Of a stretch of DNA of 64,000 nt, positions 1 to 64,000 are shown piece by piece. A program made the position numbers and the translations under genes. The DNA comes from Lepidodermella squamata (taxonomy: Eukaryota; Animalia; Gastrotricha). The notes beneath the pieces are model-generated. The model was not told the origin of the DNA and made no database searches. It saw only the letters and a program-made list of their open reading frames with translations. The stretch spans positions 1,302,001 through 1,366,000 of the forward strand of contig JBLDXI010000003.1 in NCBI GenBank assembly GCA_047495785.1. The letters are read 5' to 3'. Positions within the stretch are counted from its first letter, which is position 1, and every line of letters starts with the position of its first letter.

Positions 1-977
<977 letters not shown>

Positions 978-1980
978 CGATAGATTAAGAAGCCGAAAGA
1001 GCGGCAGGAGGATTGTTGCAGGGATGAATTGAAGGAACAGCTTTAAGAAACACTACTCCCAGCTTTGTTTTGTTTTCCGCCTAGAAATCTTTAAAAATTA
1101 TTTGAAAACCTCATTATGCGATATGCCTCTTGCAATAAAATAGCTTTATTTGAGAATTGACGATTTTTTGCTTGAAACTTCTGTACGGTTCAATTCATAA
1201 TTTTTATTCCTAAAAACTATTCCGAATTATCTCGATGATCGGCGGAATTTGCTTCACGAGAGGGATGAGAGACTTACCGCCAAGCCCCTATGACTAAGGA
1301 CTATAGGTTGGATAGCCTTCAGGACGGGCAATCTGAAAATAGCATACGACTACCATTTTGTTCGGGGTTCGGGCAGTGCTGAGCAGTCTGCAGAAGGCCT
1401 GCAGAAAATAGAGAATTTCCATCATTTCCCCGTTACTTCACCTGCTATTCAATGTCCCGAGATAGGATGTATGACTGTGAATAGTACACAGCCGTGATGG
1501 CCTTTTCTTGAGCTATCCAACGGTCTTCGCCTTACCACCTTCGACTTTTGATATGCCTAAATCATCCCAGTCACCAAATTATTTCTGGGTTCTGAGTAAA
1601 AGTGGCTGATTATGGAAAGCATTCGAATCGAATGGCATGGTCTTTTCGAAAGGATGAGAACGTAATTTATTTATTTAATTTTACTTGTAACCATCCCCGA
1701 GGCGATTATAGCAAAAAAAAAACAGAAAAAAGTAGATACTAGTAAAAGTGGTTTCGATGCAGAGGACCTTTGGCGATGCTGATTAACGGCAGAGGATCCG
1801 CGGTCCGTGTGTCGGATTTACCTTCTGTGAACAGGCTTTATGGTCAGCGAATGGGGGGCTCTGTAGCATTGGGTTGGGTATTAGCTTTTTTTTTTTTATG
1901 AAACAACAGACAGTTAAGACAATAAACTGGACAGGAAACTTGAATTTATTAAAATAAATGAAATCAATACATTATTAGCT

Positions 1981-3261
1981 CTAAAACAGGGTGATAAGTG
2001 ATAGCACAAGCAAATAGACTTTCACAACAATATTGGCTGATTCGCTTTTAACAGCTTGCGGCGAGAGGGTGGTTATGTAATTAGTCGGGAAAACCACGGT
2101 CGCAAAAGCCTTCGACGGCCGCAGTGCATAGACCATCCCTCTCGAACTTACAACCAGCACAAACCCATTCGCAAAGGCCAAATCGCCAACAAAGTCCTCA
2201 GAAGTCGAATAGATGGCTGAAACAGCGGCTGTGGTCTTATCGAACACAACGATAGCTCGGTAAGCCGGGACCATTACGTAATCATTAACAACAAGTGGCC
2301 GTCCAGTCAGGACCAAATTAGTCAAAATATTTGTACTTCTGAGGCGTTGGCCATTTGTTGAGTCATAGACGTACATCCTGTACGGACATTGCCGGTAAAT
2401 GTATTGAAGATCGGCTGCTATCGATAGATCAGGGCATGTTTCTTCTATGAAATCGGAAGAAGTCCATTTCACAGTTTTCCTCTCAATCTCTACGGCTTGC
2501 ATCTTTCCATTGTTGTTAGCCAGTACATTAGACCCCGAAATCACTGGACTATGAGTTGTCCGTTCGATTCCTGCTATCGTGGTATTCCATAGTAAACTTC
2601 CAGTATTAACCGAATCAAACTCCTGTATCCCTGCTACTTTGGACGCTGATATTAACCTAGATCCTTGATATAGCGATAGTGTTGAAGGGTAGTTATAGAC
2701 ATCCTGGTAATTGAAGTTTGCTATCGCCTCTCCAGTCGTCGAATTGTAGGCCTGTAACTTGTTGTTACAGTAATTCGCAGTGAAAACTCTGCCCAATTTC
2801 GTGCTGACCACCAAATCATTTGGACACCCTGTTTTCGTCCAGATAATGTACTCATTCGCTTCGTCCAATTTGACCGCGTAAATCATTCGCTTCGATGTCT
2901 CGCTGATGAATAAAATTCCTTGAACATCATCGATTGCCAATGCCCTGAATTCGGGTAGGGATATTAGTGGGTCGAGTATGAGTTTCCGCTGTGGATATCC
3001 TGAAGTTAAGTCAATGATATGAAGAATTCCAGGCGGAGTGACGTAGTAGAGTTTGTTTTTCAGGGTTAGCAAGTTAGCACCGAGATCTGTAGTCATGTAC
3101 TTTGTATCAAACATCCAAGCGATTTCGAGGGATCGAACCAGCCCCACTGTTACAGGCTTGAAAGATGTCCGCTCAAAGTCGCCCCCTTCAGCTGTCCAAT
3201 CACCTCGATCTGCAAGGATTACACCTGCTAAACAAGCTACAAGTAACAGTGGTAAATACAT
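1981..3261 (-). CDS. PQQ/BamB-like beta-propeller protein 1 (signal peptide, hydrophobic GPI-like C-terminus), intronless
   Basis: ATG at 3261 (MYLPLLLVACLAGVILA), N-terminal W-x2-GGD-x2-RT motif, repeated blade motifs (LHIIDLTSG, GSLLWN, VYDSTNG), hydrophobic tail VYLLVLSLITLF. Confidence 0.8.
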   Translation of the reverse strand: MYLPLLLVACLAGVILADRGDWTAEGGDFERTSFKPVTVGLVRSLEIAWMFDTKYMTTDLGANLLTLKNKLYYVTPPGILHIIDLTSGYPQRKLILDPLISLPEFRALAIDDVQGILFISETSKRMIYAVKLDEANEYIIWTKTGCPNDLVVSTKLGRVFTANYCNNKLQAYNSTTGEAIANFNYQDVYNYPSTLSLYQGSRLISASKVAGIQEFDSVNTGSLLWNTTIAGIERTTHSPVISGSNVLANNNGKMQAVEIERKTVKWTSSDFIEETCPDLSIAADLQYIYRQCPYRMYVYDSTNGQRLRSTNILTNLVLTGRPLVVNDYVMVPAYRAIVVFDKTTAAVSAIYSTSEDFVGDLAFANGFVLVVSSRGMVYALRPSKAFATVVFPTNYITTLSPQAVKSESANIVVKVYLLVLSLITLF

Positions 3262-3733
3262 TCTGCCGGGTCGCAATTACGGGAAATGAGAAAGTTGCAC
3301 TCGAAATCTGCGTCGGTCTCATTGGGCCATTAATCACACACATAGGTGTGATTTTCACTCCGCACCTTATCGCCGATGAGTAAGATCTTTCTAGCAAGGC
3401 CAGCCAGTTTATGTAATGAATAAATTACCATGACCTCGTCAATCTTTGAAATTCCGCTTCTCTTATATGTGATGTTTGGTCATGGTTTTGCGATGTGAGA
3501 AGCACATTTTGAGACAATACGTATTACTGCAAAAAACAGCGGAACATACACCACATGATTCATTCGTTATATAAGGTATGATTAAAAAATGAGGGTTCCG
3601 TACTTCTATAAAATGCTAAATGCTAATCTATCGATTTAACTTGATGAAAACCTAGAATGGTCTTTTAAAAAGGATGTTTTCTGCTCATTATTAGTGCCCG
3701 CTTTATTTGCAGTTGGGATAAGGAATAAGCGCA

Positions 3734-5755
3734 TCAAAATGCAAAGCAAAGCAGTACACAGATGAGTCCCAGAAAAACACTGGAGTCCGGTTTAAATCCA
3801 CTGCTGATTGTAGTTGTACGACGAGTGGGTCTGGAGGACGTTGACATTTTCGTAGTTGTCGTTTTTGGCGCAGTTGTAGTCTCATCGGCTTTCGTAGTGG
3901 CCACTTCAGTTGTTGTCTCGACTTCAGGCGTTGTTGTCATGGATTCAGTGGTCGTGGGTTGAACTTCATGTGTCGTAGTTGCTGTGGCTGGGGTAGTAGT
4001 GGTTGGTGGTTCTGGAGATCCGGTTGTCGTTGCCTGAGGCGTCGTAGTAGCCTCGGGGGTAGTCGTTGGCACTTCCTCAGTCGTGATTGGAACAGTCGTT
4101 GGCCGTTCAGTTGTAATGGGCTGCGTCGTAGGAGCTTCCGTGGTTGTCGGAGCCTCAGTTGTAGCTGCTGGTGTCGTTGTGGGGATTTCTTGCGTTGTTG
4201 TTGGGGCCACTGTCGTGGTGAGGGGAGCTGTTGTAGGCTCCGGAGTCGTTGTTGCCGCCGCTGTCGTAGCTTCTGGTGTCGTAGTGATTTGCTGAGTAGT
4301 TGTTGGAGCCTCTGTGGTCGTGGGAGTTGCAGTGGGCTCCGGAGTCGTTGTTGCAGCCGGAGTCGTAGCTTGCTGAGTAGTTGTTGGTTCTTGTGTGGTG
4401 GTTGGAGCTACAGTAGGTTCCGGAGTGGTAGTTGGAGCCTCAGTTGTAGCTGCTGCAGTCGTTGTAGGCAATTCGGTTGTGATTGCTGCCGTCGTTGTAG
4501 GCATTTCAGTTGTTGTTGGCTGCATAGTCGTAGTAGGTGCTTCTGTTGTAACCACCTGAGTCGTTGTCTCCACAGTCGTAGTCGGGGGTTGAGTAGTAGA
4601 CTCAACAAATTTGATACTAAAGCCGTAAGTCGCATCCAAACCAGTCGTAAAGACCGTGTTGTCCGCATAGGCCCAACCATGGGAATAAATAGTCCTGACA
4701 TGATTACTAGCCAGAACTTGCCCGGTAACCTTATCGAAAACCGTGATCCCGTTCTGCATGGGTTGAATCAGCACATCGTCTAGAATGATTGGACTATCGC
4801 AAGCTTTATCGTCCTCTGTGATCGTATAGGTCTTAACAATAGCCCCAGTTGCTACTTCAAACTGAGAAATGTTAGTCTCGTAAGCTCGGTAAACAAACTG
4901 GCCATCAGTTGCCGCGTAAAATAGCGTAGTAACTGGGCTTCCAGTCGTCGACCACTTAACCTCATGAGTTTCGAGATCAATCGCAGATAATTCATCATTA
5001 TCAGACACAAACGCTACATTTTCTGAGATGATCGGTCCGGTTGTTGTGCGAAACATTCTAGGTAGTGTCAAGTTCCAGAGAATTTGCCCATCGGTCACGT
5101 TGTATTCGATCAAGTCATTGGTCGCTCCGATGCCGAAAAGCCTTGTATCATCCTTCAGACTGAAGAACCGACCAAGCAATGTACTATTTTCCTCTTTCAC
5201 CCCAAAATCAGGCATTGCTTCTCCAGTCACGAGATCCCGAGCTTCGAGGGTCAAATTGCAGGTCTCTACATTGAAAAGGCGGTTTAGTTTGGCTGCGACG
5301 ATAAATTCCCCAAAGCAGCCAGTGAAGTTCCATAGCAATTTAGGCTCGTCGCCTTTCAAATCAATTGCAGCAAGCTTTTGACTTGTTTTGTAAGATGTGT
5401 ACAGAACTCCACTCTCAGGCTCAATCATACTGAGTTGAGGAACCTCGCCCTCAGGAATGGTTGAGTCGAAAGTTAACACGTTCTTAACTGTACCATTTGT
5501 CGGGTCGAGAAAAGTCACATTTCCAGCAACGATACTTATCAGCTCGTTGTTGAAGACCAAATTTTGAGTAGATAAAATGTCTCGAATACTTGATCGGACT
5601 CGAAATGCCTGTTCGACGGTGTTAATAGGGCCAGCATTCAGCGGTTTATAGCTGGTCCGCTGTAGATCTCCAGCTCGAGTAGTCCAGTCATCCGCAGTAG
5701 CACTTATAATGAGGCTTGAAAGAAAAAAAGCTATCTTCTTGAATATTCCCATCAT
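3734..5755 (-). CDS. PQQ/BamB-like beta-propeller protein 2 with Thr-rich mucin stalk and GPI-like tail, intronless
   Basis: Signal peptide, WTTRAGDLQRTSY, blades (DLVTGE, DGQILW, DLETHEVKW, DKVTGQ), about 270 aa of TTTEAP/TTTPE repeats, terminal VFLGLICVLLCFAF. Confidence 0.85.
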   Translation of the reverse strand: MMGIFKKIAFFLSSLIISATADDWTTRAGDLQRTSYKPLNAGPINTVEQAFRVRSSIRDILSTQNLVFNNELISIVAGNVTFLDPTNGTVKNVLTFDSTIPEGEVPQLSMIEPESGVLYTSYKTSQKLAAIDLKGDEPKLLWNFTGCFGEFIVAAKLNRLFNVETCNLTLEARDLVTGEAMPDFGVKEENSTLLGRFFSLKDDTRLFGIGATNDLIEYNVTDGQILWNLTLPRMFRTTTGPIISENVAFVSDNDELSAIDLETHEVKWSTTGSPVTTLFYAATDGQFVYRAYETNISQFEVATGAIVKTYTITEDDKACDSPIILDDVLIQPMQNGITVFDKVTGQVLASNHVRTIYSHGWAYADNTVFTTGLDATYGFSIKFVESTTQPPTTTVETTTQVVTTEAPTTTMQPTTTEMPTTTAAITTELPTTTAAATTEAPTTTPEPTVAPTTTQEPTTTQQATTPAATTTPEPTATPTTTEAPTTTQQITTTPEATTAAATTTPEPTTAPLTTTVAPTTTQEIPTTTPAATTEAPTTTEAPTTQPITTERPTTVPITTEEVPTTTPEATTTPQATTTGSPEPPTTTTPATATTTHEVQPTTTESMTTTPEVETTTEVATTKADETTTAPKTTTTKMSTSSRPTRRTTTISSGFKPDSSVFLGLICVLLCFAF
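3810..4600 (-). repeat. Coding low-complexity repeat (Thr/Pro/Glu mucin-like stalk)
   Basis: Degenerate TTTEAP/TTTPE units; the plus strand is rich in GTT/GTC/GTA triplets. Confidence 0.85.
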
Positions 5756-6335
5756 TTCTTTTGTTTCAAAGTAGCTCTATTGCGAAATGCACCGGCAATG
5801 CGTCCATTACTTGAATATCAAAATTGTTATCTTTTAGGATCCGGCACTGATATGCCTACTATTTCTGATGCGTATCAAAGAGTTGAGATTTCATTTTTCA
5901 TGAATCACTGACAGATAAATAGGACCTGATATCTTTATTTATTCTTCGAATAAAATAAAGTTGATTAGCCTTGGATTTATAGAAGTCAAGGAATGTGTCT
6001 TAATGTATGCTCAAGGGTCTTTATCGACTCTTTGCTGGAACCGCGATGAAATAGTCGAAAATAGCATCACTACTCGCGAAAATGTTAATATTTTGTACCG
6101 GGAATACCTTCCGGAGGTTTTAAATTGAAGCGAGAATGAAGTACGGCTGAGTTCCTTATAAGATGCAATACTTAACTCAAGCATTCAAGTATTAAGTTGC
6201 GCATTGTAGTGAAATTTTGAAGCCTTGATATGTTAAACACTAAACTGCTCACGTATTACACTATTTCAACGAAGACAGCTTTGTCCAAAGACTACATACG
6301 CAATTTTTGCCATAGTCTGACCTGACCAAAAATCC

Positions 6336-8474
6336 ATGTTTGTGAATGCAAATCATTTTCTGTTTTCTGTGGGCCGTGTCATTCAGCTGATATCTGCCGT
6401 ATCTGGCTGTAGCTCAAGTGGTCAACCTGCAGCAAAAGATTCTTCCCCAGTTACTTATCGAATGGTGATATTTCCAATATGCTAATGGATTGCTTGAAAT
6501 TTTCTAATTTCCTCAAGTATGTTCAATGCTTTTCCAATGGAACTGGGTCATGCAAAGCCGATTCTTGCTCAAGCGGTGAAACAACTGTAAATACTTTTGC
6601 TCGACCAGAAGCACATCGTAATTTTTGTTTTAGATATCAGATAAATTCTCAGATTTGGTTGTCTGTCAGAAATTTGCGCAAGTTAAATATACACCAAATG
6701 AAAATCGCCATATCTAACATCCCTATTGTTAAGCGTCACGTGATTTGCGGCTACGGAAATGACGACATCACATGCGTACCTGCTGTACCAGGGTGCTCAG
6801 GATCACTTCGGTTGGCCAAGGAAGTGAGAAAACTTCCTTAAATCAATTCAAACCTTCTCAATTATCGACGCCCCACGCCCCCTTAATTGTCTTCCAGGCA
6901 ATCTCACTCTCAATCTCCCATAAAGATTTTTCATCAATACTTAATTGAGCCTAATTAAGCCCCTAACAGACTAAGCGGCAGACCGTAATAACAGCAAATA
7001 CCCAAAACAACAAACACGACAAAACAGCAAATTTTTCAACTGCGTCATAACAGCAAAAACACGATGCATCCTTTACATAGTTAGAATTTACTGTGTTTAT
7101 CGCGAAATAAAAAAGTTCCTTTTTTGTCGCATTCGCTGTTCTGCGCAATTGCTGTTTTGTCGCCGTCCGGGCTGAGCTAAATGTCTCTACCTCATTTAAA
7201 AAGCCTTGAAAACCCCACCTATCTATCACTATCACCTATCACCTATCTGCTTACTTATCTATAGTTTACGGCGAGCATCTTCGACTCAGTCGATCAGTGC
7301 GTGGCTACGATGACTAAATCGGTAAATGCCTGATAACCTCCACGACCTCGCACTTCCAACTCTTGTTCCGTGGTTCCAGCGATATGTTATCTGCGAGAAC
7401 ACCTACTCGACTCTAATTTGCGTAGCATCTCAGCCAGGATGTACCGGCGATTGGAGAGTCAGTTCGAAGGTGAGAGTAAAGTAGGAGGCAATCATTCTGT
7501 CAACCAATGCTGCGTTCATTCATCAAGTTCGACAATCAAATATTCCACTCTGTTGATCAATGCGCTTTGGCAATATCTGCTAGCCCAAAGGTTCGCTCTT
7601 GAAAAATGGATTGTACCCTCTATTGTCTTCCAGTATCAATTGCAGGCCTGCAAAACATGCAAAAATGGCGCACAATGTGCGCGGGAAATTTGGCCGAATT
7701 TAGCTGAATTTGGGGAAATTTTCGAAAAATTACAGTAAATTGCAGGAAAAAATTTGCTGAAATGGGTCAAAACTAACGGGAAATTTTGAGAAAGTGCGCG
7801 GGAAATTTCGCAGGTTTTGCAGCCCTGATCAATTGTGCTCAATGACGACACAGGGGTCTGGTCCTGGGTTATCTCAAACCATCAAATTTTGCCACAATGT
7901 TGCCGGAACTGGCAATAGTATGTGTAACGCTTATCTGACAGTAACACCTTCTGCTGTGGTGAGTCATTCACGCATTCAATCGAAATATATATCAATTTAT
8001 GCCGCTAGGCTTCAAGCGACTGGCCCAACGCATTCAGCACGTTCGCTCGATGCTGCGCTTCCACGCAGACACCTGCCAACGTTGCCTGGATCAAATACGA
8101 AGTCATCCCACAGACCAGCAATGCTGCTGGGATTCTGACCTGCATTGGAGCAACTGACGCGGCTCCTTACAAAGTAACAGCTCTTGCAGCAAATGGTGGG
8201 ATGCTTGCCTATTGCGTTCGATTCCCTCACACTGCTACCGATTCTTATAGTGTCGTTGTAACTTCATTGGTGAGTACGGGCTTTATCGTCGATCAAGATG
8301 CAGGGTGTCATAATTGATTATGATATGTTTCAGAGGGGAGTTGACAACTATTCTTACGCTTCGTTCGGAGCTTGCTGTTCCGGACTTGGCAAGGCGGAAA
8401 CAAACATGGGTGCTTCCACAGCTAGCATATATGGCGTGAAAAATATGGAAATATGTACTGGCAGTAACATCTAA
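6336..8474 (+). pseudogene. Multi-exon Cys-rich, possibly secreted, repeat protein of unknown family; probably disrupted by a MITE in a coding exon
   Basis: Many small GT-AG-bounded exons give internally repeated modules: RHVICGYGNDDITCVPAVPGCSG / RYVICENTYSTLICVASQPGCTG; FTASIFDSVDQC / FDNQIFHSVDQC; FSTFARCC / YASFGACC. Final exon ends ICTGSNI-TAA at 8474. The exon starting at 7634 is interrupted by the 7643-7827 element. Confidence 0.55.
7643..7827. mobile_element. hAT-type MITE (family A, copy 1)
   Basis: TIRs CAGGCCTGCAAAAC...GTTTTGCAGCCCTG with perfect 8-bp TSD ATCAATTG (7635-7642, 7828-7835); homologous to 15716-15881. Confidence 0.9.
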
Positions 8475-8559
8475 TAGAAATATTAATGAATTAGTGATTA
8501 AACATAATTAATTGACTGGATTATATACTGTATACTAGTCGGGCTTACCGTCCGCATGC

Positions 8560-8900
8560 GGCCGTCTGAGCAGGTCATCATGGTCGGAAGGCTCTTATAG
8601 AAAGTTGCTGGAATGCGGCCGGATGCCTTGTTTCGCGTGAGCGAGATGCGAAAATGGAAGTACTTGGGCAGTTTAGATCGCTTGGGACCATAAACCTCTC
8701 AAGCCATAAACTAGCTGGCGGGCTAATTTTAGGATGGATTGTGTACATTTTTCCCCGCGTAGATGATGTGACAATCAAAATTCCGGTTGTTGGCTCGATT
8801 ACAGTCGACTGAGTCCAACAAGGGCTATCGCAGTCTGTTTCACAGTCGATATGATTCATCAGCATCCCGTTGCTTGGGTCGATTGTGCAACCTCGGCCGT
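8560..8900 (-). pseudogene. Relic fragment of the beta-propeller family
   Basis: VIEPTTGILIVTSSTRGKMYTI aligns with paralogs (MIEPESGVLYTSYKTSQKLAAI, VIDPDTGVLYTAFDNDILYAI). No signal peptide; frame lost downstream. Confidence 0.55.
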
Positions 8901-9027
8901 TAGGTATAAGAGAACGCAGGAGGTTTTTGCAGTTTCGAAATGCATATAAAACGTCATGCGATGTATTCAAAATATTAGGTTTTATTGTTAAACAACTATG
9001 TAATTATAAATGCAACTTATGTAAAGT

Positions 9028-9384
9028 TCAACCGAAGTAATACAAAAGCAAACACATGGCAAGCATAGCAGACCCCACCACAAAGCCCAGGACAATGAAC
9101 GTTGTTTTAATGTTGACTCTCAACTCGTTCCTGTCCAGTTCATAAATTGGCAGACTTCCATAGCCCCGCGTATTCCTCGATTCGATGAAAACGACTTGAG
9201 GAGGTTCGTCCAAGACTCTTTGCTGGCTGATTGAATGCTGAATCCGAAGAGGCTGAGCGTTCAGTTGGTTCGGCGAATCGACGATGGGAGCGCGAGGTAT
9301 GCCTTCTGCCAAGACTTTGGTGTAAGATGGAGGAGGTTCTTGCCAGCTGCCATTCAAGGGACCAAATCGCTCTGCTTCTTCCAT
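9028..9384 (-). CDS. Small tail-anchored membrane protein with PPxY motif
   Basis: 118-aa ATG ORF, PPPSY motif, single C-terminal hydrophobic helix (TFIVLGFVVGSAMLAMCLLLYYF). Confidence 0.55.
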   Translation of the reverse strand: MEEAERFGPLNGSWQEPPPSYTKVLAEGIPRAPIVDSPNQLNAQPLRIQHSISQQRVLDEPPQVVFIESRNTRGYGSLPIYELDRNELRVNIKTTFIVLGFVVGSAMLAMCLLLYYFG

Positions 9385-9506
9385 TTTTTTGCTCGACTTT
9401 ATGGATAATAAGTATTAAAGGTGTTTCTTTCAGCAAGAATTATGCGATAAGGCCTCTTATCTGTAATACTAAACAGTTGAACCGGGTGAGATTTGCCAGC
9501 ATGAGA

Positions 9507-9926
9507 TCAAGCCAGAAAAATCATCATCGCAATGAATCCGCCTAAAATCAGAAGGAACAGCGTAAGGGCCACTAGTTTGACGCGGAGTGGCAGGCGACGA
9601 GGGTCATTAGGCCCACTTGCATTAATCGTGGTCACGTGACGGTGTTCCAGCATGTGCTGCTCTTTCAAACTCGCCCTGGCGTTGTCCCAATGCCAGGAGG
9701 CTTTGTTCGAGAGTGGAGCATGCCCCGAGCTGGGCGATGCCGCTTCCATGATCTCGACAATAGGATCTGTCGATTGAATCCTGTCCAACTTCTCGTGGAA
9801 GTACCGAATTCGAGGATCCCGAAAACCAGACCTTACACTGTCCTCCTCAGCATCATCGGGATCATCGGGTATTTGAGAGCCACTCAGCTCAGAAGCAGGA
9901 TAGGTTATTGAATCTGCTCTATCCAT
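9507..9926 (-). CDS. Small tail-anchored membrane protein (start uncertain)
   Basis: Hydrophilic N-terminus and C-terminal TM helix (LVALTLFLLILGGFIAMMIFLA); same architecture and orientation as the neighbouring ORF. Confidence 0.5.
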   Translation of the reverse strand: MDRADSITYPASELSGSQIPDDPDDAEEDSVRSGFRDPRIRYFHEKLDRIQSTDPIVEIMEAASPSSGHAPLSNKASWHWDNARASLKEQHMLEHRHVTTINASGPNDPRRLPLRVKLVALTLFLLILGGFIAMMIFLA

Positions 9927-10431
9927 GTGTTGTTGTTGTTTCAGCCCAGAATGTCGAGACAAAGTCGAAATAAATGCCGTGTTTTATGGCGACTGCATGG
10001 CCTGATGTACTAATTGAGAGCAGCGGCGGCGACTGATAACAAATTTTCACAGAATTGCACTTGAAGCTTCCGCTGTCGTAAATTGGGTGCATTTTGATAT
10101 CTCACATGCAAAGCATTCTGTCTGGTGTTGATGAGAGCTGTTGAGTCTTCACAAATACGGGGGAGGAACAGGAGAGGAACAAAATACTAAATAGAGATTG
10201 CTCTAGCTTCCACTCTTCCAATATGAATCAGCTGTATTTCATTTCGCTTATTTCCTCAGTCGTTCAGTTAGTTTCGTTTTCGATGAATTTTTCTTCTCAA
10301 TTCTGAACCACTGAAGGTGGTAAAGAAAGAAGCTTACAGGTTAGGAATTCCTTGATTAAGTTTAAGCCTCCAATTACCCGTGCGCAATGTTAGCTTTATT
10401 AACTATTTCCCAAACAATTATAAGTATGCAG

Positions 10432-12002
10432 TTATCTAGGAATTGCTTTGACCTTAAAATCAGGCGCAGTATGGACACTTCCCCAATTTCCTTCCTCCAA
10501 TGCAACCTCAGGAGTCGTCAGCACGAACTCGAACCGATGCAGCAAAGCAGTGATAACTAGAAAGTACTCGACACGTGCCAGATTCTCGCCGAGACAAATC
10601 CTTGGCCCCAAGCCAAATGGAAGAAAATGACTCGAATGAGACAGCAACTTGCCATCATCGCCAATCCATCTCTCGGGCAAGAAGTCTAAGGGTCTCTCCC
10701 AATACTCAGGATCACGATGAACTGCGATAACGTTGTACATCACCGACGTGTAGGGCGGGCAGTCGTAGCCGGCAATTTTCGCATACTTCTCAAGATTGCT
10801 ATGAAAAACCCCAAGCGGCACAACGGCAAACAACCGCAGAACCTCATGGAATACCGCATCGATGTACACCAAGGCGGGTCGGTCTGACAGACTTGGCAAG
10901 CGATCTGATTCGATGACCTTATCAATTTCTTCACGGCACTTTGTTTGAACCTCCGGATACTTGCTTAGGTAGAGCATGGTCCAAGTTAGAGCTGTTGAGG
11001 TGGTGTCAGTTCCAGCTAGAAACAAGTCTTCCATAGACCGTGAAAGGTCGTCCAAACTTAGACTTCCCTCAACGTCCTTTTCAGCAGCAATGAAATGGTC
11101 AGGGAAGTCGCGGATCATTTTCGGGTCGAAATCCTTCCTGTGTTCAGCAATCGACTGCTCGAGGATTCCTTTTATAGTGTCATGCAACTCAATATAGGCC
11201 TTGGGCTATTGATAGTAATGCATTTAGTTGAAGAGTGACCTAAGAGGGAATAGGAAATCAATCTTACCTGTTCCGGTGTGATGAGTTTTGAAAGAACTGG
11301 TATCATGAACACTAACGAACTCGCAGCGGTTGTCTTGTTGAAAATGCGATCAATTTGAGACAGAAGATGGATCAACTGCGGGTCATTCATATCCTCGTAC
11401 CTTTTGCCGAAAACCAGTGAACAGATAACATTAGCTACCGTACTGCTCAAGAAATTTCTGGGTTTGAATTCCAAGTCTTTTTTTGAATGGTCGGCGATTG
11501 TCGCAAGTAAATGTTCGACTTCGTCCTGAATTCGAACAACCATCTGTTGGCGACCCATTCCGAAGTCGCGAAGTGCATGCAGAGTGAATCGGCGATTTCT
11601 TTGCCATGTTTCATAGCTCGAGCCCAGCAAGCCTTCGCCAACATCTTCGAATCCGGGTAGGAAGCGTTCAAGTCGGCCGATGAAATTCTTCCCGTTATCC
11701 CCGCTCAGAGTTTCACGAATCAGCCGAGAGTCGTTCATTCCAATCATACGAACGCATCCCATGTAAAATGTGAATACAGGTCCGTAGTTCTGGCCAGTTT
11801 TCAGTAAGGCGATCGGCGCATCGTCGCCTTTGAATTTCGCAAAGTACCACAGACTGCCTAGGAAAGGGATAGGCGTTGGCCCTGGGGGCAGGCGGTACAG
11901 CAGCCAGTCTCGGATGTAGCGAAAAGAGCCGTATAAAAGCACAATGGATGGTATCACGTACTTCCAGGTTGCCAGTAACGTCGACAAATCCAGGAGCTCC
12001 AT
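10432..12002 (-). CDS. Cytochrome P450, clan 2-like; exons 12002-11268 and 11205-10432 (502 aa)
   Basis: PPGP hinge, WxxxR (WQRNRRF), I-helix AGTDTT, ExxR (EVLR), PERW, heme motif FGLGPRICLGE; 62-nt GT-AG intron joins the frames. Confidence 0.95.
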
Positions 12003-13323
12003 GCCTTTCTAAAAGTGATTTGAAATAACGGGGAAACTGGGATGTTTACTTTTTATCGAGCATATTTATAAGCACATCCCTGGTGTCTGTGGTCTCTGGC
12101 TATCTGTCTATGATGTAATTTGTCGCGAAATTGTGTCGCGAAAGATAACGTTTCGGGTTACCATACAAAGCTATCTGCTATTTCCACACTTCGGACTTTG
12201 GCTTCTGCGGCTGCATCCAAGATACCTAAACCATTGTAAATTCAGTAAATTCATATATATTCGCATGAATGAATTGTCCGTTCACCGTTCATTCTATTCG
12301 AGGGGTGAATATTTGGCGAAGTACGAAGAAAATAAAGTTAAAATCAACCTGAGATTTGAACCATCTCAAAAGTTTCACTAATCCACTCCAGCAGAAATGA
12401 TCAAATCGAAATAGGTCGTCTCAGAACGGCAAATCAGGTGAACTTCAAGCTTCTCCTCTAACCTAGAGGCTTAGCGTCAGTCAAGAGCTATTTAGGGTAG
12501 TCACTATAATCCACTCGATCAGGTATATTATGACGTTTATTTCCTTTACTAAGCATTTTTCCTTACATCGCTCAATAAGCTGAAGCGTTTCCGAGACTCA
12601 ACACACCCACCATTGAAATTAAGTTGCCTAGTCTGTAAATTCGATATGTATTAGACAGGAAGTTGTTAAAATTTGTAGCTATTAAAATACCACCACTACG
12701 GTTTTGCCGTGAACCGATGTTAAGAGCGAAACGATTTTTTGAGAAATTTTATAGCAGGCTGTTTACTGATTAATGAATGCATCTATAGCTAGTAATTGCT
12801 CGCCAAATTTGACTAATCATTTGTTTTGCATTCGGATAAATACAACTTCTTCTCAATAAATCAATACCAGACAGTAAATCTATCGTTCTTATATTCTATA
12901 AAAACTGCCATTTTTTTCAAATCGGTACCGAAAAAAATGTCGCGAATAATGATGAATAGCCATGTCTGAATTATTGCGCTTAGGCGGCCTATTGCCCACA
13001 TTATTACCCTGGGGACTTGTTAGCGTTCATTTGGTCTGTTATTTTCCACGCACCGAAAAATCTCTGTGTATGTTCTCTGTGATAAATATTTAATACGCTT
13101 GTGTGTATGCGCAGTAAATTACGCGACTTTTATTTTAATACTGATGCAAGCAACAGAAGACTGAGCTCTTTATCGAACCAAGCTTATTTCTCAGCCCTGG
13201 GCTGTTTTACTATTACTCACAGCTGAACTAATTTCGTGAGGATAAGCCTTAAATTTACACCTGATTTTATTTTGCAGAAATAGAAAATTATGTGACGGAT
13301 ATTTTAGTAATGGCTGGAAAATA

Positions 13324-14637
13324 ATGATATTACGAAAAACATTCTTTCACCTCCTCAATTCTTTGATATATGCTGATTTCGCAATTGCAAATTGGCTCAC
13401 TGTTGGCGGTGATCAGGAACAGACTAGTTATCGACCCGAAAAGTTGGGCATAATCAATGCTGCTAGAGAATTATGGTCTTACTCAACTTCAAGCCTGAAA
13501 AATGCTGGATTAGGGCCTTTAGTCTTCAACGGCCAAATCTACGTCATATCTTCAAACGGGATTCTTCATATTTTAAATGAAGACGGCAATTTAGTTAGAG
13601 CTTTCGCCGTTGATAAAGACGGTATGGCTAGTCCTACTACTCAACTGATAGATGACGACAACAGGATCCTATTCATCGCAACTAGGGTGAAAATCTATGC
13701 TATTACTTTGAAACACGGCAAAGAGAGGACAATTTGGTCCACGTCAGCCAGTAACCCTTCTGCATTAGCCGTGAATTCTAAAATGAATTTCCTATTCGCT
13801 GTGATTGGCTCCTCGCCTCGTTTGATGGCCTATGACCTTCTATCCTCAACGCCTGGTAGGCTTCTACTGGGCAATAACGAAACAATCCGCATTTCTGTAT
13901 CTATGCTTTCTAATCATCGTTTATTCACTATAGCAACGGCAATTGAGTCAGGCAATGACTTCATAGCCGAACTAGAGACCAGTGGGAATTTCTCAGAGGT
14001 TTGGCGGGAGAATTTCGATGACCTCACCACAAATCGCCACGGGCCTATGTTAGCGGAGAATCTAGCTCTATTCAATAACAAAGCTCAAATTGTAGCTATC
14101 GAAGTCGAAAACCTAGAGATTCTGTGGATGTCTAATGACGAAAGATGGACTCAATGCGCTAGGACCTCATCTCTAGCCACAGATAATGAATTTATCTATC
14201 GGGCGTGTCGAGATCGTATTTTCAAATACGAGATAACAACGGGGAAATTCGTAAGGAATTTTAGGGTGGATGCGTCGGGGTGGCATGCTCCTATCATCCT
14301 AGAAGACTCGATAATCTCGTTAGACTCAACTCGAGTTGCATTTCTTGACAAAGAATCTGGCATTGAGTCTGCTTCCATGTCTCTATCCGCGAGGGTGACG
14401 ACGCCGTTTGCGTACTCGCATGGCAAAATCTACGCATTTGCAAGCGATGATTGGATCTATGCGATTGAGCCATACTACCTCAGCACGAAACATATTACCT
14501 CTGATCTGACGAATGTTACGCAGACGCCTTATGTTCTCGTGAGATATTCTGATGGTTCCGGTGCCGCAGCTTCGTGTCAAACTTACAGAATACTTTCAAT
14601 CTTGTTATGTTTATTTTTGTCTTCGCTTGCTTTGTAA
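13324..14637 (+). CDS. PQQ/BamB-like beta-propeller protein 3 (GPI-like tail), intronless ORF
   Basis: NWLTVGGDQEQTSYRP motif, blades shared with paralogs, C-terminal ILSILLCLFLSSLAL after a small-residue stretch (GSGAAAS). Confidence 0.8.
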   Translation: MILRKTFFHLLNSLIYADFAIANWLTVGGDQEQTSYRPEKLGIINAARELWSYSTSSLKNAGLGPLVFNGQIYVISSNGILHILNEDGNLVRAFAVDKDGMASPTTQLIDDDNRILFIATRVKIYAITLKHGKERTIWSTSASNPSALAVNSKMNFLFAVIGSSPRLMAYDLLSSTPGRLLLGNNETIRISVSMLSNHRLFTIATAIESGNDFIAELETSGNFSEVWRENFDDLTTNRHGPMLAENLALFNNKAQIVAIEVENLEILWMSNDERWTQCARTSSLATDNEFIYRACRDRIFKYEITTGKFVRNFRVDASGWHAPIILEDSIISLDSTRVAFLDKESGIESASMSLSARVTTPFAYSHGKIYAFASDDWIYAIEPYYLSTKHITSDLTNVTQTPYVLVRYSDGSGAAASCQTYRILSILLCLFLSSLAL

Positions 14638-14719
14638 TAATGATGGGCATGCTTTGAAAAGGAAACTTGGATGAATAAAGAGGAAACCGGTTGTAATTGT
14701 CAGTTTGTTTCCCCAGAAT

Positions 14720-15124
14720 TCAAACGCGGACCCGCGTTAATCCTGTGTGAACGCGGATAAAATTATCAAGTCGTTCATCAACGGTGGGCCAAATGCGTTT
14801 CCACGAGCGGTTGCTGACTTCGAAGGCGTCCTCTCGTTCTACGCCAGCGTTATCGGTTACCGCAACTCGCGCTTTGACTCGCTTGTTTTTCGGCCCGACA
14901 AGCGGATAAATGTCTTCGCAGGTCATGATGTAGTAGGCGTAGCGGTCTTCGGAGTGCGATCGTGGCTCGTCACAGCCCCAGCGCTCGCGGCCAGTTAGAT
15001 AAACGGCTATTTTCGGCCACAAGGCCTGAGCTACTTGAGCAGCTACTTGAACAGCTTGACCAGCTACCGGTTCGTCCAACATTACAATGACAACAATGAC
15101 GGAGAGAATAGCTGCCTTGATCAT
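14720..15124 (-). CDS. Secreted 134-aa two-Cys protein, ALF (anti-LPS factor)-like, copy 1
   Basis: Signal peptide, predicted mature N-terminus QAVQVAAQVAQALW, one Cys pair; three near-identical intact copies in the window. The ALF resemblance is by eye only. Confidence 0.75.
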   Translation of the reverse strand: MIKAAILSVIVVIVMLDEPVAGQAVQVAAQVAQALWPKIAVYLTGRERWGCDEPRSHSEDRYAYYIMTCEDIYPLVGPKNKRVKARVAVTDNAGVEREDAFEVSNRSWKRIWPTVDERLDNFIRVHTGLTRVRV

Positions 15125-15715
15125 GTTTGCTGTAAGAGATTATTTCGAAAAATATTTTCAAGATTCGAGTTGCTCGAAATTCTTGCATTCTCCATGGCTA
15201 TTTATCAGCAGAAAAGCGTGGCGATTCGTAAAAAGCTAGAATGCTGAAATTAATCAACCTCACGATTAATAAAAAACGTGTCATGCACATGAATCAGCTT
15301 CACACTTTTTGTCAGCTTTTTGTGGCAAGTTTTCGGAGAAAAACAGTAAAATTAGAAGAAAAGCACCATTGGCAATATTAACGCATCATGTAGCCGTAAA
15401 TTCAAGGTATCGAAGTTCGTATTGAATGTTAGCTAGGATTCCAGAAGTAAAATCAAATCAATCGGCGTAACATAAGCAACTGTCTCAGTCCATATTATGA
15501 AATTTTTTGCATGGAGAATATTGCGCTGAGTTTTTTCCAATGAGTTTGGTTTGGAGGGTCAACCTTTTGAATATATATATTCAAAAAATCACGTAGAGCA
15601 AGGCAAGAGTAAACAGTGATCCTTTAGACACAACAAAAGCATGAATAGATTCACATCTCCTACGCAACATTAGTCTGGAATTCCAACAATGAAAATTTTC
15701 TGTAATGTAACAATG

Positions 15716-15881
15716 CAGGGCTGCAAAACATGCGAAACACCTAGTGCGCGGGAAATTCGGCCGGCAGCCGGAAATTTTCGAAAAATTACTGTAAATTGCA
15801 GGAAAATTCGCTGAAATGGGTCAAAATAAGCGGGAAATTCTGAGAAAGTGTGCGGGAAATGTAGCAGATTTTGCAGCCCTG
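15716..15881. mobile_element. hAT-type MITE (family A, copy 2)
   Basis: TIRs CAGGGCTGCAAAA...TTTTGCAGCCCTG, 8-bp TSD TAACAATG. Confidence 0.9.
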
Positions 15882-15935
15882 TAACAATGTTGGATGAATC
15901 GAACGCGCTGAATCGAACAGCTTACAATGCCTATA

Positions 15936-16113
15936 CAGGATGACCAAAACATTCCGCAGAGCGGGAATTCGCCGCGCATCAATTTAATGAGGAGTTTTAG
16001 AAGTTGAAGAATTTCAAGCACTCTTTTGCCAATGGAACTCCTCAATTTCTTGAAACTCCTCATTAAATTGATGCGCGGCGAATTCCCGCTCTGCGGAATG
16101 TTTTGGCCACCCT
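15936..16113. mobile_element. Palindromic (foldback) MITE, Tc1/mariner-like ends
   Basis: About 60-bp near-perfect inverted arms (CCAAAACATTCCGCAGAGCGGGAATTCGCCGCGCATCAATTTAATGAGGAGTTT and its reverse complement) around a short spacer; TA on the left flank. Confidence 0.8.
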
Positions 16114-16248
16114 TTAGCTTCTTAATTCTTTATTGATTGCCTTTCCAAACCTGATATCGTGCTTACTCGGATGAGCAAACAGACTTTATTTTCGCACCTT
16201 TATTCCATCTTTATTTAGAGCTGCACCTGAAGCTACAGTTTGCACAAT

Positions 16249-17599
16249 ATGTACTTGATTGCTCTCATTGCCACCACTTTAATTGCACTCAAAAGCTGCG
16301 ACGCCTGCCACAACATCGCAACTGCCTTCCAATACCTACCTGTATATTACCGCGAAAGTAAAGTCAAACCTACCAACCTCGAGAAAGCTGCTTGTCTGGG
16401 TGAGAGATTACCCAATATTGCAAATGCTCAGATATCTGAACCAAAATGGCTGGAAGTTTTGTATGCCATTGAATTTCTATGCAATTTTGGCACACTGCCA
16501 AGTGGACCGAGAACAGTAGCTCTTTGCTATCCATACTCAAACTCGACTTGGCATTTCTTTGGATCATGCGGCATTGGTAATCCTAATGATTCATTGGATA
16601 AGCGATGTGATTGTTTGCTTGTTAAGGTTTCCCGAAACTTTACCCGAAATGTGGCGATCCCGTTGTTGAAAATGGAAGGGTGTTCTCTGGATCGAACGAC
16701 GTAGGAAGCATCCGTGAATTCGAATGTAATTCCGGCTACGATATGACTGGTAAATCGTACCTAGCATGTGATATCGATCAGAAATGGTTCATGGCGGGTA
16801 AATGCATGCCAAGATTTTCTGGTGAGAAAATTCATGGGAATTCTGTCCATTATTTTTTGATTTTTTTCAGGTAAAATCCCTGAAGCAGTCACAAGAGGTA
16901 TTATCAGTTTTGCTAACATTAAAATATCTTTCAACTTGGGTGATAGGACCTCGGGAAGTCACAACGCAGCCATCCGTTAAGAAAAGAGCCCCTCCTGCTG
17001 TTGAAAGGTGCAATTGCAGCGGTAAGGACTCGCCACAGCTTCTGAGAGCGATTTCAATGAGAAATTACACCGCGGTCAACATGCTACTGACTTCCGGCTC
17101 TGCCAGTTACGGGACGAAGATGAGGGGGCATTCAGCTTTCAGCTTAGCCGCAAATTCCGGGGATCCTAAGATACTCTCGGTCTTCCTCAACTGTACCATC
17201 TGCTTCGATTTAGAGGCAACTGACCCCTTCAATTCAACAGCTATAATTCTTGTGGCGAAACAGCGTGATCAGCCGAAAATTTTGAACCTTTTGATAAATT
17301 CTGGAGTTGATTTAAGAGCATTCAATAACTACAACATGACTGCTCTTCATTACGCGGCTACGTATGGCTACGTTGGGAATACGAGAGCTTTATTAGGTAA
17401 TTCAACCGAAATGATAAATTATCAGAACAAGGATGGAAACACAGCTCTCCATCTCGCTGTCAAATGGAACCATGCTCCTATTGCAAAGGTGCTAATTGAG
17501 AAAGGAGCTGTCAAAAACATAAAAAATACTGAAGATCTTACACCTTTAGATTACGCTGTGAAAGCTAACAATACTGAAATCTCCGACATTTTTACTTGA
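16249..17599 (+). CDS. Secreted Sushi/CCP x2 + ankyrin-repeat protein; exons 16249-16576, 16627-16821, 16871-16897, 16947-17599
   Basis: Signal peptide; two CCP-like modules (C..LPNIANA..FLCNFG..C..W...C and CGDPVVENG..FECNSGY..C..W....C) separated by phase-1 introns; then ankyrin repeats (TALHYAA, GNTALHLAV, TPLDYA). Confidence 0.75.
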
Positions 17600-18193
17600 A
17601 TAGGAAATATTTATCTCAACAAATAATTTAGTGCCTTTCGAATAAATTACTGCTGCCATATTTCTGCCACGTGAGCCTGCCATCACTCTCAACGATATAC
17701 GAATGGTTGACCGGAATGTAAAAATTGCTGATAAATATTTCAAAGTCACCATCGGCCTTGCGCTTAGCCACTGTCAGATAAGCTGTTCTGATCAATTGCT
17801 GGAAACAACGAGCCAAGTAACGCTTTCACCAGCCGCGAAGTTGGCAGAGAGGTTTTGACTGAGAGTTAGACTCGATTCCTCAGAAGAAATTTCCGAGTCT
17901 CTCATAAGTAAGACGAAAACAAAGAGAATAAATGGAAATGAAGCTTTTTCGCACTATGTACAAGTTTTTTAGATGTTCACATCAGGGCGCCACTTTCTGA
18001 AGGACAAGTTTTTCTGCTCATGACGCGGAACGACTAAACAGCTTTGCCAAATCCTTCGTGGATTTTAGCAACTACCTAACTACCGAACTTTGAATTGGAA
18101 GTTTTGAGATGAACAATTCCGAATGTTAGGATCACTTGAAAAAACATCGACAAAAATTGCTTTTACTCATCATGATTCCGCTTATTTCAGACC

Positions 18194-18225
18194 CATAGAG
18201 AATAAAGGTAACTCTATTCTCTATG
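18194..18225. mobile_element. 32-bp micro-MITE
   Basis: 11-bp TIR CATAGAGAATA/TATTCTCTATG flanked by perfect 8-bp direct repeat TTCAGACC. Confidence 0.75.
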
Positions 18226-18253
18226 TTCAGACCCTTCCATGTTTCATGTATAT

Positions 18254-19405
18254 TCAAGAAATGCGCAGCGCATACAATACATTAGCAAGCGAATGACCGT
18301 AGATCATGCCATCATAATACGACCACGGAGCGTAGCCAGTGTAATCAGTTTGATTGTACGAAGTTGTAATCTGGCCAGTTGTTTTGTCAACAGCCACAAC
18401 ACCATAAGTTGTCGGCACAATGATCGAATTTTCTAGAACTATTGGAGCAGCCGAACCTTCAGCTCCATTTAGAGGCGCAGTTTTCTCTAGTTTCCCGTTG
18501 GCCGCGTTGTAGATCACCAATGCTTTATAGCAAGTTTGGTAGACAAACTTGTCATCAGCTGATAGATGTTCAGCTATCATCCAATGTTCGCTGGGTGCGT
18601 AGGATTTCCATAGAGTCATGCCATCGTTCAACGAAATAGCTGCTACAACTGAATTATCATTTACTATTACCTTATCCTTAGCGCATATCGGGGTGAGATG
18701 GATCAGATCAGTCTGTGTTGGCAATGTCCAAAATTTAGCTCCATCGCCAGAGTTGAGCTTGCTCAAAGCTTGTGAGAAGAAACCTTCAGTGAAAATCGCC
18801 CCATTTCTCTGGCACATGTGCTTAGGATTCTCGATTTCGTCCACGTTTGAACCATAACCTGTTACTATCGCCCCTGTGCTAATGTCGTAGGCGATTGGTT
18901 TCCGTTCATCCCAATCCCATACGATCAGCCGCTTCTTATCTGTATCAATGGTGAAATCAGCTTTCACACCTCGGTACCCAGTAGACCATAAAACTCGTTC
19001 TGAACCTACTGATCGAACATCGATGGCGTAGATGAGTTCCCTTTCAACTAGAACCGCGACCAGAATGCCTCGAACGGAGTCGATCGCCAATTGTCTGGTG
19101 ACACATTTCCTTGCCTCAGGAAGTTGAAGCGAAGCTGATAGTTTGCCAGTTTTAGCGTTCAGAATATGGAGTTTGCCATAGGTTCCAAGGTAGTAGACAT
19201 TTCCGTTGTATATAACAGTTTGCCGAATACTGTCAGAGTCATACTCACCACCAACAGCAGCAGACCAAGCTAGTTCGATTCGGGTTATCTTCCCTGTTTT
19301 CTCAGGCCTGTAGCCAGTTCGATCGAAGTCGCCGCCGTAGGAGACCCAGTTTTTAGCGGCATAGCCCGATCCGCAGATTATTGCAAGGATTATTAAAGCC
19401 TTCAT
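18254..19405 (-). CDS. PQQ/BamB-like beta-propeller protein 4 (soluble, secreted), intronless
   Basis: MKALIILAIICGSGYA signal, NWVSYGGDFDRTGYRP, blades LNAKTGKL, DGMTLW, NAANGKL, VDKTTGQ; ends at the last blade. Confidence 0.85.
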   Translation of the reverse strand: MKALIILAIICGSGYAAKNWVSYGGDFDRTGYRPEKTGKITRIELAWSAAVGGEYDSDSIRQTVIYNGNVYYLGTYGKLHILNAKTGKLSASLQLPEARKCVTRQLAIDSVRGILVAVLVERELIYAIDVRSVGSERVLWSTGYRGVKADFTIDTDKKRLIVWDWDERKPIAYDISTGAIVTGYGSNVDEIENPKHMCQRNGAIFTEGFFSQALSKLNSGDGAKFWTLPTQTDLIHLTPICAKDKVIVNDNSVVAAISLNDGMTLWKSYAPSEHWMIAEHLSADDKFVYQTCYKALVIYNAANGKLEKTAPLNGAEGSAAPIVLENSIIVPTTYGVVAVDKTTGQITTSYNQTDYTGYAPWSYYDGMIYGHSLANVLYALRIS

Positions 19406-19578
19406 TTTTCTCGTAATGAGGTAGTGTGGCACCTATGCCACTTTATCAATAGGTGAAATGTACCCAAGATAACGTTGGGGACTATGTAAACACAGATTAA
19501 AACAGTCACGTGACATCACCTTTGACTGCACGGAATTCCCAGAGAATTTATCAGATAGACCGCAGAACGGCATACGCA

Positions 19579-20440
19579 GCAAAATCTGCGCGATTACTTT
19601 GAAACACGGGAAAGAGAAGACAATTTGGTCTCACTCAGCCAGTAATCCTTCTGCATTGGCCGTGAATTCTAAAATGAATTTCCTATTCGCTGTGATTGGC
19701 TCTTCGCCTCGTTTGATGGTCTATGACCTTCTATCCACAACGTCTGGCAGGCTTCTACTGGGCAATAACGAAAAAATCCGCATTACTGTATCTATGCTTT
19801 CTGATCATAGACAACTCCATACACATCGGAAACTAGCGATCTTCCTATAGTAAATAAATTCACACCAAAACGTGAAAAAGTGGGCACACGACCTTCACTT
19901 TTATTCACTCATCGCCCCATCCGCCCATTGTAATTTTTCGGATGTTTTATTATTTTCTAAAATTCCATGAGAAAAAGCTTCATTTCCGACAAATTTCAAA
20001 CACATTTTCCGAAATGCTAGAAGCACTCCTCTATCGAATGAGTCCCGTCTCATGAGACGGTTTTTTTCTACCTTTTTCAAATTGTCTCAAAGTTGGTCAC
20101 TTCTGTGAAAAATCGCCATTTCAAGAGTTTTTCCTGACGGTAAACCTTTTCATTTGGACCGAAAAATTCCGAGAAAAATACTATGATCTTATTTGATTTT
20201 TGCTCTATCCAACTTCATAGCCGACCTAGAGACCAATGGGAATTTCTCAGAGGTTTGGCGGGAGAATTTCGATGACCTCACCACAAATCGCCACGGGCCT
20301 ATGTTAGCAGAGAATTTAGCTCTATTCAATAACAAAGCTCAAATTGTAGCTATTGAAGTCGAAAACCTAGAGATTCTGTGGAGACAGATGGACTCAATGC
20401 GCTATGATGCGCTAGAACTTCACTCCTAGCAACAGATAAC
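19579..20440 (+). pseudogene. Fragmented near-identical partial copy of beta-propeller gene 13324-14637 with an insertion of about 400 bp
   Basis: 19579-19808 matches about 13690-13917 and 20212-20440 matches about 13958-14190 with deletions; unrelated sequence lies between. Confidence 0.85.
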
Positions 20441-20580
20441 GATTTCCCAAAATATATATTCTGACAGATACCGTAACGCCATTTGACGATTATTTAATTT
20501 GCCAGATTTTATTGACCAAGATATCATATATGCAAGCGTTTAGGCCATAGATCACTCCCTTCTCTATGGTTTAATCAGGT

Positions 20581-21726
20581 TCATTCATGCAAGCTGACCG
20601 CCACAACGGTATTACGGGCATCAACACTGAACAGCATTTTGTTGGAATAGGCCCACTCAGCTCCAGTACCTTTAGCCGACACATCATACCTGAAAAGCTC
20701 GTACAGCCCTTTGGTATAAACTATTATGCCGCTCGATGTGCCCGAAATTATGACATCGTCCGTGACAATTGTGTTAGCGGTAAACACATCACCGCCGGTC
20801 AACTTAACGCTGTTGCTGAGGGAGCCATCTTTCAGGTTGTAGGCGTACATGCTGAAATCACAGGTTCTGTAAGCGTAAGTCGCATCTGCCGCAGACATGG
20901 TGGAATATTTGCAATTATTCTCCACCTTGTTGGTCGTGGTCCACTGTGCAACTTGAGAATCCATGTTGACTGCGATTGTTGTTGTGCTGTTGTGAGTGAT
21001 AATCAAGTTGTTCGCAATCTGCGGCCCGCCTGGGACGAAGGGGTCGGTAAACGTTAGCTGGTAACGCCAAAGTGAATGGCCACTTCTAGTGTCATACTCG
21101 CGGAGCGCTCTGTCGTTCATAATAGCCATCAGCCGCTGTTTAACGTCCATCGCGAGGCCCGTGGGGATAGCTTGTCTATCAACATCGAAATTGCCAACTT
21201 TATTTCCAGTCTTTAGGTCGAAAGCGTGGATTCTTCCATCTGAATTGTACGGCACCGCGAATACCAGGTTGAGCGGAGAGCTGACCACTGGCTCGTAGAA
21301 GTAACCTTCAACCGACCACATGACCGTTGCCTTGGCCAGATCGACAGCGTAGAGTTTACCGGTGCTGAAAGCTGTAAGAAGGATTCCAGATTCGATCACG
21401 GTGTAACGCTTCGGGACGTTGTAAGCTGCTGTGTCAATCACAAGCTGGGTGACTGGTGTGCCAGTTTCAACTTCGAGACCGTACAAAATACCGAATGGGT
21501 TGACGTAATAGACGACGCCATTGTATACCAAGGTACGCTCATAAAAGCCTTGAACACCCCTGCCAGTAGGGAAGGTCCAGGCTAGTTTAGCGCTTCGAAC
21601 ATTTCCTGTGCTTTCAGGTTGGTAATACGTATGGGCGAAGTTGCCTCCAGTCGCGATCCAATCGTTTGGCGCAGCTTGGATAGCCAGGGCAGCTTGAATT
21701 GCTAACAGGGAAAGTGAGAGGATCAT
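20581..21726 (-). CDS. PQQ/BamB-like beta-propeller protein 5 (soluble, secreted), intronless
   Basis: Signal peptide, DWIATGGNFAHTYY, blades LYAVDLAKATVMW, IHAFDLKTG, YDTRSGHSLW, YNLKDG. Confidence 0.85.
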   Translation of the reverse strand: MILSLSLLAIQAALAIQAAPNDWIATGGNFAHTYYQPESTGNVRSAKLAWTFPTGRGVQGFYERTLVYNGVVYYVNPFGILYGLEVETGTPVTQLVIDTAAYNVPKRYTVIESGILLTAFSTGKLYAVDLAKATVMWSVEGYFYEPVVSSPLNLVFAVPYNSDGRIHAFDLKTGNKVGNFDVDRQAIPTGLAMDVKQRLMAIMNDRALREYDTRSGHSLWRYQLTFTDPFVPGGPQIANNLIITHNSTTTIAVNMDSQVAQWTTTNKVENNCKYSTMSAADATYAYRTCDFSMYAYNLKDGSLSNSVKLTGGDVFTANTIVTDDVIISGTSSGIIVYTKGLYELFRYDVSAKGTGAEWAYSNKMLFSVDARNTVVAVSLHE

Positions 21727-22290
21727 TTTCAGGAATAACTACCAGATTCATGTGGCTATTGGGCTATTTATACTTGGAGAAAGCAATTATTGCCTGTCGG
21801 TCAAGAAAGCTTATCAGGGCATATTTGGCAGCACGCCCTATACTCTCACTCCCTGAGAATCAATAATAGGTTGAACTTCTATTTTTATAACAAATTAGGT
21901 GAACATTTTTGGCACGTAATATCGGTTAAAAAGTGTATCGATATGTCGAGCACACCTTTTTAACCACGGACCACAAGGAAATGGATACAAATGTAAACAA
22001 ACTCAGCCCATTATTGTCCAGAGTGTCCAGAGTATAATTAGGGCAAAGCAGATAAGCTTCTCCCACGCGTCGCGATGCAGCTGCAGTAACTCAGGCCCAC
22101 TCCACCGCAGGGCCAAATCTTCGAAATTCTGCGCACTAAGTTTCAGTACATTTACCTTCAGGGTTTCTACAGATGAAAAACGATAGCTTGGGTTTTGCCA
22201 AACTCTTGCCGGCAAGGAAGTCTATGGAAAACCACTTACCAAAAGTTTCTCTATTTGCATACCCTTTTATAGCGGCTGGTTTTAATTTTC

Positions 22291-22902
22291 CAGGGTGGCT
22301 GTTTCTACTGTAGAAACCTTTTTGGGTCGATGTATAAATGTATATACTAAGACAAAGAAAATGAAATCGATGTCGCTGAACACGATTTTGCTTTTAGAAT
22401 TTCCGTAACTATCACCGTTCCGAAGCTACGATTACTTCCGGTCATAATTACTTTTATGGCCCTACCATAAAAGTATACTTATACATAATTACTTTTATGG
22501 CCCTACCATAAAAGTATACCCAAAAGTCATACTCGGACCTGTTACACATGTTCTAGAGTAACTTTTCACGAGGAATTCAATGGTGCAAGCAGTTTATTTG
22601 TGAGAGCGACCTATAACGGTCTACGATACATTGCTTCTCGACTGTTCAAGCTTGCTCAACCACCATTGTGGTTCCTTTTACCGTGAAAAAAACTGGGAGC
22701 GAACGCCAAAAAATTGTCCCATAGTCACAACTTACGAAAACAAGCCATAAATAGGTGTAAATGGGGAACAAATCGGGCGAAAAATGAAGAAATACTTGAG
22801 GCGAATTATTTATATGTATATACATCAACTTTTTGGGGCGTGTATATACACATGTATATACACCATGTTTATACATTTCATGTTTATACATTGGCCACCC
22901 TG
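22291..22902. mobile_element. Probable non-autonomous DNA transposon
   Basis: Short TIR CAGGGTGGC...GCCACCCTG; internal 36-bp tandem duplication (22443-22519); TSD not clean. Confidence 0.45.
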
Positions 22903-23296
22903 AATAATTTTCTCCCCTTCGATTCTGTACACCAGAAAAGTATCACCTCAATTTATCTACCGAAAGCATGAATTTGGTTTCGGTATCTGAATTAGGGCGT
23001 TTTTTTCTGGTGTAAGGTGAAGGGATTAGAAATGCTCTCGGTTGCTCTTCAAGGCCTCCTCGCCTCGTCGTATTTGATCTACTCTTCTCAACTCGCCTCC
23101 TACACCGTTCAGTAAAGTTGAAACCGAATTAGCGATATAGGATGTTGGCATCATATGCGTAGTTTGGCTCCTGCCAATTGTGTACCTTTTAGCTGAATTT
23201 AGCTATAAGACCGGTTCGTTATAACCAAGGTGCACTGGAATTCAGATCATCACGGCAAAAAAGTCTAATGGTTGCGTAACATTGTTCAAACAATTT

Positions 23297-24682
23297 TTAA
23301 TTCAGTAACGAAACGATGGCAATAAATACGAATGGTGTGAATTGGATTGGTGAATTTTTACTATTAGCCGAATTTTCGGACGTTGTCTTCGGTACCATCG
23401 GAGTGGTGCTCATAGCCTCTGTTGATGGAAGGGTCGAATATACAGTATTTGTCACGATTTTCGTAGTCTCCACTGACGTAGTCGTCACAGCAGACGATTC
23501 AGGGGCCGATGTAGTTGTTAGCAACTCATTCTTTAGTTCGAAAGCCAAGATCGTATTAAACACATCAAGGCCATAGAAACGCCCATTGAAGTACGCCCAG
23601 TTATCACCATATAATGTCTGCTTCTGATACAGCCCGATCATCTCACCCGAGTTCTTATCGAAAATAACGAAACCTTGAGAAACCGGCGAGAAGACGATAT
23701 CGTCCAAAACAATGATATTCCCAGAGAAATATTTTACAAAATCAGGAAGTTCCCATGTTGCCAATAGATTTCCGGAGTTTTCAATGTCGTAGACATACAT
23801 TTTTCGCCGGCATGTTCTGAAGACTTTCTTACCATCAGTCGCTAACTGCCGGGTGTACGCGCAGCTATCATCCTGAGCATCCTTCGTAATCCATTTCTCA
23901 TTTTGGCTTTCAACATCCAAAGATGTCAAATACAGCCCTGTTGCGAAAAAAGCTGAATCGCCATATATTACATTTAGTGGGTAAGATCTAGCTGGAAATG
24001 TGAAGTTCCATAGCTGACTCCCAAACTGGCTGTCATATTCGGCGAAAATCTGAGTTTTGTCAGAATTCGCAAAAATCCTTGAACCATCATTTGAAAGGCC
24101 GAGATAGAAAGCGCATTCATCAGGAGTGTAAGGGTTGAACTCAGTATAATCTTCACCAGAAGTTTTGAAGGCCCGTATTCGACCCCGGTCCAAATCGCAG
24201 GAGCTCGTTCCAAGGATTAGACCAAGTTTCGAACTCGATACAAGTGAACTGAGGCAAACATCAGTCCTCGACCAAAGAATTGCCGGCTTGTCATTGTTGA
24301 GTTGAATCGCGTACAAAATGTCATTATCGAAAGCAGTGTATAAAACTCCTGTATCTGGATCAATAACTGTTAAATGGCTTTGAGTAACATTGACACTAGA
24401 ATCAATTGAAAATTTGGTCAACAGTTGCCCAGAAGTTGCGTCTAATATGTAAAGAATCCCGTCAGAGCCAATATAGTATAAGTTGGATTGGAAAATCAGT
24501 GGCATCATGTCTGAGTCGGTATTGACAGCGTCGAGTTTGTAACTCCATGCCACTTGGATTGTTGTGAAGTCTCCGATTTTGTCGGATCGGTATCCAGTAT
24601 GCGAGAAATCGCCACCCTTAGCGATCCAGTACGGGCTGTTCGAAGAGAGGGAACATTCCACAAGAATGGAAATCAAAATCAC
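23297..24682 (-). CDS. PQQ/BamB-like beta-propeller protein 6 (S/T-rich stalk, GPI-like tail); 5' end unresolved
   Basis: YWIAKGGDFSHTGYR, LYILDATSGQL, FDKNSGE, hydrophobic tail. No in-frame ATG upstream of the signal region; a TTGCAG acceptor near 24686 suggests a small upstream exon, or there is a frameshift. Confidence 0.75.
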   Translation of the reverse strand: MILISILVECSLSSNSPYWIAKGGDFSHTGYRSDKIGDFTTIQVAWSYKLDAVNTDSDMMPLIFQSNLYYIGSDGILYILDATSGQLLTKFSIDSSVNVTQSHLTVIDPDTGVLYTAFDNDILYAIQLNNDKPAILWSRTDVCLSSLVSSSKLGLILGTSSCDLDRGRIRAFKTSGEDYTEFNPYTPDECAFYLGLSNDGSRIFANSDKTQIFAEYDSQFGSQLWNFTFPARSYPLNVIYGDSAFFATGLYLTSLDVESQNEKWITKDAQDDSCAYTRQLATDGKKVFRTCRRKMYVYDIENSGNLLATWELPDFVKYFSGNIIVLDDIVFSPVSQGFVIFDKNSGEMIGLYQKQTLYGDNWAYFNGRFYGLDVFNTILAFELKNELLTTTSAPESSAVTTTSVETTKIVTNTVYSTLPSTEAMSTTPMVPKTTSENSANSKNSPIQFTPFVFIAIVSLLN

Positions 24683-25059
24683 TTCTGCAAGGTAAACGTT
24701 CGCGACAAGTTTATCGGCATTGTTTTTCTGTCCGAATGATTACAAGTATGGCAGTAGTAGTTATCTTTGTCTTATGTGGGGCAGCTAGATAATTTTACCA
24801 AGATAACGTTGATTCTTTCTGACTCAGCTGCATATCAACGTCTTCCCGCTATTCAATCCGAAAAAAGTCAGGAGAATGTCATATTTACGATTCGAAGGCT
24901 TCCGCTTAGGACTCTTATGAGCTCAAAATACCTAAGACTCAAAAACTCTTGAAGAGAGGAGCTATTACACTTATTGACTGGACATGGCTTTTATTTGAAG
25001 AGTGCAGCTTTTAGATAATCTGATTGAGCAAAAACAACAGATTGTTCCAACCATTTTTG

Positions 25060-25248
25060 TTACTCCAATCGGGAAAGAAGAAACATCCATATTAGATCAG
25101 TGACCAGCATGATGTAGACCGGCGAAGCTAGGCCAGTTGGCGTTGCGAATTCTCGAAGTCCCAAGTCGCCGGAAAACTCCCAGGGATAGCTCGAGGCAAA
25201 TGCGGCTGACCAGAACAAAGAAAAGAGGATCAGACTTGAGGTTTTCAT
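25060..25248 (-). CDS. Putative small secreted or anchored peptide (62 aa)
   Basis: Typical signal peptide MKTSSLILFSLFWSAAFA and a hydrophobic C-terminus; no recognisable family. Confidence 0.35.
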   Translation of the reverse strand: MKTSSLILFSLFWSAAFASSYPWEFSGDLGLREFATPTGLASPVYIMLVTDLIWMFLLSRLE

Positions 25249-25633
25249 GTTTTCAAATAATATAGTTTGTCTCTCTAGCGTGTGCCTTTTCGTTCTACGC
25301 GTCTATCAATATGAACTTTGGACCAATTAATCTGTTTACTTGCCTTTTTTGAGATATCGTCTTATCACGTCTTATCACCAAAGTCCAAACGACATGAAGC
25401 AAGGCAGAATCTGATCGTCAGACTTCTAGGTATCTCAATAAAGATATTCTGACCACGGTCTTGCAAATTAGCGGCTAGCTTTAAAGTACAATATAGCAAT
25501 CAATTTAAGTAATCGTACTTTTGTCGGGAAAACATGAAACATCCAAAAATCAGCCCAATGTTACTCAATGGCAAATTATAACATTTATTTCAGGTTTATT
25601 GTGGTTTATTCAGGTTCCAAAACTTTAGTTTAT

Positions 25634-26832
25634 TCAGTAGTGACCATGGTGTGTCAACTGATAGAAAATTGCGAGATGTATAATCGACAGTGCTCCGAGA
25701 AAAATCGCGAAAGCGTATTTGTCCACATTATGAAAGTCGTTGTACCTCCGCCGATAGAAAGCCAGCATATCGTGATCAAAGCCGTCCTTCGCTGAAACCG
25801 GCCTTTCGACAATATGCCGCAGAAACCAGTAGTAGCAGCAGGTAAACGCCGAGTAAATTGTCACTACAACCCCAAAAATCAATAGAGCTGCTGAATAAAC
25901 GATTATTAGAATGTTCTCAGACGCCTCGGGGATGATTTTATGAATTCCCTCCTGGAATATTTCCATCGCCAAAACAACAGTTAGGGCGTAGACGGGTCGT
26001 TCGGGATGCTCTATAGGCAGCAGAACGCTAAAAGCTTGAACCACTGATATGCAGATGCTAGGCGCCATGATGGAATACCCGAATGGCTCATAGATCCTAT
26101 TTAGGCGGATCTGGAAGGTAGCGCTAGAGACACATACATTATCCCTGTAGGTTTTGGACAGCGTGTTGTCTTCACAGAAAGCAGAAACTTGAGAGTCGAG
26201 GCCGGTAACTCGCCATATCAATGTAGGGGTTGTTAGTTCTTCATCCTGAGGCAATGTGATAGTAGCGCTTGTGAAATTGAAGTTTCGGAGGGATTGCCAA
26301 CTTTCGAAGGTCAACTCACAAACTTGGTCGTCGAATGGGAAGTTCTGATGATCTTCAAGAGGACGAAATAGCAACTTTCAAGAATTTGATTGAAAAACGT
26401 ACGTAAGGAACACCGTGATATCCATCTGCCCCCAGCGGTAATCTCCACAGTTCCATCCTCGAAAGCAACTGGCTTCATTATTTCGGCATTGCGTTCCACT
26501 GCATGCCAAGTCACATCAGAATTGCGGTGTAAGACGTAAGGCCATGTGTCACCTAGCAGCTCCCGGTCGACGTAAAGCATTCCAGTTTTGTTCGCCTTTT
26601 TCGGCCTCTGTTCGACGGCCTTCGACCAAATGCAAGGGTCGTAGTAGCGAAGAATCAAGACTCCCTCGACGGAAAATGACTCGTGATGCTCGTTAACATT
26701 GACCAACTCCCGAATTTGAAACCTTACGTCGACATCAATTGATGAAGTTCTATCGCCATGATTCGTACAGTAATCGGATGATGATAGGCTCGGTCGTAAA
26801 AGAGTTATAAAAATTACAATTTTAAGATACAT
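25634..26832 (-). CDS. Cys-loop ligand-gated ion channel subunit A; exons 26832-26403, 26352-25634 (382 aa)
   Basis: Splicing the 50-nt intron restores Cys-loop CSLHHQNFPFDDQVC (C-x13-C); signal peptide, four TM helices. Confidence 0.88.
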
Positions 26833-26885
26833 TTTTTCCTAAGATGAGTTTCATTAAATGCAACAGCGACTGAATCATAAATAAT

Positions 26886-28255
26886 TTACGACGTCATTGA
26901 AACATAAATTGCGATGTGAATTACTATCAGGAGTATTACAAATACAGCAAAAGCGATATAATCGACATATTTGCACAGAGCTAATTGCTTGTGGTACTTG
27001 GTACGGTCGAAATCGTCAATGCCATTCTCCTTCACATTTGTCGGCAGTTCGATTAAATGTTGCAGGTGCCAGACGTAGCCGCAAGAGGCCGCCGAGTAGA
27101 GGGTAATCAATGCTCCGAAAATTATTACGGCGCTCGTGTATAAAATCACAAGAATCGTCTCAGCAACTGCCGGGATAACCTGTTGCACCGTGCCTTGGAA
27201 AATCGCCATGGCCAGTAAGATAGTAACAGAGTAAATAGGCCGTTCTGGGAAGTGGCTAGGGATTAAAATTGACGTAACTTGAACAACAGCGAGGCTAATG
27301 CATGGTATGAAAATCGAGAATACGTAAGGTGCGGACTTTCGTGAGAATGCGACGTAGTAGTGTAAGCGAGTCGCACACATCACCCGATTAATTTTGCCCA
27401 TGTAGAAGCAGTTTTTGTCGATATCTGCGTACATATCTTCGACGACCCATATCATGGCTGGTGTGGTCAGTTCGGCGCCGAGGTGTTTCACGAAAACAGC
27501 AGATGTGAAATTGAAGTTGTCTTCAGATTCCCATAATTCAAAATCAAACGCGCAGACTTGTGAGTCGAATGGGAATTTACGGTGGCCTGAGAAAACACAA
27601 AACGAGATTCCTTATAGGGGTATAATTCTAGCAAGGTTGAATTCAGTGTTCCAGGTCGAGCATGGTACCTCCTACGCTCAAGGATTCTACTTTACACACG
27701 GGTTCGACTTCATTTCATCTTCTTGGGCGGGCCTTGAAATTTGATCTTGGGATTAGGAGGAATAAAACACTCACTTAACGGGCAGCGAGACGTCCACCTT
27801 CCGCCTGAGTTGACTTCCACTGTTCCATCGGCGAATGCCTTAGGAGGGATCCTTTCAATGTTCTCGTCAATCGCTCGCCAGGTGACGTCGCTATTCATGT
27901 GCAAAATCACCGGCCAAGTGTCCTTCAGGTAATCCTTATCGATGTACAAGTACCCGGTGCTATTCGCCTTGTTAGGACGGACCTTTCGCACCCGTGACCA
28001 GATGCATGGATCAGACCATTGCATTGTGAAAATCCCTTCGATCGTCACTGTTTCTTTAACGTCGTCGACATTGATGAAGTTTGTCATGAAAAAAGTGGCT
28101 GAAATATTGATGGTATTAGGGCGGTCGATGTGATCCGTGCATGATATTGACTCGTCCAAGTTAACTGTCGAATCGAATAATACCGCGTCGCAATGATGTC
28201 TTTGAAGACCGATGAAGGTTAGAAAAAGTATCAGTTTTGCGAACACAGACATCAT
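26886..28255 (-). CDS. Cys-loop ligand-gated ion channel subunit B; exons 28255-27775, 27586-26886 (393 aa)
   Basis: Cys-loop CPLSHRKFPFDSQVC after splicing; pre-M1 FSRK, M1-M2 linker PSHFPER, M4 YVDYIAF. Confidence 0.9.
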
Positions 28256-29292
28256 GGCAAAAAGTGAACATTACCAATCAGATGGCTTTTGTCGAAGGAT
28301 AAATATGATTTGTTCAGAATAGCAATCAAGACAGATTAATTTTTTACGATGCGCCCACTCTTGTTAAAATTTTATAAACCCTGTGCTTGACGTAGTTTAT
28401 TGTGAGGCAATTTGCAAATGCGGCTTTGTAGAATATGTAAATTCTATCAGTTTGAACCTCCATGCTTCGAGTTTGCTAGGGAATTCGCTAAGCATTGATC
28501 CAATTAACCAGGGCATTGAAAAACGCTTAACAAATAGTCGATATATCACATTTGAAAATCTGTGTAAAAGCGAGCACTCTCGTCTTGTGACTTGTTTTAC
28601 GTCCCACGTGAGACTGCGGCACGGGTCGCATGGACCGTCTGATTTGACGCAATTCATAATTTCAATTATTTAACGCAACATGATCGTGATGACTGCAAGG
28701 TGATTACGCGCACTATATATTTTCGGTGACAGGTGCGCACGCGAAAAAATTGGTGCAGGGTGCACGGATTCATTTCATTTCGTTTGCTTCATTTCGTTTG
28801 TTTCATAAGTCGGTAACGCAGCATCATTCTCATAGAAATTAAATATCAATCTAACGTAGACAACGAAGTGAGGCCAGTTGTCCCTATCAGTTCTCCAAAC
28901 TCCTGAGGGCCAGAGTTAAACGTCAGAGTAGTAACTCTGAAAATTTCACCGAAATAAAACCTCAATATCCATTATCGCCAAACTTTTCTTGATCAATACC
29001 CTTCTTTGTTCCGTAAGCCCGAAACGTGAAACCAGGACTTTTTTCAAAATTGTCGAACAGGATCACCTTCTGTGTTCTATATCTTCGGAAAACATCCATT
29101 TGGCAAGATCCTATGCCCTATGCTCGAATGGTTCATAAACGTCGAAATCGCAAGGGTAGCAGCAAGCGGAGGAGGATTATTCAGTAGAATAAAACAATGA
29201 AAACTTGTATTTCTAAAAAATTCCTCCCAATATGAAAACGTCTCGGATTTGAGGATTTGCGGATGAATCAGAAATAATTCAATGACCACTCT

Positions 29293-30600
29293 TCAAGACG
29301 TCATTGAGACAAATATCGCAACGTGGATAGCTATCAAGAGTATTACGAACACGGTAAAAGCAATGTAGTCAACATATTTGCACAGAGCTAATTGCTGGCG
29401 GTACTTGTTCCGATCGTAATCGTCAACACCGTGCTCCTTGACATTCGTCGGCTGATCGATCAAGTGCTGCAGGTGCCAAACGTAGCCGCAAGACGCTGCC
29501 GAGTACAGAGTAATCAGCGCTCCGAAAATTATGACGGAGGTTGTGTAAAGTATGACGAGAATCGTCTCAGCTACTGCCGGAATTACTTGCTGAACTGTGC
29601 CTTGGAAAATCGCTAGAGCCAATAAAATTGTCACCGAATAAATAGGCCGTTCTGGGAAGTGGCTTGGGATCAGAATTGACGTGACTTGAACAACGGCTAA
29701 GCAAACGCATGGGACGAATATTGAGAACACGTATGGCGCTGATTTTCGCGAGAATACGACGTAGTAATGCGCCCGAGTTGCGCACATCACTCGGTTGATT
29801 TTACCCATGTAGAAGCAATTTTTGTCGATTTTTGCGTACATATCATTGACGACCCAAATCATTGTCGGCGTCGTGAGATCGGCGCCCAGATGCTTTACGA
29901 ATACAGCGGAAGTGAAATTGAAGTTGTCCTCAGATTCCCAATGTTCGAAGTCAAACACGCAGACCTGAGTGTCGAATGGAAAATTTCGATGGCCTAAGAA
30001 AAATTGAGGATAATGTCTATTAGAAAAGCTTGGTTTTATTTCAATCTGGTTACAAAGCTATAGAAGAAACTTATGACGTAAGGAATAGATGTTATCTTAG
30101 GGTTGAGGATTAGGGTTAGATTCAGGATAGAACTCACTTAGAGGACATCGAGATGTCCATCTGCCCCCTGAGTTGACTTCCACTGTTCCATCTGCGAAGG
30201 CCTTCGGGGGAATCCTATCGATGTTGTTATCAATCGCTCGCCAGCTGACGTCACTGTTCCGATGCATAATCACCGGCCACGTGTCCTTCAAATAATCCTT
30301 ATCTATGTACAAGTACCCAGTATTGTCCGCCTTGTTAGGGCGAACTTTCCTAACTCGAACCCAGATGCATGGATCGTACCATTGCATTGTAAGGATACCT
30401 TCGATAGACACTGTTTCTTTCACGTCGTCGACATTTATGAATTTGGTCATGAAGAATGACGCTGATATGTTGATAGTATTAACTCGATCGATGTGATCAG
30501 CACATGATATCGCTTCGTCCAAGTTAACAGTCGAATTGAAGAAAGCTGCGTGGCAATTCTTAAGCAGAGCGAAATAGACGATGAACAGTCTCAGTTTCAT
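29293..30600 (-). CDS. Cys-loop ligand-gated ion channel subunit C; exons 30600-30138, 29993-29293 (387 aa)
   Basis: Cys-loop CPLSHRNFPFDTQVC; close paralog of subunit B with the same intron position. Confidence 0.9.
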
Positions 30601-30949
30601 TCTCCCGGATTTGATAAAATAGAACTCATGAGCTTTATAATGACTAAATGTCGACGAAAACGCTGTTCGCTCGGTATACGATCCGAGAATTAAGACTCAT
30701 TAAATTTTCATGACATCAGCTTCGATCGATTAACATTTGCGAGTAGTTGAGATGCTCTTACCTGCTCGTAGTAATATGTTGAAAAACGAATGGACCCTTC
30801 ACTTGAGAATTACCACTTGTCTCAGAGGAGGCCATAAAATTTGAATGAATTGAGAATAGGCTTAGCGACATTAACACTATGGGAACAAAACTGGAAAGAT
30901 TTTCGCATCGATCGAGTTTTTTGGCATTTTTCAACCGAATAACCATCTG

Positions 30950-31899
30950 TCAATTGAGTTTTGAATCCTCAGCCTGGTCAGCAATCCTTTCTAACTTCGA
31001 TACCTCGAATGTAAGGCTACAGGATTCATTAATATTGCCAATGGTGCTGTTGTTCTAATTTTACTGTTTTTTTTGAAAGTTTGCCACAAACCGCCGACAA
31101 AAAAGCGTGAAGCTGATTCATGTGTGTATGAAACGTTTTTATTCAGTAATCGTGGGGCTGAATAATTTCAGCATTCTAGCTATTTACGAATCGTCACGCT
31201 TTTCTGCTGATAAATAGCCATGGAGAATGCATCAATTTCAAGCAACTCGAATCTTTAAATATTTTTCGAAATAATCTCTTACAGCAAACATGATCAAGGC
31301 AGCTATTCTCTCCATCATTGTTGTCATTGTAATGTTGGACGAACCGGTAGCTGGTCAAGCTGTTCAAGTAGCTGCTCAAGTAGCTCAGGCCTTGTGGCCG
31401 AAAATAGCCGTTTATCTAACTGGCCGCGAGCGCTGGGGCTGCGACGAGCCACGGTCGCACTCCGAAGACCGCTACGCCTACTACATCATGACCTGCGAAG
31501 ACATTTATCCGCTTGTCGGGCCGAAAAACAAGAGAGTCAAAGCGCGAGTTGCGATAACCGATAACGCTGGCGTAGAACGAGAGGACGCCTTCGAAGTCAG
31601 CAACCGCTCGTGGAAACGCATTTGGCCCGCCGTTGATGAACGACTTGACAATTTTATCCGCGTTCACACAGGACTAACACGGGTCCGCGTTTGAATTCGC
31701 ATTAATTCTGGACAAACAAACTGAAACTGACAAATACATCCGGTTTCCTCTTATTTCATCCAAGGTTCCTTTTCATAGCCTGCCATTCTTTGAAGCAAAA
31801 TTAAGCGAAGACAACAATAAAAATAACATGATTGAAAGTATTATGCATGTTTCATTGGATGGAATCATTATTTCTATTTTTTAGCTCATCCAGCTAGTT
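30950..31899 (+). repeat. Segmental duplication unit (left copy) carrying the ALF-like gene
   Basis: Near-identical direct repeat of 40521-41457; most of it is an inverted copy of about 14589-15417. Confidence 0.92.
31290..31694 (+). CDS. Secreted 134-aa ALF-like protein, copy 2
   Basis: Differs from copy 1 at 3 residues. Confidence 0.75.
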   Translation: MIKAAILSIIVVIVMLDEPVAGQAVQVAAQVAQALWPKIAVYLTGRERWGCDEPRSHSEDRYAYYIMTCEDIYPLVGPKNKRVKARVAITDNAGVEREDAFEVSNRSWKRIWPAVDERLDNFIRVHTGLTRVRV

Positions 31900-32831
31900 T
31901 TGTCTCAAACGGGGTGACATTCAGTCTCTCGGGGAAATCGAACCACTGGATCGATTTTTGATTTCTTGGTATCGTTGGATAGCCAAAGTCCTGTTCTACA
32001 TAACTGGTTACTCGCCGCATGCGGAAAATCTGATTTCAAGCAATTTTTAGACTATCCCCAGCTGATAATTCAGCTATAAATTAAATACAGTTTAACCTCG
32101 ATTCGCTCGCACATATTAGGGTTGCCTTCTCACTTGCGCATTTTTTTGGTATTTTTCTGTGATTTAACATTGTTTTGACGAATCATTATACCATTTTTAT
32201 CCAAATTATTAAAAAATGTTATAGACGAGTTTTTGTAATTTTCGCGCCAAAGCTACGAGGCTTCCCTGCGCTTACAAGATTCGGGAAACATTTCTAACAA
32301 AACCGTGCCATTTTTCTCTACACATACCTTACTTAACTTAACTTATAACCTACCACGCGGCATTGCATTCTTACGAACATTATGATACCCACCGTATTTG
32401 CCGTGTTTGCCGTATTTGGCTCAGCCTGCAATGGCGCCCACGGGTTGGAAACTTCAATCCTATTGAATGCCGTAAAATAGTGGCCTTTCCCACATTACTT
32501 GTGGTCTCTGATGCAGCACGAGCCAACGCCTAAATGTCCATAAAATTTTTGTTACACCAAAACTGATTAATTCAGATAGAAATTGTATAGATTTAGGATA
32601 AAGCCCTGAGAATTGCTGAAAATTGTTCAAGTGACACAAATTCAATGCGTAAGTGACAAATGCGCAAGTGAGTAAGGTTGCTCAAAAATCGTCTGAAATC
32701 AGCTGGGCAGCAGAGTGATTTCGACGACCACTTTCGTCTTAACGGTGATAGATAGAGATAGCGGGCGATAATAGTGACAGCGGGTTTCAAAATCGTGTTT
32801 CAAAAGGGCCTTTGAAAACTGCTGGCAAATA

Positions 32832-35608
32832 CAGGGTGTTTCATAAAAAACCGAACTCCTATAAAAATGTACTGCTGCTGCGCGTTATCGATTTTTTGCA
32901 CTAGCGCATTTTTTTCTCCAAAAATGCACCAAAACCGCACGGTCACCGCAAATTTTTCGCATTTCTCCGAGAGAAAGCCATGCGGTAGCGGCAACCAAAA
33001 TAGCGGTGTTTCAGGCTCATTTTCTGTTATAGTGTGAGTTTTACACGGTGAAATCAAAATTCCTCCGGTGAATTTGTAAATTTTTTTCACGATCTACATT
33101 TTCATCTAAGGTTTATACGAAAATTCGTTTGTGACATTTCGTTAGGAGCTTCTCTGTTACCAACAATTCAATTTTTGTATCAAAATCAGCTGATAAACTG
33201 CCATTTTTATTGATCTGATGGCCCCTATCAAACACACCGCGACGAAGTCTGAAATCTGACCGTTCGCACTGGGAAGCAGACTGAAGCCTGTCCGCCCCGG
33301 GGTCTGCCCGGATTACGCTAAATTGAATTCTAACGAATACCGCAAGAGTGGACAGAGTGGACGCAGACAAGGGCAGTGTCAACCCGAGTGCGGCGGAGAG
33401 AAAAATAGGTAGGTCAGTGTATTTTTGTGCACGTCTAACTCCGCCGGGCTCGGCATGGTACCCGAGCGAAAAGAGCGATGGTATTATTGTTGAGGTCCAC
33501 GCCAGATTTAGGGGTTCCACACTAGGACAGTCCAAGTACGGCGAGAACCCAACGTTTTCGCCGTGCTCGGGTTGACACCTCGACTGGCACGTGTGCAGTT
33601 TTTCCTAAATCATTGAGCACGACATCGCGAGCTTTGCCATCGTAATAAGCTCTAACGGTGTCAAGAAAATACCGTAATTGGCATACCTCTTGAGGGGCGC
33701 CCAGCGCATACATCACCCTGAACAAGTCTAATAGTGTAAATGGAGTCGTTAAACATTAAAGCAAGGGCTATGTAGAGATGCTGCGCGGCTCGCTTATTGA
33801 CACCACGCAGCGTTGTCGTGCTTCTCCGGCCTGTTCACCAAAAGGCATGCCATTGTAAGACCAAGAATCATGAGCCGTTGCATGTTTGGACGAGATTCTG
33901 AAAAATGCACCCCCAGATCGAAACGAGGAAATTATATCCCGAAAAAAGGGATTTGCAGAAGTATCAACCACCGATGTAGCGCCAAAAAATGCCAATTAAA
34001 GACCAAACAAGCGATGAGGCATAAGGCATTTATTTACAGCACATTGGCCAAATGTTTTGCCGGAATGGTTTCTATGCGCACGGTTTTACTGTGAGAATGG
34101 GGGACGCGCACATCTTATACATATGATAAGCAATAGGCGAATGCACTAAGGCAACTAAAGCAATCGAATTCATTGAGAAAATGACAAACGAGCATTTTCT
34201 TTAATAAGCACAATAGCAGCACATCGCGTTGCCGTCGGTCAGTCGTGTCAAATTTTCGGCCGATCACTCGCGCGTCTCATCGGCGAATTATTCCGGCGCA
34301 AATGCCCAGTGCATGCGAATCCGCACGGAGAGACATACATAAATTGCTCTCTTTGCGATATGGTTTTGGCAGTTATCCGTATTCACGATATAAAATGAAA
34401 TTGTCCGCAGGGTTTCTCAATTTTTGTGCTTGCAGTTTTTTGTTTGAGCGGAGGGTTTTCTACAAGTAGGCCCACCCCAAGGATTATTACACGGATTATT
34501 TACCACAGGTAACTGACGTATAACCCATTGATCGCTAATAACACGGCGTCCATGCATGACATCCGCCGTTCTGAATACTGGATATTGAGTCATGGAAGAA
34601 TGTCACTCGAGCTAAGCTGATTTGTGTCAAATCTACCAAGCCTTTACCAAGCACTGAAGGGTATGGGCAGTAGCGGCATCCTGTTCTTCCCCCCTTCCGG
34701 TTTCCCGATTGTTTTGGCCATGATGCTTCAAAGCTTGTAGCCGCGCCTTCTTAGAGAGATATCCTGGGTTCGATCCCCCGATTTTTGATCAGCCAGACTG
34801 GGTACGTCACTTTATAATACGAGATATGGATGCATTGCCGCAATTGCACGTTCAAGTTAGCGATTGTTCGCGTCAAAGTTCCACGGTGACTTTTCCACGC
34901 CGCATGCGGTAGCGAGACTAGTAAGATCAGTCGACAGCCAATAAAGAGTGAAGCGGGTTTGGACGGAGTTTACAAGTTATTTCAAAAGAGAAATTAGAGA
35001 AAATCAATATGCCGCCGTTACCTTCATTTATTTCCTATTCGAACATTTCACCGTCGTTTTACCGGTGATCTACTTTCAGTTTGCCTCAAAAGTCCAAAAA
35101 ACCTAAGAAACCCCACACTCCCAGGTTAAACGCTACGAGGGAAAAGCAGGTAACGTTATTTTTCCACGGTGAAACTTATTCAATTTCCTATTGGAACAGT
35201 TGCTCAAATTTGCAGAACTTTTCACCGTCGTTTCACCGTTGATCTGCTCGCAGTTTACCTTAAAACTGCCAGATATATAGGAAAACGCACACTTAAACCC
35301 ACTCCAAAGCGAAAAGGAAGAATGCGCGGCAATAATTTTGACGGCATTGTTAATCTTTATCCTCGAGGATAATTTAGGCTAAATATCACAGAAATTGACC
35401 GCAGGTTAACCGTGAATTCACCGTAAACACACCGTGAGATGCCACGTTTTCACCGTAGAAATGCCGCATTCTTGCCGCTTTTTTCCTCCCCGCGACACAG
35501 CAAAAATAACATGGCGCATGAAAAATCGATAACGGCGGTACTTTTCCTATATTATATATGCATGCTAATATAAGGCTCATCTCGTACGATTTTTTATGAA
35601 ACACCCTG
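32832..35608. mobile_element. Non-autonomous Tc1/mariner-superfamily element, about 2.8 kb
   Basis: TA|CAGGGTGTTTCATAAAAAACCG ... CGATTTTTTATGAAACACCCTG|TA; no transposase ORF recognised inside. Confidence 0.8.
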
Positions 35609-37460
35609 TATACGTTTTCCTCCGAAGATAAACAATTCGGCAGTGAAAGGGTTTATACGGGCTGTAAAAAGCGGCACGCGATCTGAACGAGAGAGCGATT
35701 AGCGCTCAACTGCCTTATTTTCATTAAATTTTAACCAATTTCAGCACTGCCAAATTGAGCTCTGAGGGTCAATTTTTCTCTCAAACCGGGTGACATTCGG
35801 TCACTCAACGGCTTGTAACCACTGTGTGGATTTTTGACATCTTGGTATCCTTGGACAGTCCTGGAAACGCTCAAACAGATGGGAACTAAGCAAACGGTTC
35901 TTTCCACGGTGAATGTCACGTAGAGAAGTCACAAATGTATTATAAAACGATTTTCTTCAGTAATTTTTCGCCCAGGACAGTTGACATTCGATCCAGTCTG
36001 CGCCTAGCCGCTGGGCGAAATGAGTAACTCCTGGTATCGTTAGCGCAACCACCGTTATGCGTGTACGAAATGTGATGCGTACATGCTATGCAGTTATATA
36101 CGATATGCGTTTTATATGGCAAGCAAGCGTATATATGCGCCATACGCACACCAAACACGAGTATACTGTAACGCTACTGCAGCCAGACATGGGAATATCG
36201 CTAAGAAATAAGACTTCCTTCTGCAAAACATCTAGGAAATTGCCGTTTAACCGATGAAAGAAATCTCAAAGCGGATAGTTTGTCAATGCGGATATTAATA
36301 AATTTCGAATTTGCAAAACAAATAACAAATATTATGAAGATAATTCAAACTAGTGGGTTGTATCCAGCTGGTTCGACATACAAAATTTGAATTCCTTTGT
36401 ATGCACTCTAAAGAAATCAATCCCATGGATAGACTTTCGGCGCTTTCAACCAGCCTAGTAGATTGGATTTTAGGCTATCTAACGAGGCGAAGCAATAAAA
36501 ACTCCATCCACGGGTTTTTAAGAAAGAGAACCGTAAAGTTGACCTAATTTCAGCCAAAAACAGCCATATTGCGACATTTGACTTTCGCCCCTTTGTGATT
36601 TCCGTGGTTGGACTTTCGGCGCTTCCGACCAGCCATGTAGAGCAGGCCTTGGGTTGTTTAGTGATATGAAAAAATGCAATTGTCATCCACGGTCTTTCGG
36701 AGATGCAGGCGCTTGAAGGCTGAAAAACGCCAATTTTTCACTTTTTCTTAGGTTTTCGGAAGATTTTGAAAATTCCAGCCACGAATTTATATTTCTTTAT
36801 CCTTCTTCATGTTGTCCTAGATTTCTTGGCAATAATTTTGTGGAAATTTCTCATAGTTATCCACGAAATCAAACTGCTACGTCAAGTCCGCGTAATGAAC
36901 TACAAACCTTGATTTTCTGTCCTTACTCGATGTAGAACAATCGCCAGTGGTTTAAACTACGTCATTTTTTCTCAAATTGTCCAGTCGGGGCCTTGTATTC
37001 ATGCAACGTGAAAGAAAATTTGATGCAAAGGCAGGAGACTAATCAATCAACGATTTATCGACAAATTCAACATCAAGTCAAATCAGAATTTTCTCAGAAA
37101 TCATCAGTTTCTGAAATATCCAGCCACAGAAATTGAGAAATTGTTTCGAGACCTGCAGCGTCAGAGCCCAATCAGTCAGCATTTTTCAGAAAAACATGAC
37201 ATCATCCTCGAAATAAAGATACTTAATGAAACTTAGCTCAAATTTATCGAGGCTCGAAGGTTTTTGCCAGAAAATACCTACGGCAGTGCTAGTATGTGTG
37301 CTGTACATTCATATGTATGCATATTGTATAGGCTAGTAAAGTCTTGTACACGCGCATCTATGCGAATATAAATGTAAACAGTGCGCGGGTAAGGAAAGCG
37401 CGCGGATTTGCCGCAGGTTATTCATAGTGCGCGAGTTCTAAACACCCTGTATCTGTCAAT

Positions 37461-40400
37461 TATTTATTTATTTCAAAGCTATGACGCCCAAGAGAGAGCA
37501 GCTTGACAATAGTGAATTGAAAATGAAACAGATAATTGCAGGACAGGTTACAGAGGTATAGGACATTGGTAAATGATGACATAAGAAATGTTATTAAGTG
37601 CATATAGCAAGAGTGAGCGATTGAACAATGATGAGAATTCAGTAAAATAACAAAATCATAATAACATCACAACAAAACAGCATCGCAGCATTATAAAAAT
37701 AAATAGTATTGAATTTATCATAGGCCTAAACCAGTGGAATTTCTTTCGTAAAAATAAGCATAAACATTTGAGCGGCACGCTTCAGCTGACTCAGCATTTT
37801 GAGCTTCGGCAGGCAGTTTATTCCAGAGATCGGGACCGCGATAGCTAAGGCTCAACGTACCACGAACTGACAAATACGTCGGCTTGAACATTGGCTCAGT
37901 GTTACGTGTTGAGTAGCTGCCGACCGGGTTCAGCTTGAAAAGTGTTTGAATCGCAGCCGGTGCTTGTTTATTCAGGCAATTGTGGATGAATGTCGCCAAA
38001 TGGATGGCGTGTTTCTGTTGAACGTTGACCCAGCCGAGTCGATGGCGAAGAGGCTCCGCATCTGCGAGTGAGTGAGCGCCGCATATGATTCGGACGGCAC
38101 GATCTTGCGTTGACTGAAGCTTTGCTAGAGTAGTCGGTGCTGCCTGACCTAAGGTTAGGTCACCGTAATTGATATGGCTGAATATCAAGCCATTGGCCAT
38201 CATGATGGCAGTTTTTCGGTCGACGAATTTCGCAGCTAGTTTGAGGGCATACAATCCCCGTCGAGCCTTGCTCTTTGCACCTTTGATATGTTTTTTGAAG
38301 GAAAGTTTGCAGTCAATGGTGAAGCCAAGAGCGGTCATAACTTTTGATGGTCCGATAACTGCGTCGCCGATAGTGATGGAAAAATCCGGCGCGGATGGCA
38401 TAGCACATTTCAAAAGCAAAAACTGCGACTTTTTCCCATTAACTGCCAAAGAGTTGCTGCTGAGCCATGAGCAAACACGATTCATCTCTTGCTGTAGAAC
38501 TGATCGTAATTCATTGACATTTCTGCTTGAAAAGTAAATTGTGATATCGTCGGCGTATTGCTTTATTCTGCACCGAGTAACAACTGCTGACAATTCGTTG
38601 ACGTAAACCGTAAACATTAGGGGTCCAAGTACGGATCCCTGTGGAACGCCGAGATCCGAGATTCACCGATTCGAATGAAGACAATTCGTTGTTGACCTTA
38701 GTTGCTTGTTGGCGACCTTGAAGGTAGTTTTCTATCAGTTGCAATGCCGACGGTGATAGGCCGGCGCTACGAAAAGATTCGATAATGCCCGCGTGGTTGA
38801 ATGTATCGAAAGCCTTCGATAAGTCGATAGAAACAGCAGCAACAACCTTGCCATTACACATAGATTGCCGCCAATCCTCAGTGAACTCAGCTACGCAAGT
38901 GTCAGTTGAGTGCTTTTCTCGGAAGCCATGCTGCGATGGCGACCAAAACTTAGAGAGATGAGCTTTTAGTTGAAAAGCTAAGCAACGTTCGAACGTTCGA
39001 GCAACCGGCGATGTGATAGAGATCGGGCGATCGGGCGATCGGGCGACATCTGTTCTATTTCCTGACTTGTGAAGAGGGGTCACAATTGATGCTTTCCAAT
39101 CCCTAAGAAAAACTTTTTCAGAGATTCCCATGTTGAAAAGTCTCATAAAGTGAGGCGAAAGGGTTGACTTAGCCATTTTCACGATGCATTCCGGAACGCC
39201 ATCGTAACCAGTAGTCGATTTGTAAGAAAGCTTGTCGATTGCCGTCTCAACTTCGATCAAAGACACAAATCTGAAGTCGAAGCATTGATATCCTGTGCGA
39301 CGTCTGACATAGTTGAGGCTAGTTGAGAGCGCCTTGGCGGCCTTCTCACCGGCGTGCGCAAAGAAGACGTTGAATTCATTTGCTTTCATCAATGACTTCT
39401 CCTTGTCCAGTTCTTGAAACGAACCACGAGATTTAGGTTTCGGTCGGAATTCGCCAATAACTCGCCATATTTTCCGAGGATCTCGACCAGCTTCTTTGAC
39501 TCGCTTGTAGTATTTGGCACGTCGAATCTTGCGCCGTAGTCTTTGCCGCTGGCGACGCGAGAGATTAGGATCGATAATTGGCTGCACTCGCTTGTTTGCT
39601 CGACCAGGTTTTTTGACAATCATCGGGGCGACTTCGTTAATTGTGGCCAAAATTGCGGTTTTCAGTTTCAGCCAGTACGCCTCGCATTCAACGGGTAAGT
39701 CATCGTCGATTTTTCCCAGTTTTGCTTTTAGGCAGCTATTCAATCGGTCTGAGTCAATATTTCGAAGATCACGAAACACGCGCACATCCTTGACATTAGA
39801 TTTCTCGCTTCCTTCGTCTTCGATTACCAAGGTTGTCCCATAGTGATCGCTGAGTCCAACCACTGTCCCCGTAGTAGCAACTTTGGAGGCTGGAATGTTA
39901 GTCCAGTAATGGTCCAAGCATTTTCCTGATGCGGGGCGCGTTACCAAGTTTTCATAGGCAGGTTGTAGTCCGAAATCGTTGAAGACCTCACCCATCGCTT
40001 CTGCTACACCCGGATTTCTGAGATTCCAGTTGAAATCACCCGATATTATATGATAGTCGGCTTCTGCAGACATACATTCGGTCAAGAATGTTTCAACTTC
40101 GTCTGCGTCGGCCGATTTGAAAGTTTCGGGACAACTAGGCCGTCGATATATAGCTGTTACGGCCAGTTTTTTCCCTGACGGTAACAGTAGAATACATTGC
40201 TGATTTTCGATTGTCTTTGAGGGGATGACTCGCTCGTGAACCACGACGTATTTTTTGTACACTAATAATCCGACACCGCCTCCCTTCGATCGATTCCGCC
40301 CTTTCCAGAAACAATCGTACCCGAGATACGGATCTTTCAAGCCGGGGTTGGGCATGAAGCAGAGTCCTCGACGAATTTCGGCGTGCAACCATCTAGAATT

Positions 40401-40477
40401 TTCGTCTCGCCAAGCAAGATTACCATTGGCCTGATAACCTCCGCGAATTCAGATAAATCGGGTAATTTTTCGACCGT
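37461..40477 (-). mobile_element. 5'-truncated non-LTR retrotransposon (L2/CR1-like) ORF2: APE endonuclease + RT, frameshifted
   Basis: EN motifs (GETK, GGGVG, GDFN, LDH, SDH); RT motifs QHGFR, DLSKAFD, GVPQGSVLGP, YADD; frameshifts near 40360 and 38655; (TAAA)n 3' tail at about 37461-37475. Confidence 0.92.
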
Positions 40478-40520
40478 TCTCTTACAGCAAACATGATCAA
40501 GGCAGCTATTCTCTACGTCA

Positions 40521-41457
40521 TCAATTGAGTTTTGAATCCTCAGCCTGGTCAGCAATCATTTCTAACTTATATACCTCGAATGTAAGGCTACAGGATTCAT
40601 TAATATTGCCAATGGTGCTGTTGTTCTAATTTTACTGTTTTTTTCGAAAGTTAGCCACAAAAAGCCGACAAAAAAGCGTGAAGCTGAATCATGTGTGTAT
40701 GAAACGTTTTTATTCAGTAATCGTGAGGCTGAATAATTTCAGCATTCTAGCTTTTTACGAATCGTCACGCTTTTCTGCTGATAAATAGCCATGAAGAATG
40801 CATCAATTTCAAGCAACTCGAATCTTTAAATATTTTTCGAAATAATCTCTTACAGCAAACATGATCAAGGCAGCTATTCTCTCCATCATTGTTGTCATTG
40901 TAATGTTGGACGAACCGGTAGCTGGTCAAGCTGTTCAAGTAGCTGCTCAAGTAGCTCAGGCCTTGTGGCCGAAAATAGCCGTTTATCTAACTGGCCGCGA
41001 GCGCTGGGGCTGCGACGAGCCGCGATCGCACTCCGAAGACCGCTACGCCTACTACATCATGACCTGCGAAGACATTTATCCGCTTGTCGGGCCGAAAAAC
41101 AAGAGAGTCAAAGCGCGAGTTGCGGTAACCGATAACGCTGGCGTAGAACGAGAGGACGCCTTCGAAGTCAGCAACCGCTCGTGGAAACGCATTTGGCCCG
41201 CCGTTGATGAACGACTTGACAATTTTATCCGCGTTCACACAGGACTAACACGGGTCCGCGTTTGAATTCGCAAACAAGCTGAAACTGACAAATACATCCG
41301 GTTTCCTCTTATTTCATCCAAGTTTCCTGTTCATAGCCTGCCATTCATTGTAGCAAAATTAAGCGAAGACAACAATAAAAATAACATGATTGAAAGTATT
41401 ATGCATGTTTCATTGGATGGAATCATTATTTCTATTTTTTAGCTCATCCAGCTAGTT
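40521..41457 (+). repeat. Segmental duplication unit (right copy)
   Basis: Direct repeat of 30950-31899. Confidence 0.92.
40861..41265 (+). CDS. Secreted 134-aa ALF-like protein, copy 3
   Basis: Differs from copy 1 at 2 residues and from copy 2 at 1. Confidence 0.75.
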   Translation: MIKAAILSIIVVIVMLDEPVAGQAVQVAAQVAQALWPKIAVYLTGRERWGCDEPRSHSEDRYAYYIMTCEDIYPLVGPKNKRVKARVAVTDNAGVEREDAFEVSNRSWKRIWPAVDERLDNFIRVHTGLTRVRV

Positions 41458-42710
41458 CGCTTATCTTTATCCAAGTCAGTCGTATGGCATTCCATTGTTG
41501 ATAAATAGCGATTGGTATATAACACATAACACCGGCGGAGAAAATGTAAACGATTGTAAACCCCAGTGGCGGAAATTTGAGTAATCGATTGATTGACAGT
41601 TAGAGCTGCATATATATGAATGCAAGATGTATAGCTGACAAGCGATGCGCTGTAGAATTTATAGATTTTCGTTAATTCAAACAAAACTCAGGCATGCAAG
41701 CCGGGTCTAACTCTACATATCACCACTGGCATTAAAATTCGATAAAACCAGATAATATTATATTGACGGCAACAACTTTTCGCTTTAGAGTGAAATTTTT
41801 ACCTATGCCACATCATGGTAACCAAGCATCACACCATGCTGAGTGCATTAAACCGTTGTTTTAGCATCCAGAGGCACCTTAATACATCGTATAGGAGAAT
41901 CATTTACTTGCTCATTAAACCATGCTGTTGATATGGGTTATACATCATGTATTAACAGATCTGCTACTGCGTCCACTACCAATCCTCTGAGGGTCGGCGA
42001 CTGGCGATACATTTGCAGTTGAGAACATTTCGAAATGTATCTCACTACTTGCCAATCCTACCAAATAATAATGATTTGTGCCCCAAAACCAGGGACTTAC
42101 TTTATGCAAATTTCACTGAATTTTACGCTAGATTCTAGATTATTGAAAATATTCATTTTTGGTCCCTTTTCACACTTTAACCGCGCCTTTGATGCTGCTC
42201 AATGTAGTATGTGGAGCACGAGGTCTATTCAGGCCTGAAAAACGCACCGGCTAATGAGTGGGCGAGTGGGTTTCTTTTGCCTCATAGTAAAGCCTTGCTT
42301 TGATACATTATCAGCACATTGCACACGCGACATTATATAAGCAGCACAATTTCTCTATCGCAAACAACACTCATAGAAATGTGTTTCACGTCTACCATAT
42401 CCACCCATTGTGATAAGATAATGCATGGGGGGAAATACAATTTACTCTCACGCCTAGCCAGAAACACGCCCTGTTAAGTAAATCTGGTTCGATTCCTCTA
42501 ATTAGCTGCATGAACTGGGCTACATAGGCTTTAATGCTTGTTATTCAGCTGATCCATGCTAAGTAATAACTATCCTATCTCAAATTGCCACACCAGTTCA
42601 TATTATTGCACAGGTGTCTGAGTTGTAAAACCGACTTGCTCCAGTGTTGTTTGGGAAATGCATTATGTCTCTCAATTCTTGCTTAATTTTTTAGACCCCC
42701 AGATAACGTT

Positions 42711-44564
42711 ATGTACACCCTTCATGCAACTGGGTCGATATCTGGACTTGCATCTACCTGCCAAGTCGATGGCGTAGTCAAAGATCTATCTTCAACCACT
42801 CTCAACAGCGCTAAATCATCAAATTCCCCTCAGACCATCCACAAACAAGCTCAACCGGCTCAACGGCACGAAAATATCGACGCTGGTAGTCAAATGATAT
42901 CCTCAGCCATCGCCGAGGCTCGCCGCGTCATTCTAGAGGAGGCGAAGGGCCTGGAGAAGCAGGCTGAAATGATAAATGAATCATTCGCAAGAGCGGCTGC
43001 GGCTCTTCTGGCTATACCTGGCCGCATTATACTGACTGGGCTCGGCAAATCCGGGCAAATTGCGAGGAAACTCGCCTCGACCATGGCGTCGACAGGCTCG
43101 CCGGCTTTCTTTCTCCACCCTGGTGATCTGAACCACGGTGATTTAGGTGCGATTAATCGAGGTGATGCTGTGATTATTCTGTCGCGAAGTGGCGATGTGC
43201 CTGAACTTACCCATGCCATTCTACGGTGCCATCGGCTGGAAATTCTTGTTATTGCGATCACTGCTAAGCCTCGCAGCAAACTGGCGGAGGCAGCCAACGT
43301 TGCAGTAAGCCATTTTTGGAAATATTCAATTCTTTAATCACTTAAATATTAAATATGAGTCTGAACTTGAGGGATTTCCAATAGGGCTCAGTGACCAGAC
43401 GTTAAGCCAATCCTTTTTCTTTAGGCAATCATTAATTCTTCAATCTCCCTCCAATCTCCCATGAGTACTGATCTTATATACAGTGATTAGATCTGGTTTA
43501 CGGAACTGGTTGGAGTGGAAGGGGTTGAAAATTAAAGAAATTCCCCAGGTAATTTTCCAAAAGAAATCTTTCGGCTGTACTAAATTTCATCTAATTCAAT
43601 ACCTGACCATTTCAATCGGTTATTTAACTGGTTAGGGTTAGGTAAGGGTTAGGTTAGGGTTAGACGACTTAAAATTGGGGATTTGGAACTGATTGGAATA
43701 ATTTTGTACAGAAATCTTTGATCTTGGTACTGAATTCAATAATTTGGTAATGCATTCACTGTATCCCAACTTTCCAAGAAGAAACCAGCTGTTTCCTCTA
43801 TACTTACCAATAATCTCGGAAACAATTTTCGAGAAAGTATCTTCCTTTAGGCCATCATCAAAGTTCCATTTTTGAATTTTCAGCTGCTGATTCCTGACAT
43901 TCCTGAAGCTTGTCCTGTTGGCCTTGCTCCGACCACCTCGACAGTATGCACCCTGGCAATGGGCGACGCGGTGAGTGCTTTGAATCTTTGAAGTAATCTC
44001 AATAATGTGATTCTTATACCCCAGCTTGCTATGTATATGATGAAACGGCGCAATTTCGGCGCTGCTGATTTCCGAATCAACCACCCTGGTGGCAATATCG
44101 GCCGTCGAGCGGTCACAGTTCGCGAGCTGATCGCAAAGGACGGTGCATCCAGCGCCAACAAAGTGCCCACGCTAATGTCGTCATGCAAACTCGGCGAAGC
44201 CTTGCCCGTCCTCCTATGCAGCAGGGCTGGGATGGTCGGCATTGTTGATGATACTGGGAAGCTAGTCGACGCTTTGACAGACAGAGACGCCGGTGCAGCT
44301 ATGATGTCATCGTCTGATGCTAAGAAAACGATGACAGTCGGAGATGTTTTGGAGGATATGAAGGTGAAACGGCTGCAAAGTGGCGTGTCGATTTCGGACT
44401 TTTCGACGCAAGAAGGCGACCAAGTTGCCAGTGCCGTTGCTAAGATGTCGGCTCTTGATCTCCGCGGGGTTTTCGTGGTCGATGAAGCTGGGTATGCGGT
44501 CGGTTATCTGAGCCTCAGTGACTGCCTCGAAGCTGGAATTTCCCCAACTGCTGTAGCAAAATAA
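42711..44564 (+). CDS. kdsD: KdsD/KpsF/GutQ-family sugar-phosphate (arabinose-5-phosphate) isomerase, SIS + CBS pair; exons 42711-43304, 43884-43970, 44025-44564
   Basis: GLGKSGQIARKLASTMASTGSPAFFLHPGDLNHGDLG, EACPVGLAPTTST..LAMGDALA, DFRINHPGGNIGRR, then CBS-like repeats (VGIVDDTGKLV..TDRD; VFVVDE..AVG). Two phase-0 GT-AG introns. Confidence 0.92.
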
Positions 44565-45759
44565 CAAAACCCAAGTCATAATTTGATTAACGCAAATTTT
44601 ATTTTATTGCCTAGACCGGGCCGGAAAATTATTAATGTAAAATATGGATAAATCAGGCATGGCATTCAACGTTTTGCATCGTGATGTCAAATTCATCATT
44701 GTTGCATTTTTATATTGGAACTTTGTGCCATGAAGCTGCTATTCTATTTCACTGTAACAAGCGTTTTGATGCCCGATGTGCTGCTACTTATACTGGAAGT
44801 ACTCTTTTTGAAAGTGCTCTGTTGATGTCTACTTATTCTGCTGATAAAAGGAACTAATAAAAGTGATAAACATTGGTACATGGATTTTAGTTTTGAGAAA
44901 ATGCTGACGGTCCCGCGATCGGAGAACTTGGAACTAGTAACCTAGCAACCGTTGCTAAGATAAAGCATCGATATTATTCCTTATTTCTACCGGTCTGTGA
45001 TGGTGTCAGAGTCTCAAGAGTTAAGCCCCTTTAATATTTCCATAGCTCTATTCAAGAAATGCCTTTCAATAGCCTAAAATTTCGAATGTAAAACCTTTGT
45101 TCTAAGAGATGGTGAAAAGTAATAAGCTTCTATCAAAATGTGGGTTGTAAAAACTTGTTTTGAACTGCAACAGATCAAATTATTTTTAGAGGCAGCATGC
45201 CGCCCACTGAGCATGAACAGCACCTGGGTTTTTGGTTTTTGCCCGAAAACCACTGACAACTTCTGCTACACCCCTGCAATTCATTCAACGCTTTCGCTAA
45301 CTTAGCCATGATCAGAGGATTAAGAGAGAATTGAAACGTGACTATGACCTTGATGTGCCCTTATCGTCGCCCACTGAGCATGAATAGCCACGCAACTGTT
45401 GCAGCTTGTTTACCCGCTTTTTTATAGCGTTGGCGTCAGCTCCTGTGGTCAATATAAAGGCCGCAAAAAAGCCTCAGAATATCCAAGTGCTAATTTATTA
45501 GCTAAATTTCAATCACCATGAGTCTGCGTAGATTTCTCGCGATTAAATATCTTTCAGTTCTGGCTTTGAGGTCATTTTCTAGGTTCAATTTTAAATTTAG
45601 TTTATGACCCAGACCCCAGACGTCTAGAGTGAAATTGCCACTTTTAAAGCGCGCGCCTTATTGCTAAATTTTTATCAATGAGTAAATTCTTAAGAAATTC
45701 TATTATACATGCATTTTTTGTTAATCTTTAGACCTTTTTCTTAAACTCAAAACTCAAAA

Positions 45760-47418
45760 ATGCGAGTGAATTACTTCCCGATGATCGCCATGATTTCGAT
45801 AGGTCTGGCTATTGATGCTTCAGCCTTCAACTACTCGACGGCTGGAATTGCGGACATTCAATCAGCAATCAGGGTTGGCTACAAAACTTGTCATCAAATT
45901 GTCGACGCCTACCTAGAGCGAATCGAGATGGCCAACAGAGCGAACCTCAAAGCGATCATCGCAGTCAATCCAAACGCTACACGTGAGGCTGATGCGTTAG
46001 ACAAGTTCTGGAATGAAAATGGGAGATTCAAGGGCCGGCTTCACTGCGCTCCTCTGATTGCTAAAGACAGCATAGATGTTCGTGGAATCCCGACTACCAA
46101 CGGCCTGAATGCTTTCAAGAGCCAAGTCCCTCAGAAAGACGCGACTGCCGTGAAAAATTGTAAAGATCAAGGAGCTATCTTCATCGGAAAGGCTAACATG
46201 TCGCCGCTGTCTGATAAGGAAGCTTGGGGTAACAGTGAAACTGGAGGTTTGATTCGTAATCCCTTCGCCATGAACTACACAACTTACGGATCGAGTGGTG
46301 GAAATGCCGCTGCGGTAGCTGCTGGCCTGGCTGTTGGAGGTTTGGCTACTGAGACCGGAGTTTCGATCAATATACCTTCATCTGCTAATGGCGTAGTCGG
46401 TATCCGACCTCCAGTTGACCTTCTCAAGGCTGCAAATGCTCGGGATGGGGTTATGCCAAACTCTTTCCACCAAGACGTTGTCGGTCCTATTGCGAAATCT
46501 GTTGCAGATGCTGTTTTGATTCTTGACGGAATTATCGGTAAAGAAGGCGAGTTCAGCAGTTCTGCCTTTCATCCGCGTGGCTTGGAGAATTTAACCATCA
46601 ACATTTTCCAACTGATGGCCTACGGAAGCTTTCCGATTAGCCCTGTCGCCATTTATTCAGTCGACCAAAAGATTCAACGAATTTTTACTAACGCTGCAGC
46701 AAACATGGCGAAGTCAAATGCCGCGGTTAAGAACGTATCTGTCGATTTTGCAGCGGCTGCTCCGTACATTTTCAACATGTTCGCAATGGGAACGGCCAGC
46801 TGTATTCCTCAATGGAGAAACGTTTACTTGAATGACTCAACGCGTTTCAACTCATCAGCTTTCAGGAGCTTCGAGAGTGTTGTAGCTTCAAAGAAACTGC
46901 CAGCGTACTATCAAGCAAATTGGGAATCTGCCTTGAATCAATCTAAAATTTCAGGGCAATGTGAAAAGGAGTCTACGGCATTCGAAACTGCTGTCGCAGC
47001 TATGATTCAAAATGGCATTAATCCTATTTTAGCCGGAGCTGATTTGGCAATCTGGCCAACTTTGCCTGAGTTCCCAGCGAAACTGGGCAATGATTCGATC
47101 GCAAGAGATTGGTCATCTGCGACTACGGCGCCTATCAATTTGGTATTACTGGCTGCGTGGTCTGGCTATCCGTCCCTCACGATTCCGATGGGCTTCAGCG
47201 ACCCGACCAGGGATGCGCCTCAAGGTCTCCCGATTGGTCTATTCATGATGTCGAAGCCAGAGAAACTGTCACAACTCTTGAGAGCGGCCTATGCTTTCCA
47301 GGAGAAATACGGGGCTGCCAAATACCCGGCCAACTTCAATTCAGGACCTCGTTTGCCTCAGATCGACGAAATCTGCGGCGTACTGCGAAGTTTGCGCCTC
47401 GAAGCACGATTCTGCTAA
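45760..47418 (+). CDS. Secreted amidase-signature family enzyme, intronless
   Basis: Signal peptide; GRLHCAPLIAKDSID (Lys), GKANM, GSSGG, TETGVSINIP (nucleophile Ser), GYPSLTIPMG, GLPIGL. Confidence 0.9.
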   Translation: MRVNYFPMIAMISIGLAIDASAFNYSTAGIADIQSAIRVGYKTCHQIVDAYLERIEMANRANLKAIIAVNPNATREADALDKFWNENGRFKGRLHCAPLIAKDSIDVRGIPTTNGLNAFKSQVPQKDATAVKNCKDQGAIFIGKANMSPLSDKEAWGNSETGGLIRNPFAMNYTTYGSSGGNAAAVAAGLAVGGLATETGVSINIPSSANGVVGIRPPVDLLKAANARDGVMPNSFHQDVVGPIAKSVADAVLILDGIIGKEGEFSSSAFHPRGLENLTINIFQLMAYGSFPISPVAIYSVDQKIQRIFTNAAANMAKSNAAVKNVSVDFAAAAPYIFNMFAMGTASCIPQWRNVYLNDSTRFNSSAFRSFESVVASKKLPAYYQANWESALNQSKISGQCEKESTAFETAVAAMIQNGINPILAGADLAIWPTLPEFPAKLGNDSIARDWSSATTAPINLVLLAAWSGYPSLTIPMGFSDPTRDAPQGLPIGLFMMSKPEKLSQLLRAAYAFQEKYGAAKYPANFNSGPRLPQIDEICGVLRSLRLEARFC

Positions 47419-48322
47419 TAGAAATCGAGCTCCAAAAATTAACTGTATTTTATGAATAATAATTCGGGATTAAGGAATAAAAATCGAAGATGAACAAAGC
47501 TATTGCGTTTTTTTGAAAATTGTAAAGCAAACCGATATTCAAGTCTTTTTAGCTGGTTCTGCGCTCATCATGATTTTTCCGGAGATCAGTTGAGCATAAA
47601 GCTCTTATAATCCCAACGTCCAAATTGATCCTACTAGTTTTTTTGACAGTCCTAGGCCAACTATGTATTTCAGCTGAAACATGCTTTCGAGTTGAGATCG
47701 TAGGTACGACCAGCACAATTTTCGACTTGAGCAACACTAAGGTATCACGGTTACGCCCTGAGCTCTGAGCTCTGAGAGATCATAGGAATCAGCTTTAGGA
47801 AGGGGGCCCTACCTATGATATATGGACTGTCCCGGCGCAAATGTTGGACTCGGCATACAATTGACTTTTGAGTGGAAGAAAAATCAGCTATTTCGGAGTT
47901 CGGAGGACTTTCGACTTTTCAATATACGATATAGCTTGAGATTTGAGATATTCATGCTTTTGCTCCATCGTGTTGCCATGAAATTGCCATGAAATTGCCA
48001 AGGAGAAGCCTGATTTGACAAATGAATTCGTGGAGACGTGGGGAAAATTGTACAATAAATGTGGATTATTTCCCGGACATTCCGAATTCCATCCAGTTTA
48101 TTTATTATTAATCTTAAGAAATATTTCGCATTATTTTTAAAGAAATTAGCTACAAGCTACACATTCCTGAGCATTCGCAATAAAAAATGAGATTAAGGCA
48201 GAAATTCCGGCATCGTTTTTGCTAACAAAACCCTCCGCTTTTTCTTGAAGAATGAAGAATGTTTCACGAAGGATTAACTGCAGCATTGAATTGTATCAAA
48301 TTGTATCACTCTTATGTGAAAT

Positions 48323-48394
48323 ATGCGTGGTTTCAATAAAACACGGAGCAACGGTGAAAAAAATGCTGTGAATTCCATCAGCGCCCTATTTAAA
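48323..48394 (+). promoter_or_regulatory. Conserved proximal promoter of the secreted ankyrin genes (ATGCGTGGTTTCA, CACGGAGC, TATTTAAA)
   Basis: The same ordered motifs lie upstream of all three paralogs (also 51157-51237 minus strand and 55144-55219) while intervening DNA diverges. Confidence 0.6.
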
Positions 48395-48455
48395 GGCGAG
48401 GCATTGTCCGAAAGTTCTGCCTCAAGCATCAACAAGCAAATTCAACTTGTTCACA

Positions 48456-49367
48456 ATGTTCTTCAAATTGTCCGTTTTCCTAGCTTGCAGTTGCAGCATT
48501 GCAGCTGCTGGATATCTGAGCCCTATTCGGGGTAATTCACGACTGTCAAAGCATAACAACAATGTTGCAGCAGACTGGGTAAGTCAAATGCTGAATAATT
48601 TCGATTGTTGTTTACTTACGCGTTCTCATCAGCTCACTTGGGATTTGCAAGAGCCACTTGCATGCCGATGCAATAGTACGGTCAAGAAGTTCTCGTCACA
48701 AATGATCGAAAGTGCGCGAACAGGAAACGAACCAGATGTGAAGCGTCTGCTCAACGAAGAATGCGCCGACCCGAACAGCCGATATTTTGGCAACGGCTAC
48801 ACCGCTCTGATGTGGGCTGCCTCCAACGGCCGCCTCCAATCTCTTAGGCGATTGATTGCCTGCAATGCTAATTTGGAAGAAATCACCTCAGACAAGTCAA
48901 CAGCCCTCATTCTCGCTGCGGGCAACGGGAATATCAGAAGCGTCCGGGTTCTCTTGGAAGCAGGCGCGAATGTCAATGCAAGGAATGTACAAGGATCCAG
49001 CCCGTTACTGAGCGCAGCCGAGCGTGGTTTCACGGACGTTGTTAATCTTCTGATTGATAGCGGAGCCGACACAACTGCTCGAGATGTCTTCGGAAACACT
49101 GCTTTGATTTTGGCGGCCAGGGGCAATTACGTGGAAATCGTGAAGATCCTGCTGAAGTCTGGAACCACCGTTGATCTGACCAATAAACGCCGGGAGACTG
49201 CCTTAATTGTAGCTGCAAAAAACAATAATTACGATGTTGTAAAGTTGCTGTTATGGGAGGCGCATGCTGATACTTCGGCCCGAGATGAAAATGGAAAAAC
49301 TGCGGCTTCAGCAGCTCTTGAGAGCGGTTACGGCGAAACCTATGACCTGCTTAATAATTGCTGTTAG
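48456..49367 (+). CDS. Secreted ankyrin-repeat protein 1; exons 48456-48578, 48633-49367
   Basis: Signal peptide MFFKLSVFLACSCSIAAA; about 6-7 ankyrin repeats (TALMWAA, TALILAA, SPLLSAA); intron position shared with paralogs. Confidence 0.88.
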   Translation: MFFKLSVFLACSCSIAAAGYLSPIRGNSRLSKHNNNVAADWVSQMLNNFDCCLLTRSHQLTWDLQEPLACRCNSTVKKFSSQMIESARTGNEPDVKRLLNEECADPNSRYFGNGYTALMWAASNGRLQSLRRLIACNANLEEITSDKSTALILAAGNGNIRSVRVLLEAGANVNARNVQGSSPLLSAAERGFTDVVNLLIDSGADTTARDVFGNTALILAARGNYVEIVKILLKSGTTVDLTNKRRETALIVAAKNNNYDVVKLLLWEAHADTSARDENGKTAASAALESGYGETYDLLNNCC

Positions 49368-50186
49368 TAGCACTCAGCGTTTGGCGGCAAGCATAAATTT
49401 GGTAACCACTTCTATTCATCTGAGCATTAGTAAACTTCATAGTATCCTTTTTCATTCAAACATCTGAAATACTATTTTGTCGAAAAGTTCGTAATAAACC
49501 AATCGACAATAATTAAAAGAGGTGCAAATCGAAAATCTTATAATTCATCAAAAATCCGGCTGTACAAGGTTAGCAGTCATTTTCCACCATAGCGGTTTAA
49601 AATTTGGCTTCAGGAGAAAAGAGGAACGAACTCGAGATCGTGAGAGATCGATGACCAGGACACGGCCATCAACGTGAAACGGGACTAAGATATCTTACAC
49701 ATGTTTGAAATAGCGAGAAGTTACATCACTTGGTTCGACCTGTAGGGGCAACTAGTTGGTTGGTTGGCTGACCGTAACGAAGCCCGAGAGTCCATTCATC
49801 GTAGCGGGCGGGGTCATAATACGCCTCTGGTCATTCTAAGCTGAACCTGTGTCCTGTGTTTGCTGAGCTCGAGATAAAGTTCAAAGTCAAGTTACCGTTA
49901 CTGTATAAGTGTCATTTCTCGAAAGCTTACCAGCTCTATTTCAGTCGATGAATCAGAAAACGTAGAGCTTAAAACTAACTGTCGTAACTGTCGGTAAAAT
50001 TAAATAAAAGCTATCTCCATCCATCTTACTCATTAGATTGAAGTCTTTGAAAGCAGAAATATTTGGGTCGGAATGTAGTGTTATCAAATAAATACTTTCC
50101 CGATGAAACAATGTCTTTTCTATTTTATTATGATTTTCCCTCGGTTCTGAAGGCGTCAAATAACTGTTTGAAGCTAATGCTGGCGG

Positions 50187-51098
50187 TTAATAGATGTTGA
50201 TGAGTAACGCAGAAGTATCCATGTAGCCGTAATCTAGAGCTGCTGACGCTGCGCTCTTCCCATTTTCATCACGGGGCGAATCACTAGCTTGCGCTTCCCC
50301 AAAAAGCATCTTCACCATGTCGTAGTTGTCGTTTTTCGCAGCCACGATTAAGGCGGTCTCCCGTCGCTTATTGGTCAGATCAACATTGATTCCAGACTTC
50401 AGCAAGATCCTCGCTATATCAACGTGATATCCCCTGGCCGCCAGAATCAAAGCCGTATTTCCATAGACATCTCGAGCAGTTGTGTCAGCGCCGCTATCAA
50501 CCAGGAGACTAACAACGTCCGTGAAACCCCGCTCGGCTGCGCTAAGTAACGGACTGGATCCCAGTGAATTCCTAGCATTCACATTCGCACCTGCTTCCAA
50601 TAGAACCCTGACACTTCTGATGTTACCGTTGCCCGCAGCGAGAATGAGTGCTGTCGATTGATCGGAGCCCAAGTCTTCTAAATTGGCATTGCAGGCAATC
50701 AGTCGCCTAACAGACTGTAAGCGGCCATTATGAGCGGCCCACATAAGGGCGGTCCAGCCGTTGCTGAAATACCGGCTGTTCGGGTCAGCGCAATCATTCA
50801 GCAGCTGTCGCACGCCCGATTCGTTACCAACTCGCGCACTCTCGATCAACTGTGACGAGAACTTCTTGATCGTCTTATTGCACTGGCATGCGAGGAGTTC
50901 TTCCAAGTCCCAAGAAAGCTGATGAAAACGCGAAAATTAGCAAACATAATCCTGACCAGGCTATGTATAACTTACCCAATCTGCCGTCACATTGTTTGCA
51001 CGTTTCAAATGTCTTGCATTGTTACGGAAAGGGCTCAGATAACCTGCTGCTACAATGCCGCAACTACAGGCCAGTAAAATAAACAGTTTGAGGAACAT
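50187..51098 (-). CDS. Secreted ankyrin-repeat protein 2; exons 51098-50976, 50918-50187
   Basis: Paralog of 48456; signal-peptide exon ending ADW|GT. Confidence 0.87.
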
Positions 51099-52032
51099 AT
51101 CTGAAAACTAGGCAACGTAAGAGTTTACAATTTCCAGCAACGCCTAACCCCACACCTTTAAATAGCGCGTTGATGGCATTCAAAATATTTGAAAAGTATT
51201 TGACACCATGGCTCCGTGCTCAGCTGAAACCACGCATGCTGCATAGTAAAAATCCTCGTGATATACTCTAATGCAGCAGTGAGTCCTCCGTGCTACTATA
51301 GAAGAGGCTTATGGAATGCAGGAATTTTTGCTTGGAACAAAACTCTCAAGAATTTTTGCTACCTTTATTGGAAACTAACGATCTTTCCATAGTCTATCTT
51401 TCCATCTTACAAACAAAATGTAAAAACTTCCAATTTTCGTTGATGGTTCCATCAGAGAGGTGATATTACAACGAACAGGCTGCTAATTTTATCAAATTGA
51501 TTACTGTTTGCTCGGCGCCATCGTTTACAGCCCCCGTTAGCTGTCTCCTTCGATAATTGCACGGCCCCATAACGCGGAGCACTGTAACTGCTTTTGTATC
51601 AGCTCTTCCAGCTGGAATGTCTGCCTCCTATGGCACAGTCTGCAAGGTACTTGCCCAGGGGCTGCTATAGTCGAAAGGGGCCACCAGTAAATAGTGAAAA
51701 GTTCGGTTTTACTAAGAAGTTTAGAAATATTTCTGGGCCTTCATTCGTCGCTATGCTTTTTGAAACCTTTCCGATTAGGCAGATGAGCGTATTTCGCTTT
51801 TTTATCTCACTTTACTGCAAATTTGCTCGATCTGCTCGCTGTATCATCATCTATAACTTTATATGCCATTATTACTAATCCTAGCCGATTTGTTTTGAAT
51901 AAGTATATAATGATTAATGGGGTTCGAATGATAATTATCGAGATCCGAATCCTCTTCCCTCAAGCTTCAAGTTAACTCTAAAAAGTGGAACGAGGAAAGC
52001 AAGGGGTAAGAGTAAAGGGCCTTTTAAGGATA

Positions 52033-52489
52033 CCGTATTTAGTCGTATTAAGGCCGCGGCTACTAATTTTCCTGTTTTTAGGGAACGGGGTAAAAATGCG
52101 GCGATTATTCGAATGCGGCGATTGTTTGAGTGCGGCCTTTATTTCTTCCATTTACCCGTTCTTACATTGTTACGTGACCGTTGGGGGTGTCGACACAGAT
52201 GGAGTGACCGTGAGGTAGCTGTTAGAGAGGTACTTAACTCGGATTGAGCCTACACTTCCATGCGCTCACACCAAATTCTGATAGATTACATGTCGCCTGG
52301 GTGTCTCGGGGTACTTGGGTGCCTTCGGTGTCGCGGTAGGAGAGCTAGAAACAAGGGTGTTGTTACTCGCGCGGCGATTATTCGAGTGCAGCCTTTATTG
52401 CGCGTGTTTTATTGAAATTTCATTTTTTCGCGGCGTTTAATCGTGTGCGGCCTTTATTCGGGGTGCGGCCTTTATACGACTAAATACGG
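52033..52489. mobile_element. TA-flanked MITE (pogo/Tigger-like ends)
   Basis: TA|CCGTATTTAGTCGTATTAAGGCCGC ... GCGGCCTTTATACGACTAAATACGG|TA with internal GCGGC subrepeats. Confidence 0.85.
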
Positions 52490-52779
52490 TATTCTTCGCA
52501 CTTTTCTCGCATCGCTCGCGGTAAGGATACAGTATTCCCAAATTTGCTTTTTTTGTTGGAAAGTGGAAAGCACTTTCAACGTTAACTCCAGCTACTTATA
52601 TGTTAATAAATGGCTTTTCGGAACAAAATAGATAGCACAGCAAAATTCTATTATGAAAGGAATTTTTGCTTATAGGAACACATTCCAGATAACAATCAGG
52701 ACATTGAGGAATTTGAATTAGATCATGGCTTCAAGTACCAAAAGAAACCTAGTTTTTCAGAAAAAATAATGAGTATATA

Positions 52780-54148
52780 CAGTGCACCTTTGTTATAACG
52801 AACCGGTCTTATAGCGAACTTCGATTATAACGAACAAAAATGAGTGGCACGAGCCAAACTAAGCACTTTTACATGTTGCCTGCCTCGTTTATAACGAACT
52901 TTTTATAGCGAACTTTGGGCTATAACGAAAGATTCTGGGTGGCTTGGTGGCAGCTTTAAGCGTGATATTTACATTGCTTTATAGCGAACTTGGGTCTCGC
53001 GCGCGCTCATACTCGCAAATTTCATGTATTTCATCAATTATGGGGATTCAATTTTATGATCCATTACGATTTAATCACGCTTCTGAAGAAGAAAGAACTC
53101 GGCGAGCACTTGTATGAGCATTTAGACTCTACTTCTGACCCTTCTTAAGCGAATCATCCTGAAAATTGGGGTAACGCAAATTATTTTGAATTTCCCTACT
53201 TCGTTTGTTACGAACTTTGCTTATAGCGAACTTTTTAAAGTGGCACCGTAGTGGTTCGTTATACCGAAGGTGCACTCAGGGCCGGATTAACATTCGGGTG
53301 ACCCCTGGGCACTTTCTGGTTGGCGGCCCCACTCTTCATATTTTTCCGCTAAAATTATGCTTTCATACCTGAAACCATGATCAAAGTCAGTTATCTCAAT
53401 TTCTAGATAAAATAGAGATTCCTACCATTATTTAATTTTGCTTTGGTATTTTGTTGCTACAAGCCACCCAATATTGTTACATCGCTCGAGTTGGCGTTAA
53501 TAAGTGCTTTCCATTTTCCTACAAAAGAACCGAAATTTTGGAATATTGTCACCATACCACGAGCGAAGCGGGAAATTTTCAAGATTATTCCTGAAAATAG
53601 TTTTCTCATGCAGGAAATTCCTTGCTTTTCCCGTTTCATTCTGATAGAGTAACAACATTGATGCAACTCTCAGCCATTTTTCTAAATGAGTTAACGCTTC
53701 TTCAAGATGGCTTGAACAAGTTTGTTATGGATATTATTTTCGATTCAGTCCCGGACGCCTAAAGTCAGCGCTCGTTCCGTCATTTGTACCTATTTTCATT
53801 ATGGATTGTTTATATTATAGTTTAACTGGTGCAAAAGAACGGTGAAATAATAAAGTTTGAAGTTTGAAGTTTGAAGATGAATTGAATAGGGGTAGTAACG
53901 ATGAAATAAACTGTATAATAGTTGAAGATCTAGCGAGCGAAGCGAGCACATTTTTAGCAAAGTGACATTTTTTTTGATCCGGATGCTTGGAAATGCTCTC
54001 AATTGCAAAGCTCAACGACCTAAAAAAGGCCCAAAAATCTTCCAGGAAAAAGCGAACATTTCACCACTTTCTGGCGGCCCTTTTTGACTGGCGGCCCCTG
54101 GGCACGTGCCCTCTGTGCATATGCGTTAATCCGGCCCTGGGTGCACTG
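52780..54148. mobile_element. TA-flanked MITE (outer element of a nested pair)
   Basis: TA|CAGTGCACCTTTGTTATAACGAACC ... GGTTCGTTATACCGAAGGTGCACTG|TA once the inner insert is removed; internal TTATAGCGAAC subrepeats; a related end occurs at about 23205-23238. Confidence 0.85.
53277..54139. mobile_element. hAT-type non-autonomous element nested in the right TIR of the outer MITE
   Basis: TIR CAGGGCCGGATTAAC/GTTAATCCGGCCCTG; 8-bp TSD GGTGCACT. Confidence 0.9.
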
Positions 54149-55271
54149 TAACTAGCAAGAAAGTGCCAGGGCCGGGGATCGGGGAGCGTGCGTTTCATTG
54201 CCGATCTGTTTGAATTGCATAACAAAATTAATGATATAGGTATAGGTTGGAGTTACGACTCTTCTTACTCTTCATTACTCTTACTCGGAATTCGGAGCTT
54301 GCTGGCGTGACGGATATTAAAGCGTGTCAGCGATTAAAACATGTCGAAACTGTATAACCTTCATACATACCGACTTGGAAAGCATTGCCCATTTGTTTCA
54401 ACCCAGCTGTATGTGCTAGGAAAATTTACTCGAGATGCAAAAAAGTCAATGACATGAGATGGTCGAATTTAGAGGGTCACTCAACTCCCCCAAAACGCCC
54501 TCCCTTCATAAGGAAGGGCATGATCCGTGCCCTCCAAAAATGGCCGACCAAAGCTAACCCACCGCAGATTGAACCAGGTATGTTGACATTTATTTGACGT
54601 GTCTTGTATGTCCAAAGTCCACATATAAACTATACCTAATTCCTTGACGAATTCAATCTCAATGTGTATACAGCGGTAGCTATCAGCATAGTTAAACTTA
54701 AGACATCTCTGGCTTTGTTCTTTCGTGGCGTAAATGTTTTTTTCGCTTCTCGTGATTCATCAGGCAAACTTTTGCGAAATGCTCGAAAAGCATAGTAATT
54801 ACTATACGAAAACGAGACTCTTTTATATTAATATTCACCCCCTTCCTGAATTTCTGGCTTGACAAGCGTTGAGTTAACGATGAGATCAATAGATATTCCC
54901 CGCCATTTCTTTCGAGAAAATCAAATTAGGTGTGTTCGAGATAAACTGAGTTGAAGTAGCCACCAGAAAATGCGGCGACGAAAGCAGAAAACATTGATGA
55001 ATAATTGCGGCACACATGAAAGTACTACTGTGGCAGAAGATCTCCCAATTATTTATTTACCTATGGTCTCTACTTTTTTCTTAGGACTGGAGAATTTTGC
55101 ATAATTAACTGTGGCATCAAATTGAAGCACGAAAGTAAAAAATATGCGTGGTTTCAGCACGGAGCCATGTTGCCAGAATACTTTTCAACATTTTGATTGC
55201 CCTCAACGCTATATTTAAATGCCAGCCATTTTGTTTAAGTTCAGCATCTAGCAAAAGCTTACACGTTCAGA

Positions 55272-56174
55272 ATGTTCTTCAAACTGTGTATTCTTCTAGC
55301 TTACAGTTTCAGCATCGCGGCAGCAGATGATCTGAATTCTGATCAAGGTAGTTCAGGCCTGGCAAACAATACGAGCGATGCAGATTGGGTGAGTTGAATA
55401 ATTATGGTCAATGTATGAAGATTGTTGATTTCGCGAAATTAGATTTCTGAGGGCTTGCAGGAGCCGCTTGCCTGTCGATGCAATAGGACGGCCAGGAGGT
55501 TTTCCTCACAATTGATCGAAGCTGCAAGAGCTGGCGACGAATCTGTTGTGATACAGCAGTTAAATGATTGCGCCGACCCGAACAGCCTGTATTTCAGCAA
55601 CAACTGGACCGCCCTGATGTGGGCTGCCCACAACGGTCAACGATATTGTTTGAGGCGATTGGTTGCCTGCAATGCCAGTTTAGAAGATTTGAGCTCAGAT
55701 AATTCAACAGCGCTCATTCTCGCTGCGGGCAACGGAAATCTCATAAGTGTCAGGGTTCTGCTAGAAGCAGGTGCGAATGTGAATGCGACGAATTCGCTAG
55801 GATCTACGGCGTTGCTTAGCGCAGCCGAGCGTGGTTTCACCGACGTTGTTCGTTATCTGATTGATATGGGAGCTAATGCCACTGCTCGAGATGCCAACGG
55901 AAATACTGCTCTGATTCTGGCGGCCAGGGGCAATTACGTTGACATAGGAAAGATCCTGCTGAATTCTGGTATCGATAAGAATGCGGCTAATACAAGAAAG
56001 GAGACGGCTTTGCATGCTGCTGCGATGAACGGCAATTTCGAAATGGCGAAGTTGCTGTATAAGGAAGCACATGTGCGAAACTGGGTCTATGATGTGAATG
56101 GGAAGATTCCAATAGATTACGCTGCACGTTACGGTTACAGGAATATTGTCAACATACTTAGGGACTGCTGTTGA
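55272..56174 (+). CDS. Secreted ankyrin-repeat protein 3; exons 55272-55388, 55443-56174
   Basis: Signal peptide MFFKLCILLAYSFSIAAA, same intron, ankyrin repeats, terminal CC as in copy 1. Confidence 0.87.
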
Positions 56175-56630
56175 CAGCATTCAACATTTGGCGGCAACTT
56201 TTGACTAATTATTATACATTATTAGTTCTATACTATACATCTTTTAAGGCTATATATCTAGCGAAGTGCAAGTTCGAATTCGTTCTTTTAACTTTTAATA
56301 AATGAATTATCTGATAAAGCATGCGTATCTGGGAATTTCTAAAGGAATTATACCAGGCTGTAGTAACCTGCCAAAACTGCCATGGTGGTGATCCCGGGGG
56401 CCCAAGTATTTTTGCTTCGAACTTTGTCCCTCAACCTCGAAATCCTTCAATTTGAAAAACGATTATGCTGCCTCGAAAAGATGGATTATTTGAAGTTCAG
56501 ATATGCAGTTCTACGTCAGCCTCTATTTTTTGTGTTTTCGATGTATGTAGTAACATAGCTAGATGAACGTGTAGCTGAATGAATGCTCCTCCATTGACGG
56601 GTTATCAAAATTCAAATATATACTTACATA

Positions 56631-57127
56631 ATGGCCGTCATAACGAGTGAAATCGTGGGCAAAATCTGCTTTCTTGTTCTTTCAGCTTTATTATGTAGTG
56701 GATTAACAGGTAATCCCATCTTACGCACTTTATTGCGTGGCATAACTTCCGGTTTCAGATGCCCTGACCTGCTACATTGGCCAAGGCAATGATGTAACGC
56801 AACTCAGCAAGTGCAACAACACAGGATCTTGCGTGGTAAGATTTTCTTCGCCAAAATGATATTTATTAGTGAACTGCTGCGTTTATACAGAAAATCGTTG
56901 TAAAATCGAGCAGCGAGTCTTATACCAAAGGCTGTGCGAGTTCTTGCACCCAGGCCACCACTTGCTCAAATGGCATTTGCTCCTTGGTTTACTGCTGTTC
57001 TTCTGGCGATTTATGCAACAAATCACGAAGAACAATGATAACAGATCCGATACGACAAACTTTCTTGTTTATCGCGCCATGCCTAACTATTTTCTTTCAA
57101 AGTTTTCTATCAAATAATGTCAATTAA
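56631..57127 (+). CDS. Ly6/uPAR three-finger protein (3 exons), probably GPI-anchored
   Basis: Spliced: signal | DALTCYIG..CNNTGSCV | KIVV..KGCASSC..YCCSSGDLCN + hydrophobic tail. Confidence 0.8.
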
Positions 57128-57484
57128 ATGATTTCAAAAGTCTACCATGGCGATTACTGTTGAAATGAAAAGTGTAATGCTAAAAATCGGATTCATAAGC
57201 TGGTCCCCGGTGTAATTGCATGAATCCTCAGTGTTACATAGGGCTATATGATTAAGCGAACATCACAACCTTATTCTCAAGAATATTTTCCAAATTTGTT
57301 TTCTTGATTATCGATTGAGACTTACTGAGACTTCGATTTTGGAAGAAGTTGTTCAGCTGACGCCAACACACTCATTCTTCAAGATACAAAAACTCGATAT
57401 ATCCTATCTCTGATATTCCGCAATTGGAAACAACAATTTCCAGGCCGAAAGCTTTCAGTTTTTATTGGATGAAAAAGCGCTGAC

Positions 57485-58022
57485 TTAGAAGAAAAGAATA
57501 CAATTCATGAGCAATACAGTTGCAACTCCGAGAAAGTCGCTTAACAGGAAGCGCAAACTTGAACCGAAGTTGCAGGCAGATGTGTAGCAGCTAAACAAAA
57601 CTAGAGTTACAACCGATCGTAAATAAACGAAATTTCCGACCTACCAGGCGAATTCTGCAAAAAACATTAAGATAAGAAAACCAAAATTTGAGCTGATCAT
57701 TATTTACCTGTTATGTTGTTGATGCCTTGCCTTGACCATCTTCCTGTTCCTTCTGCAACGTTATGAAAACCCAGTTTATACGCTAAGCTGCAGTGAAGAA
57801 ATGTCTACCTTTAAAGCAACCAGGCTCCAAAACACACGATCTGTTGACTTGGAACGTGACCTCACTGTTCAGAGGTGTCAGGGTGATTTTGCCGCATTTC
57901 GAAGCTTCCCCACAAGCCACCAACTGGCTCGTCGAAGGAGTCGCAGTACAATTCGTGCATTGATAGCAAAATATCGCAAATGAACCCCCGATTAACCCTA
58001 GAAACACTAGTAACGTCTGCAT
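57485..58022 (-). CDS. Ly6/uPAR three-finger protein (4 exons including a 10-nt micro-exon), probably GPI-anchored
   Basis: MQTLLVFLGLIGGSFA IFCYQCTNC..C..KC..RSC..C; splicing through 57654-57645 gives EFACCYTSACN + hydrophobic tail. Confidence 0.78.
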
Positions 58023-58419
58023 TTTCGGATGAGTCATCAAATTTAAATGTGAAATTTTTTATTTTTAGCATTATTGTTTGGTATAAACAATGTTTGAGTG
58101 CCGCATTAAAGCACAAAGTGAGAATAATAATACGAAGCCGCAACAATTTTTACCGACTTTGATAACAAGCAGTGATGAGCAACGACAACATCTTCACCAA
58201 TTAATCTTGCGCTGCAGTCGTAAATCAGGCCTATTGTTGTTGCTGCTGCTCGTTGTTGACGTTTGGCTTTGCAGGATTAGCGGCTGCTCAGGCGGCGACA
58301 TTTCAACAGTTGGGCCACCTGCGCATATCATCATCATCATCAATTTGAGTATTTCTCATGCTTGGATTAGGTCTAAGGTATGCATGCAGGCCAGGCTATG
58401 GGGTTAGTACGCGCACCTG

Positions 58420-60245
58420 TTAGGACTGACCTGGTCGCGTTGACATCCGCAATCGGCTCCTGGCTGGGAATAACGCCGATGGGGGCGGGTTTAGGTCATC
58501 TGGTGGCGGCGGGTTGCGGATCAGTGAAGGTAGCCCGGAGTTGTCGGGTTGATTTGACTTCTTGGGGGTTCGGGATCTATCTCTTCCGGCTGCTTGGCTC
58601 AGATCGGCCATATCGATGGTTACGGGCGAAATTTGAGTTCCGTTGTCGTTTGTTACTGTCAGTTGTAGGCGATGCTGTTCGAACTTTGATGTTATCCACG
58701 CTTTAGAAAAAAAAGTACGAAATTTCAACGAAAATCAACGGAATAAAAACAATGAATAGCTTACAAGGAGGAACTGTGGTTGTGTCTTGTATTTCTTTCT
58801 CAAGTTGGCTGCAAAACAATTAAATTAAATTAATTAGGAATATTCGAATCAACTAGTTCAACGGAAGCCCAATTTTTGAAAACTTCAATGACCTCAGAGT
58901 GACCGGCAAATTTGCACCAATTTAAAAAGAACATCGTAGGCTTAAAAGGAAGCGGGTCTACTTAATTTGGTTTCGAACTTTGTTAATACAAGAGTGAATG
59001 AACTTGTGGTGACTAAGAAGCTGAGAAAGCTGTCAAACCCTTTACCTAAAATGTGGGGAAGGTCTAGAAATTTCTTTTCGAATATTAAATTTGTTTTATT
59101 AAATATTAAATTAAAGTAAATTAAATTAAATTTTATTAAATTAAATATTAAAAAACCTTTTTTAATTACCATAGAATTACGAATTGTCAACATTTTTCCA
59201 AGAATTACTATGATCGACCTCGACTAACTATGATTAATCAGCCCGATTTAGGACAATTCAATTAGCTTTGGGACAATTCCGAAAAATAATAGTTGAAGTC
59301 AAAAATAAGATTCTCGTTAAATTGGTGGAATTTCGTATCTTTGTAACTTTGGCTTGTTAACATGTTGAAGATTTCAGACTGAGCCACAATTTTCAGATTT
59401 ATCGCGAGGTTGATGAGCTGAATGGGATAAAAATTTAAATAAATTTGATCCAACCAGGTAAACCCCGAAAATTACCGAACCAGTTACCATCGGGGTTTTC
59501 AGGGTTTTCTCTGTAACATTTTCAATTTGTTCGGTAAAATCGGGGATAAAAGATGGAAGATTCCCCAATGGGCTTAATTTCAAAAAATTTCAAAATTAGA
59601 AACGGTTGCACAACTTATGGGACACGCCGCGCTCTAGACATGGATATTGACCTTACTAACCCACAAGCTTGAGAGTCTCTAATAAAGGGGGACCTCGATC
59701 ACTTACCCGGTATCTTTGACGAAATCTCGAAATTCGTCTTCACTCATCGTTTGAGCAGTAAGCCATTTGAAGAAGGTCTCCGAAGCCAGCAGGGCATACT
59801 GCCTCGCCCCGCTCTGGTACTGTTCCGCCTTTTCGCCCCATTTCAGCTTCATCTGAATCGCAATAAGCACCGCAGATACAGCCGAGACGCAGCCGCTGAA
59901 AACGCGCTGAAATTCCTCGTTATTATTAGCCGCGACATAGACAACGGCGACAGCACATTGCAGGCCCATAAGAGGTAGGAAGAATAGGAAGGTATCGAGT
60001 CGCCGGTAAAAAGTCGATGAGTAAGAGTAAGAGTGGCGCTTCTCGCGAAATCGGATGTACATGAAGGCAAGTAGGGTTGGCCTATCGCTAGTTCGGCCGG
60101 ATATGGCGACCGGGGGCGGTGGAGCGGAACGGTCGGCTGGCGGTAGGCCCGTGCTGATGTCTGGCACGTCGATGACCTTGACATAAGTAGATTCAACATC
60201 ATCGTCATCTATAGGCCGAAGTCGGGCTGAATCGGCGTAAGACAT
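58420..60245 (-). CDS. SLATT-domain (two-TM) protein; exons 60245-59707, 58808-58765, 58700-~58431 (ends uncertain)
   Basis: HSYSYSSTFYRRLD-TM1-loop-TM2(SGCVSAVSAVLIAIQ)-KLKWGEKAEQYQSGARQYALL fits the SLATT pattern; spliced continuation GQLEKEIQDTTTVPPSWI, then a Pro-rich tail. Confidence 0.72.
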
Positions 60246-61253
60246 TGTTTTGGGACGGTTAGGCAAGCGATTTGTTAATTATTCAGGTGTTAAATGCTTT
60301 CAAACTAAGCACTAGGTGAATGTAGCAGTTGTTAGAGGAAAGTATAGGTGAAATTGTTCAAGCAGGTTCACATCATACTCCAGAGGACTGAAGTCTCAGG
60401 GAACTCCGGGATCACTTCGAATTTTTTTTAATTTAATTTGAATTTTCTATAATTTTAATTTCAATCATTTTTCATGAGAGGTTGGAATTTCCCTCAAAAC
60501 TTGAAAAATCTCAGCTCTGGGAATTTTCGTTGAATTTTCCTAATTTAACGGGCGAAAATTGATTAAATTAAAAAAATACCATAAATTGAGGTAAATAATT
60601 AATTCATTCAAAACCTCGGCTGAAATAATTTTTTTATAATAAATTAAAAATTCAGCTTTATTTAAAAAAAATTGGAAAAATATTTCGAAAAGAATTTGAA
60701 ATTCAAAAATTGATTTGGAAAAAAATTGAAATTTTCAAAACTGGCAACTTGAGCTGTTTAAATTAATAAAAAATAAAATTAAGGAATAATTCGTTTAATA
60801 TGAGATATTTTTTCTCAATTCTCTCCGATTATTTCTTGATTTTCTTAAATTTAAAGAAATTATTGCCATTTTAGCGCATAGCTTTCAAAGCATGCTGGGA
60901 TCCTCATGCAAGGTTTCATACAATTTGGGCAATGAGAGGAATAGGAAAGTAAATGGAAGACACCAATAAGCTAAAGCCAACCTGTTCCAGCATCGAGTTG
61001 ATATTATCGTTCACCGCCTTGCAGATACCAAACATTCAGAAATTGATATTACGACAGACAAAAAATAACCAGGGAAAATATCACGCATAATATTTTCAAA
61101 TCAGAGTGATTCATAGGAGAGGTCACATTGCCAATTTTTTTTCATTCACCAAAATTAAAGCGTGTGCCGTAAAAGCGGAAGGGTGAAATGAAGCCGGAAT
61201 GTGTGAATTAATTGAAGCATGACTGGTGTTCAATGATGCGGAACAATTATTAC

Positions 61254-61397
61254 CTGGGTTATATTGGCTGATTTAGGTTGGAGGATGGGAGGTTTTTGTG
61301 CGCCAGAATCTGCTGCGGCAGAAGAGGGCCCTGGCTGGGGGCCTAATAAGGGAGTTTCCTCTGCTAAAGCAGTTTCAGCTTCATTAGGATTCGACAT
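61254..61397 (-). CDS. Probable coding exon (MSNPNEAETALAEETPLLGPQ...) of an unresolved minus-strand gene
   Basis: GC-richer 48-codon ATG-led segment in AT-rich DNA, ending at CAG|GTAAT and containing an acidic dileucine motif (EETPLL); next candidate exon near 61017. Confidence 0.4.
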
Positions 61398-62849
61398 CAC
61401 ATCGATAACAAAAATCTAAATAAAATAAAATATTAACAAAATTTGCATAAAATATGAAAAATTTAATTGAGAGATTATAAATAATTCGAAAATCAGGATA
61501 AAAAGTGAGGAAAAATTCAAGGTTTAAGGTTATCACTATCAAAAAATCAAGATGGATATATTAATCCTGTTTGTTTATTGCAATTCCTATTGTTATCTTG
61601 TTTTTTATAGATTGAAGTGACAGGTGATAAATGAGGCAATTGAGCGAGGGGTTAAAGATGCCTTTAACGGTCAAAATTGCATGGCGGCTGATGAGTTTTG
61701 GCAAAATTTGGCCCGTACTACTACGTTTCACGTCGGAGCTTACTGAATACAAAATATATGCGAGCACGTATATTATTATTGTGTAGCCGCGAAGAAAAAA
61801 CGCGCGCGCACAACTCGTAAATAACAACAAGCACGCATATAAAAATATACGTGCGCGCATCAAGCCACCTTAATCAAGTAAAAAATGGGCATTTTCACTT
61901 TTCAGATCGCGTAATTCGTGTTGTATATCAATCGATTCGTCTCAATTCGCTTAATCACAAGGTATATGTCTGAAAATACGCGATTTTTTCATATGAAACT
62001 CCTTTTTCACTTGTCAGCAAAGAAAAGGAGCGAAATGATGCGTTTGCCGCTAGTATATACGAAATTACTATGATGATTGTGCTGCTTGTAGTATATTTTA
62101 TTTACGCCTGTTGTTTATCTGCACCCGAGGAGGGAGCTCTTTGTAGTATAGTCGCGCTTTTCGCGCCCATTCAGCGGCAATAATCGAGCGGAAAGAGACT
62201 ATTTTTACGCTAAATTGCATCCGCCACCAAGTGCTATTCAAAGTTCCCAAGTGGGAAATAATTATTTATATTTTATTAAATCAATTATCAAGCAGTAAAC
62301 AATGAAAACTTATACGGAATTGTAAATATGGAATATAAGGAAAATTATCCTTATTTTTATTTCCATACTGTTGAAGGAAGAAAGTTGAAAAAATGAGTAA
62401 AATTTTTTCAATTTTGTTTCTGATTTTAAAAATATTTGTTCATATTTTTTTCAAAATTTTTTTATGAATTTCACATTTTTTTTTAATTTTTGGCATTATA
62501 TTCACACTGCAAGTCTTCAATGTAACAGATACTCTTAAAAAGACGAATTCTCTTCTTCAAACTTGAATGAAACATTTATCAAACAAATCAATGGGAAAAA
62601 ATGGAACAATCCTGCCTTTTTTGAAGTCAAGCGAGCAAAAAACCGAAATGGCGTGACGCGTTGCTAAGCAACAGACGCTTCAACGCAATGAAAGCAATGC
62701 CTCCACGCGAGCAATAAATATCTGATGAGAGAGCAATAGATAATAAAATGAAGGAAAAAAAATCGACCAATACACGTGAAACGCAAGCCTTTGCATATAC
62801 TAAAGCAATTCACACTTTATTCAAACTGGATTTTAAATCCTTTATTAGA

Positions 62850-63340
62850 ATGGCGTCAGACTTCAGTTTAAGTACGAACGAAAGGAATCCGATCAATTCA
62901 AATCGGGCCGTTTTTATCAGTTACAACTGCGTTCAGCGAAATTTGGTCATTCCGCTGTGCTCCAATCTAGTTCCAGCCCAGATTTTCCGTCATGTTTTCG
63001 CTGATTTTCAGAAAAACCCTGACGAAACGTCGGATAATTATGAACAGGCGATTCTTATCGCCGACTACGTCATCATTTTCTTCAGCAACGAGTATCGAAA
63101 TAGCAAGGCGTGTGAGGCTGAGGCGCGCATGATCATGCAACAACGGCGAGGTCCGACGTGTGTCGTTAAATTGTACCCGGCTTTCGATGATTCATCGCTT
63201 GTTGATGGGTTCAGCTTTGCGACTACGATTAGGCTGATGGCTAATGGCCAGAGTATCGATGACGCGGCTGTGGCGTTGACAATGGCTGTTAAGGAACACT
63301 TGGTCATTTTGCCAAATACGAGCCGCGAACAGCAGAAAAA
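62850..63340 (+). CDS. TIR-domain (TIR_2-type) protein, N-terminal exon; probably continues beyond the window
   Basis: VFISYN..., AILIADYVIIFFSNEYRNSKACEAE (S-x-x-C-x-x-E); splice donor AA|GTGAGT at 63341. Confidence 0.8.
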
Positions 63341-63717
63341 GTGAGTAAAAAATTCCCTAAAATTCCATGTTCTTGGGATTTTTTTCCTTCGAAGTCGAAG
63401 GCTATATAAGCGTCAATGAGTGGCAGTTTCAAAGCGTTCAATTTTCGAATCGACTAATTTCATGAAATTTTGAAACTTGCTACGATCGCTTTTAGTTTGC
63501 CTCAGCGAAGGGTGATGTTGGAATGGGAAACCTGTGAAATTTTCAGATTTGCAAGCATTTCCGAGTTGAAAATTAAAACAATGGGATTTTACCATCGGGA
63601 TCTTTCAAAAATAAAATTGAAATAAAAAACGGGGTGATTACAACGAAAATAGATTTTTAGAAATAAATGATCAACTACTTATTTCTAATAAAATGTTGCA
63701 TAATTATTTGTCTCTGA

Positions 63718-63761
63718 AATATAATAATAATAATAATAATAGTAATAATAATAATAATAAT
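63718..63761. repeat. (AAT)n microsatellite
   Basis: About 14 AAT units with one interruption. Confidence 0.9.
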
Positions 63762-64000
63762 CAGGGCACTTGAAATTCAGGTAAAAAGTTCAAATAATAA
63801 GGGAACCTCGTTTTCCAAAATAAATTCCAAAATTTTCCAAAAAATTGAAATCCCGTCTTTGCTTCATAATTTGTCACCAAAGGGTCATCCTAACATGGTT
63901 CAACTTTCAATGGCTTCGATTGCCCGGGATAATCCGATGAAAAAGAGAAAAATTCTCAAAATATACCTGCAAGCTGGGAAAAATATTGCTAATTTTTGTT

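What the first reader, a model, noticed from the sequence alone, without database searches (positions are those of the whole stretch)
1981..24682. Expanded family of bacterial-type PQQ/BamB-like beta-propellers as soluble and GPI-anchored surface proteins in an animal
Seen: six intact, highly diverged paralogs plus two relics in about 23 kb. Their ORFs are uninterrupted although neighbouring genes have introns, and all have a signal region and a W-x2/3-GGD/N-x2-(R/H/Q)T-x-Y N-terminal motif. Two end at the last blade (secreted). Four carry a hydrophobic GPI-like tail on stalks from about 30 to 270 aa. Known: this motif plus D-x-x-T-G-x-x-x-W blades typifies prokaryotic PQQ-binding-like propeller proteins (BamB/AfsK-type), not a standard animal secretory family. 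Inference: a horizontally acquired scaffold undergoing birth-and-death diversification into a surface or secreted binding repertoire (lectin-like or microbe-recognition).
Basis: partly seen in the sequence, partly recalled or inferred. Interest (0 to 1): 0.85.

Follow-up and report, generated by a model that had tools for sequence, protein, structure and literature searches.

The report
Expanded surface beta-propeller family in invertebrate
An unidentified small-intron invertebrate carries at least 65 genes for secreted or lipid-anchored eight-bladed propeller proteins of a type otherwise typical of bacteria and archaea, most likely a diversified set of surface binding proteins, though a bacterial origin is plausible rather than proven.

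Summary
Window 1981-24682 carries six long uninterrupted ORFs (A-F), 22-28% identical to each other, plus two relics. Five of six pass the Pfam PQQ_2 threshold. A confident AlphaFold2 model is an 8-bladed propeller, closest to BamB, YxaL and tetrathionate hydrolase. All six have a hydrophobic N-terminus and a W-x3-[GA]G[DN]-x2-[RQH]T-x-[YF] motif. D and E end at the last blade. A, B, C and F add a stalk of about 30-270 aa and a terminal hydrophobic tail of GPI type.

The cluster is part of a genome-wide family: 99 matches, of which 57 full-length single-ORF copies were fetched. Some further copies have a short intron. The scan's first readers noted this family at three other places in this genome.

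Outside this genome I found only three similar eukaryotic proteins: one from the bdelloid rotifer Didymodactylos carnosus and two transcripts from an unidentified organism. All other relatives are prokaryotic and distant. In the tree all eukaryotic copies form one group (100/99), and no donor can be named.

Selection is purifying (omega 0.17-0.49). Variation concentrates in the D-A and B-C loops of one face. I read the family as non-catalytic surface binders. Horizontal origin is plausible but unproven.

The parts
1981..3276 (-). Gene A. The ATG is at 3261. It encodes a signal peptide, an 8-bladed PQQ_2 propeller, a spacer of about 30 aa and a C-terminal hydrophobic GPI-type tail.
   Evidence: ORF; PQQ_2 40.9 bits, E 2.4e-10; tail hydrophobicity 2.66.
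3734..5755 (-). Gene B. It encodes a signal peptide, a propeller (4607-5755), a stalk of about 270 aa rich in Thr and Pro (59% S/T/P) that is built from degenerate DNA repeats, and a GPI-type tail.
   Evidence: PQQ_2 43.7 bits; repeat periods 81, 99 and 33.
8581..9003 (-). Relic 1. An old fragment that matches only profile positions 72-149.
   Evidence: tblastn E 4.9e-5; HMM E 8e-4 and 2.5e-6.
13324..14637 (+). Gene C. It encodes a signal peptide, a propeller, a spacer of about 40 aa and a GPI-type tail.
   Evidence: (PQQ_2 29.7 bits). An X1 contig that carries C's sequence was laid on the relic.
18254..19432 (-). Gene D. The ATG is at 19405. It encodes a signal peptide and a propeller and ends at the last blade, so it is the secreted form. 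This is the protein that was modelled.
   Evidence: PQQ_2 57.3 bits; pLDDT 84.3, pTM 0.85. An X1 contig ends at 19414, 9 nt upstream of the ATG.
19581..20407 (+). Relic 2. An internal fragment of a C-like copy (19581-19808 and 20212-20407), with stop codons and a 403-nt high-copy insert at 19809-20211.
   Evidence: It is 92.6% and 91.3% identical in DNA to C 13690-13917 and 13958-14164. Stops are reported. Depth over the insert is 3000-6800, and an X2 contig lacks the insert.
20581..21726 (-). Gene E. It encodes a signal peptide and a propeller and ends at the last blade, so it is the secreted form. Its nearest paralog lies on contig C15 (73% identity).
   Evidence: PQQ_2 51.4 bits; omega 0.47.
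23297..24682 (-). Gene F. It encodes a propeller, a Ser/Thr-rich stalk of about 60 aa and a GPI-type tail. The frame is open for 480 codons, but this haplotype has no in-frame ATG. The out-of-frame ATG at 24720 comes into frame in a 1-nt variant.
   Evidence: (PQQ_2 25.4 bits, below the cut-off; family HMM 414 bits).

Best explanation
The window holds six members and two relics of a large, old family of at least 65 genes. Each encodes an extracellular, non-catalytic 8-bladed beta-propeller of the PQQ_2/BamB type.

How I think it works:
- Each protein enters the secretory pathway through an N-terminal signal peptide.
- It is then either released (forms that end at the last blade) or held on the outer leaflet of the cell membrane by a GPI anchor. 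Anchored forms sit on a short spacer or on a long O-glycosylated Thr/Pro stalk.
- The scaffold is kept by purifying selection. This covers the strands, the A-B and C-D turns and the N-terminal W-x3-GGD-x2-(R/H)T-x-Y segment.
- The D-A and B-C loops, which lie together on one face, vary in sequence and length between paralogs. I read them as the ligand-binding surface.
- The family would then be a repertoire of surface or secreted binders for recognition or adhesion, possibly of microbes or glycans.

Shown: the fold, the family size, the sorting signals by sequence features, the constraint, and where variation lies.

Inferred: GPI anchoring, the binding function, and the origin.

On origin, the family most likely descends from a prokaryotic PQQ_2 propeller gene acquired long ago and fully domesticated. 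It now has host-like composition, extra cysteines, sorting signals and introns in some copies.
For: Fold and family:
- PQQ_2 is above its cut-off in 5 of 6.
- The AlphaFold2 model has pLDDT 84 and about 31 strands in 8 blades.
- Foldseek gives BamB at TM 0.72-0.79, plus YxaL and tetrathionate hydrolase.
- ESM Atlas fold neighbours are all archaeal or bacterial PQQ_2 clusters at TM about 0.8. Feature neighbours are all bacterial.
- The nearest solved sequences are YxaL (3e-20) and BamB (1e-16).

Family size:
- 99 matches on 24 contigs.
- 57 full-length single-ORF copies were fetched, falling into 41 clusters at 60% identity.

Sorting signals:
- 54 of the 57 copies have a hydrophobic N-terminal stretch scoring 2.0 or more.
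- 40 of 57 have a terminal hydrophobic tail scoring 2.0 or more with 0-4 residues after it.
- 13 score under 1.5 and mostly end at the last blade.

Not an enzyme:
- The columns conserved in at least 80% of the 57 copies are mostly W, G and P of the repeat.
- The propeller is about 360 aa, against 560-600 aa in PQQ dehydrogenases.
- PF01011 matches only the first 60-75 positions.

Constraint:
- Pairwise omega is 0.17-0.49.
- 10 of the 24 listed differences from the assembly are nonsynonymous.

Variable face:
- Entropy is 3.2 in the D-A and B-C loops, against 2.4-2.5 in the A-B and C-D loops and in strands A-C (strand D 2.9).
- Loop-length sd is mostly 1.6-3.7 for the D-A and B-C loops, and 0.5 or less for 10 of the 15 A-B and C-D loops.
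- Pooled omega is 0.45 against 0.24 (A-B and C-D loops), 0.26 (strands) and 0.14 (N-terminal motif).

Host integration:
- The neighbours are an intron-bearing P450 gene, pLGIC-like genes, ankyrin genes and a LINE.
- GC3 is 0.43-0.56, like the neighbours.
- There is a 52-nt GT-AG intron in the C16 copy.

Probable transcription: run X1 has very uneven depth, none between genes, and a contig that ends 9 nt before D's ATG.

Origin:
- No single-propeller protein among 1.84 billion representatives scores above P0020.
- The N-terminal motif is shared with archaeal and bacterial proteins such as P0003 and P0059.
Against: - No binding, localisation or anchor experiment exists.
- GPI and signal peptides were judged by simple hydrophobicity rules, not by a trained predictor.
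- D-A and B-C loops tend to be the more variable loops in many propellers, so the pattern is expected even without ligand diversification.
- Omega never clearly exceeds 1. The highest value is 0.99, for the top-face loops of E against its paralog.
- X1 is only guessed to be RNA.
- For the origin, the tree is unrooted and shows one eukaryotic group beside the prokaryotic domains, not inside them.
- The best prokaryotic domain scores (98-108 bits) overlap those of the eukaryotic relatives (85-147 bits).
- Relatives exist in a rotifer and in another eukaryote.
- The databases leave out this genome and its close kin, so absence from other animals is not established.
Confidence: 0.6

Rival explanations
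1. This is an ancient eukaryotic or metazoan family inherited vertically, not a horizontal transfer. A secreted PQQ_2-type propeller was already present in an early ancestor, was lost in most lineages, and expanded here.
For: - All 44 eukaryotic sequences (this genome, a bdelloid rotifer and an unidentified organism) form one group at 100/99.
- The foreign eukaryotic sequences group with the tail-less own copies L044, L045 and L055. Monophyly of the own copies appears in 0 of 200 bootstrap trees.
- Composition and introns are host-like.
- PQQ-type 8-bladed propellers are reported in thousands of eukaryotic proteins (bioRxiv 10.64898/2026.07.14.738520).
Against: - Only three eukaryotic relatives were found in the two large protein searches.
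- The rotifer gene is intronless and comes from a group known, from established knowledge, for massive gene uptake.
- The AU test does not reject monophyly of the own copies (p 0.325).
- All structural and feature neighbours are prokaryotic.
- No EMC1 or IRE1 chain is among the 60 best PDB matches.
Confidence: 0.3
2. The proteins are extracellular enzymes. Candidates are glycan or sulfur-compound hydrolases or lyases, like tetrathionate hydrolase or lambda-carrageenase, or metal- or PQQ-dependent oxidoreductases. The expansion would then serve digestion or detoxification.
For: - Tetrathionate hydrolase is among the fold matches and lambda-carrageenase-type clusters are among the Atlas matches.
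- A few polar residues are conserved in 81-88% of copies: H29, R203, D284, D326 and K341.
- PF01011 passes its cut-off in E, at 30.9 bits.
Against: - The PF01011 match covers only 60-75 N-terminal profile positions out of 595.
- The propeller lacks the long inserts of quinoprotein dehydrogenases.
- No polar residue is invariant across the 57 copies.
- 22-28% identity between neighbouring paralogs, together with a GPI anchor on a mucin-like stalk, is unusual for a digestive enzyme family.
Confidence: 0.1
3. The ORFs are bacterial contamination or assembly artefacts rather than animal genes.
For: The ORFs are uninterrupted, and they have only prokaryotic Pfam and NCBIfam neighbours.
Against: - The genes are interleaved with intron-bearing animal genes and a LINE on a 4.6-Mb contig.
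- Copies lie on 24 contigs.
- They have eukaryotic signal, stalk and GPI-type features.
- Some copies have GT-AG introns.
- The sequence is present in two independent public runs.
Confidence: 0.01

Closest known systems
BamB (YfgL), the lipoprotein of the bacterial outer-membrane beta-barrel assembly machine
   Same: It is an 8-bladed PQQ_2 propeller of about 360 aa with no catalytic activity that serves as a binding scaffold. It is the best fold match (TM 0.72-0.79) and a good sequence match (E about 1e-16).
   Different: Identity is only 15-18%. The NCBIfam BamB equivalog scores at most 37 bits against cut-offs of 285 and 423. The window proteins have a eukaryotic signal peptide instead of a lipobox, no BAM partners, a C-terminal GPI-type tail or stalk, and dozens of paralogs.
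YxaL of Bacillus velezensis (PDB 7dxn), a secreted PQQ-like propeller
   Same: It is the closest solved protein by sequence (E 3e-20; TM 0.73, rmsd 3.9). It is a secreted stand-alone 8-bladed propeller with no known catalysis.
   Different: It is bacterial and single-copy, with no anchor or stalk. Its own mechanism is poorly understood.
Archaeal and bacterial PQQ-binding-like beta-propeller repeat surface proteins, for example from Halovenus rubra, Omnitrophota, Eremiobacterota and Bathyarchaeota
   Same: They are the best profile hits. They share the N-terminal W-x3-G-G-D-x2-x-T-G-Y motif and are extracellular.
   Different: They are often giant chains of several propellers (1200-4900 aa). 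They have a median of one Cys per domain, against four here, and use prokaryotic export signals. They are separated from all eukaryotic copies by a 100/99 branch.
Eukaryotic PQQ-like propellers of EMC1, IRE1 and AASDH/ACSF4
   Same: They belong to the same broad fold class. There are weak Pfam hits to Beta-prop_ACSF4 (up to 46.8 bits) and Beta-prop_EMC1_N (about 17 bits).
   Different: Both sets of hits are far below their cut-offs of 133 and 34 bits. Those proteins are ER or cytosolic housekeeping proteins with other domains, whereas these are stand-alone surface or secreted proteins. No EMC1 or IRE1 chain is among the 60 PDB matches listed.
Expanded GPI-anchored or secreted recognition families of animals, such as lamprey VLRs and mollusc FREPs (recalled from general knowledge, as an analogy only)
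   Same: They combine a repeat scaffold that has one variable face, paired anchored and secreted forms, and multigene clusters with relics.
   Different: The folds are unrelated (LRR, fibrinogen). There is no evidence here of somatic diversification, immune induction or positive selection.

Membership tests
Pfam PQQ_2 (PF13360), BamB-like 8-bladed beta-propeller | Score above the Pfam gathering score (27.6 bits) | tested here: met
   A 40.9, B 43.7, C 29.7, D 57.3 and E 51.4 bits. F scores 25.4 bits, just below the cut-off, but scores 414 bits against the family's own HMM.
Pfam PQQ_2 (PF13360), BamB-like 8-bladed beta-propeller | Eight four-stranded blades closed by an N-terminal strand | tested here: met
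   The AlphaFold2 model of D has pLDDT 84.3 and pTM 0.85, with about 31 strands in 8 blades. TM is 0.72-0.82 to BamB and to prokaryotic PQQ_2 models.
BamB proper (NCBIfam TIGR03300 / NF008351) | Equivalog score above the cut-off (285 / 423 bits) | tested here: not met
   The best scores are 37.4 and 30.5 bits.
BamB proper (NCBIfam TIGR03300 / NF008351) | Bacterial lipoprotein signal (lipobox Cys) and a BAM complex context | tested here: not met
   The N-termini are eukaryote-type signal peptides with no lipobox. The genes lie among animal genes.
PQQ-dependent dehydrogenases (PF01011 / TIGR03075) | Full-length match of about 560-600 aa that includes the cofactor- and metal-binding inserts | tested here: not met
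   Only profile positions 4-90 of 595 match, and only in E, F and A. TIGR03075 scores at most 30 bits against a cut-off of 480. The propeller is about 360 aa.
GPI-anchored protein | N-terminal signal peptide | tested here: met
   54 of the 57 copies have a hydrophobic 10-mer scoring 2.0 or more within the first 30 residues, and the window's A, B, D, E and F are among them. C scores 1.54. F has no ATG in this haplotype. This is a heuristic only; SignalP is not available.
GPI-anchored protein | C-terminal signal: small omega-site residues, a polar spacer, and a terminal hydrophobic stretch with no cytoplasmic tail | tested here: met
   The ends of A, B, C and F have small residues (S, G, A, N) 8-12 residues before a hydrophobic end of 12-16 aa. 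40 of 57 family members score 2.0 or more on tail hydrophobicity, with 0-4 residues after the stretch. This was read by eye with a hydropathy rule, not by a trained predictor.
GPI-anchored protein | Release from cells by PI-PLC, or detection of the lipid anchor | not testable with these tools
   This needs an experiment.
Horizontally acquired gene of prokaryotic origin | The closest relatives outside the lineage are prokaryotic | tested here: inconclusive
   Apart from three eukaryotic proteins, all hits are prokaryotic. However, those eukaryotic proteins score as well as the best prokaryotic domains: 85-147 bits against 98-108 bits.
Horizontally acquired gene of prokaryotic origin | Phylogenetic nesting inside a prokaryotic clade | tested here: inconclusive
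   The tree is unrooted. The eukaryotic and prokaryotic rows are split by a single 100/99 branch, and no donor lineage emerges. The named relatives are scattered across Halobacteria, Omnitrophota, Eremiobacterota and Holosporales.
Horizontally acquired gene of prokaryotic origin | Absence from related animals | not testable with these tools
Records of it and of close kin are left out of the databases. One bdelloid rotifer has a copy.
Horizontally acquired gene of prokaryotic origin | Physical integration into the host genome | tested here: met
   The genes are flanked by intron-bearing animal genes and a LINE. GC3 is host-like. Some copies have introns.

The most novel reading that the evidence does not exclude
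The family is a germline-encoded recognition repertoire, for immune, symbiont-sorting or self/non-self functions. It would be built on a propeller scaffold captured from prokaryotes, with anchored receptor forms and secreted forms, and so a previously unknown type of animal pattern-recognition receptor. The tail-less subfamily shared with a rotifer and another eukaryote would be the ancestral form.
Probability: 0.2. Interest if true: 0.85.

Novelty: new variant of a known kind. Interest (0 to 1): 0.62.

Why it matters
The PQQ_2/BamB propeller is known almost entirely as a prokaryotic surface or periplasmic module. Here it appears as one of the larger secreted or surface gene families of an animal genome, refitted with a signal peptide, a mucin-like stalk and a GPI-type tail.

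If the proteins are binders, this adds a new scaffold to the short list of folds that animals have expanded for extracellular recognition. It would also be a clear example of a prokaryote-type domain being domesticated and then diversified.

Full-text searches for this family in animals found no description of it.

The family is directly testable through expression, PI-PLC release, and glycan or bacterial binding.

Tried and rejected
- A word-based homology search with D alone found nothing. Only the profile searches worked.
Named prokaryotic relatives therefore come only from cluster look-ups.
- Searching papers for the run accession of P0020 gave nothing, so that organism stays unidentified.
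- I tried to place the host taxon with nematode cuticle collagen (PF01484) and arthropod cuticle protein (PF00379). Neither matched, but the controls were silent too, so this is weak evidence only.
- Gene-wide positive selection is rejected, with omega 0.17-0.49. Omega restricted to one face stays below 1 when pooled.
- I tested whether the foreign eukaryotic sequences nest inside this genome's family. The best tree says yes, but the AU test does not reject monophyly of the own copies (p 0.325), so I make no claim.
- A third possible relic at 25060-25247(-), a signal-like start plus W-x-F-SGD read by eye, is not supported by the family HMM.
- The RNA evidence is indirect. Run X1 is only guessed to be RNA, and contigs cannot rank expression.
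- I did not run complex prediction, because no partner is proposed.


Full report
OBSERVATION

Window 1981-24682 contains six long ORFs: A 1981-3276(-), B 3734-5755(-), C 13324-14637(+), D 18254-19432(-), E 20581-21726(-) and F 23297-24682(-). Each finds all the others by tblastn at E 1e-17 to 1e-38 with 23-29% identity over about 360-400 residues. The aligned propeller parts share 22-26% identity with D.

All six share a hydrophobic N-terminus followed by W-x3-[GA]G[DN]-x2-[RQH]T-x-[YF]. D and E stop at the last blade. A, C, F and B continue for 29, 39, 57 and 271 residues and end in a hydrophobic stretch with nothing after it. B's stalk is 59% Ser/Thr/Pro and is encoded by degenerate DNA repeats with periods 81, 99 and 33.

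There are two relics:
- A weak fragment at 8581-9003(-).
- An internal piece of a C-like copy at 19581-19808 and 20212-20407(+). It is 91-93% identical in DNA to C, contains stop codons, and is interrupted by a 403-nt high-copy insert that one contig of DNA run X2 lacks.

Neighbouring genes have short introns. These genes are a P450, pLGIC-like genes and ankyrin genes, and a LINE element also lies nearby. I found candidate GT-AG introns of 80 and 50 nt.

- The motif spacing is x3.
- A and D begin at internal ATGs.
- F has no in-frame ATG in this assembly. The ATG at 24720 is 38 nt upstream, and a variant with one extra base behind 24682, present in run X2, would bring it into frame.

WHAT THE PROTEINS ARE

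Pfam PQQ_2 scores above its gathering score in five of the six (25-57 bits against 27.6). The weaker hits are all PQQ-type propellers. NCBIfam finds only weak similarity to BamB and to quinoprotein dehydrogenases.

An AlphaFold2 model of D, built on an 18-sequence family alignment, is confident (pLDDT 84.3, pTM 0.85) and shows about 31 strands in eight blades. Its matches are:
- By Foldseek: BamB (TM 0.72-0.79), tetrathionate hydrolase and YxaL.
- By sequence profile against the PDB: YxaL (3e-20) and BamB (about 1e-16). No EMC1 or IRE1 chain is among the 60 listed.
- In the ESM Atlas, both by features and by fold (TM about 0.8): all bacterial or archaeal PQQ_2 clusters.

They are not BamB itself, since the equivalog scores are at most 37 bits against cut-offs of 285 and 423. 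They are not quinoprotein dehydrogenases either. Only the first 60-90 profile positions match, and the propeller is about 360 aa without the cofactor inserts.

A GENOME-WIDE FAMILY

The family profile finds 99 matches on 24 contigs of the 121-Mb genome. After fetching them I counted 57 full-length single-ORF copies, which fall into 41 clusters at 60% identity. There are about ten further copies whose two halves lie in adjacent ORFs.

In the C16 copy, a single 52-nt GT-AG intron joins the halves exactly where the family alignment continues. Similar short candidate introns exist in the C28, C24 and C3 copies.

Of the 57 copies:
- 54 have a hydrophobic N-terminal stretch scoring 2.0 or more.
- 40 have a terminal hydrophobic tail scoring 2.0 or more, with 0-4 residues after it.
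- 13 score under 1.5 and mostly end at the last blade; four fall in between.

The tail state changes at least eight times on the tree. GC3 of the window copies (0.43-0.56) matches that of neighbouring host genes (0.44-0.52).

First readers of this scan noted the same family at three other places in this genome. I confirmed copies in the region of one of those notes, C3:842-888 kb.

RELATIVES ELSEWHERE

The exhaustive profile search of 1.84 billion representatives gave 15,087 hits. The 14 with E of 1e-30 or less are all giant multi-propeller proteins of 1296-4982 aa. The best single-propeller hit is P0020.

The named prokaryotic relatives are scattered across Halovenus (Halobacteria), Omnitrophota, Eremiobacterota and Holosporales.

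P0020 and P0156 (45% identical to each other) come from short transcript-like contigs of one set of public runs from an unidentified organism. P0020's only other relative is an unnamed protein of the bdelloid rotifer Didymodactylos carnosus. It is an intronless gene on a 20.8-kb contig with 36% GC.

Scored with an HMM built from this genome's copies only, these three reach 147, 99 and 85 bits. The best prokaryotic domains reach 98-108 bits.

A careful maximum-likelihood tree of 41 own representatives, the 3 foreign eukaryotic proteins and the 30 best prokaryotic domains gave these results:
- One branch (100/99) separates all eukaryotic rows from all prokaryotic rows.
- The three foreign proteins sit with the tail-less own copies L044, L045 and L055.
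- The AU test does not reject monophyly of the own copies (p 0.325).

The tree is unrooted, many rows have biased composition, and several branches are long. It shows one eukaryotic group, not a donor.

The eukaryotic proteins have a median of four cysteines, against one in the prokaryotic domains. The N-terminal motif is shared with prokaryotic proteins such as P0003 and P0059.

SELECTION AND WHERE VARIATION LIES

Nei-Gojobori omega for twelve informative close paralog pairs is 0.17-0.49. Of the 24 listed nucleotide differences between the assembly and the public runs in E and F, 10 are nonsynonymous. The genes are therefore under purifying selection.

I mapped the 57-sequence alignment onto the strands of the model:
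- The D-A and B-C loops lie together on one face. Their mean entropy is 3.2 and their length sd is mostly 1.6-3.7.
- The A-B and C-D loops and strands A-C have entropy of 2.4-2.5 (strand D 2.9). Ten of the fifteen A-B and C-D loops vary in length with sd of 0.5 or less.
- The N-terminal motif is the most conserved part, with entropy 2.05.

Pooled omega is 0.45 for D-A plus B-C loops, 0.24 for A-B plus C-D loops, 0.26 for strands and 0.14 for the N-terminal motif.

The columns conserved in at least 80% of copies are mainly W, G and P of the repeat. A few polar residues (H29, R203, D284, D326, K341) are conserved at 81-88%, and none is invariant.

TRANSCRIPTION

No run is on record as RNA. Run X1 is guessed to be RNA, and it behaves unlike the DNA run X2:
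- Its depth ranges from 0 between the genes to 208 over D's start, while X2 is even at about 80-100.
- One of its contigs ends 9 nt upstream of D's ATG.
- It covers F from 23463 to 24691.
- One of its contigs carries C's sequence rather than the relic's. It shows 17 differences over 228 nt, which matches the C-relic divergence.

I take this as probable but not proven transcription of C, D and F, and more weakly of E.

INTERPRETATION

The proteins are extracellular PQQ_2-type propellers without a recognisable catalytic set. They are either released or, by sequence features, GPI-anchored on spacers of very different lengths. The scaffold is conserved and one face is variable.

The most economical reading is a repertoire of binding proteins at the cell surface and in the extracellular fluid. 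What they bind is unknown. Lectin-like or microbe recognition is a reasonable guess with no direct support.

An enzymatic role is less likely but not excluded.

On origin, everything closest to the family is prokaryotic except three proteins from two other eukaryotes. But the similarity is remote, the genes are fully host-like, and the eukaryotic copies form one group. I therefore put an old acquisition from prokaryotes at roughly even to slightly better odds. The main rival is an old eukaryotic family with patchy survival. Contamination is excluded by the genomic context.

NOVELTY

Full-text searches found no description of such an animal family. A 2026 preprint reports PQQ-type 8-bladed propellers in many eukaryotes, but it concerns dehydrogenase-like proteins.

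I class this as a new variant of a known kind: a known fold and Pfam family in a new architecture, host and copy number.

Noticed in passing
window 24682-24720 (-): F has no in-frame ATG in the assembly. The ATG at 24720 is 38 nt upstream of the frame's first codon. DNA run X2 holds a variant with one extra base behind 24682, which would put that ATG in frame. The reference haplotype may therefore carry a null allele or a sequencing error.
   Followed up: partly
window 19809-20211: A 403-nt insert with depth 3000-6800 in run X2, so a high-copy repeat, splits the C-like relic. One X2 contig has 40 other letters at that position instead, which indicates an insertion polymorphism.
   Followed up: partly
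window 23813-24222: Two versions of this stretch of F occur in both public runs. One is identical to the assembly, and the other differs at 38 of 410 positions (about 9%). These are very divergent alleles or an unresolved near-copy.
   Followed up: no
G000 contigs C46 (439-520 kb) and C29 (3798-3895 kb); loci L010-L016: Three collinear pairs of family genes on two contigs differ by dS 0.11-0.20 (omega 0.17-0.24). This suggests a duplicated block or divergent haplotypes assembled separately.
   Followed up: partly
window 25634-30600 (-): A tandem array of three very divergent pentameric ligand-gated channel-like genes (Neur_chan_memb 29 bits). Each appears to be split by an intron of about 50 nt.
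   Followed up: partly
window 31290-31694 and 40861-41265 (+): The same 134-aa ORF, which has a signal-like start and no Pfam match, occurs twice with one amino-acid difference. The two copies lie about 9.6 kb apart, on either side of a LINE reverse-transcriptase ORF (37718-40388).
   Followed up: no
window 45760-47418 (+): An uninterrupted 552-aa amidase ORF (Pfam Amidase, 204.7 bits) with a signal-like start. It lies next to the bacterial-type KdsD gene that was noted earlier in the scan.
   Followed up: no
window 16910-17599, 48447-49367, 50187-50906, 55455-56174: Several ankyrin-repeat ORFs share a conserved Cys-containing N-terminal segment. The one at 48447 has a signal-like start, which is unusual for ankyrin proteins.
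   Followed up: no
window 25060-25247 (-): A short ORF that starts with a signal-like peptide followed by W-E-F-SGD-x2-R-E-F. It resembles the family's N-terminus by eye but is not detected by the family HMM.
   Followed up: yes
L035:6912-8156 (Didymodactylos carnosus contig CAJNOQ010003277.1): A bdelloid rotifer carries an intronless 414-aa tail-less member of the same eukaryotic group. It is annotated only as an unnamed protein product.
   Followed up: partly

What the first reader, a model, noticed from the sequence alone, without database searches (positions are those of the whole stretch)
42711..44564. Intron-containing KdsD/KpsF arabinose-5-phosphate isomerase in an animal
Seen: a complete SIS+CBS enzyme with two clean spliceosomal introns. 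The residues matching the catalytically important Lys (GKS) and His (HGDLG, HPGG) are intact. Known: this family makes A5P, the Kdo precursor for LPS and capsule in Gram-negative bacteria (and for plant/algal wall Kdo); animals are not known to make Kdo. Inference: a domesticated horizontally acquired gene, either part of an animal Kdo pathway or running in reverse to salvage arabinose-5-P from bacterial or algal food into the pentose phosphate pathway. The introns argue against contamination.
Basis: partly seen in the sequence, partly recalled or inferred. Interest (0 to 1): 0.82.

Follow-up and report, generated by a model that had tools for sequence, protein, structure and literature searches.

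The report
Domesticated bacterial KdsD gene in invertebrate
An invertebrate chromosome carries a real, spliced and expressed gene for a bacterial-type sugar-phosphate isomerase (arabinose-5-phosphate isomerase) that animals are not known to have; it probably came from bacteria long ago, and what the animal uses it for is still open.

Summary
A three-exon gene (42711-43304, 43884-43970, 44025-44564, + strand) encodes a 406-aa protein with a SIS domain and a CBS pair. It matches bacterial KdsD/KpsF/GutQ end to end, and all five KdsD catalytic residues are kept.

Contigs of an RNA-type run join the exons exactly at both GT..AG introns and end in poly(A) after an AATAAA signal. Two alleles appear in both DNA and RNA, and all 10 coding differences are synonymous. 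The same contig holds P450 and Cys-loop channel exons and a LINE, so this is a host gene, not contamination.

An exhaustive search of 1.84 billion representative proteins found only three close clusters. All three lie on eukaryote-like metagenome contigs, and their genes share intron 1 at the same codon. Everything else is bacterial, at about 50% identity or less.

In trees the four eukaryotic copies form one long-stemmed clade on the alphaproteobacterial side of a 100/100 split. The exact sister is unresolved, and I could not fetch plant, fungal or algal homologues.

Old horizontal acquisition and domestication are supported. A role in Kdo synthesis or in salvage is untested: no kdsA, kdsB or kdsC was seen.

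The scan had already noted two further KdsD-like genes on other pieces of this genome (s1-387844, s1-379768).

The parts
42711..43304 (+). Exon 1. Start codon, an N-terminal extension of about 61 aa that bacterial proteins lack, and most of the SIS domain, including the GLGKSG motif (K113), H142 and E165.
   Evidence: ORF and splice donor. Pfam SIS E=1e-16; NCBIfam KdsD model positions 16-143, E=3e-33. RNA-type contigs cover the exon from 42725.
43305..43883 (+). Intron 1: 579 nt, GT..AG, phase 0. Its position is shared by all four family members.
   Evidence: Joint 43304>43884 in an X2 contig. Introns of 61, 76 and 63 nt sit at the same codon in L001, L003 and L006.
43574..43846 (.). High-copy interspersed repeat with TTAGGG-like tracts inside intron 1. 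It accounts for this intron being about 500 nt longer than in the relatives.
   Evidence: In DNA run X1 the summed contig depth rises from about 90 to as much as 5846 here, and many loose ends run into TTAGGG-type sequence.
43884..43970 (+). Exon 2: 29 codons carrying the PEACP...APTTS segment of the SIS domain with E206.
   Evidence: NCBIfam KdsD model positions 151-173. Both flanking joints lie in one X2 contig. Alignment.
43971..44024 (+). Intron 2: 54 nt, GT..AG, phase 0. It is present only in the window copy.
   Evidence: Joint 43969>44024, with the cut one base to the right fitting as well, in X2. L001, L003 and L006 are uninterrupted here.
44025..44564 (+). Exon 3: end of the SIS domain with the NHPGG motif (H247), a complete but diverged CBS pair with an inserted helix between the two CBS motifs, and the stop codon.
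   Evidence: NCBIfam KdsD model positions 174-283; Pfam CBS E=7.5e-8. AlphaFold2 model with mean pLDDT 83.5 shows two beta-alpha-beta-beta-alpha units. Foldseek hits are CBS pairs, including those of putative arabinose-5-phosphate isomerases 4o9k and 3k2v.
44565..44878 (+). 3' UTR of 314 nt, with AATAAA at 44856-44861 and the poly(A) addition site near 44878.
   Evidence: An X2 contig ends at 44878 followed by 21 A. Signal position.

Best explanation
This is a genuine nuclear gene of an invertebrate that other scan notes take for a rotifer-like spiralian. It encodes a KdsD/KpsF/GutQ-type D-arabinose-5-phosphate isomerase. An ancestor of a small group of animals took the gene from a bacterium, with an Alphaproteobacteria-type KdsD as the closest kind. 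The gene then gained a phase-0 intron and an N-terminal extension of about 60 aa, duplicated into a small family, and has been kept under purifying selection. The window copy later gained a second intron and a repeat insertion in intron 1. By homology, the protein should interconvert D-ribulose-5-phosphate and D-arabinose-5-phosphate. In bacterial KdsD the active site is built from K59, H88, E111 and E152 of one subunit and H193 of a neighbouring subunit; the matching residues here are K113, H142, E165, E206 and H247. The diverged CBS pair would act as the regulatory module. Shown here: gene structure, splicing, polyadenylation, both alleles expressed, residue conservation, narrow distribution, bacterial affinity. 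Inferred: the enzyme activity. Open: the physiological direction, meaning whether it supplies arabinose-5-phosphate for a rare sugar such as Kdo or D-arabinose, or drains arabinose-5-phosphate into the pentose phosphate pathway.
For: Gene model and domains. Spliced and polyadenylated contigs in run X2, introns essentially uncovered, and two haplotype contigs whose depths add up to the flank depth in both DNA (X1) and RNA (X2). All 10 coding differences are synonymous third-position changes. Catalytic residues are conserved in all four family members. The full-length spliced protein matches a home-made profile of 37 bacterial KdsD in one stretch (profile positions 11-326 of 327) at 314 bits; held-out bacterial proteins score 436-490 and E. 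coli KdsD 450. Complete CBS-pair fold. An exhaustive search of 1.84e9 representatives finds only P0001-P0003 as close relatives (197-210 bits), with the next hit at 129 bits. Those three lie on contigs with kinase, ankyrin and Cys-loop channel genes and share intron 1. L001 against L003 gives dN/dS 0.18. In the trees the four copies form one clade (100/100), placed on the Alphaproteobacteria side of a 100/100 split from the Gamma/Beta/other group that holds E. coli KdsD. The best matches among bacterial species genomes are mostly Alphaproteobacteria at 45-54% identity over the first 137 residues of the SIS part. Host linkage: P450 and Cys-loop channel exons and a LINE on the same contig.
Against: No activity was measured. 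No downstream Kdo gene (kdsA, kdsB, kdsC or a transferase) was found in the window, and none is mentioned in the scan's notes on about 1,950 windows of this genome. The pieces scored separately against NCBIfam sum to about 174 bits for TIGR00393, below its cutoff of 203.7. The CBS pair has lost the usual GDLRR-type motif and carries an insert. The stem of the animal clade is about 2 substitutions per site, so its placement is open to long-branch artefacts, and its sister group is unresolved. No plant, algal or fungal homologue was in the tree. The RNA contig starts at 42725, 14 nt after the proposed ATG, so the 5' end and the use of that ATG are not shown.
Confidence: 0.7

Rival explanations
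1. The gene is ancient in eukaryotes and was inherited vertically with massive loss, or it was taken from another eukaryote (alga, plant or fungus) rather than directly from a bacterium.
For: Plants have a Kdo pathway (PMC5811610). [quoted passage not shown] No eukaryotic reference sequences were in my trees. The long stem of the animal clade hides its origin. An alphaproteobacterial affinity could in principle reflect mitochondrial ancestry.
Against: The exhaustive search shows a gap from 197-210 bits (three family clusters) to 129 bits or less. Every named protein among the next-best hits is bacterial. The closest long branch, P0241, sits in a bacterial kdsD-kdsB-kdsC-kdsA cluster. No protein labelled as eukaryotic appeared among the 120 word-search hits.
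Confidence: 0.12
2. The family has changed function. It is still a folded SIS+CBS protein, but it acts on another sugar phosphate or serves as a sensor or regulator rather than as an arabinose-5-phosphate isomerase.
For: Family-wide changes lie next to active-site motifs: SRSGDVPE instead of SNSGE(T/S)xE, and GDLNHG instead of GEAxHG. The CBS pair is diverged with an insert, an N-terminal extension has been added, and the score is about 140 bits below bacterial proteins. No Kdo-pathway partner was seen.
Against: All five catalytic residues and the phosphate-binding GxGKSG and SxSG motifs are invariant in four copies that are saturated at synonymous sites. That is what continued catalysis of the same kind of reaction predicts.
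Confidence: 0.15
3. Contamination or assembly artefact: a bacterial or symbiont gene wrongly placed in the animal assembly.
For: The protein is of bacterial type. Its coding GC (53%) is above that of the window (about 43%).
Against: There are two spliceosomal introns that are removed in RNA, a poly(A) tail, and two alleles in DNA and RNA at single-copy depth. A host repeat sits inside intron 1. P450, Cys-loop channel, ankyrin, TIR and LINE genes lie on the same contig. Relatives in other samples share the intron.
Confidence: 0.01

Closest known systems
Bacterial D-arabinose-5-phosphate isomerases KdsD / GutQ / KpsF (EC 5.3.1.13; NCBIfam PRK10892, PRK11543, TIGR00393; structures 2xhz, 3etn, 5uqi; CBS pairs 3k2v, 3fna, 4o9k)
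   Same: The architecture is the same: a SIS domain followed by a CBS pair, colinear over the whole length. Identity is 35% to E. coli KdsD and about 40-42% to alphaproteobacterial proteins. K59, H88, E111, E152 and H193 are all conserved.
   Different: It is encoded in a eukaryotic chromosome with two spliceosomal introns and a poly(A) signal. It has an N-terminal extension of about 60 aa rich in Ser, Thr and Lys. The CBS pair is diverged, with an insert of about 13 aa predicted as an extra helix. No neighbouring kdsC or lpt genes are present. It falls below the curated family cutoffs when scored exon by exon.
Plant Kdo pathway (arabinose-5-phosphate isomerase, Kdo-8-P synthase and CMP-Kdo synthetase, making Kdo for rhamnogalacturonan II)
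   Same: It is a eukaryote using bacterial-type Kdo enzymes encoded in the nucleus (PMC5811610; PMC2486460 listed).
   Different: Animals have no rhamnogalacturonan II. No further pathway genes were seen here, and I could not fetch plant sequences to compare.
Horizontally acquired bacterial metabolic genes in invertebrates, best known from bdelloid rotifers (for example PMC4632278, PMC4498783; compendium PMC13342648)
   Same: A bacterial-type enzyme gene that has gained introns, is expressed, lies among other foreign-looking genes, and belongs to a genome the scan flags as rich in transfer candidates.
   Different: I found no paper that reports this enzyme family as transferred into an animal. 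The compendium's gene tables were not available to search.
Eukaryotic GFAT acting as a side-activity arabinose-5-phosphate isomerase (PMC11301363), and yeast API1 (PMC12280177)
   Same: Both are eukaryotic routes between Ru5P and A5P. GFAT also works through a SIS-type isomerase domain. API1 is described as a homologue of bacterial arabinose-5-phosphate isomerase in a non-plant eukaryote.
   Different: The gene here is a dedicated KdsD-type enzyme, not GFAT. The GFAT paper states that eukaryotes have no obvious homologues of the prokaryotic enzyme. I did not compare sequences with API1.

Membership tests
KdsD/KpsF/GutQ arabinose-5-phosphate isomerase | N-terminal SIS (sugar isomerase) domain | tested here: met
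   Pfam SIS E=1e-16 on exon 1. PDB 2xhz (E. coli KdsD SIS domain) E=4e-27.
KdsD/KpsF/GutQ arabinose-5-phosphate isomerase | C-terminal pair of CBS motifs (Bateman module) | tested here: met
   Pfam detects only the second CBS motif (E=7.5e-8). The AlphaFold2 model (pLDDT 83.5) shows both units, and Foldseek matches CBS pairs, including the isomerase CBS pairs 4o9k and 3k2v with target-normalised TM-scores of 0.78-0.80.
KdsD/KpsF/GutQ arabinose-5-phosphate isomerase | Catalytic residues of E. coli KdsD: K59, H88, E111, E152, H193. The residue list comes from my knowledge of the published KdsD structure and mutagenesis work; K59 is the residue that appears as Ala in the 2xhz chain. | tested here: met
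   The matching residues are K113, H142, E165, E206 and H247. All are invariant in the window protein, L001, L003, L006 and 7 bacterial proteins.
KdsD/KpsF/GutQ arabinose-5-phosphate isomerase | Whole-protein score above the curated NCBIfam cutoff (TIGR00393: 203.7 bits; KdsD equivalog: 505 bits) | tested here: inconclusive
They score 99.8, 30.7 and 43.7 bits, about 174 in total, for TIGR00393, and about 180 for the KdsD model. Against my own profile of bacterial KdsD the spliced protein scores 314 bits, compared with 436-490 for bacterial proteins.
KdsD/KpsF/GutQ arabinose-5-phosphate isomerase | Interconverts D-ribulose-5-phosphate and D-arabinose-5-phosphate | not testable with these tools
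   This needs an enzyme assay or rescue of an E. coli kdsD gutQ mutant.
Kdo biosynthesis pathway | Co-occurrence with KdsA, KdsC, KdsB and a Kdo transferase | tested here: inconclusive
   No KdsC-like sequence in the window or in L001-L006. No scan note on this genome mentions kdsA, kdsB, octulosonate or cytidylyltransferase. A genome-wide search was not possible.
Horizontally acquired, domesticated gene in an animal | Physically linked to host genes and carrying host gene features (introns, poly(A), allelic variation) | tested here: met
Horizontally acquired, domesticated gene in an animal | Branches among donor-group sequences and is missing from other animals | tested here: inconclusive
   The animal clade lies on the Alphaproteobacteria side of a 100/100 split, but its sister is unresolved and no other eukaryotes were sampled. 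Only three close clusters were found among 1.84e9 representatives. No close relatives were found in JGI metagenome contigs or IMG/VR viral contigs.

The most novel reading that the evidence does not exclude
This invertebrate lineage makes its own arabinose-5-phosphate-derived sugar, either Kdo or a D-arabinose-containing glycan or metabolite. The expanded KdsD-like family would be the first committed step, which would give animals a sugar so far credited only to bacteria, plants, algae and some protists.
Probability: 0.13. Interest if true: 0.8.

Novelty: new member of a known kind. Interest (0 to 1): 0.5.

Why it matters
Arabinose-5-phosphate isomerase is the entry step to Kdo, a hallmark sugar of Gram-negative envelopes and plant pectin. 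A recent study of D-arabinose synthesis states that eukaryotes have no obvious homologue of the bacterial enzyme (PMC11301363). Here an animal keeps a small family of such genes intact, spliced, expressed and under selection. That gives a concrete handle on whether some animals make or salvage arabinose-5-phosphate-derived sugars. The shared intron also shows the acquisition predates the family's duplications. Against this, horizontally acquired bacterial enzymes are already well documented in rotifer-like animals, so the kind of event is not new. The weight of the finding depends on the downstream pathway, which remains unknown.

Tried and rejected
1. A scan of viral contigs (IMG/VR) for close relatives, with giant viruses that carry Kdo genes in mind, found none.
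2. A scan of JGI metagenome contigs with family-specific motifs gave only a 28% match and two short matches.
3. I tried to name the organism. Run and organism names were coded. The neighbouring amidase had no named animal relatives; its third-best hit carries a TSA prefix (GEZN01) that occurs in a paper on the amoeba Paulinella. Sample accessions were found in no paper. I therefore rely on earlier scan notes for 'rotifer-like spiralian' and did not test that.
5. The supplement tables of the metazoan transfer compendium are not held as text.
6. A look-up of scan findings by sequence returned nothing.
7. dN/dS between the window copy and its relatives could not be computed because synonymous sites are saturated; only L001 against L003 was usable.
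The exons were searched apart, and the spliced protein was analysed only in scripts.
9. The N-terminal extension shows no hydrophobic stretch by eye, so I saw no sign of a signal peptide. No predictor was run.

Full report
**1. What is in the sequence**

On the + strand an ATG at 42711 follows an in-frame TAA by three bases. It opens a reading frame that runs to a GT donor at 43305. A second coding piece (43884-43970) and a third (44025-44564, ending in TAA) follow AG acceptors preceded by pyrimidine-rich stretches. Both introns are GT..AG and phase 0, of 579 and 54 nt.

The spliced CDS is 1221 nt and encodes 406 aa. Scored separately, the three exons match the NCBIfam KdsD model one after another, at model positions 16-143, 151-173 and 174-283. 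Pfam finds SIS on exon 1 and CBS on exon 3. The window holds one copy only.

**2. It is transcribed, spliced and polyadenylated**

Two public runs hold the stretch. Run X1 is DNA-like and covers everything at a summed depth of about 72-92.

Run X2 covers only the exons and the 3' UTR.
- One 536-nt contig joins 43304 to 43884 and 43969/70 to 44024/25, exactly the predicted junctions.
- A 608-nt contig ends at 44878 followed by 21 A, 22 nt after the AATAAA at 44856.
- The depth inside the introns is explained by the few exon bases in the edge bin and by a repeat, so the introns look efficiently removed.

X2 is labelled RNA only as a guess, but spliced, A-tailed contigs show that it holds RNA-derived sequence. 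The first X2 contig starts at 42725, 14 nt after the proposed ATG. Contigs cannot show a transcript start, so the use of that ATG is inferred. The support is that all four family members have an open extension of about 55-65 codons with a Met at a similar place.

**3. Alleles and selection**

Between 44183 and 44321, both X1 and X2 carry two contigs that differ at 8 sites. Their depths add up to the flank depth (35+55 in DNA, 108+125 in RNA). This looks like two haplotypes of a single-copy gene, both expressed.

With two further differences seen in X2, all 10 coding differences are third-position and synonymous. Roughly a quarter of random coding changes are synonymous, so ten out of ten has a chance of about one in a million under neutrality (my estimate). 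Between two relatives, L001 and L003, dN/dS is 0.18 at dS 1.08. All other pairs are saturated.

**4. The protein**

I aligned the spliced protein with E. coli K-12 KdsD, fetched from NC_000913, and with alphaproteobacterial proteins.
- It is colinear from residue 64 to 399.
- Identity is 35% to E. coli KdsD and 39-42% to the best bacterial proteins.
- K59, H88, E111, E152 and H193 of KdsD correspond to K113, H142, E165, E206 and H247, and are invariant in all four eukaryotic copies.
- That these are the catalytic residues is my knowledge of the KdsD structure and mutagenesis work. The 2xhz chain does show Ala where the query has K113.

Against a profile that I built from 37 bacterial KdsD proteins, the spliced protein scores 314 bits in a single stretch covering profile positions 11-326 of 327. 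The 37 held-out bacterial proteins score 436-490, and E. coli KdsD scores 450. So it is a full-length but clearly diverged member.

The C-terminal half was folded with 31 homologues (mean pLDDT 83.5). It forms two beta-alpha-beta-beta-alpha units, a complete CBS pair, with an extra helix (residues 105-119 of exon 3) in the family-specific insert between them. Foldseek matches CBS pairs, including those of putative arabinose-5-phosphate isomerases 4o9k and 3k2v.

Three features differ from the bacterial enzymes:
- an N-terminal extension of about 60 aa rich in Ser, Thr and Lys, with no hydrophobic stretch;
- family-wide substitutions beside the active-site motifs;
- loss of the usual GDLRR-type motif in the first CBS unit.

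**5. It sits in a host chromosome**

The same 64-kb contig carries:
- a two-exon cytochrome P450 (10.4-12.0 kb);
- Cys-loop ligand-gated channel exons (25.6-27.5 kb);
- ankyrin and TIR genes;
- a LINE with endonuclease and reverse transcriptase (37.7-40.4 kb).

Intron 1 contains a high-copy repeat with TTAGGG-like tracts. Scan notes place this window on a scaffold that extends more than 2 Mb beyond it, and they call the genome a compact invertebrate, probably rotifer-like spiralian. I did not test that assignment.

**6. Relatives**

A word-based search with exon 1 found three proteins at 59-66% identity, all from ENA metagenome assemblies. After them come bacterial KpsF/GutQ proteins at about 50% identity over the SIS domain, named Phenylobacterium, Steroidobacteraceae, Stellaceae and Alphaproteobacteria.

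The exhaustive search of 1.84 billion representatives gave the same picture: 210, 198 and 197 bits for those three, then 129 bits and below.

The three proteins lie on contigs that also carry a kinase exon, long ankyrin genes and a Cys-loop channel gene, so those contigs are eukaryotic and probably animal. I rebuilt their genes.
- Each has a single intron of 61-76 nt at exactly the codon where the window has intron 1.
- None has intron 2.
- Three distinct copies occur in one sample.

The intron therefore predates the duplications. Synonymous sites between the main copies are saturated, so the acquisition is old.

Scans of viral contigs and of JGI metagenome contigs found no further close members. 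The scan's own notes list two more intron-bearing KdsD-like genes on other pieces of this genome.

**7. Where it came from**

A scan of one genome per bacterial species returned 80 loci. The best matches were mostly Alphaproteobacteria, at 45-54% identity over the first 137 residues of the SIS part.

Trees of full-length proteins were built with IQ-TREE under LG+C20, first with 92 rows in a quick search and then with 62 rows in a careful search.
- The four eukaryotic copies form one clade (100/100) on a stem of about 2 substitutions per site.
- The clade lies on the side of a 100/100 split that holds all 26 Alphaproteobacteria.
- It is apart from the Gamma/Beta/other group that includes E. coli KdsD.
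- Within that side its position is unresolved.
- The tool warns that it meets the long branch P0241, a protein that sits in a bacterial kdsD-kdsB-kdsC-kdsA cluster.

Caveats:
- The 80 loci were the best of a capped list, so sampling leans towards look-alikes.
- The bootstrap had not fully settled.
- Four bacterial rows have odd amino-acid composition.
- No plant, algal or fungal homologue was available, so a eukaryotic donor or very old vertical descent is not excluded.

**8. What it does**

The enzyme-level reading is aldose-ketose isomerisation between Ru5P and A5P. It follows from full-length homology and intact catalytic residues, and is inferred, not shown.

The physiological role is open. 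No kdsC-like sequence is in the window or in the related contigs. None of the 5,364 first-stage notes on about 1,950 windows of this genome mentions kdsA, kdsB, octulosonate or cytidylyltransferase, although three KdsD copies were flagged. That mildly disfavours a complete Kdo pathway, but it is far from proof.

The alternatives are salvage of arabinose-5-phosphate from bacterial or algal food into the pentose phosphate pathway, supply of D-arabinose for another product, or a shifted substrate.

**9. Literature**

I found no paper reporting this enzyme in an animal or as a transfer into animals. A 2024 study states that eukaryotes have no obvious homologues of the prokaryotic D-arabinose-generating enzymes, and shows that GFAT can do the isomerisation as a side activity (PMC11301363). 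A 2025 paper describes a yeast gene, API1, homologous to the bacterial isomerase and not essential (PMC12280177). Kdo is described for bacteria and plants (PMC5811610).

**10. Verdict**

Old horizontal acquisition and domestication are well supported, with a bacterial, Alphaproteobacteria-like source most likely. The pathway role is untested.

As a kind of event this is a new member of a known class: a bacterial enzyme gene domesticated in an invertebrate genome that the scan flags as rich in transfer candidates. I score interest at 0.5. It would rise sharply if downstream Kdo or D-arabinose genes, or the sugars themselves, were found.

Noticed in passing
window 45760-47418 (+): A single-exon amidase gene (552 aa, Pfam Amidase E=4e-60) starts 0.9 kb after the KdsD poly(A) site. 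Its best relatives are unnamed contig proteins (41-48% identity) and a EukProt transcript whose TSA prefix (GEZN01) occurs in a Paulinella paper (39%). After those come bacterial amidases at about 30%. It may be a second foreign-derived gene next door.
   Followed up: partly
window 1981-24682, both strands: Six long intron-poor ORFs (380-672 aa) all match the bacterial BamB-like PQQ_2 beta-propeller family. This is a tandem family of bacterial-looking propeller proteins.
   Followed up: no
window 43574-43846 (inside intron 1): A short interspersed repeat with TTAGGG-like tracts. In DNA run X1 the summed contig depth reaches 5846 against about 90 for the flanks, and loose ends run into (CCCTAA)n. 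This fits the telomere-repeat-associated elements noted elsewhere in this genome.
   Followed up: no
window 42725-42777 (+): An out-of-frame ATG at 42725 opens a 17-codon ORF, and the first RNA-type contig begins exactly there. If transcripts started downstream of 42711, the main ORF would begin at Met62 (42894) behind this small upstream ORF. The 5' end is unmapped.
   Followed up: partly
window 25634-27491 (-) and L004 3450-4586 (-): Cys-loop ligand-gated channel genes lie near the KdsD-like gene both in the window (about 15 kb upstream) and on a related metagenome contig (about 2 kb downstream). This may be remnant synteny or coincidence.
   Followed up: no
window 10432-12002 (-): A cytochrome P450 gene in two overlapping ORFs (Pfam p450 E=4e-71 and 3e-28), presumably two exons.
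   Followed up: no
L088 280-5374: The bacterial protein that the tree puts next to the animal clade (P0241) lies in a compact kdsD-kdsB-phosphatase-kdsA cluster beside a Glycos_transf_4 gene, on a contig from run SRR12487036. This looks like a capsule or LPS sugar operon of an uncultured bacterium.
   Followed up: partly
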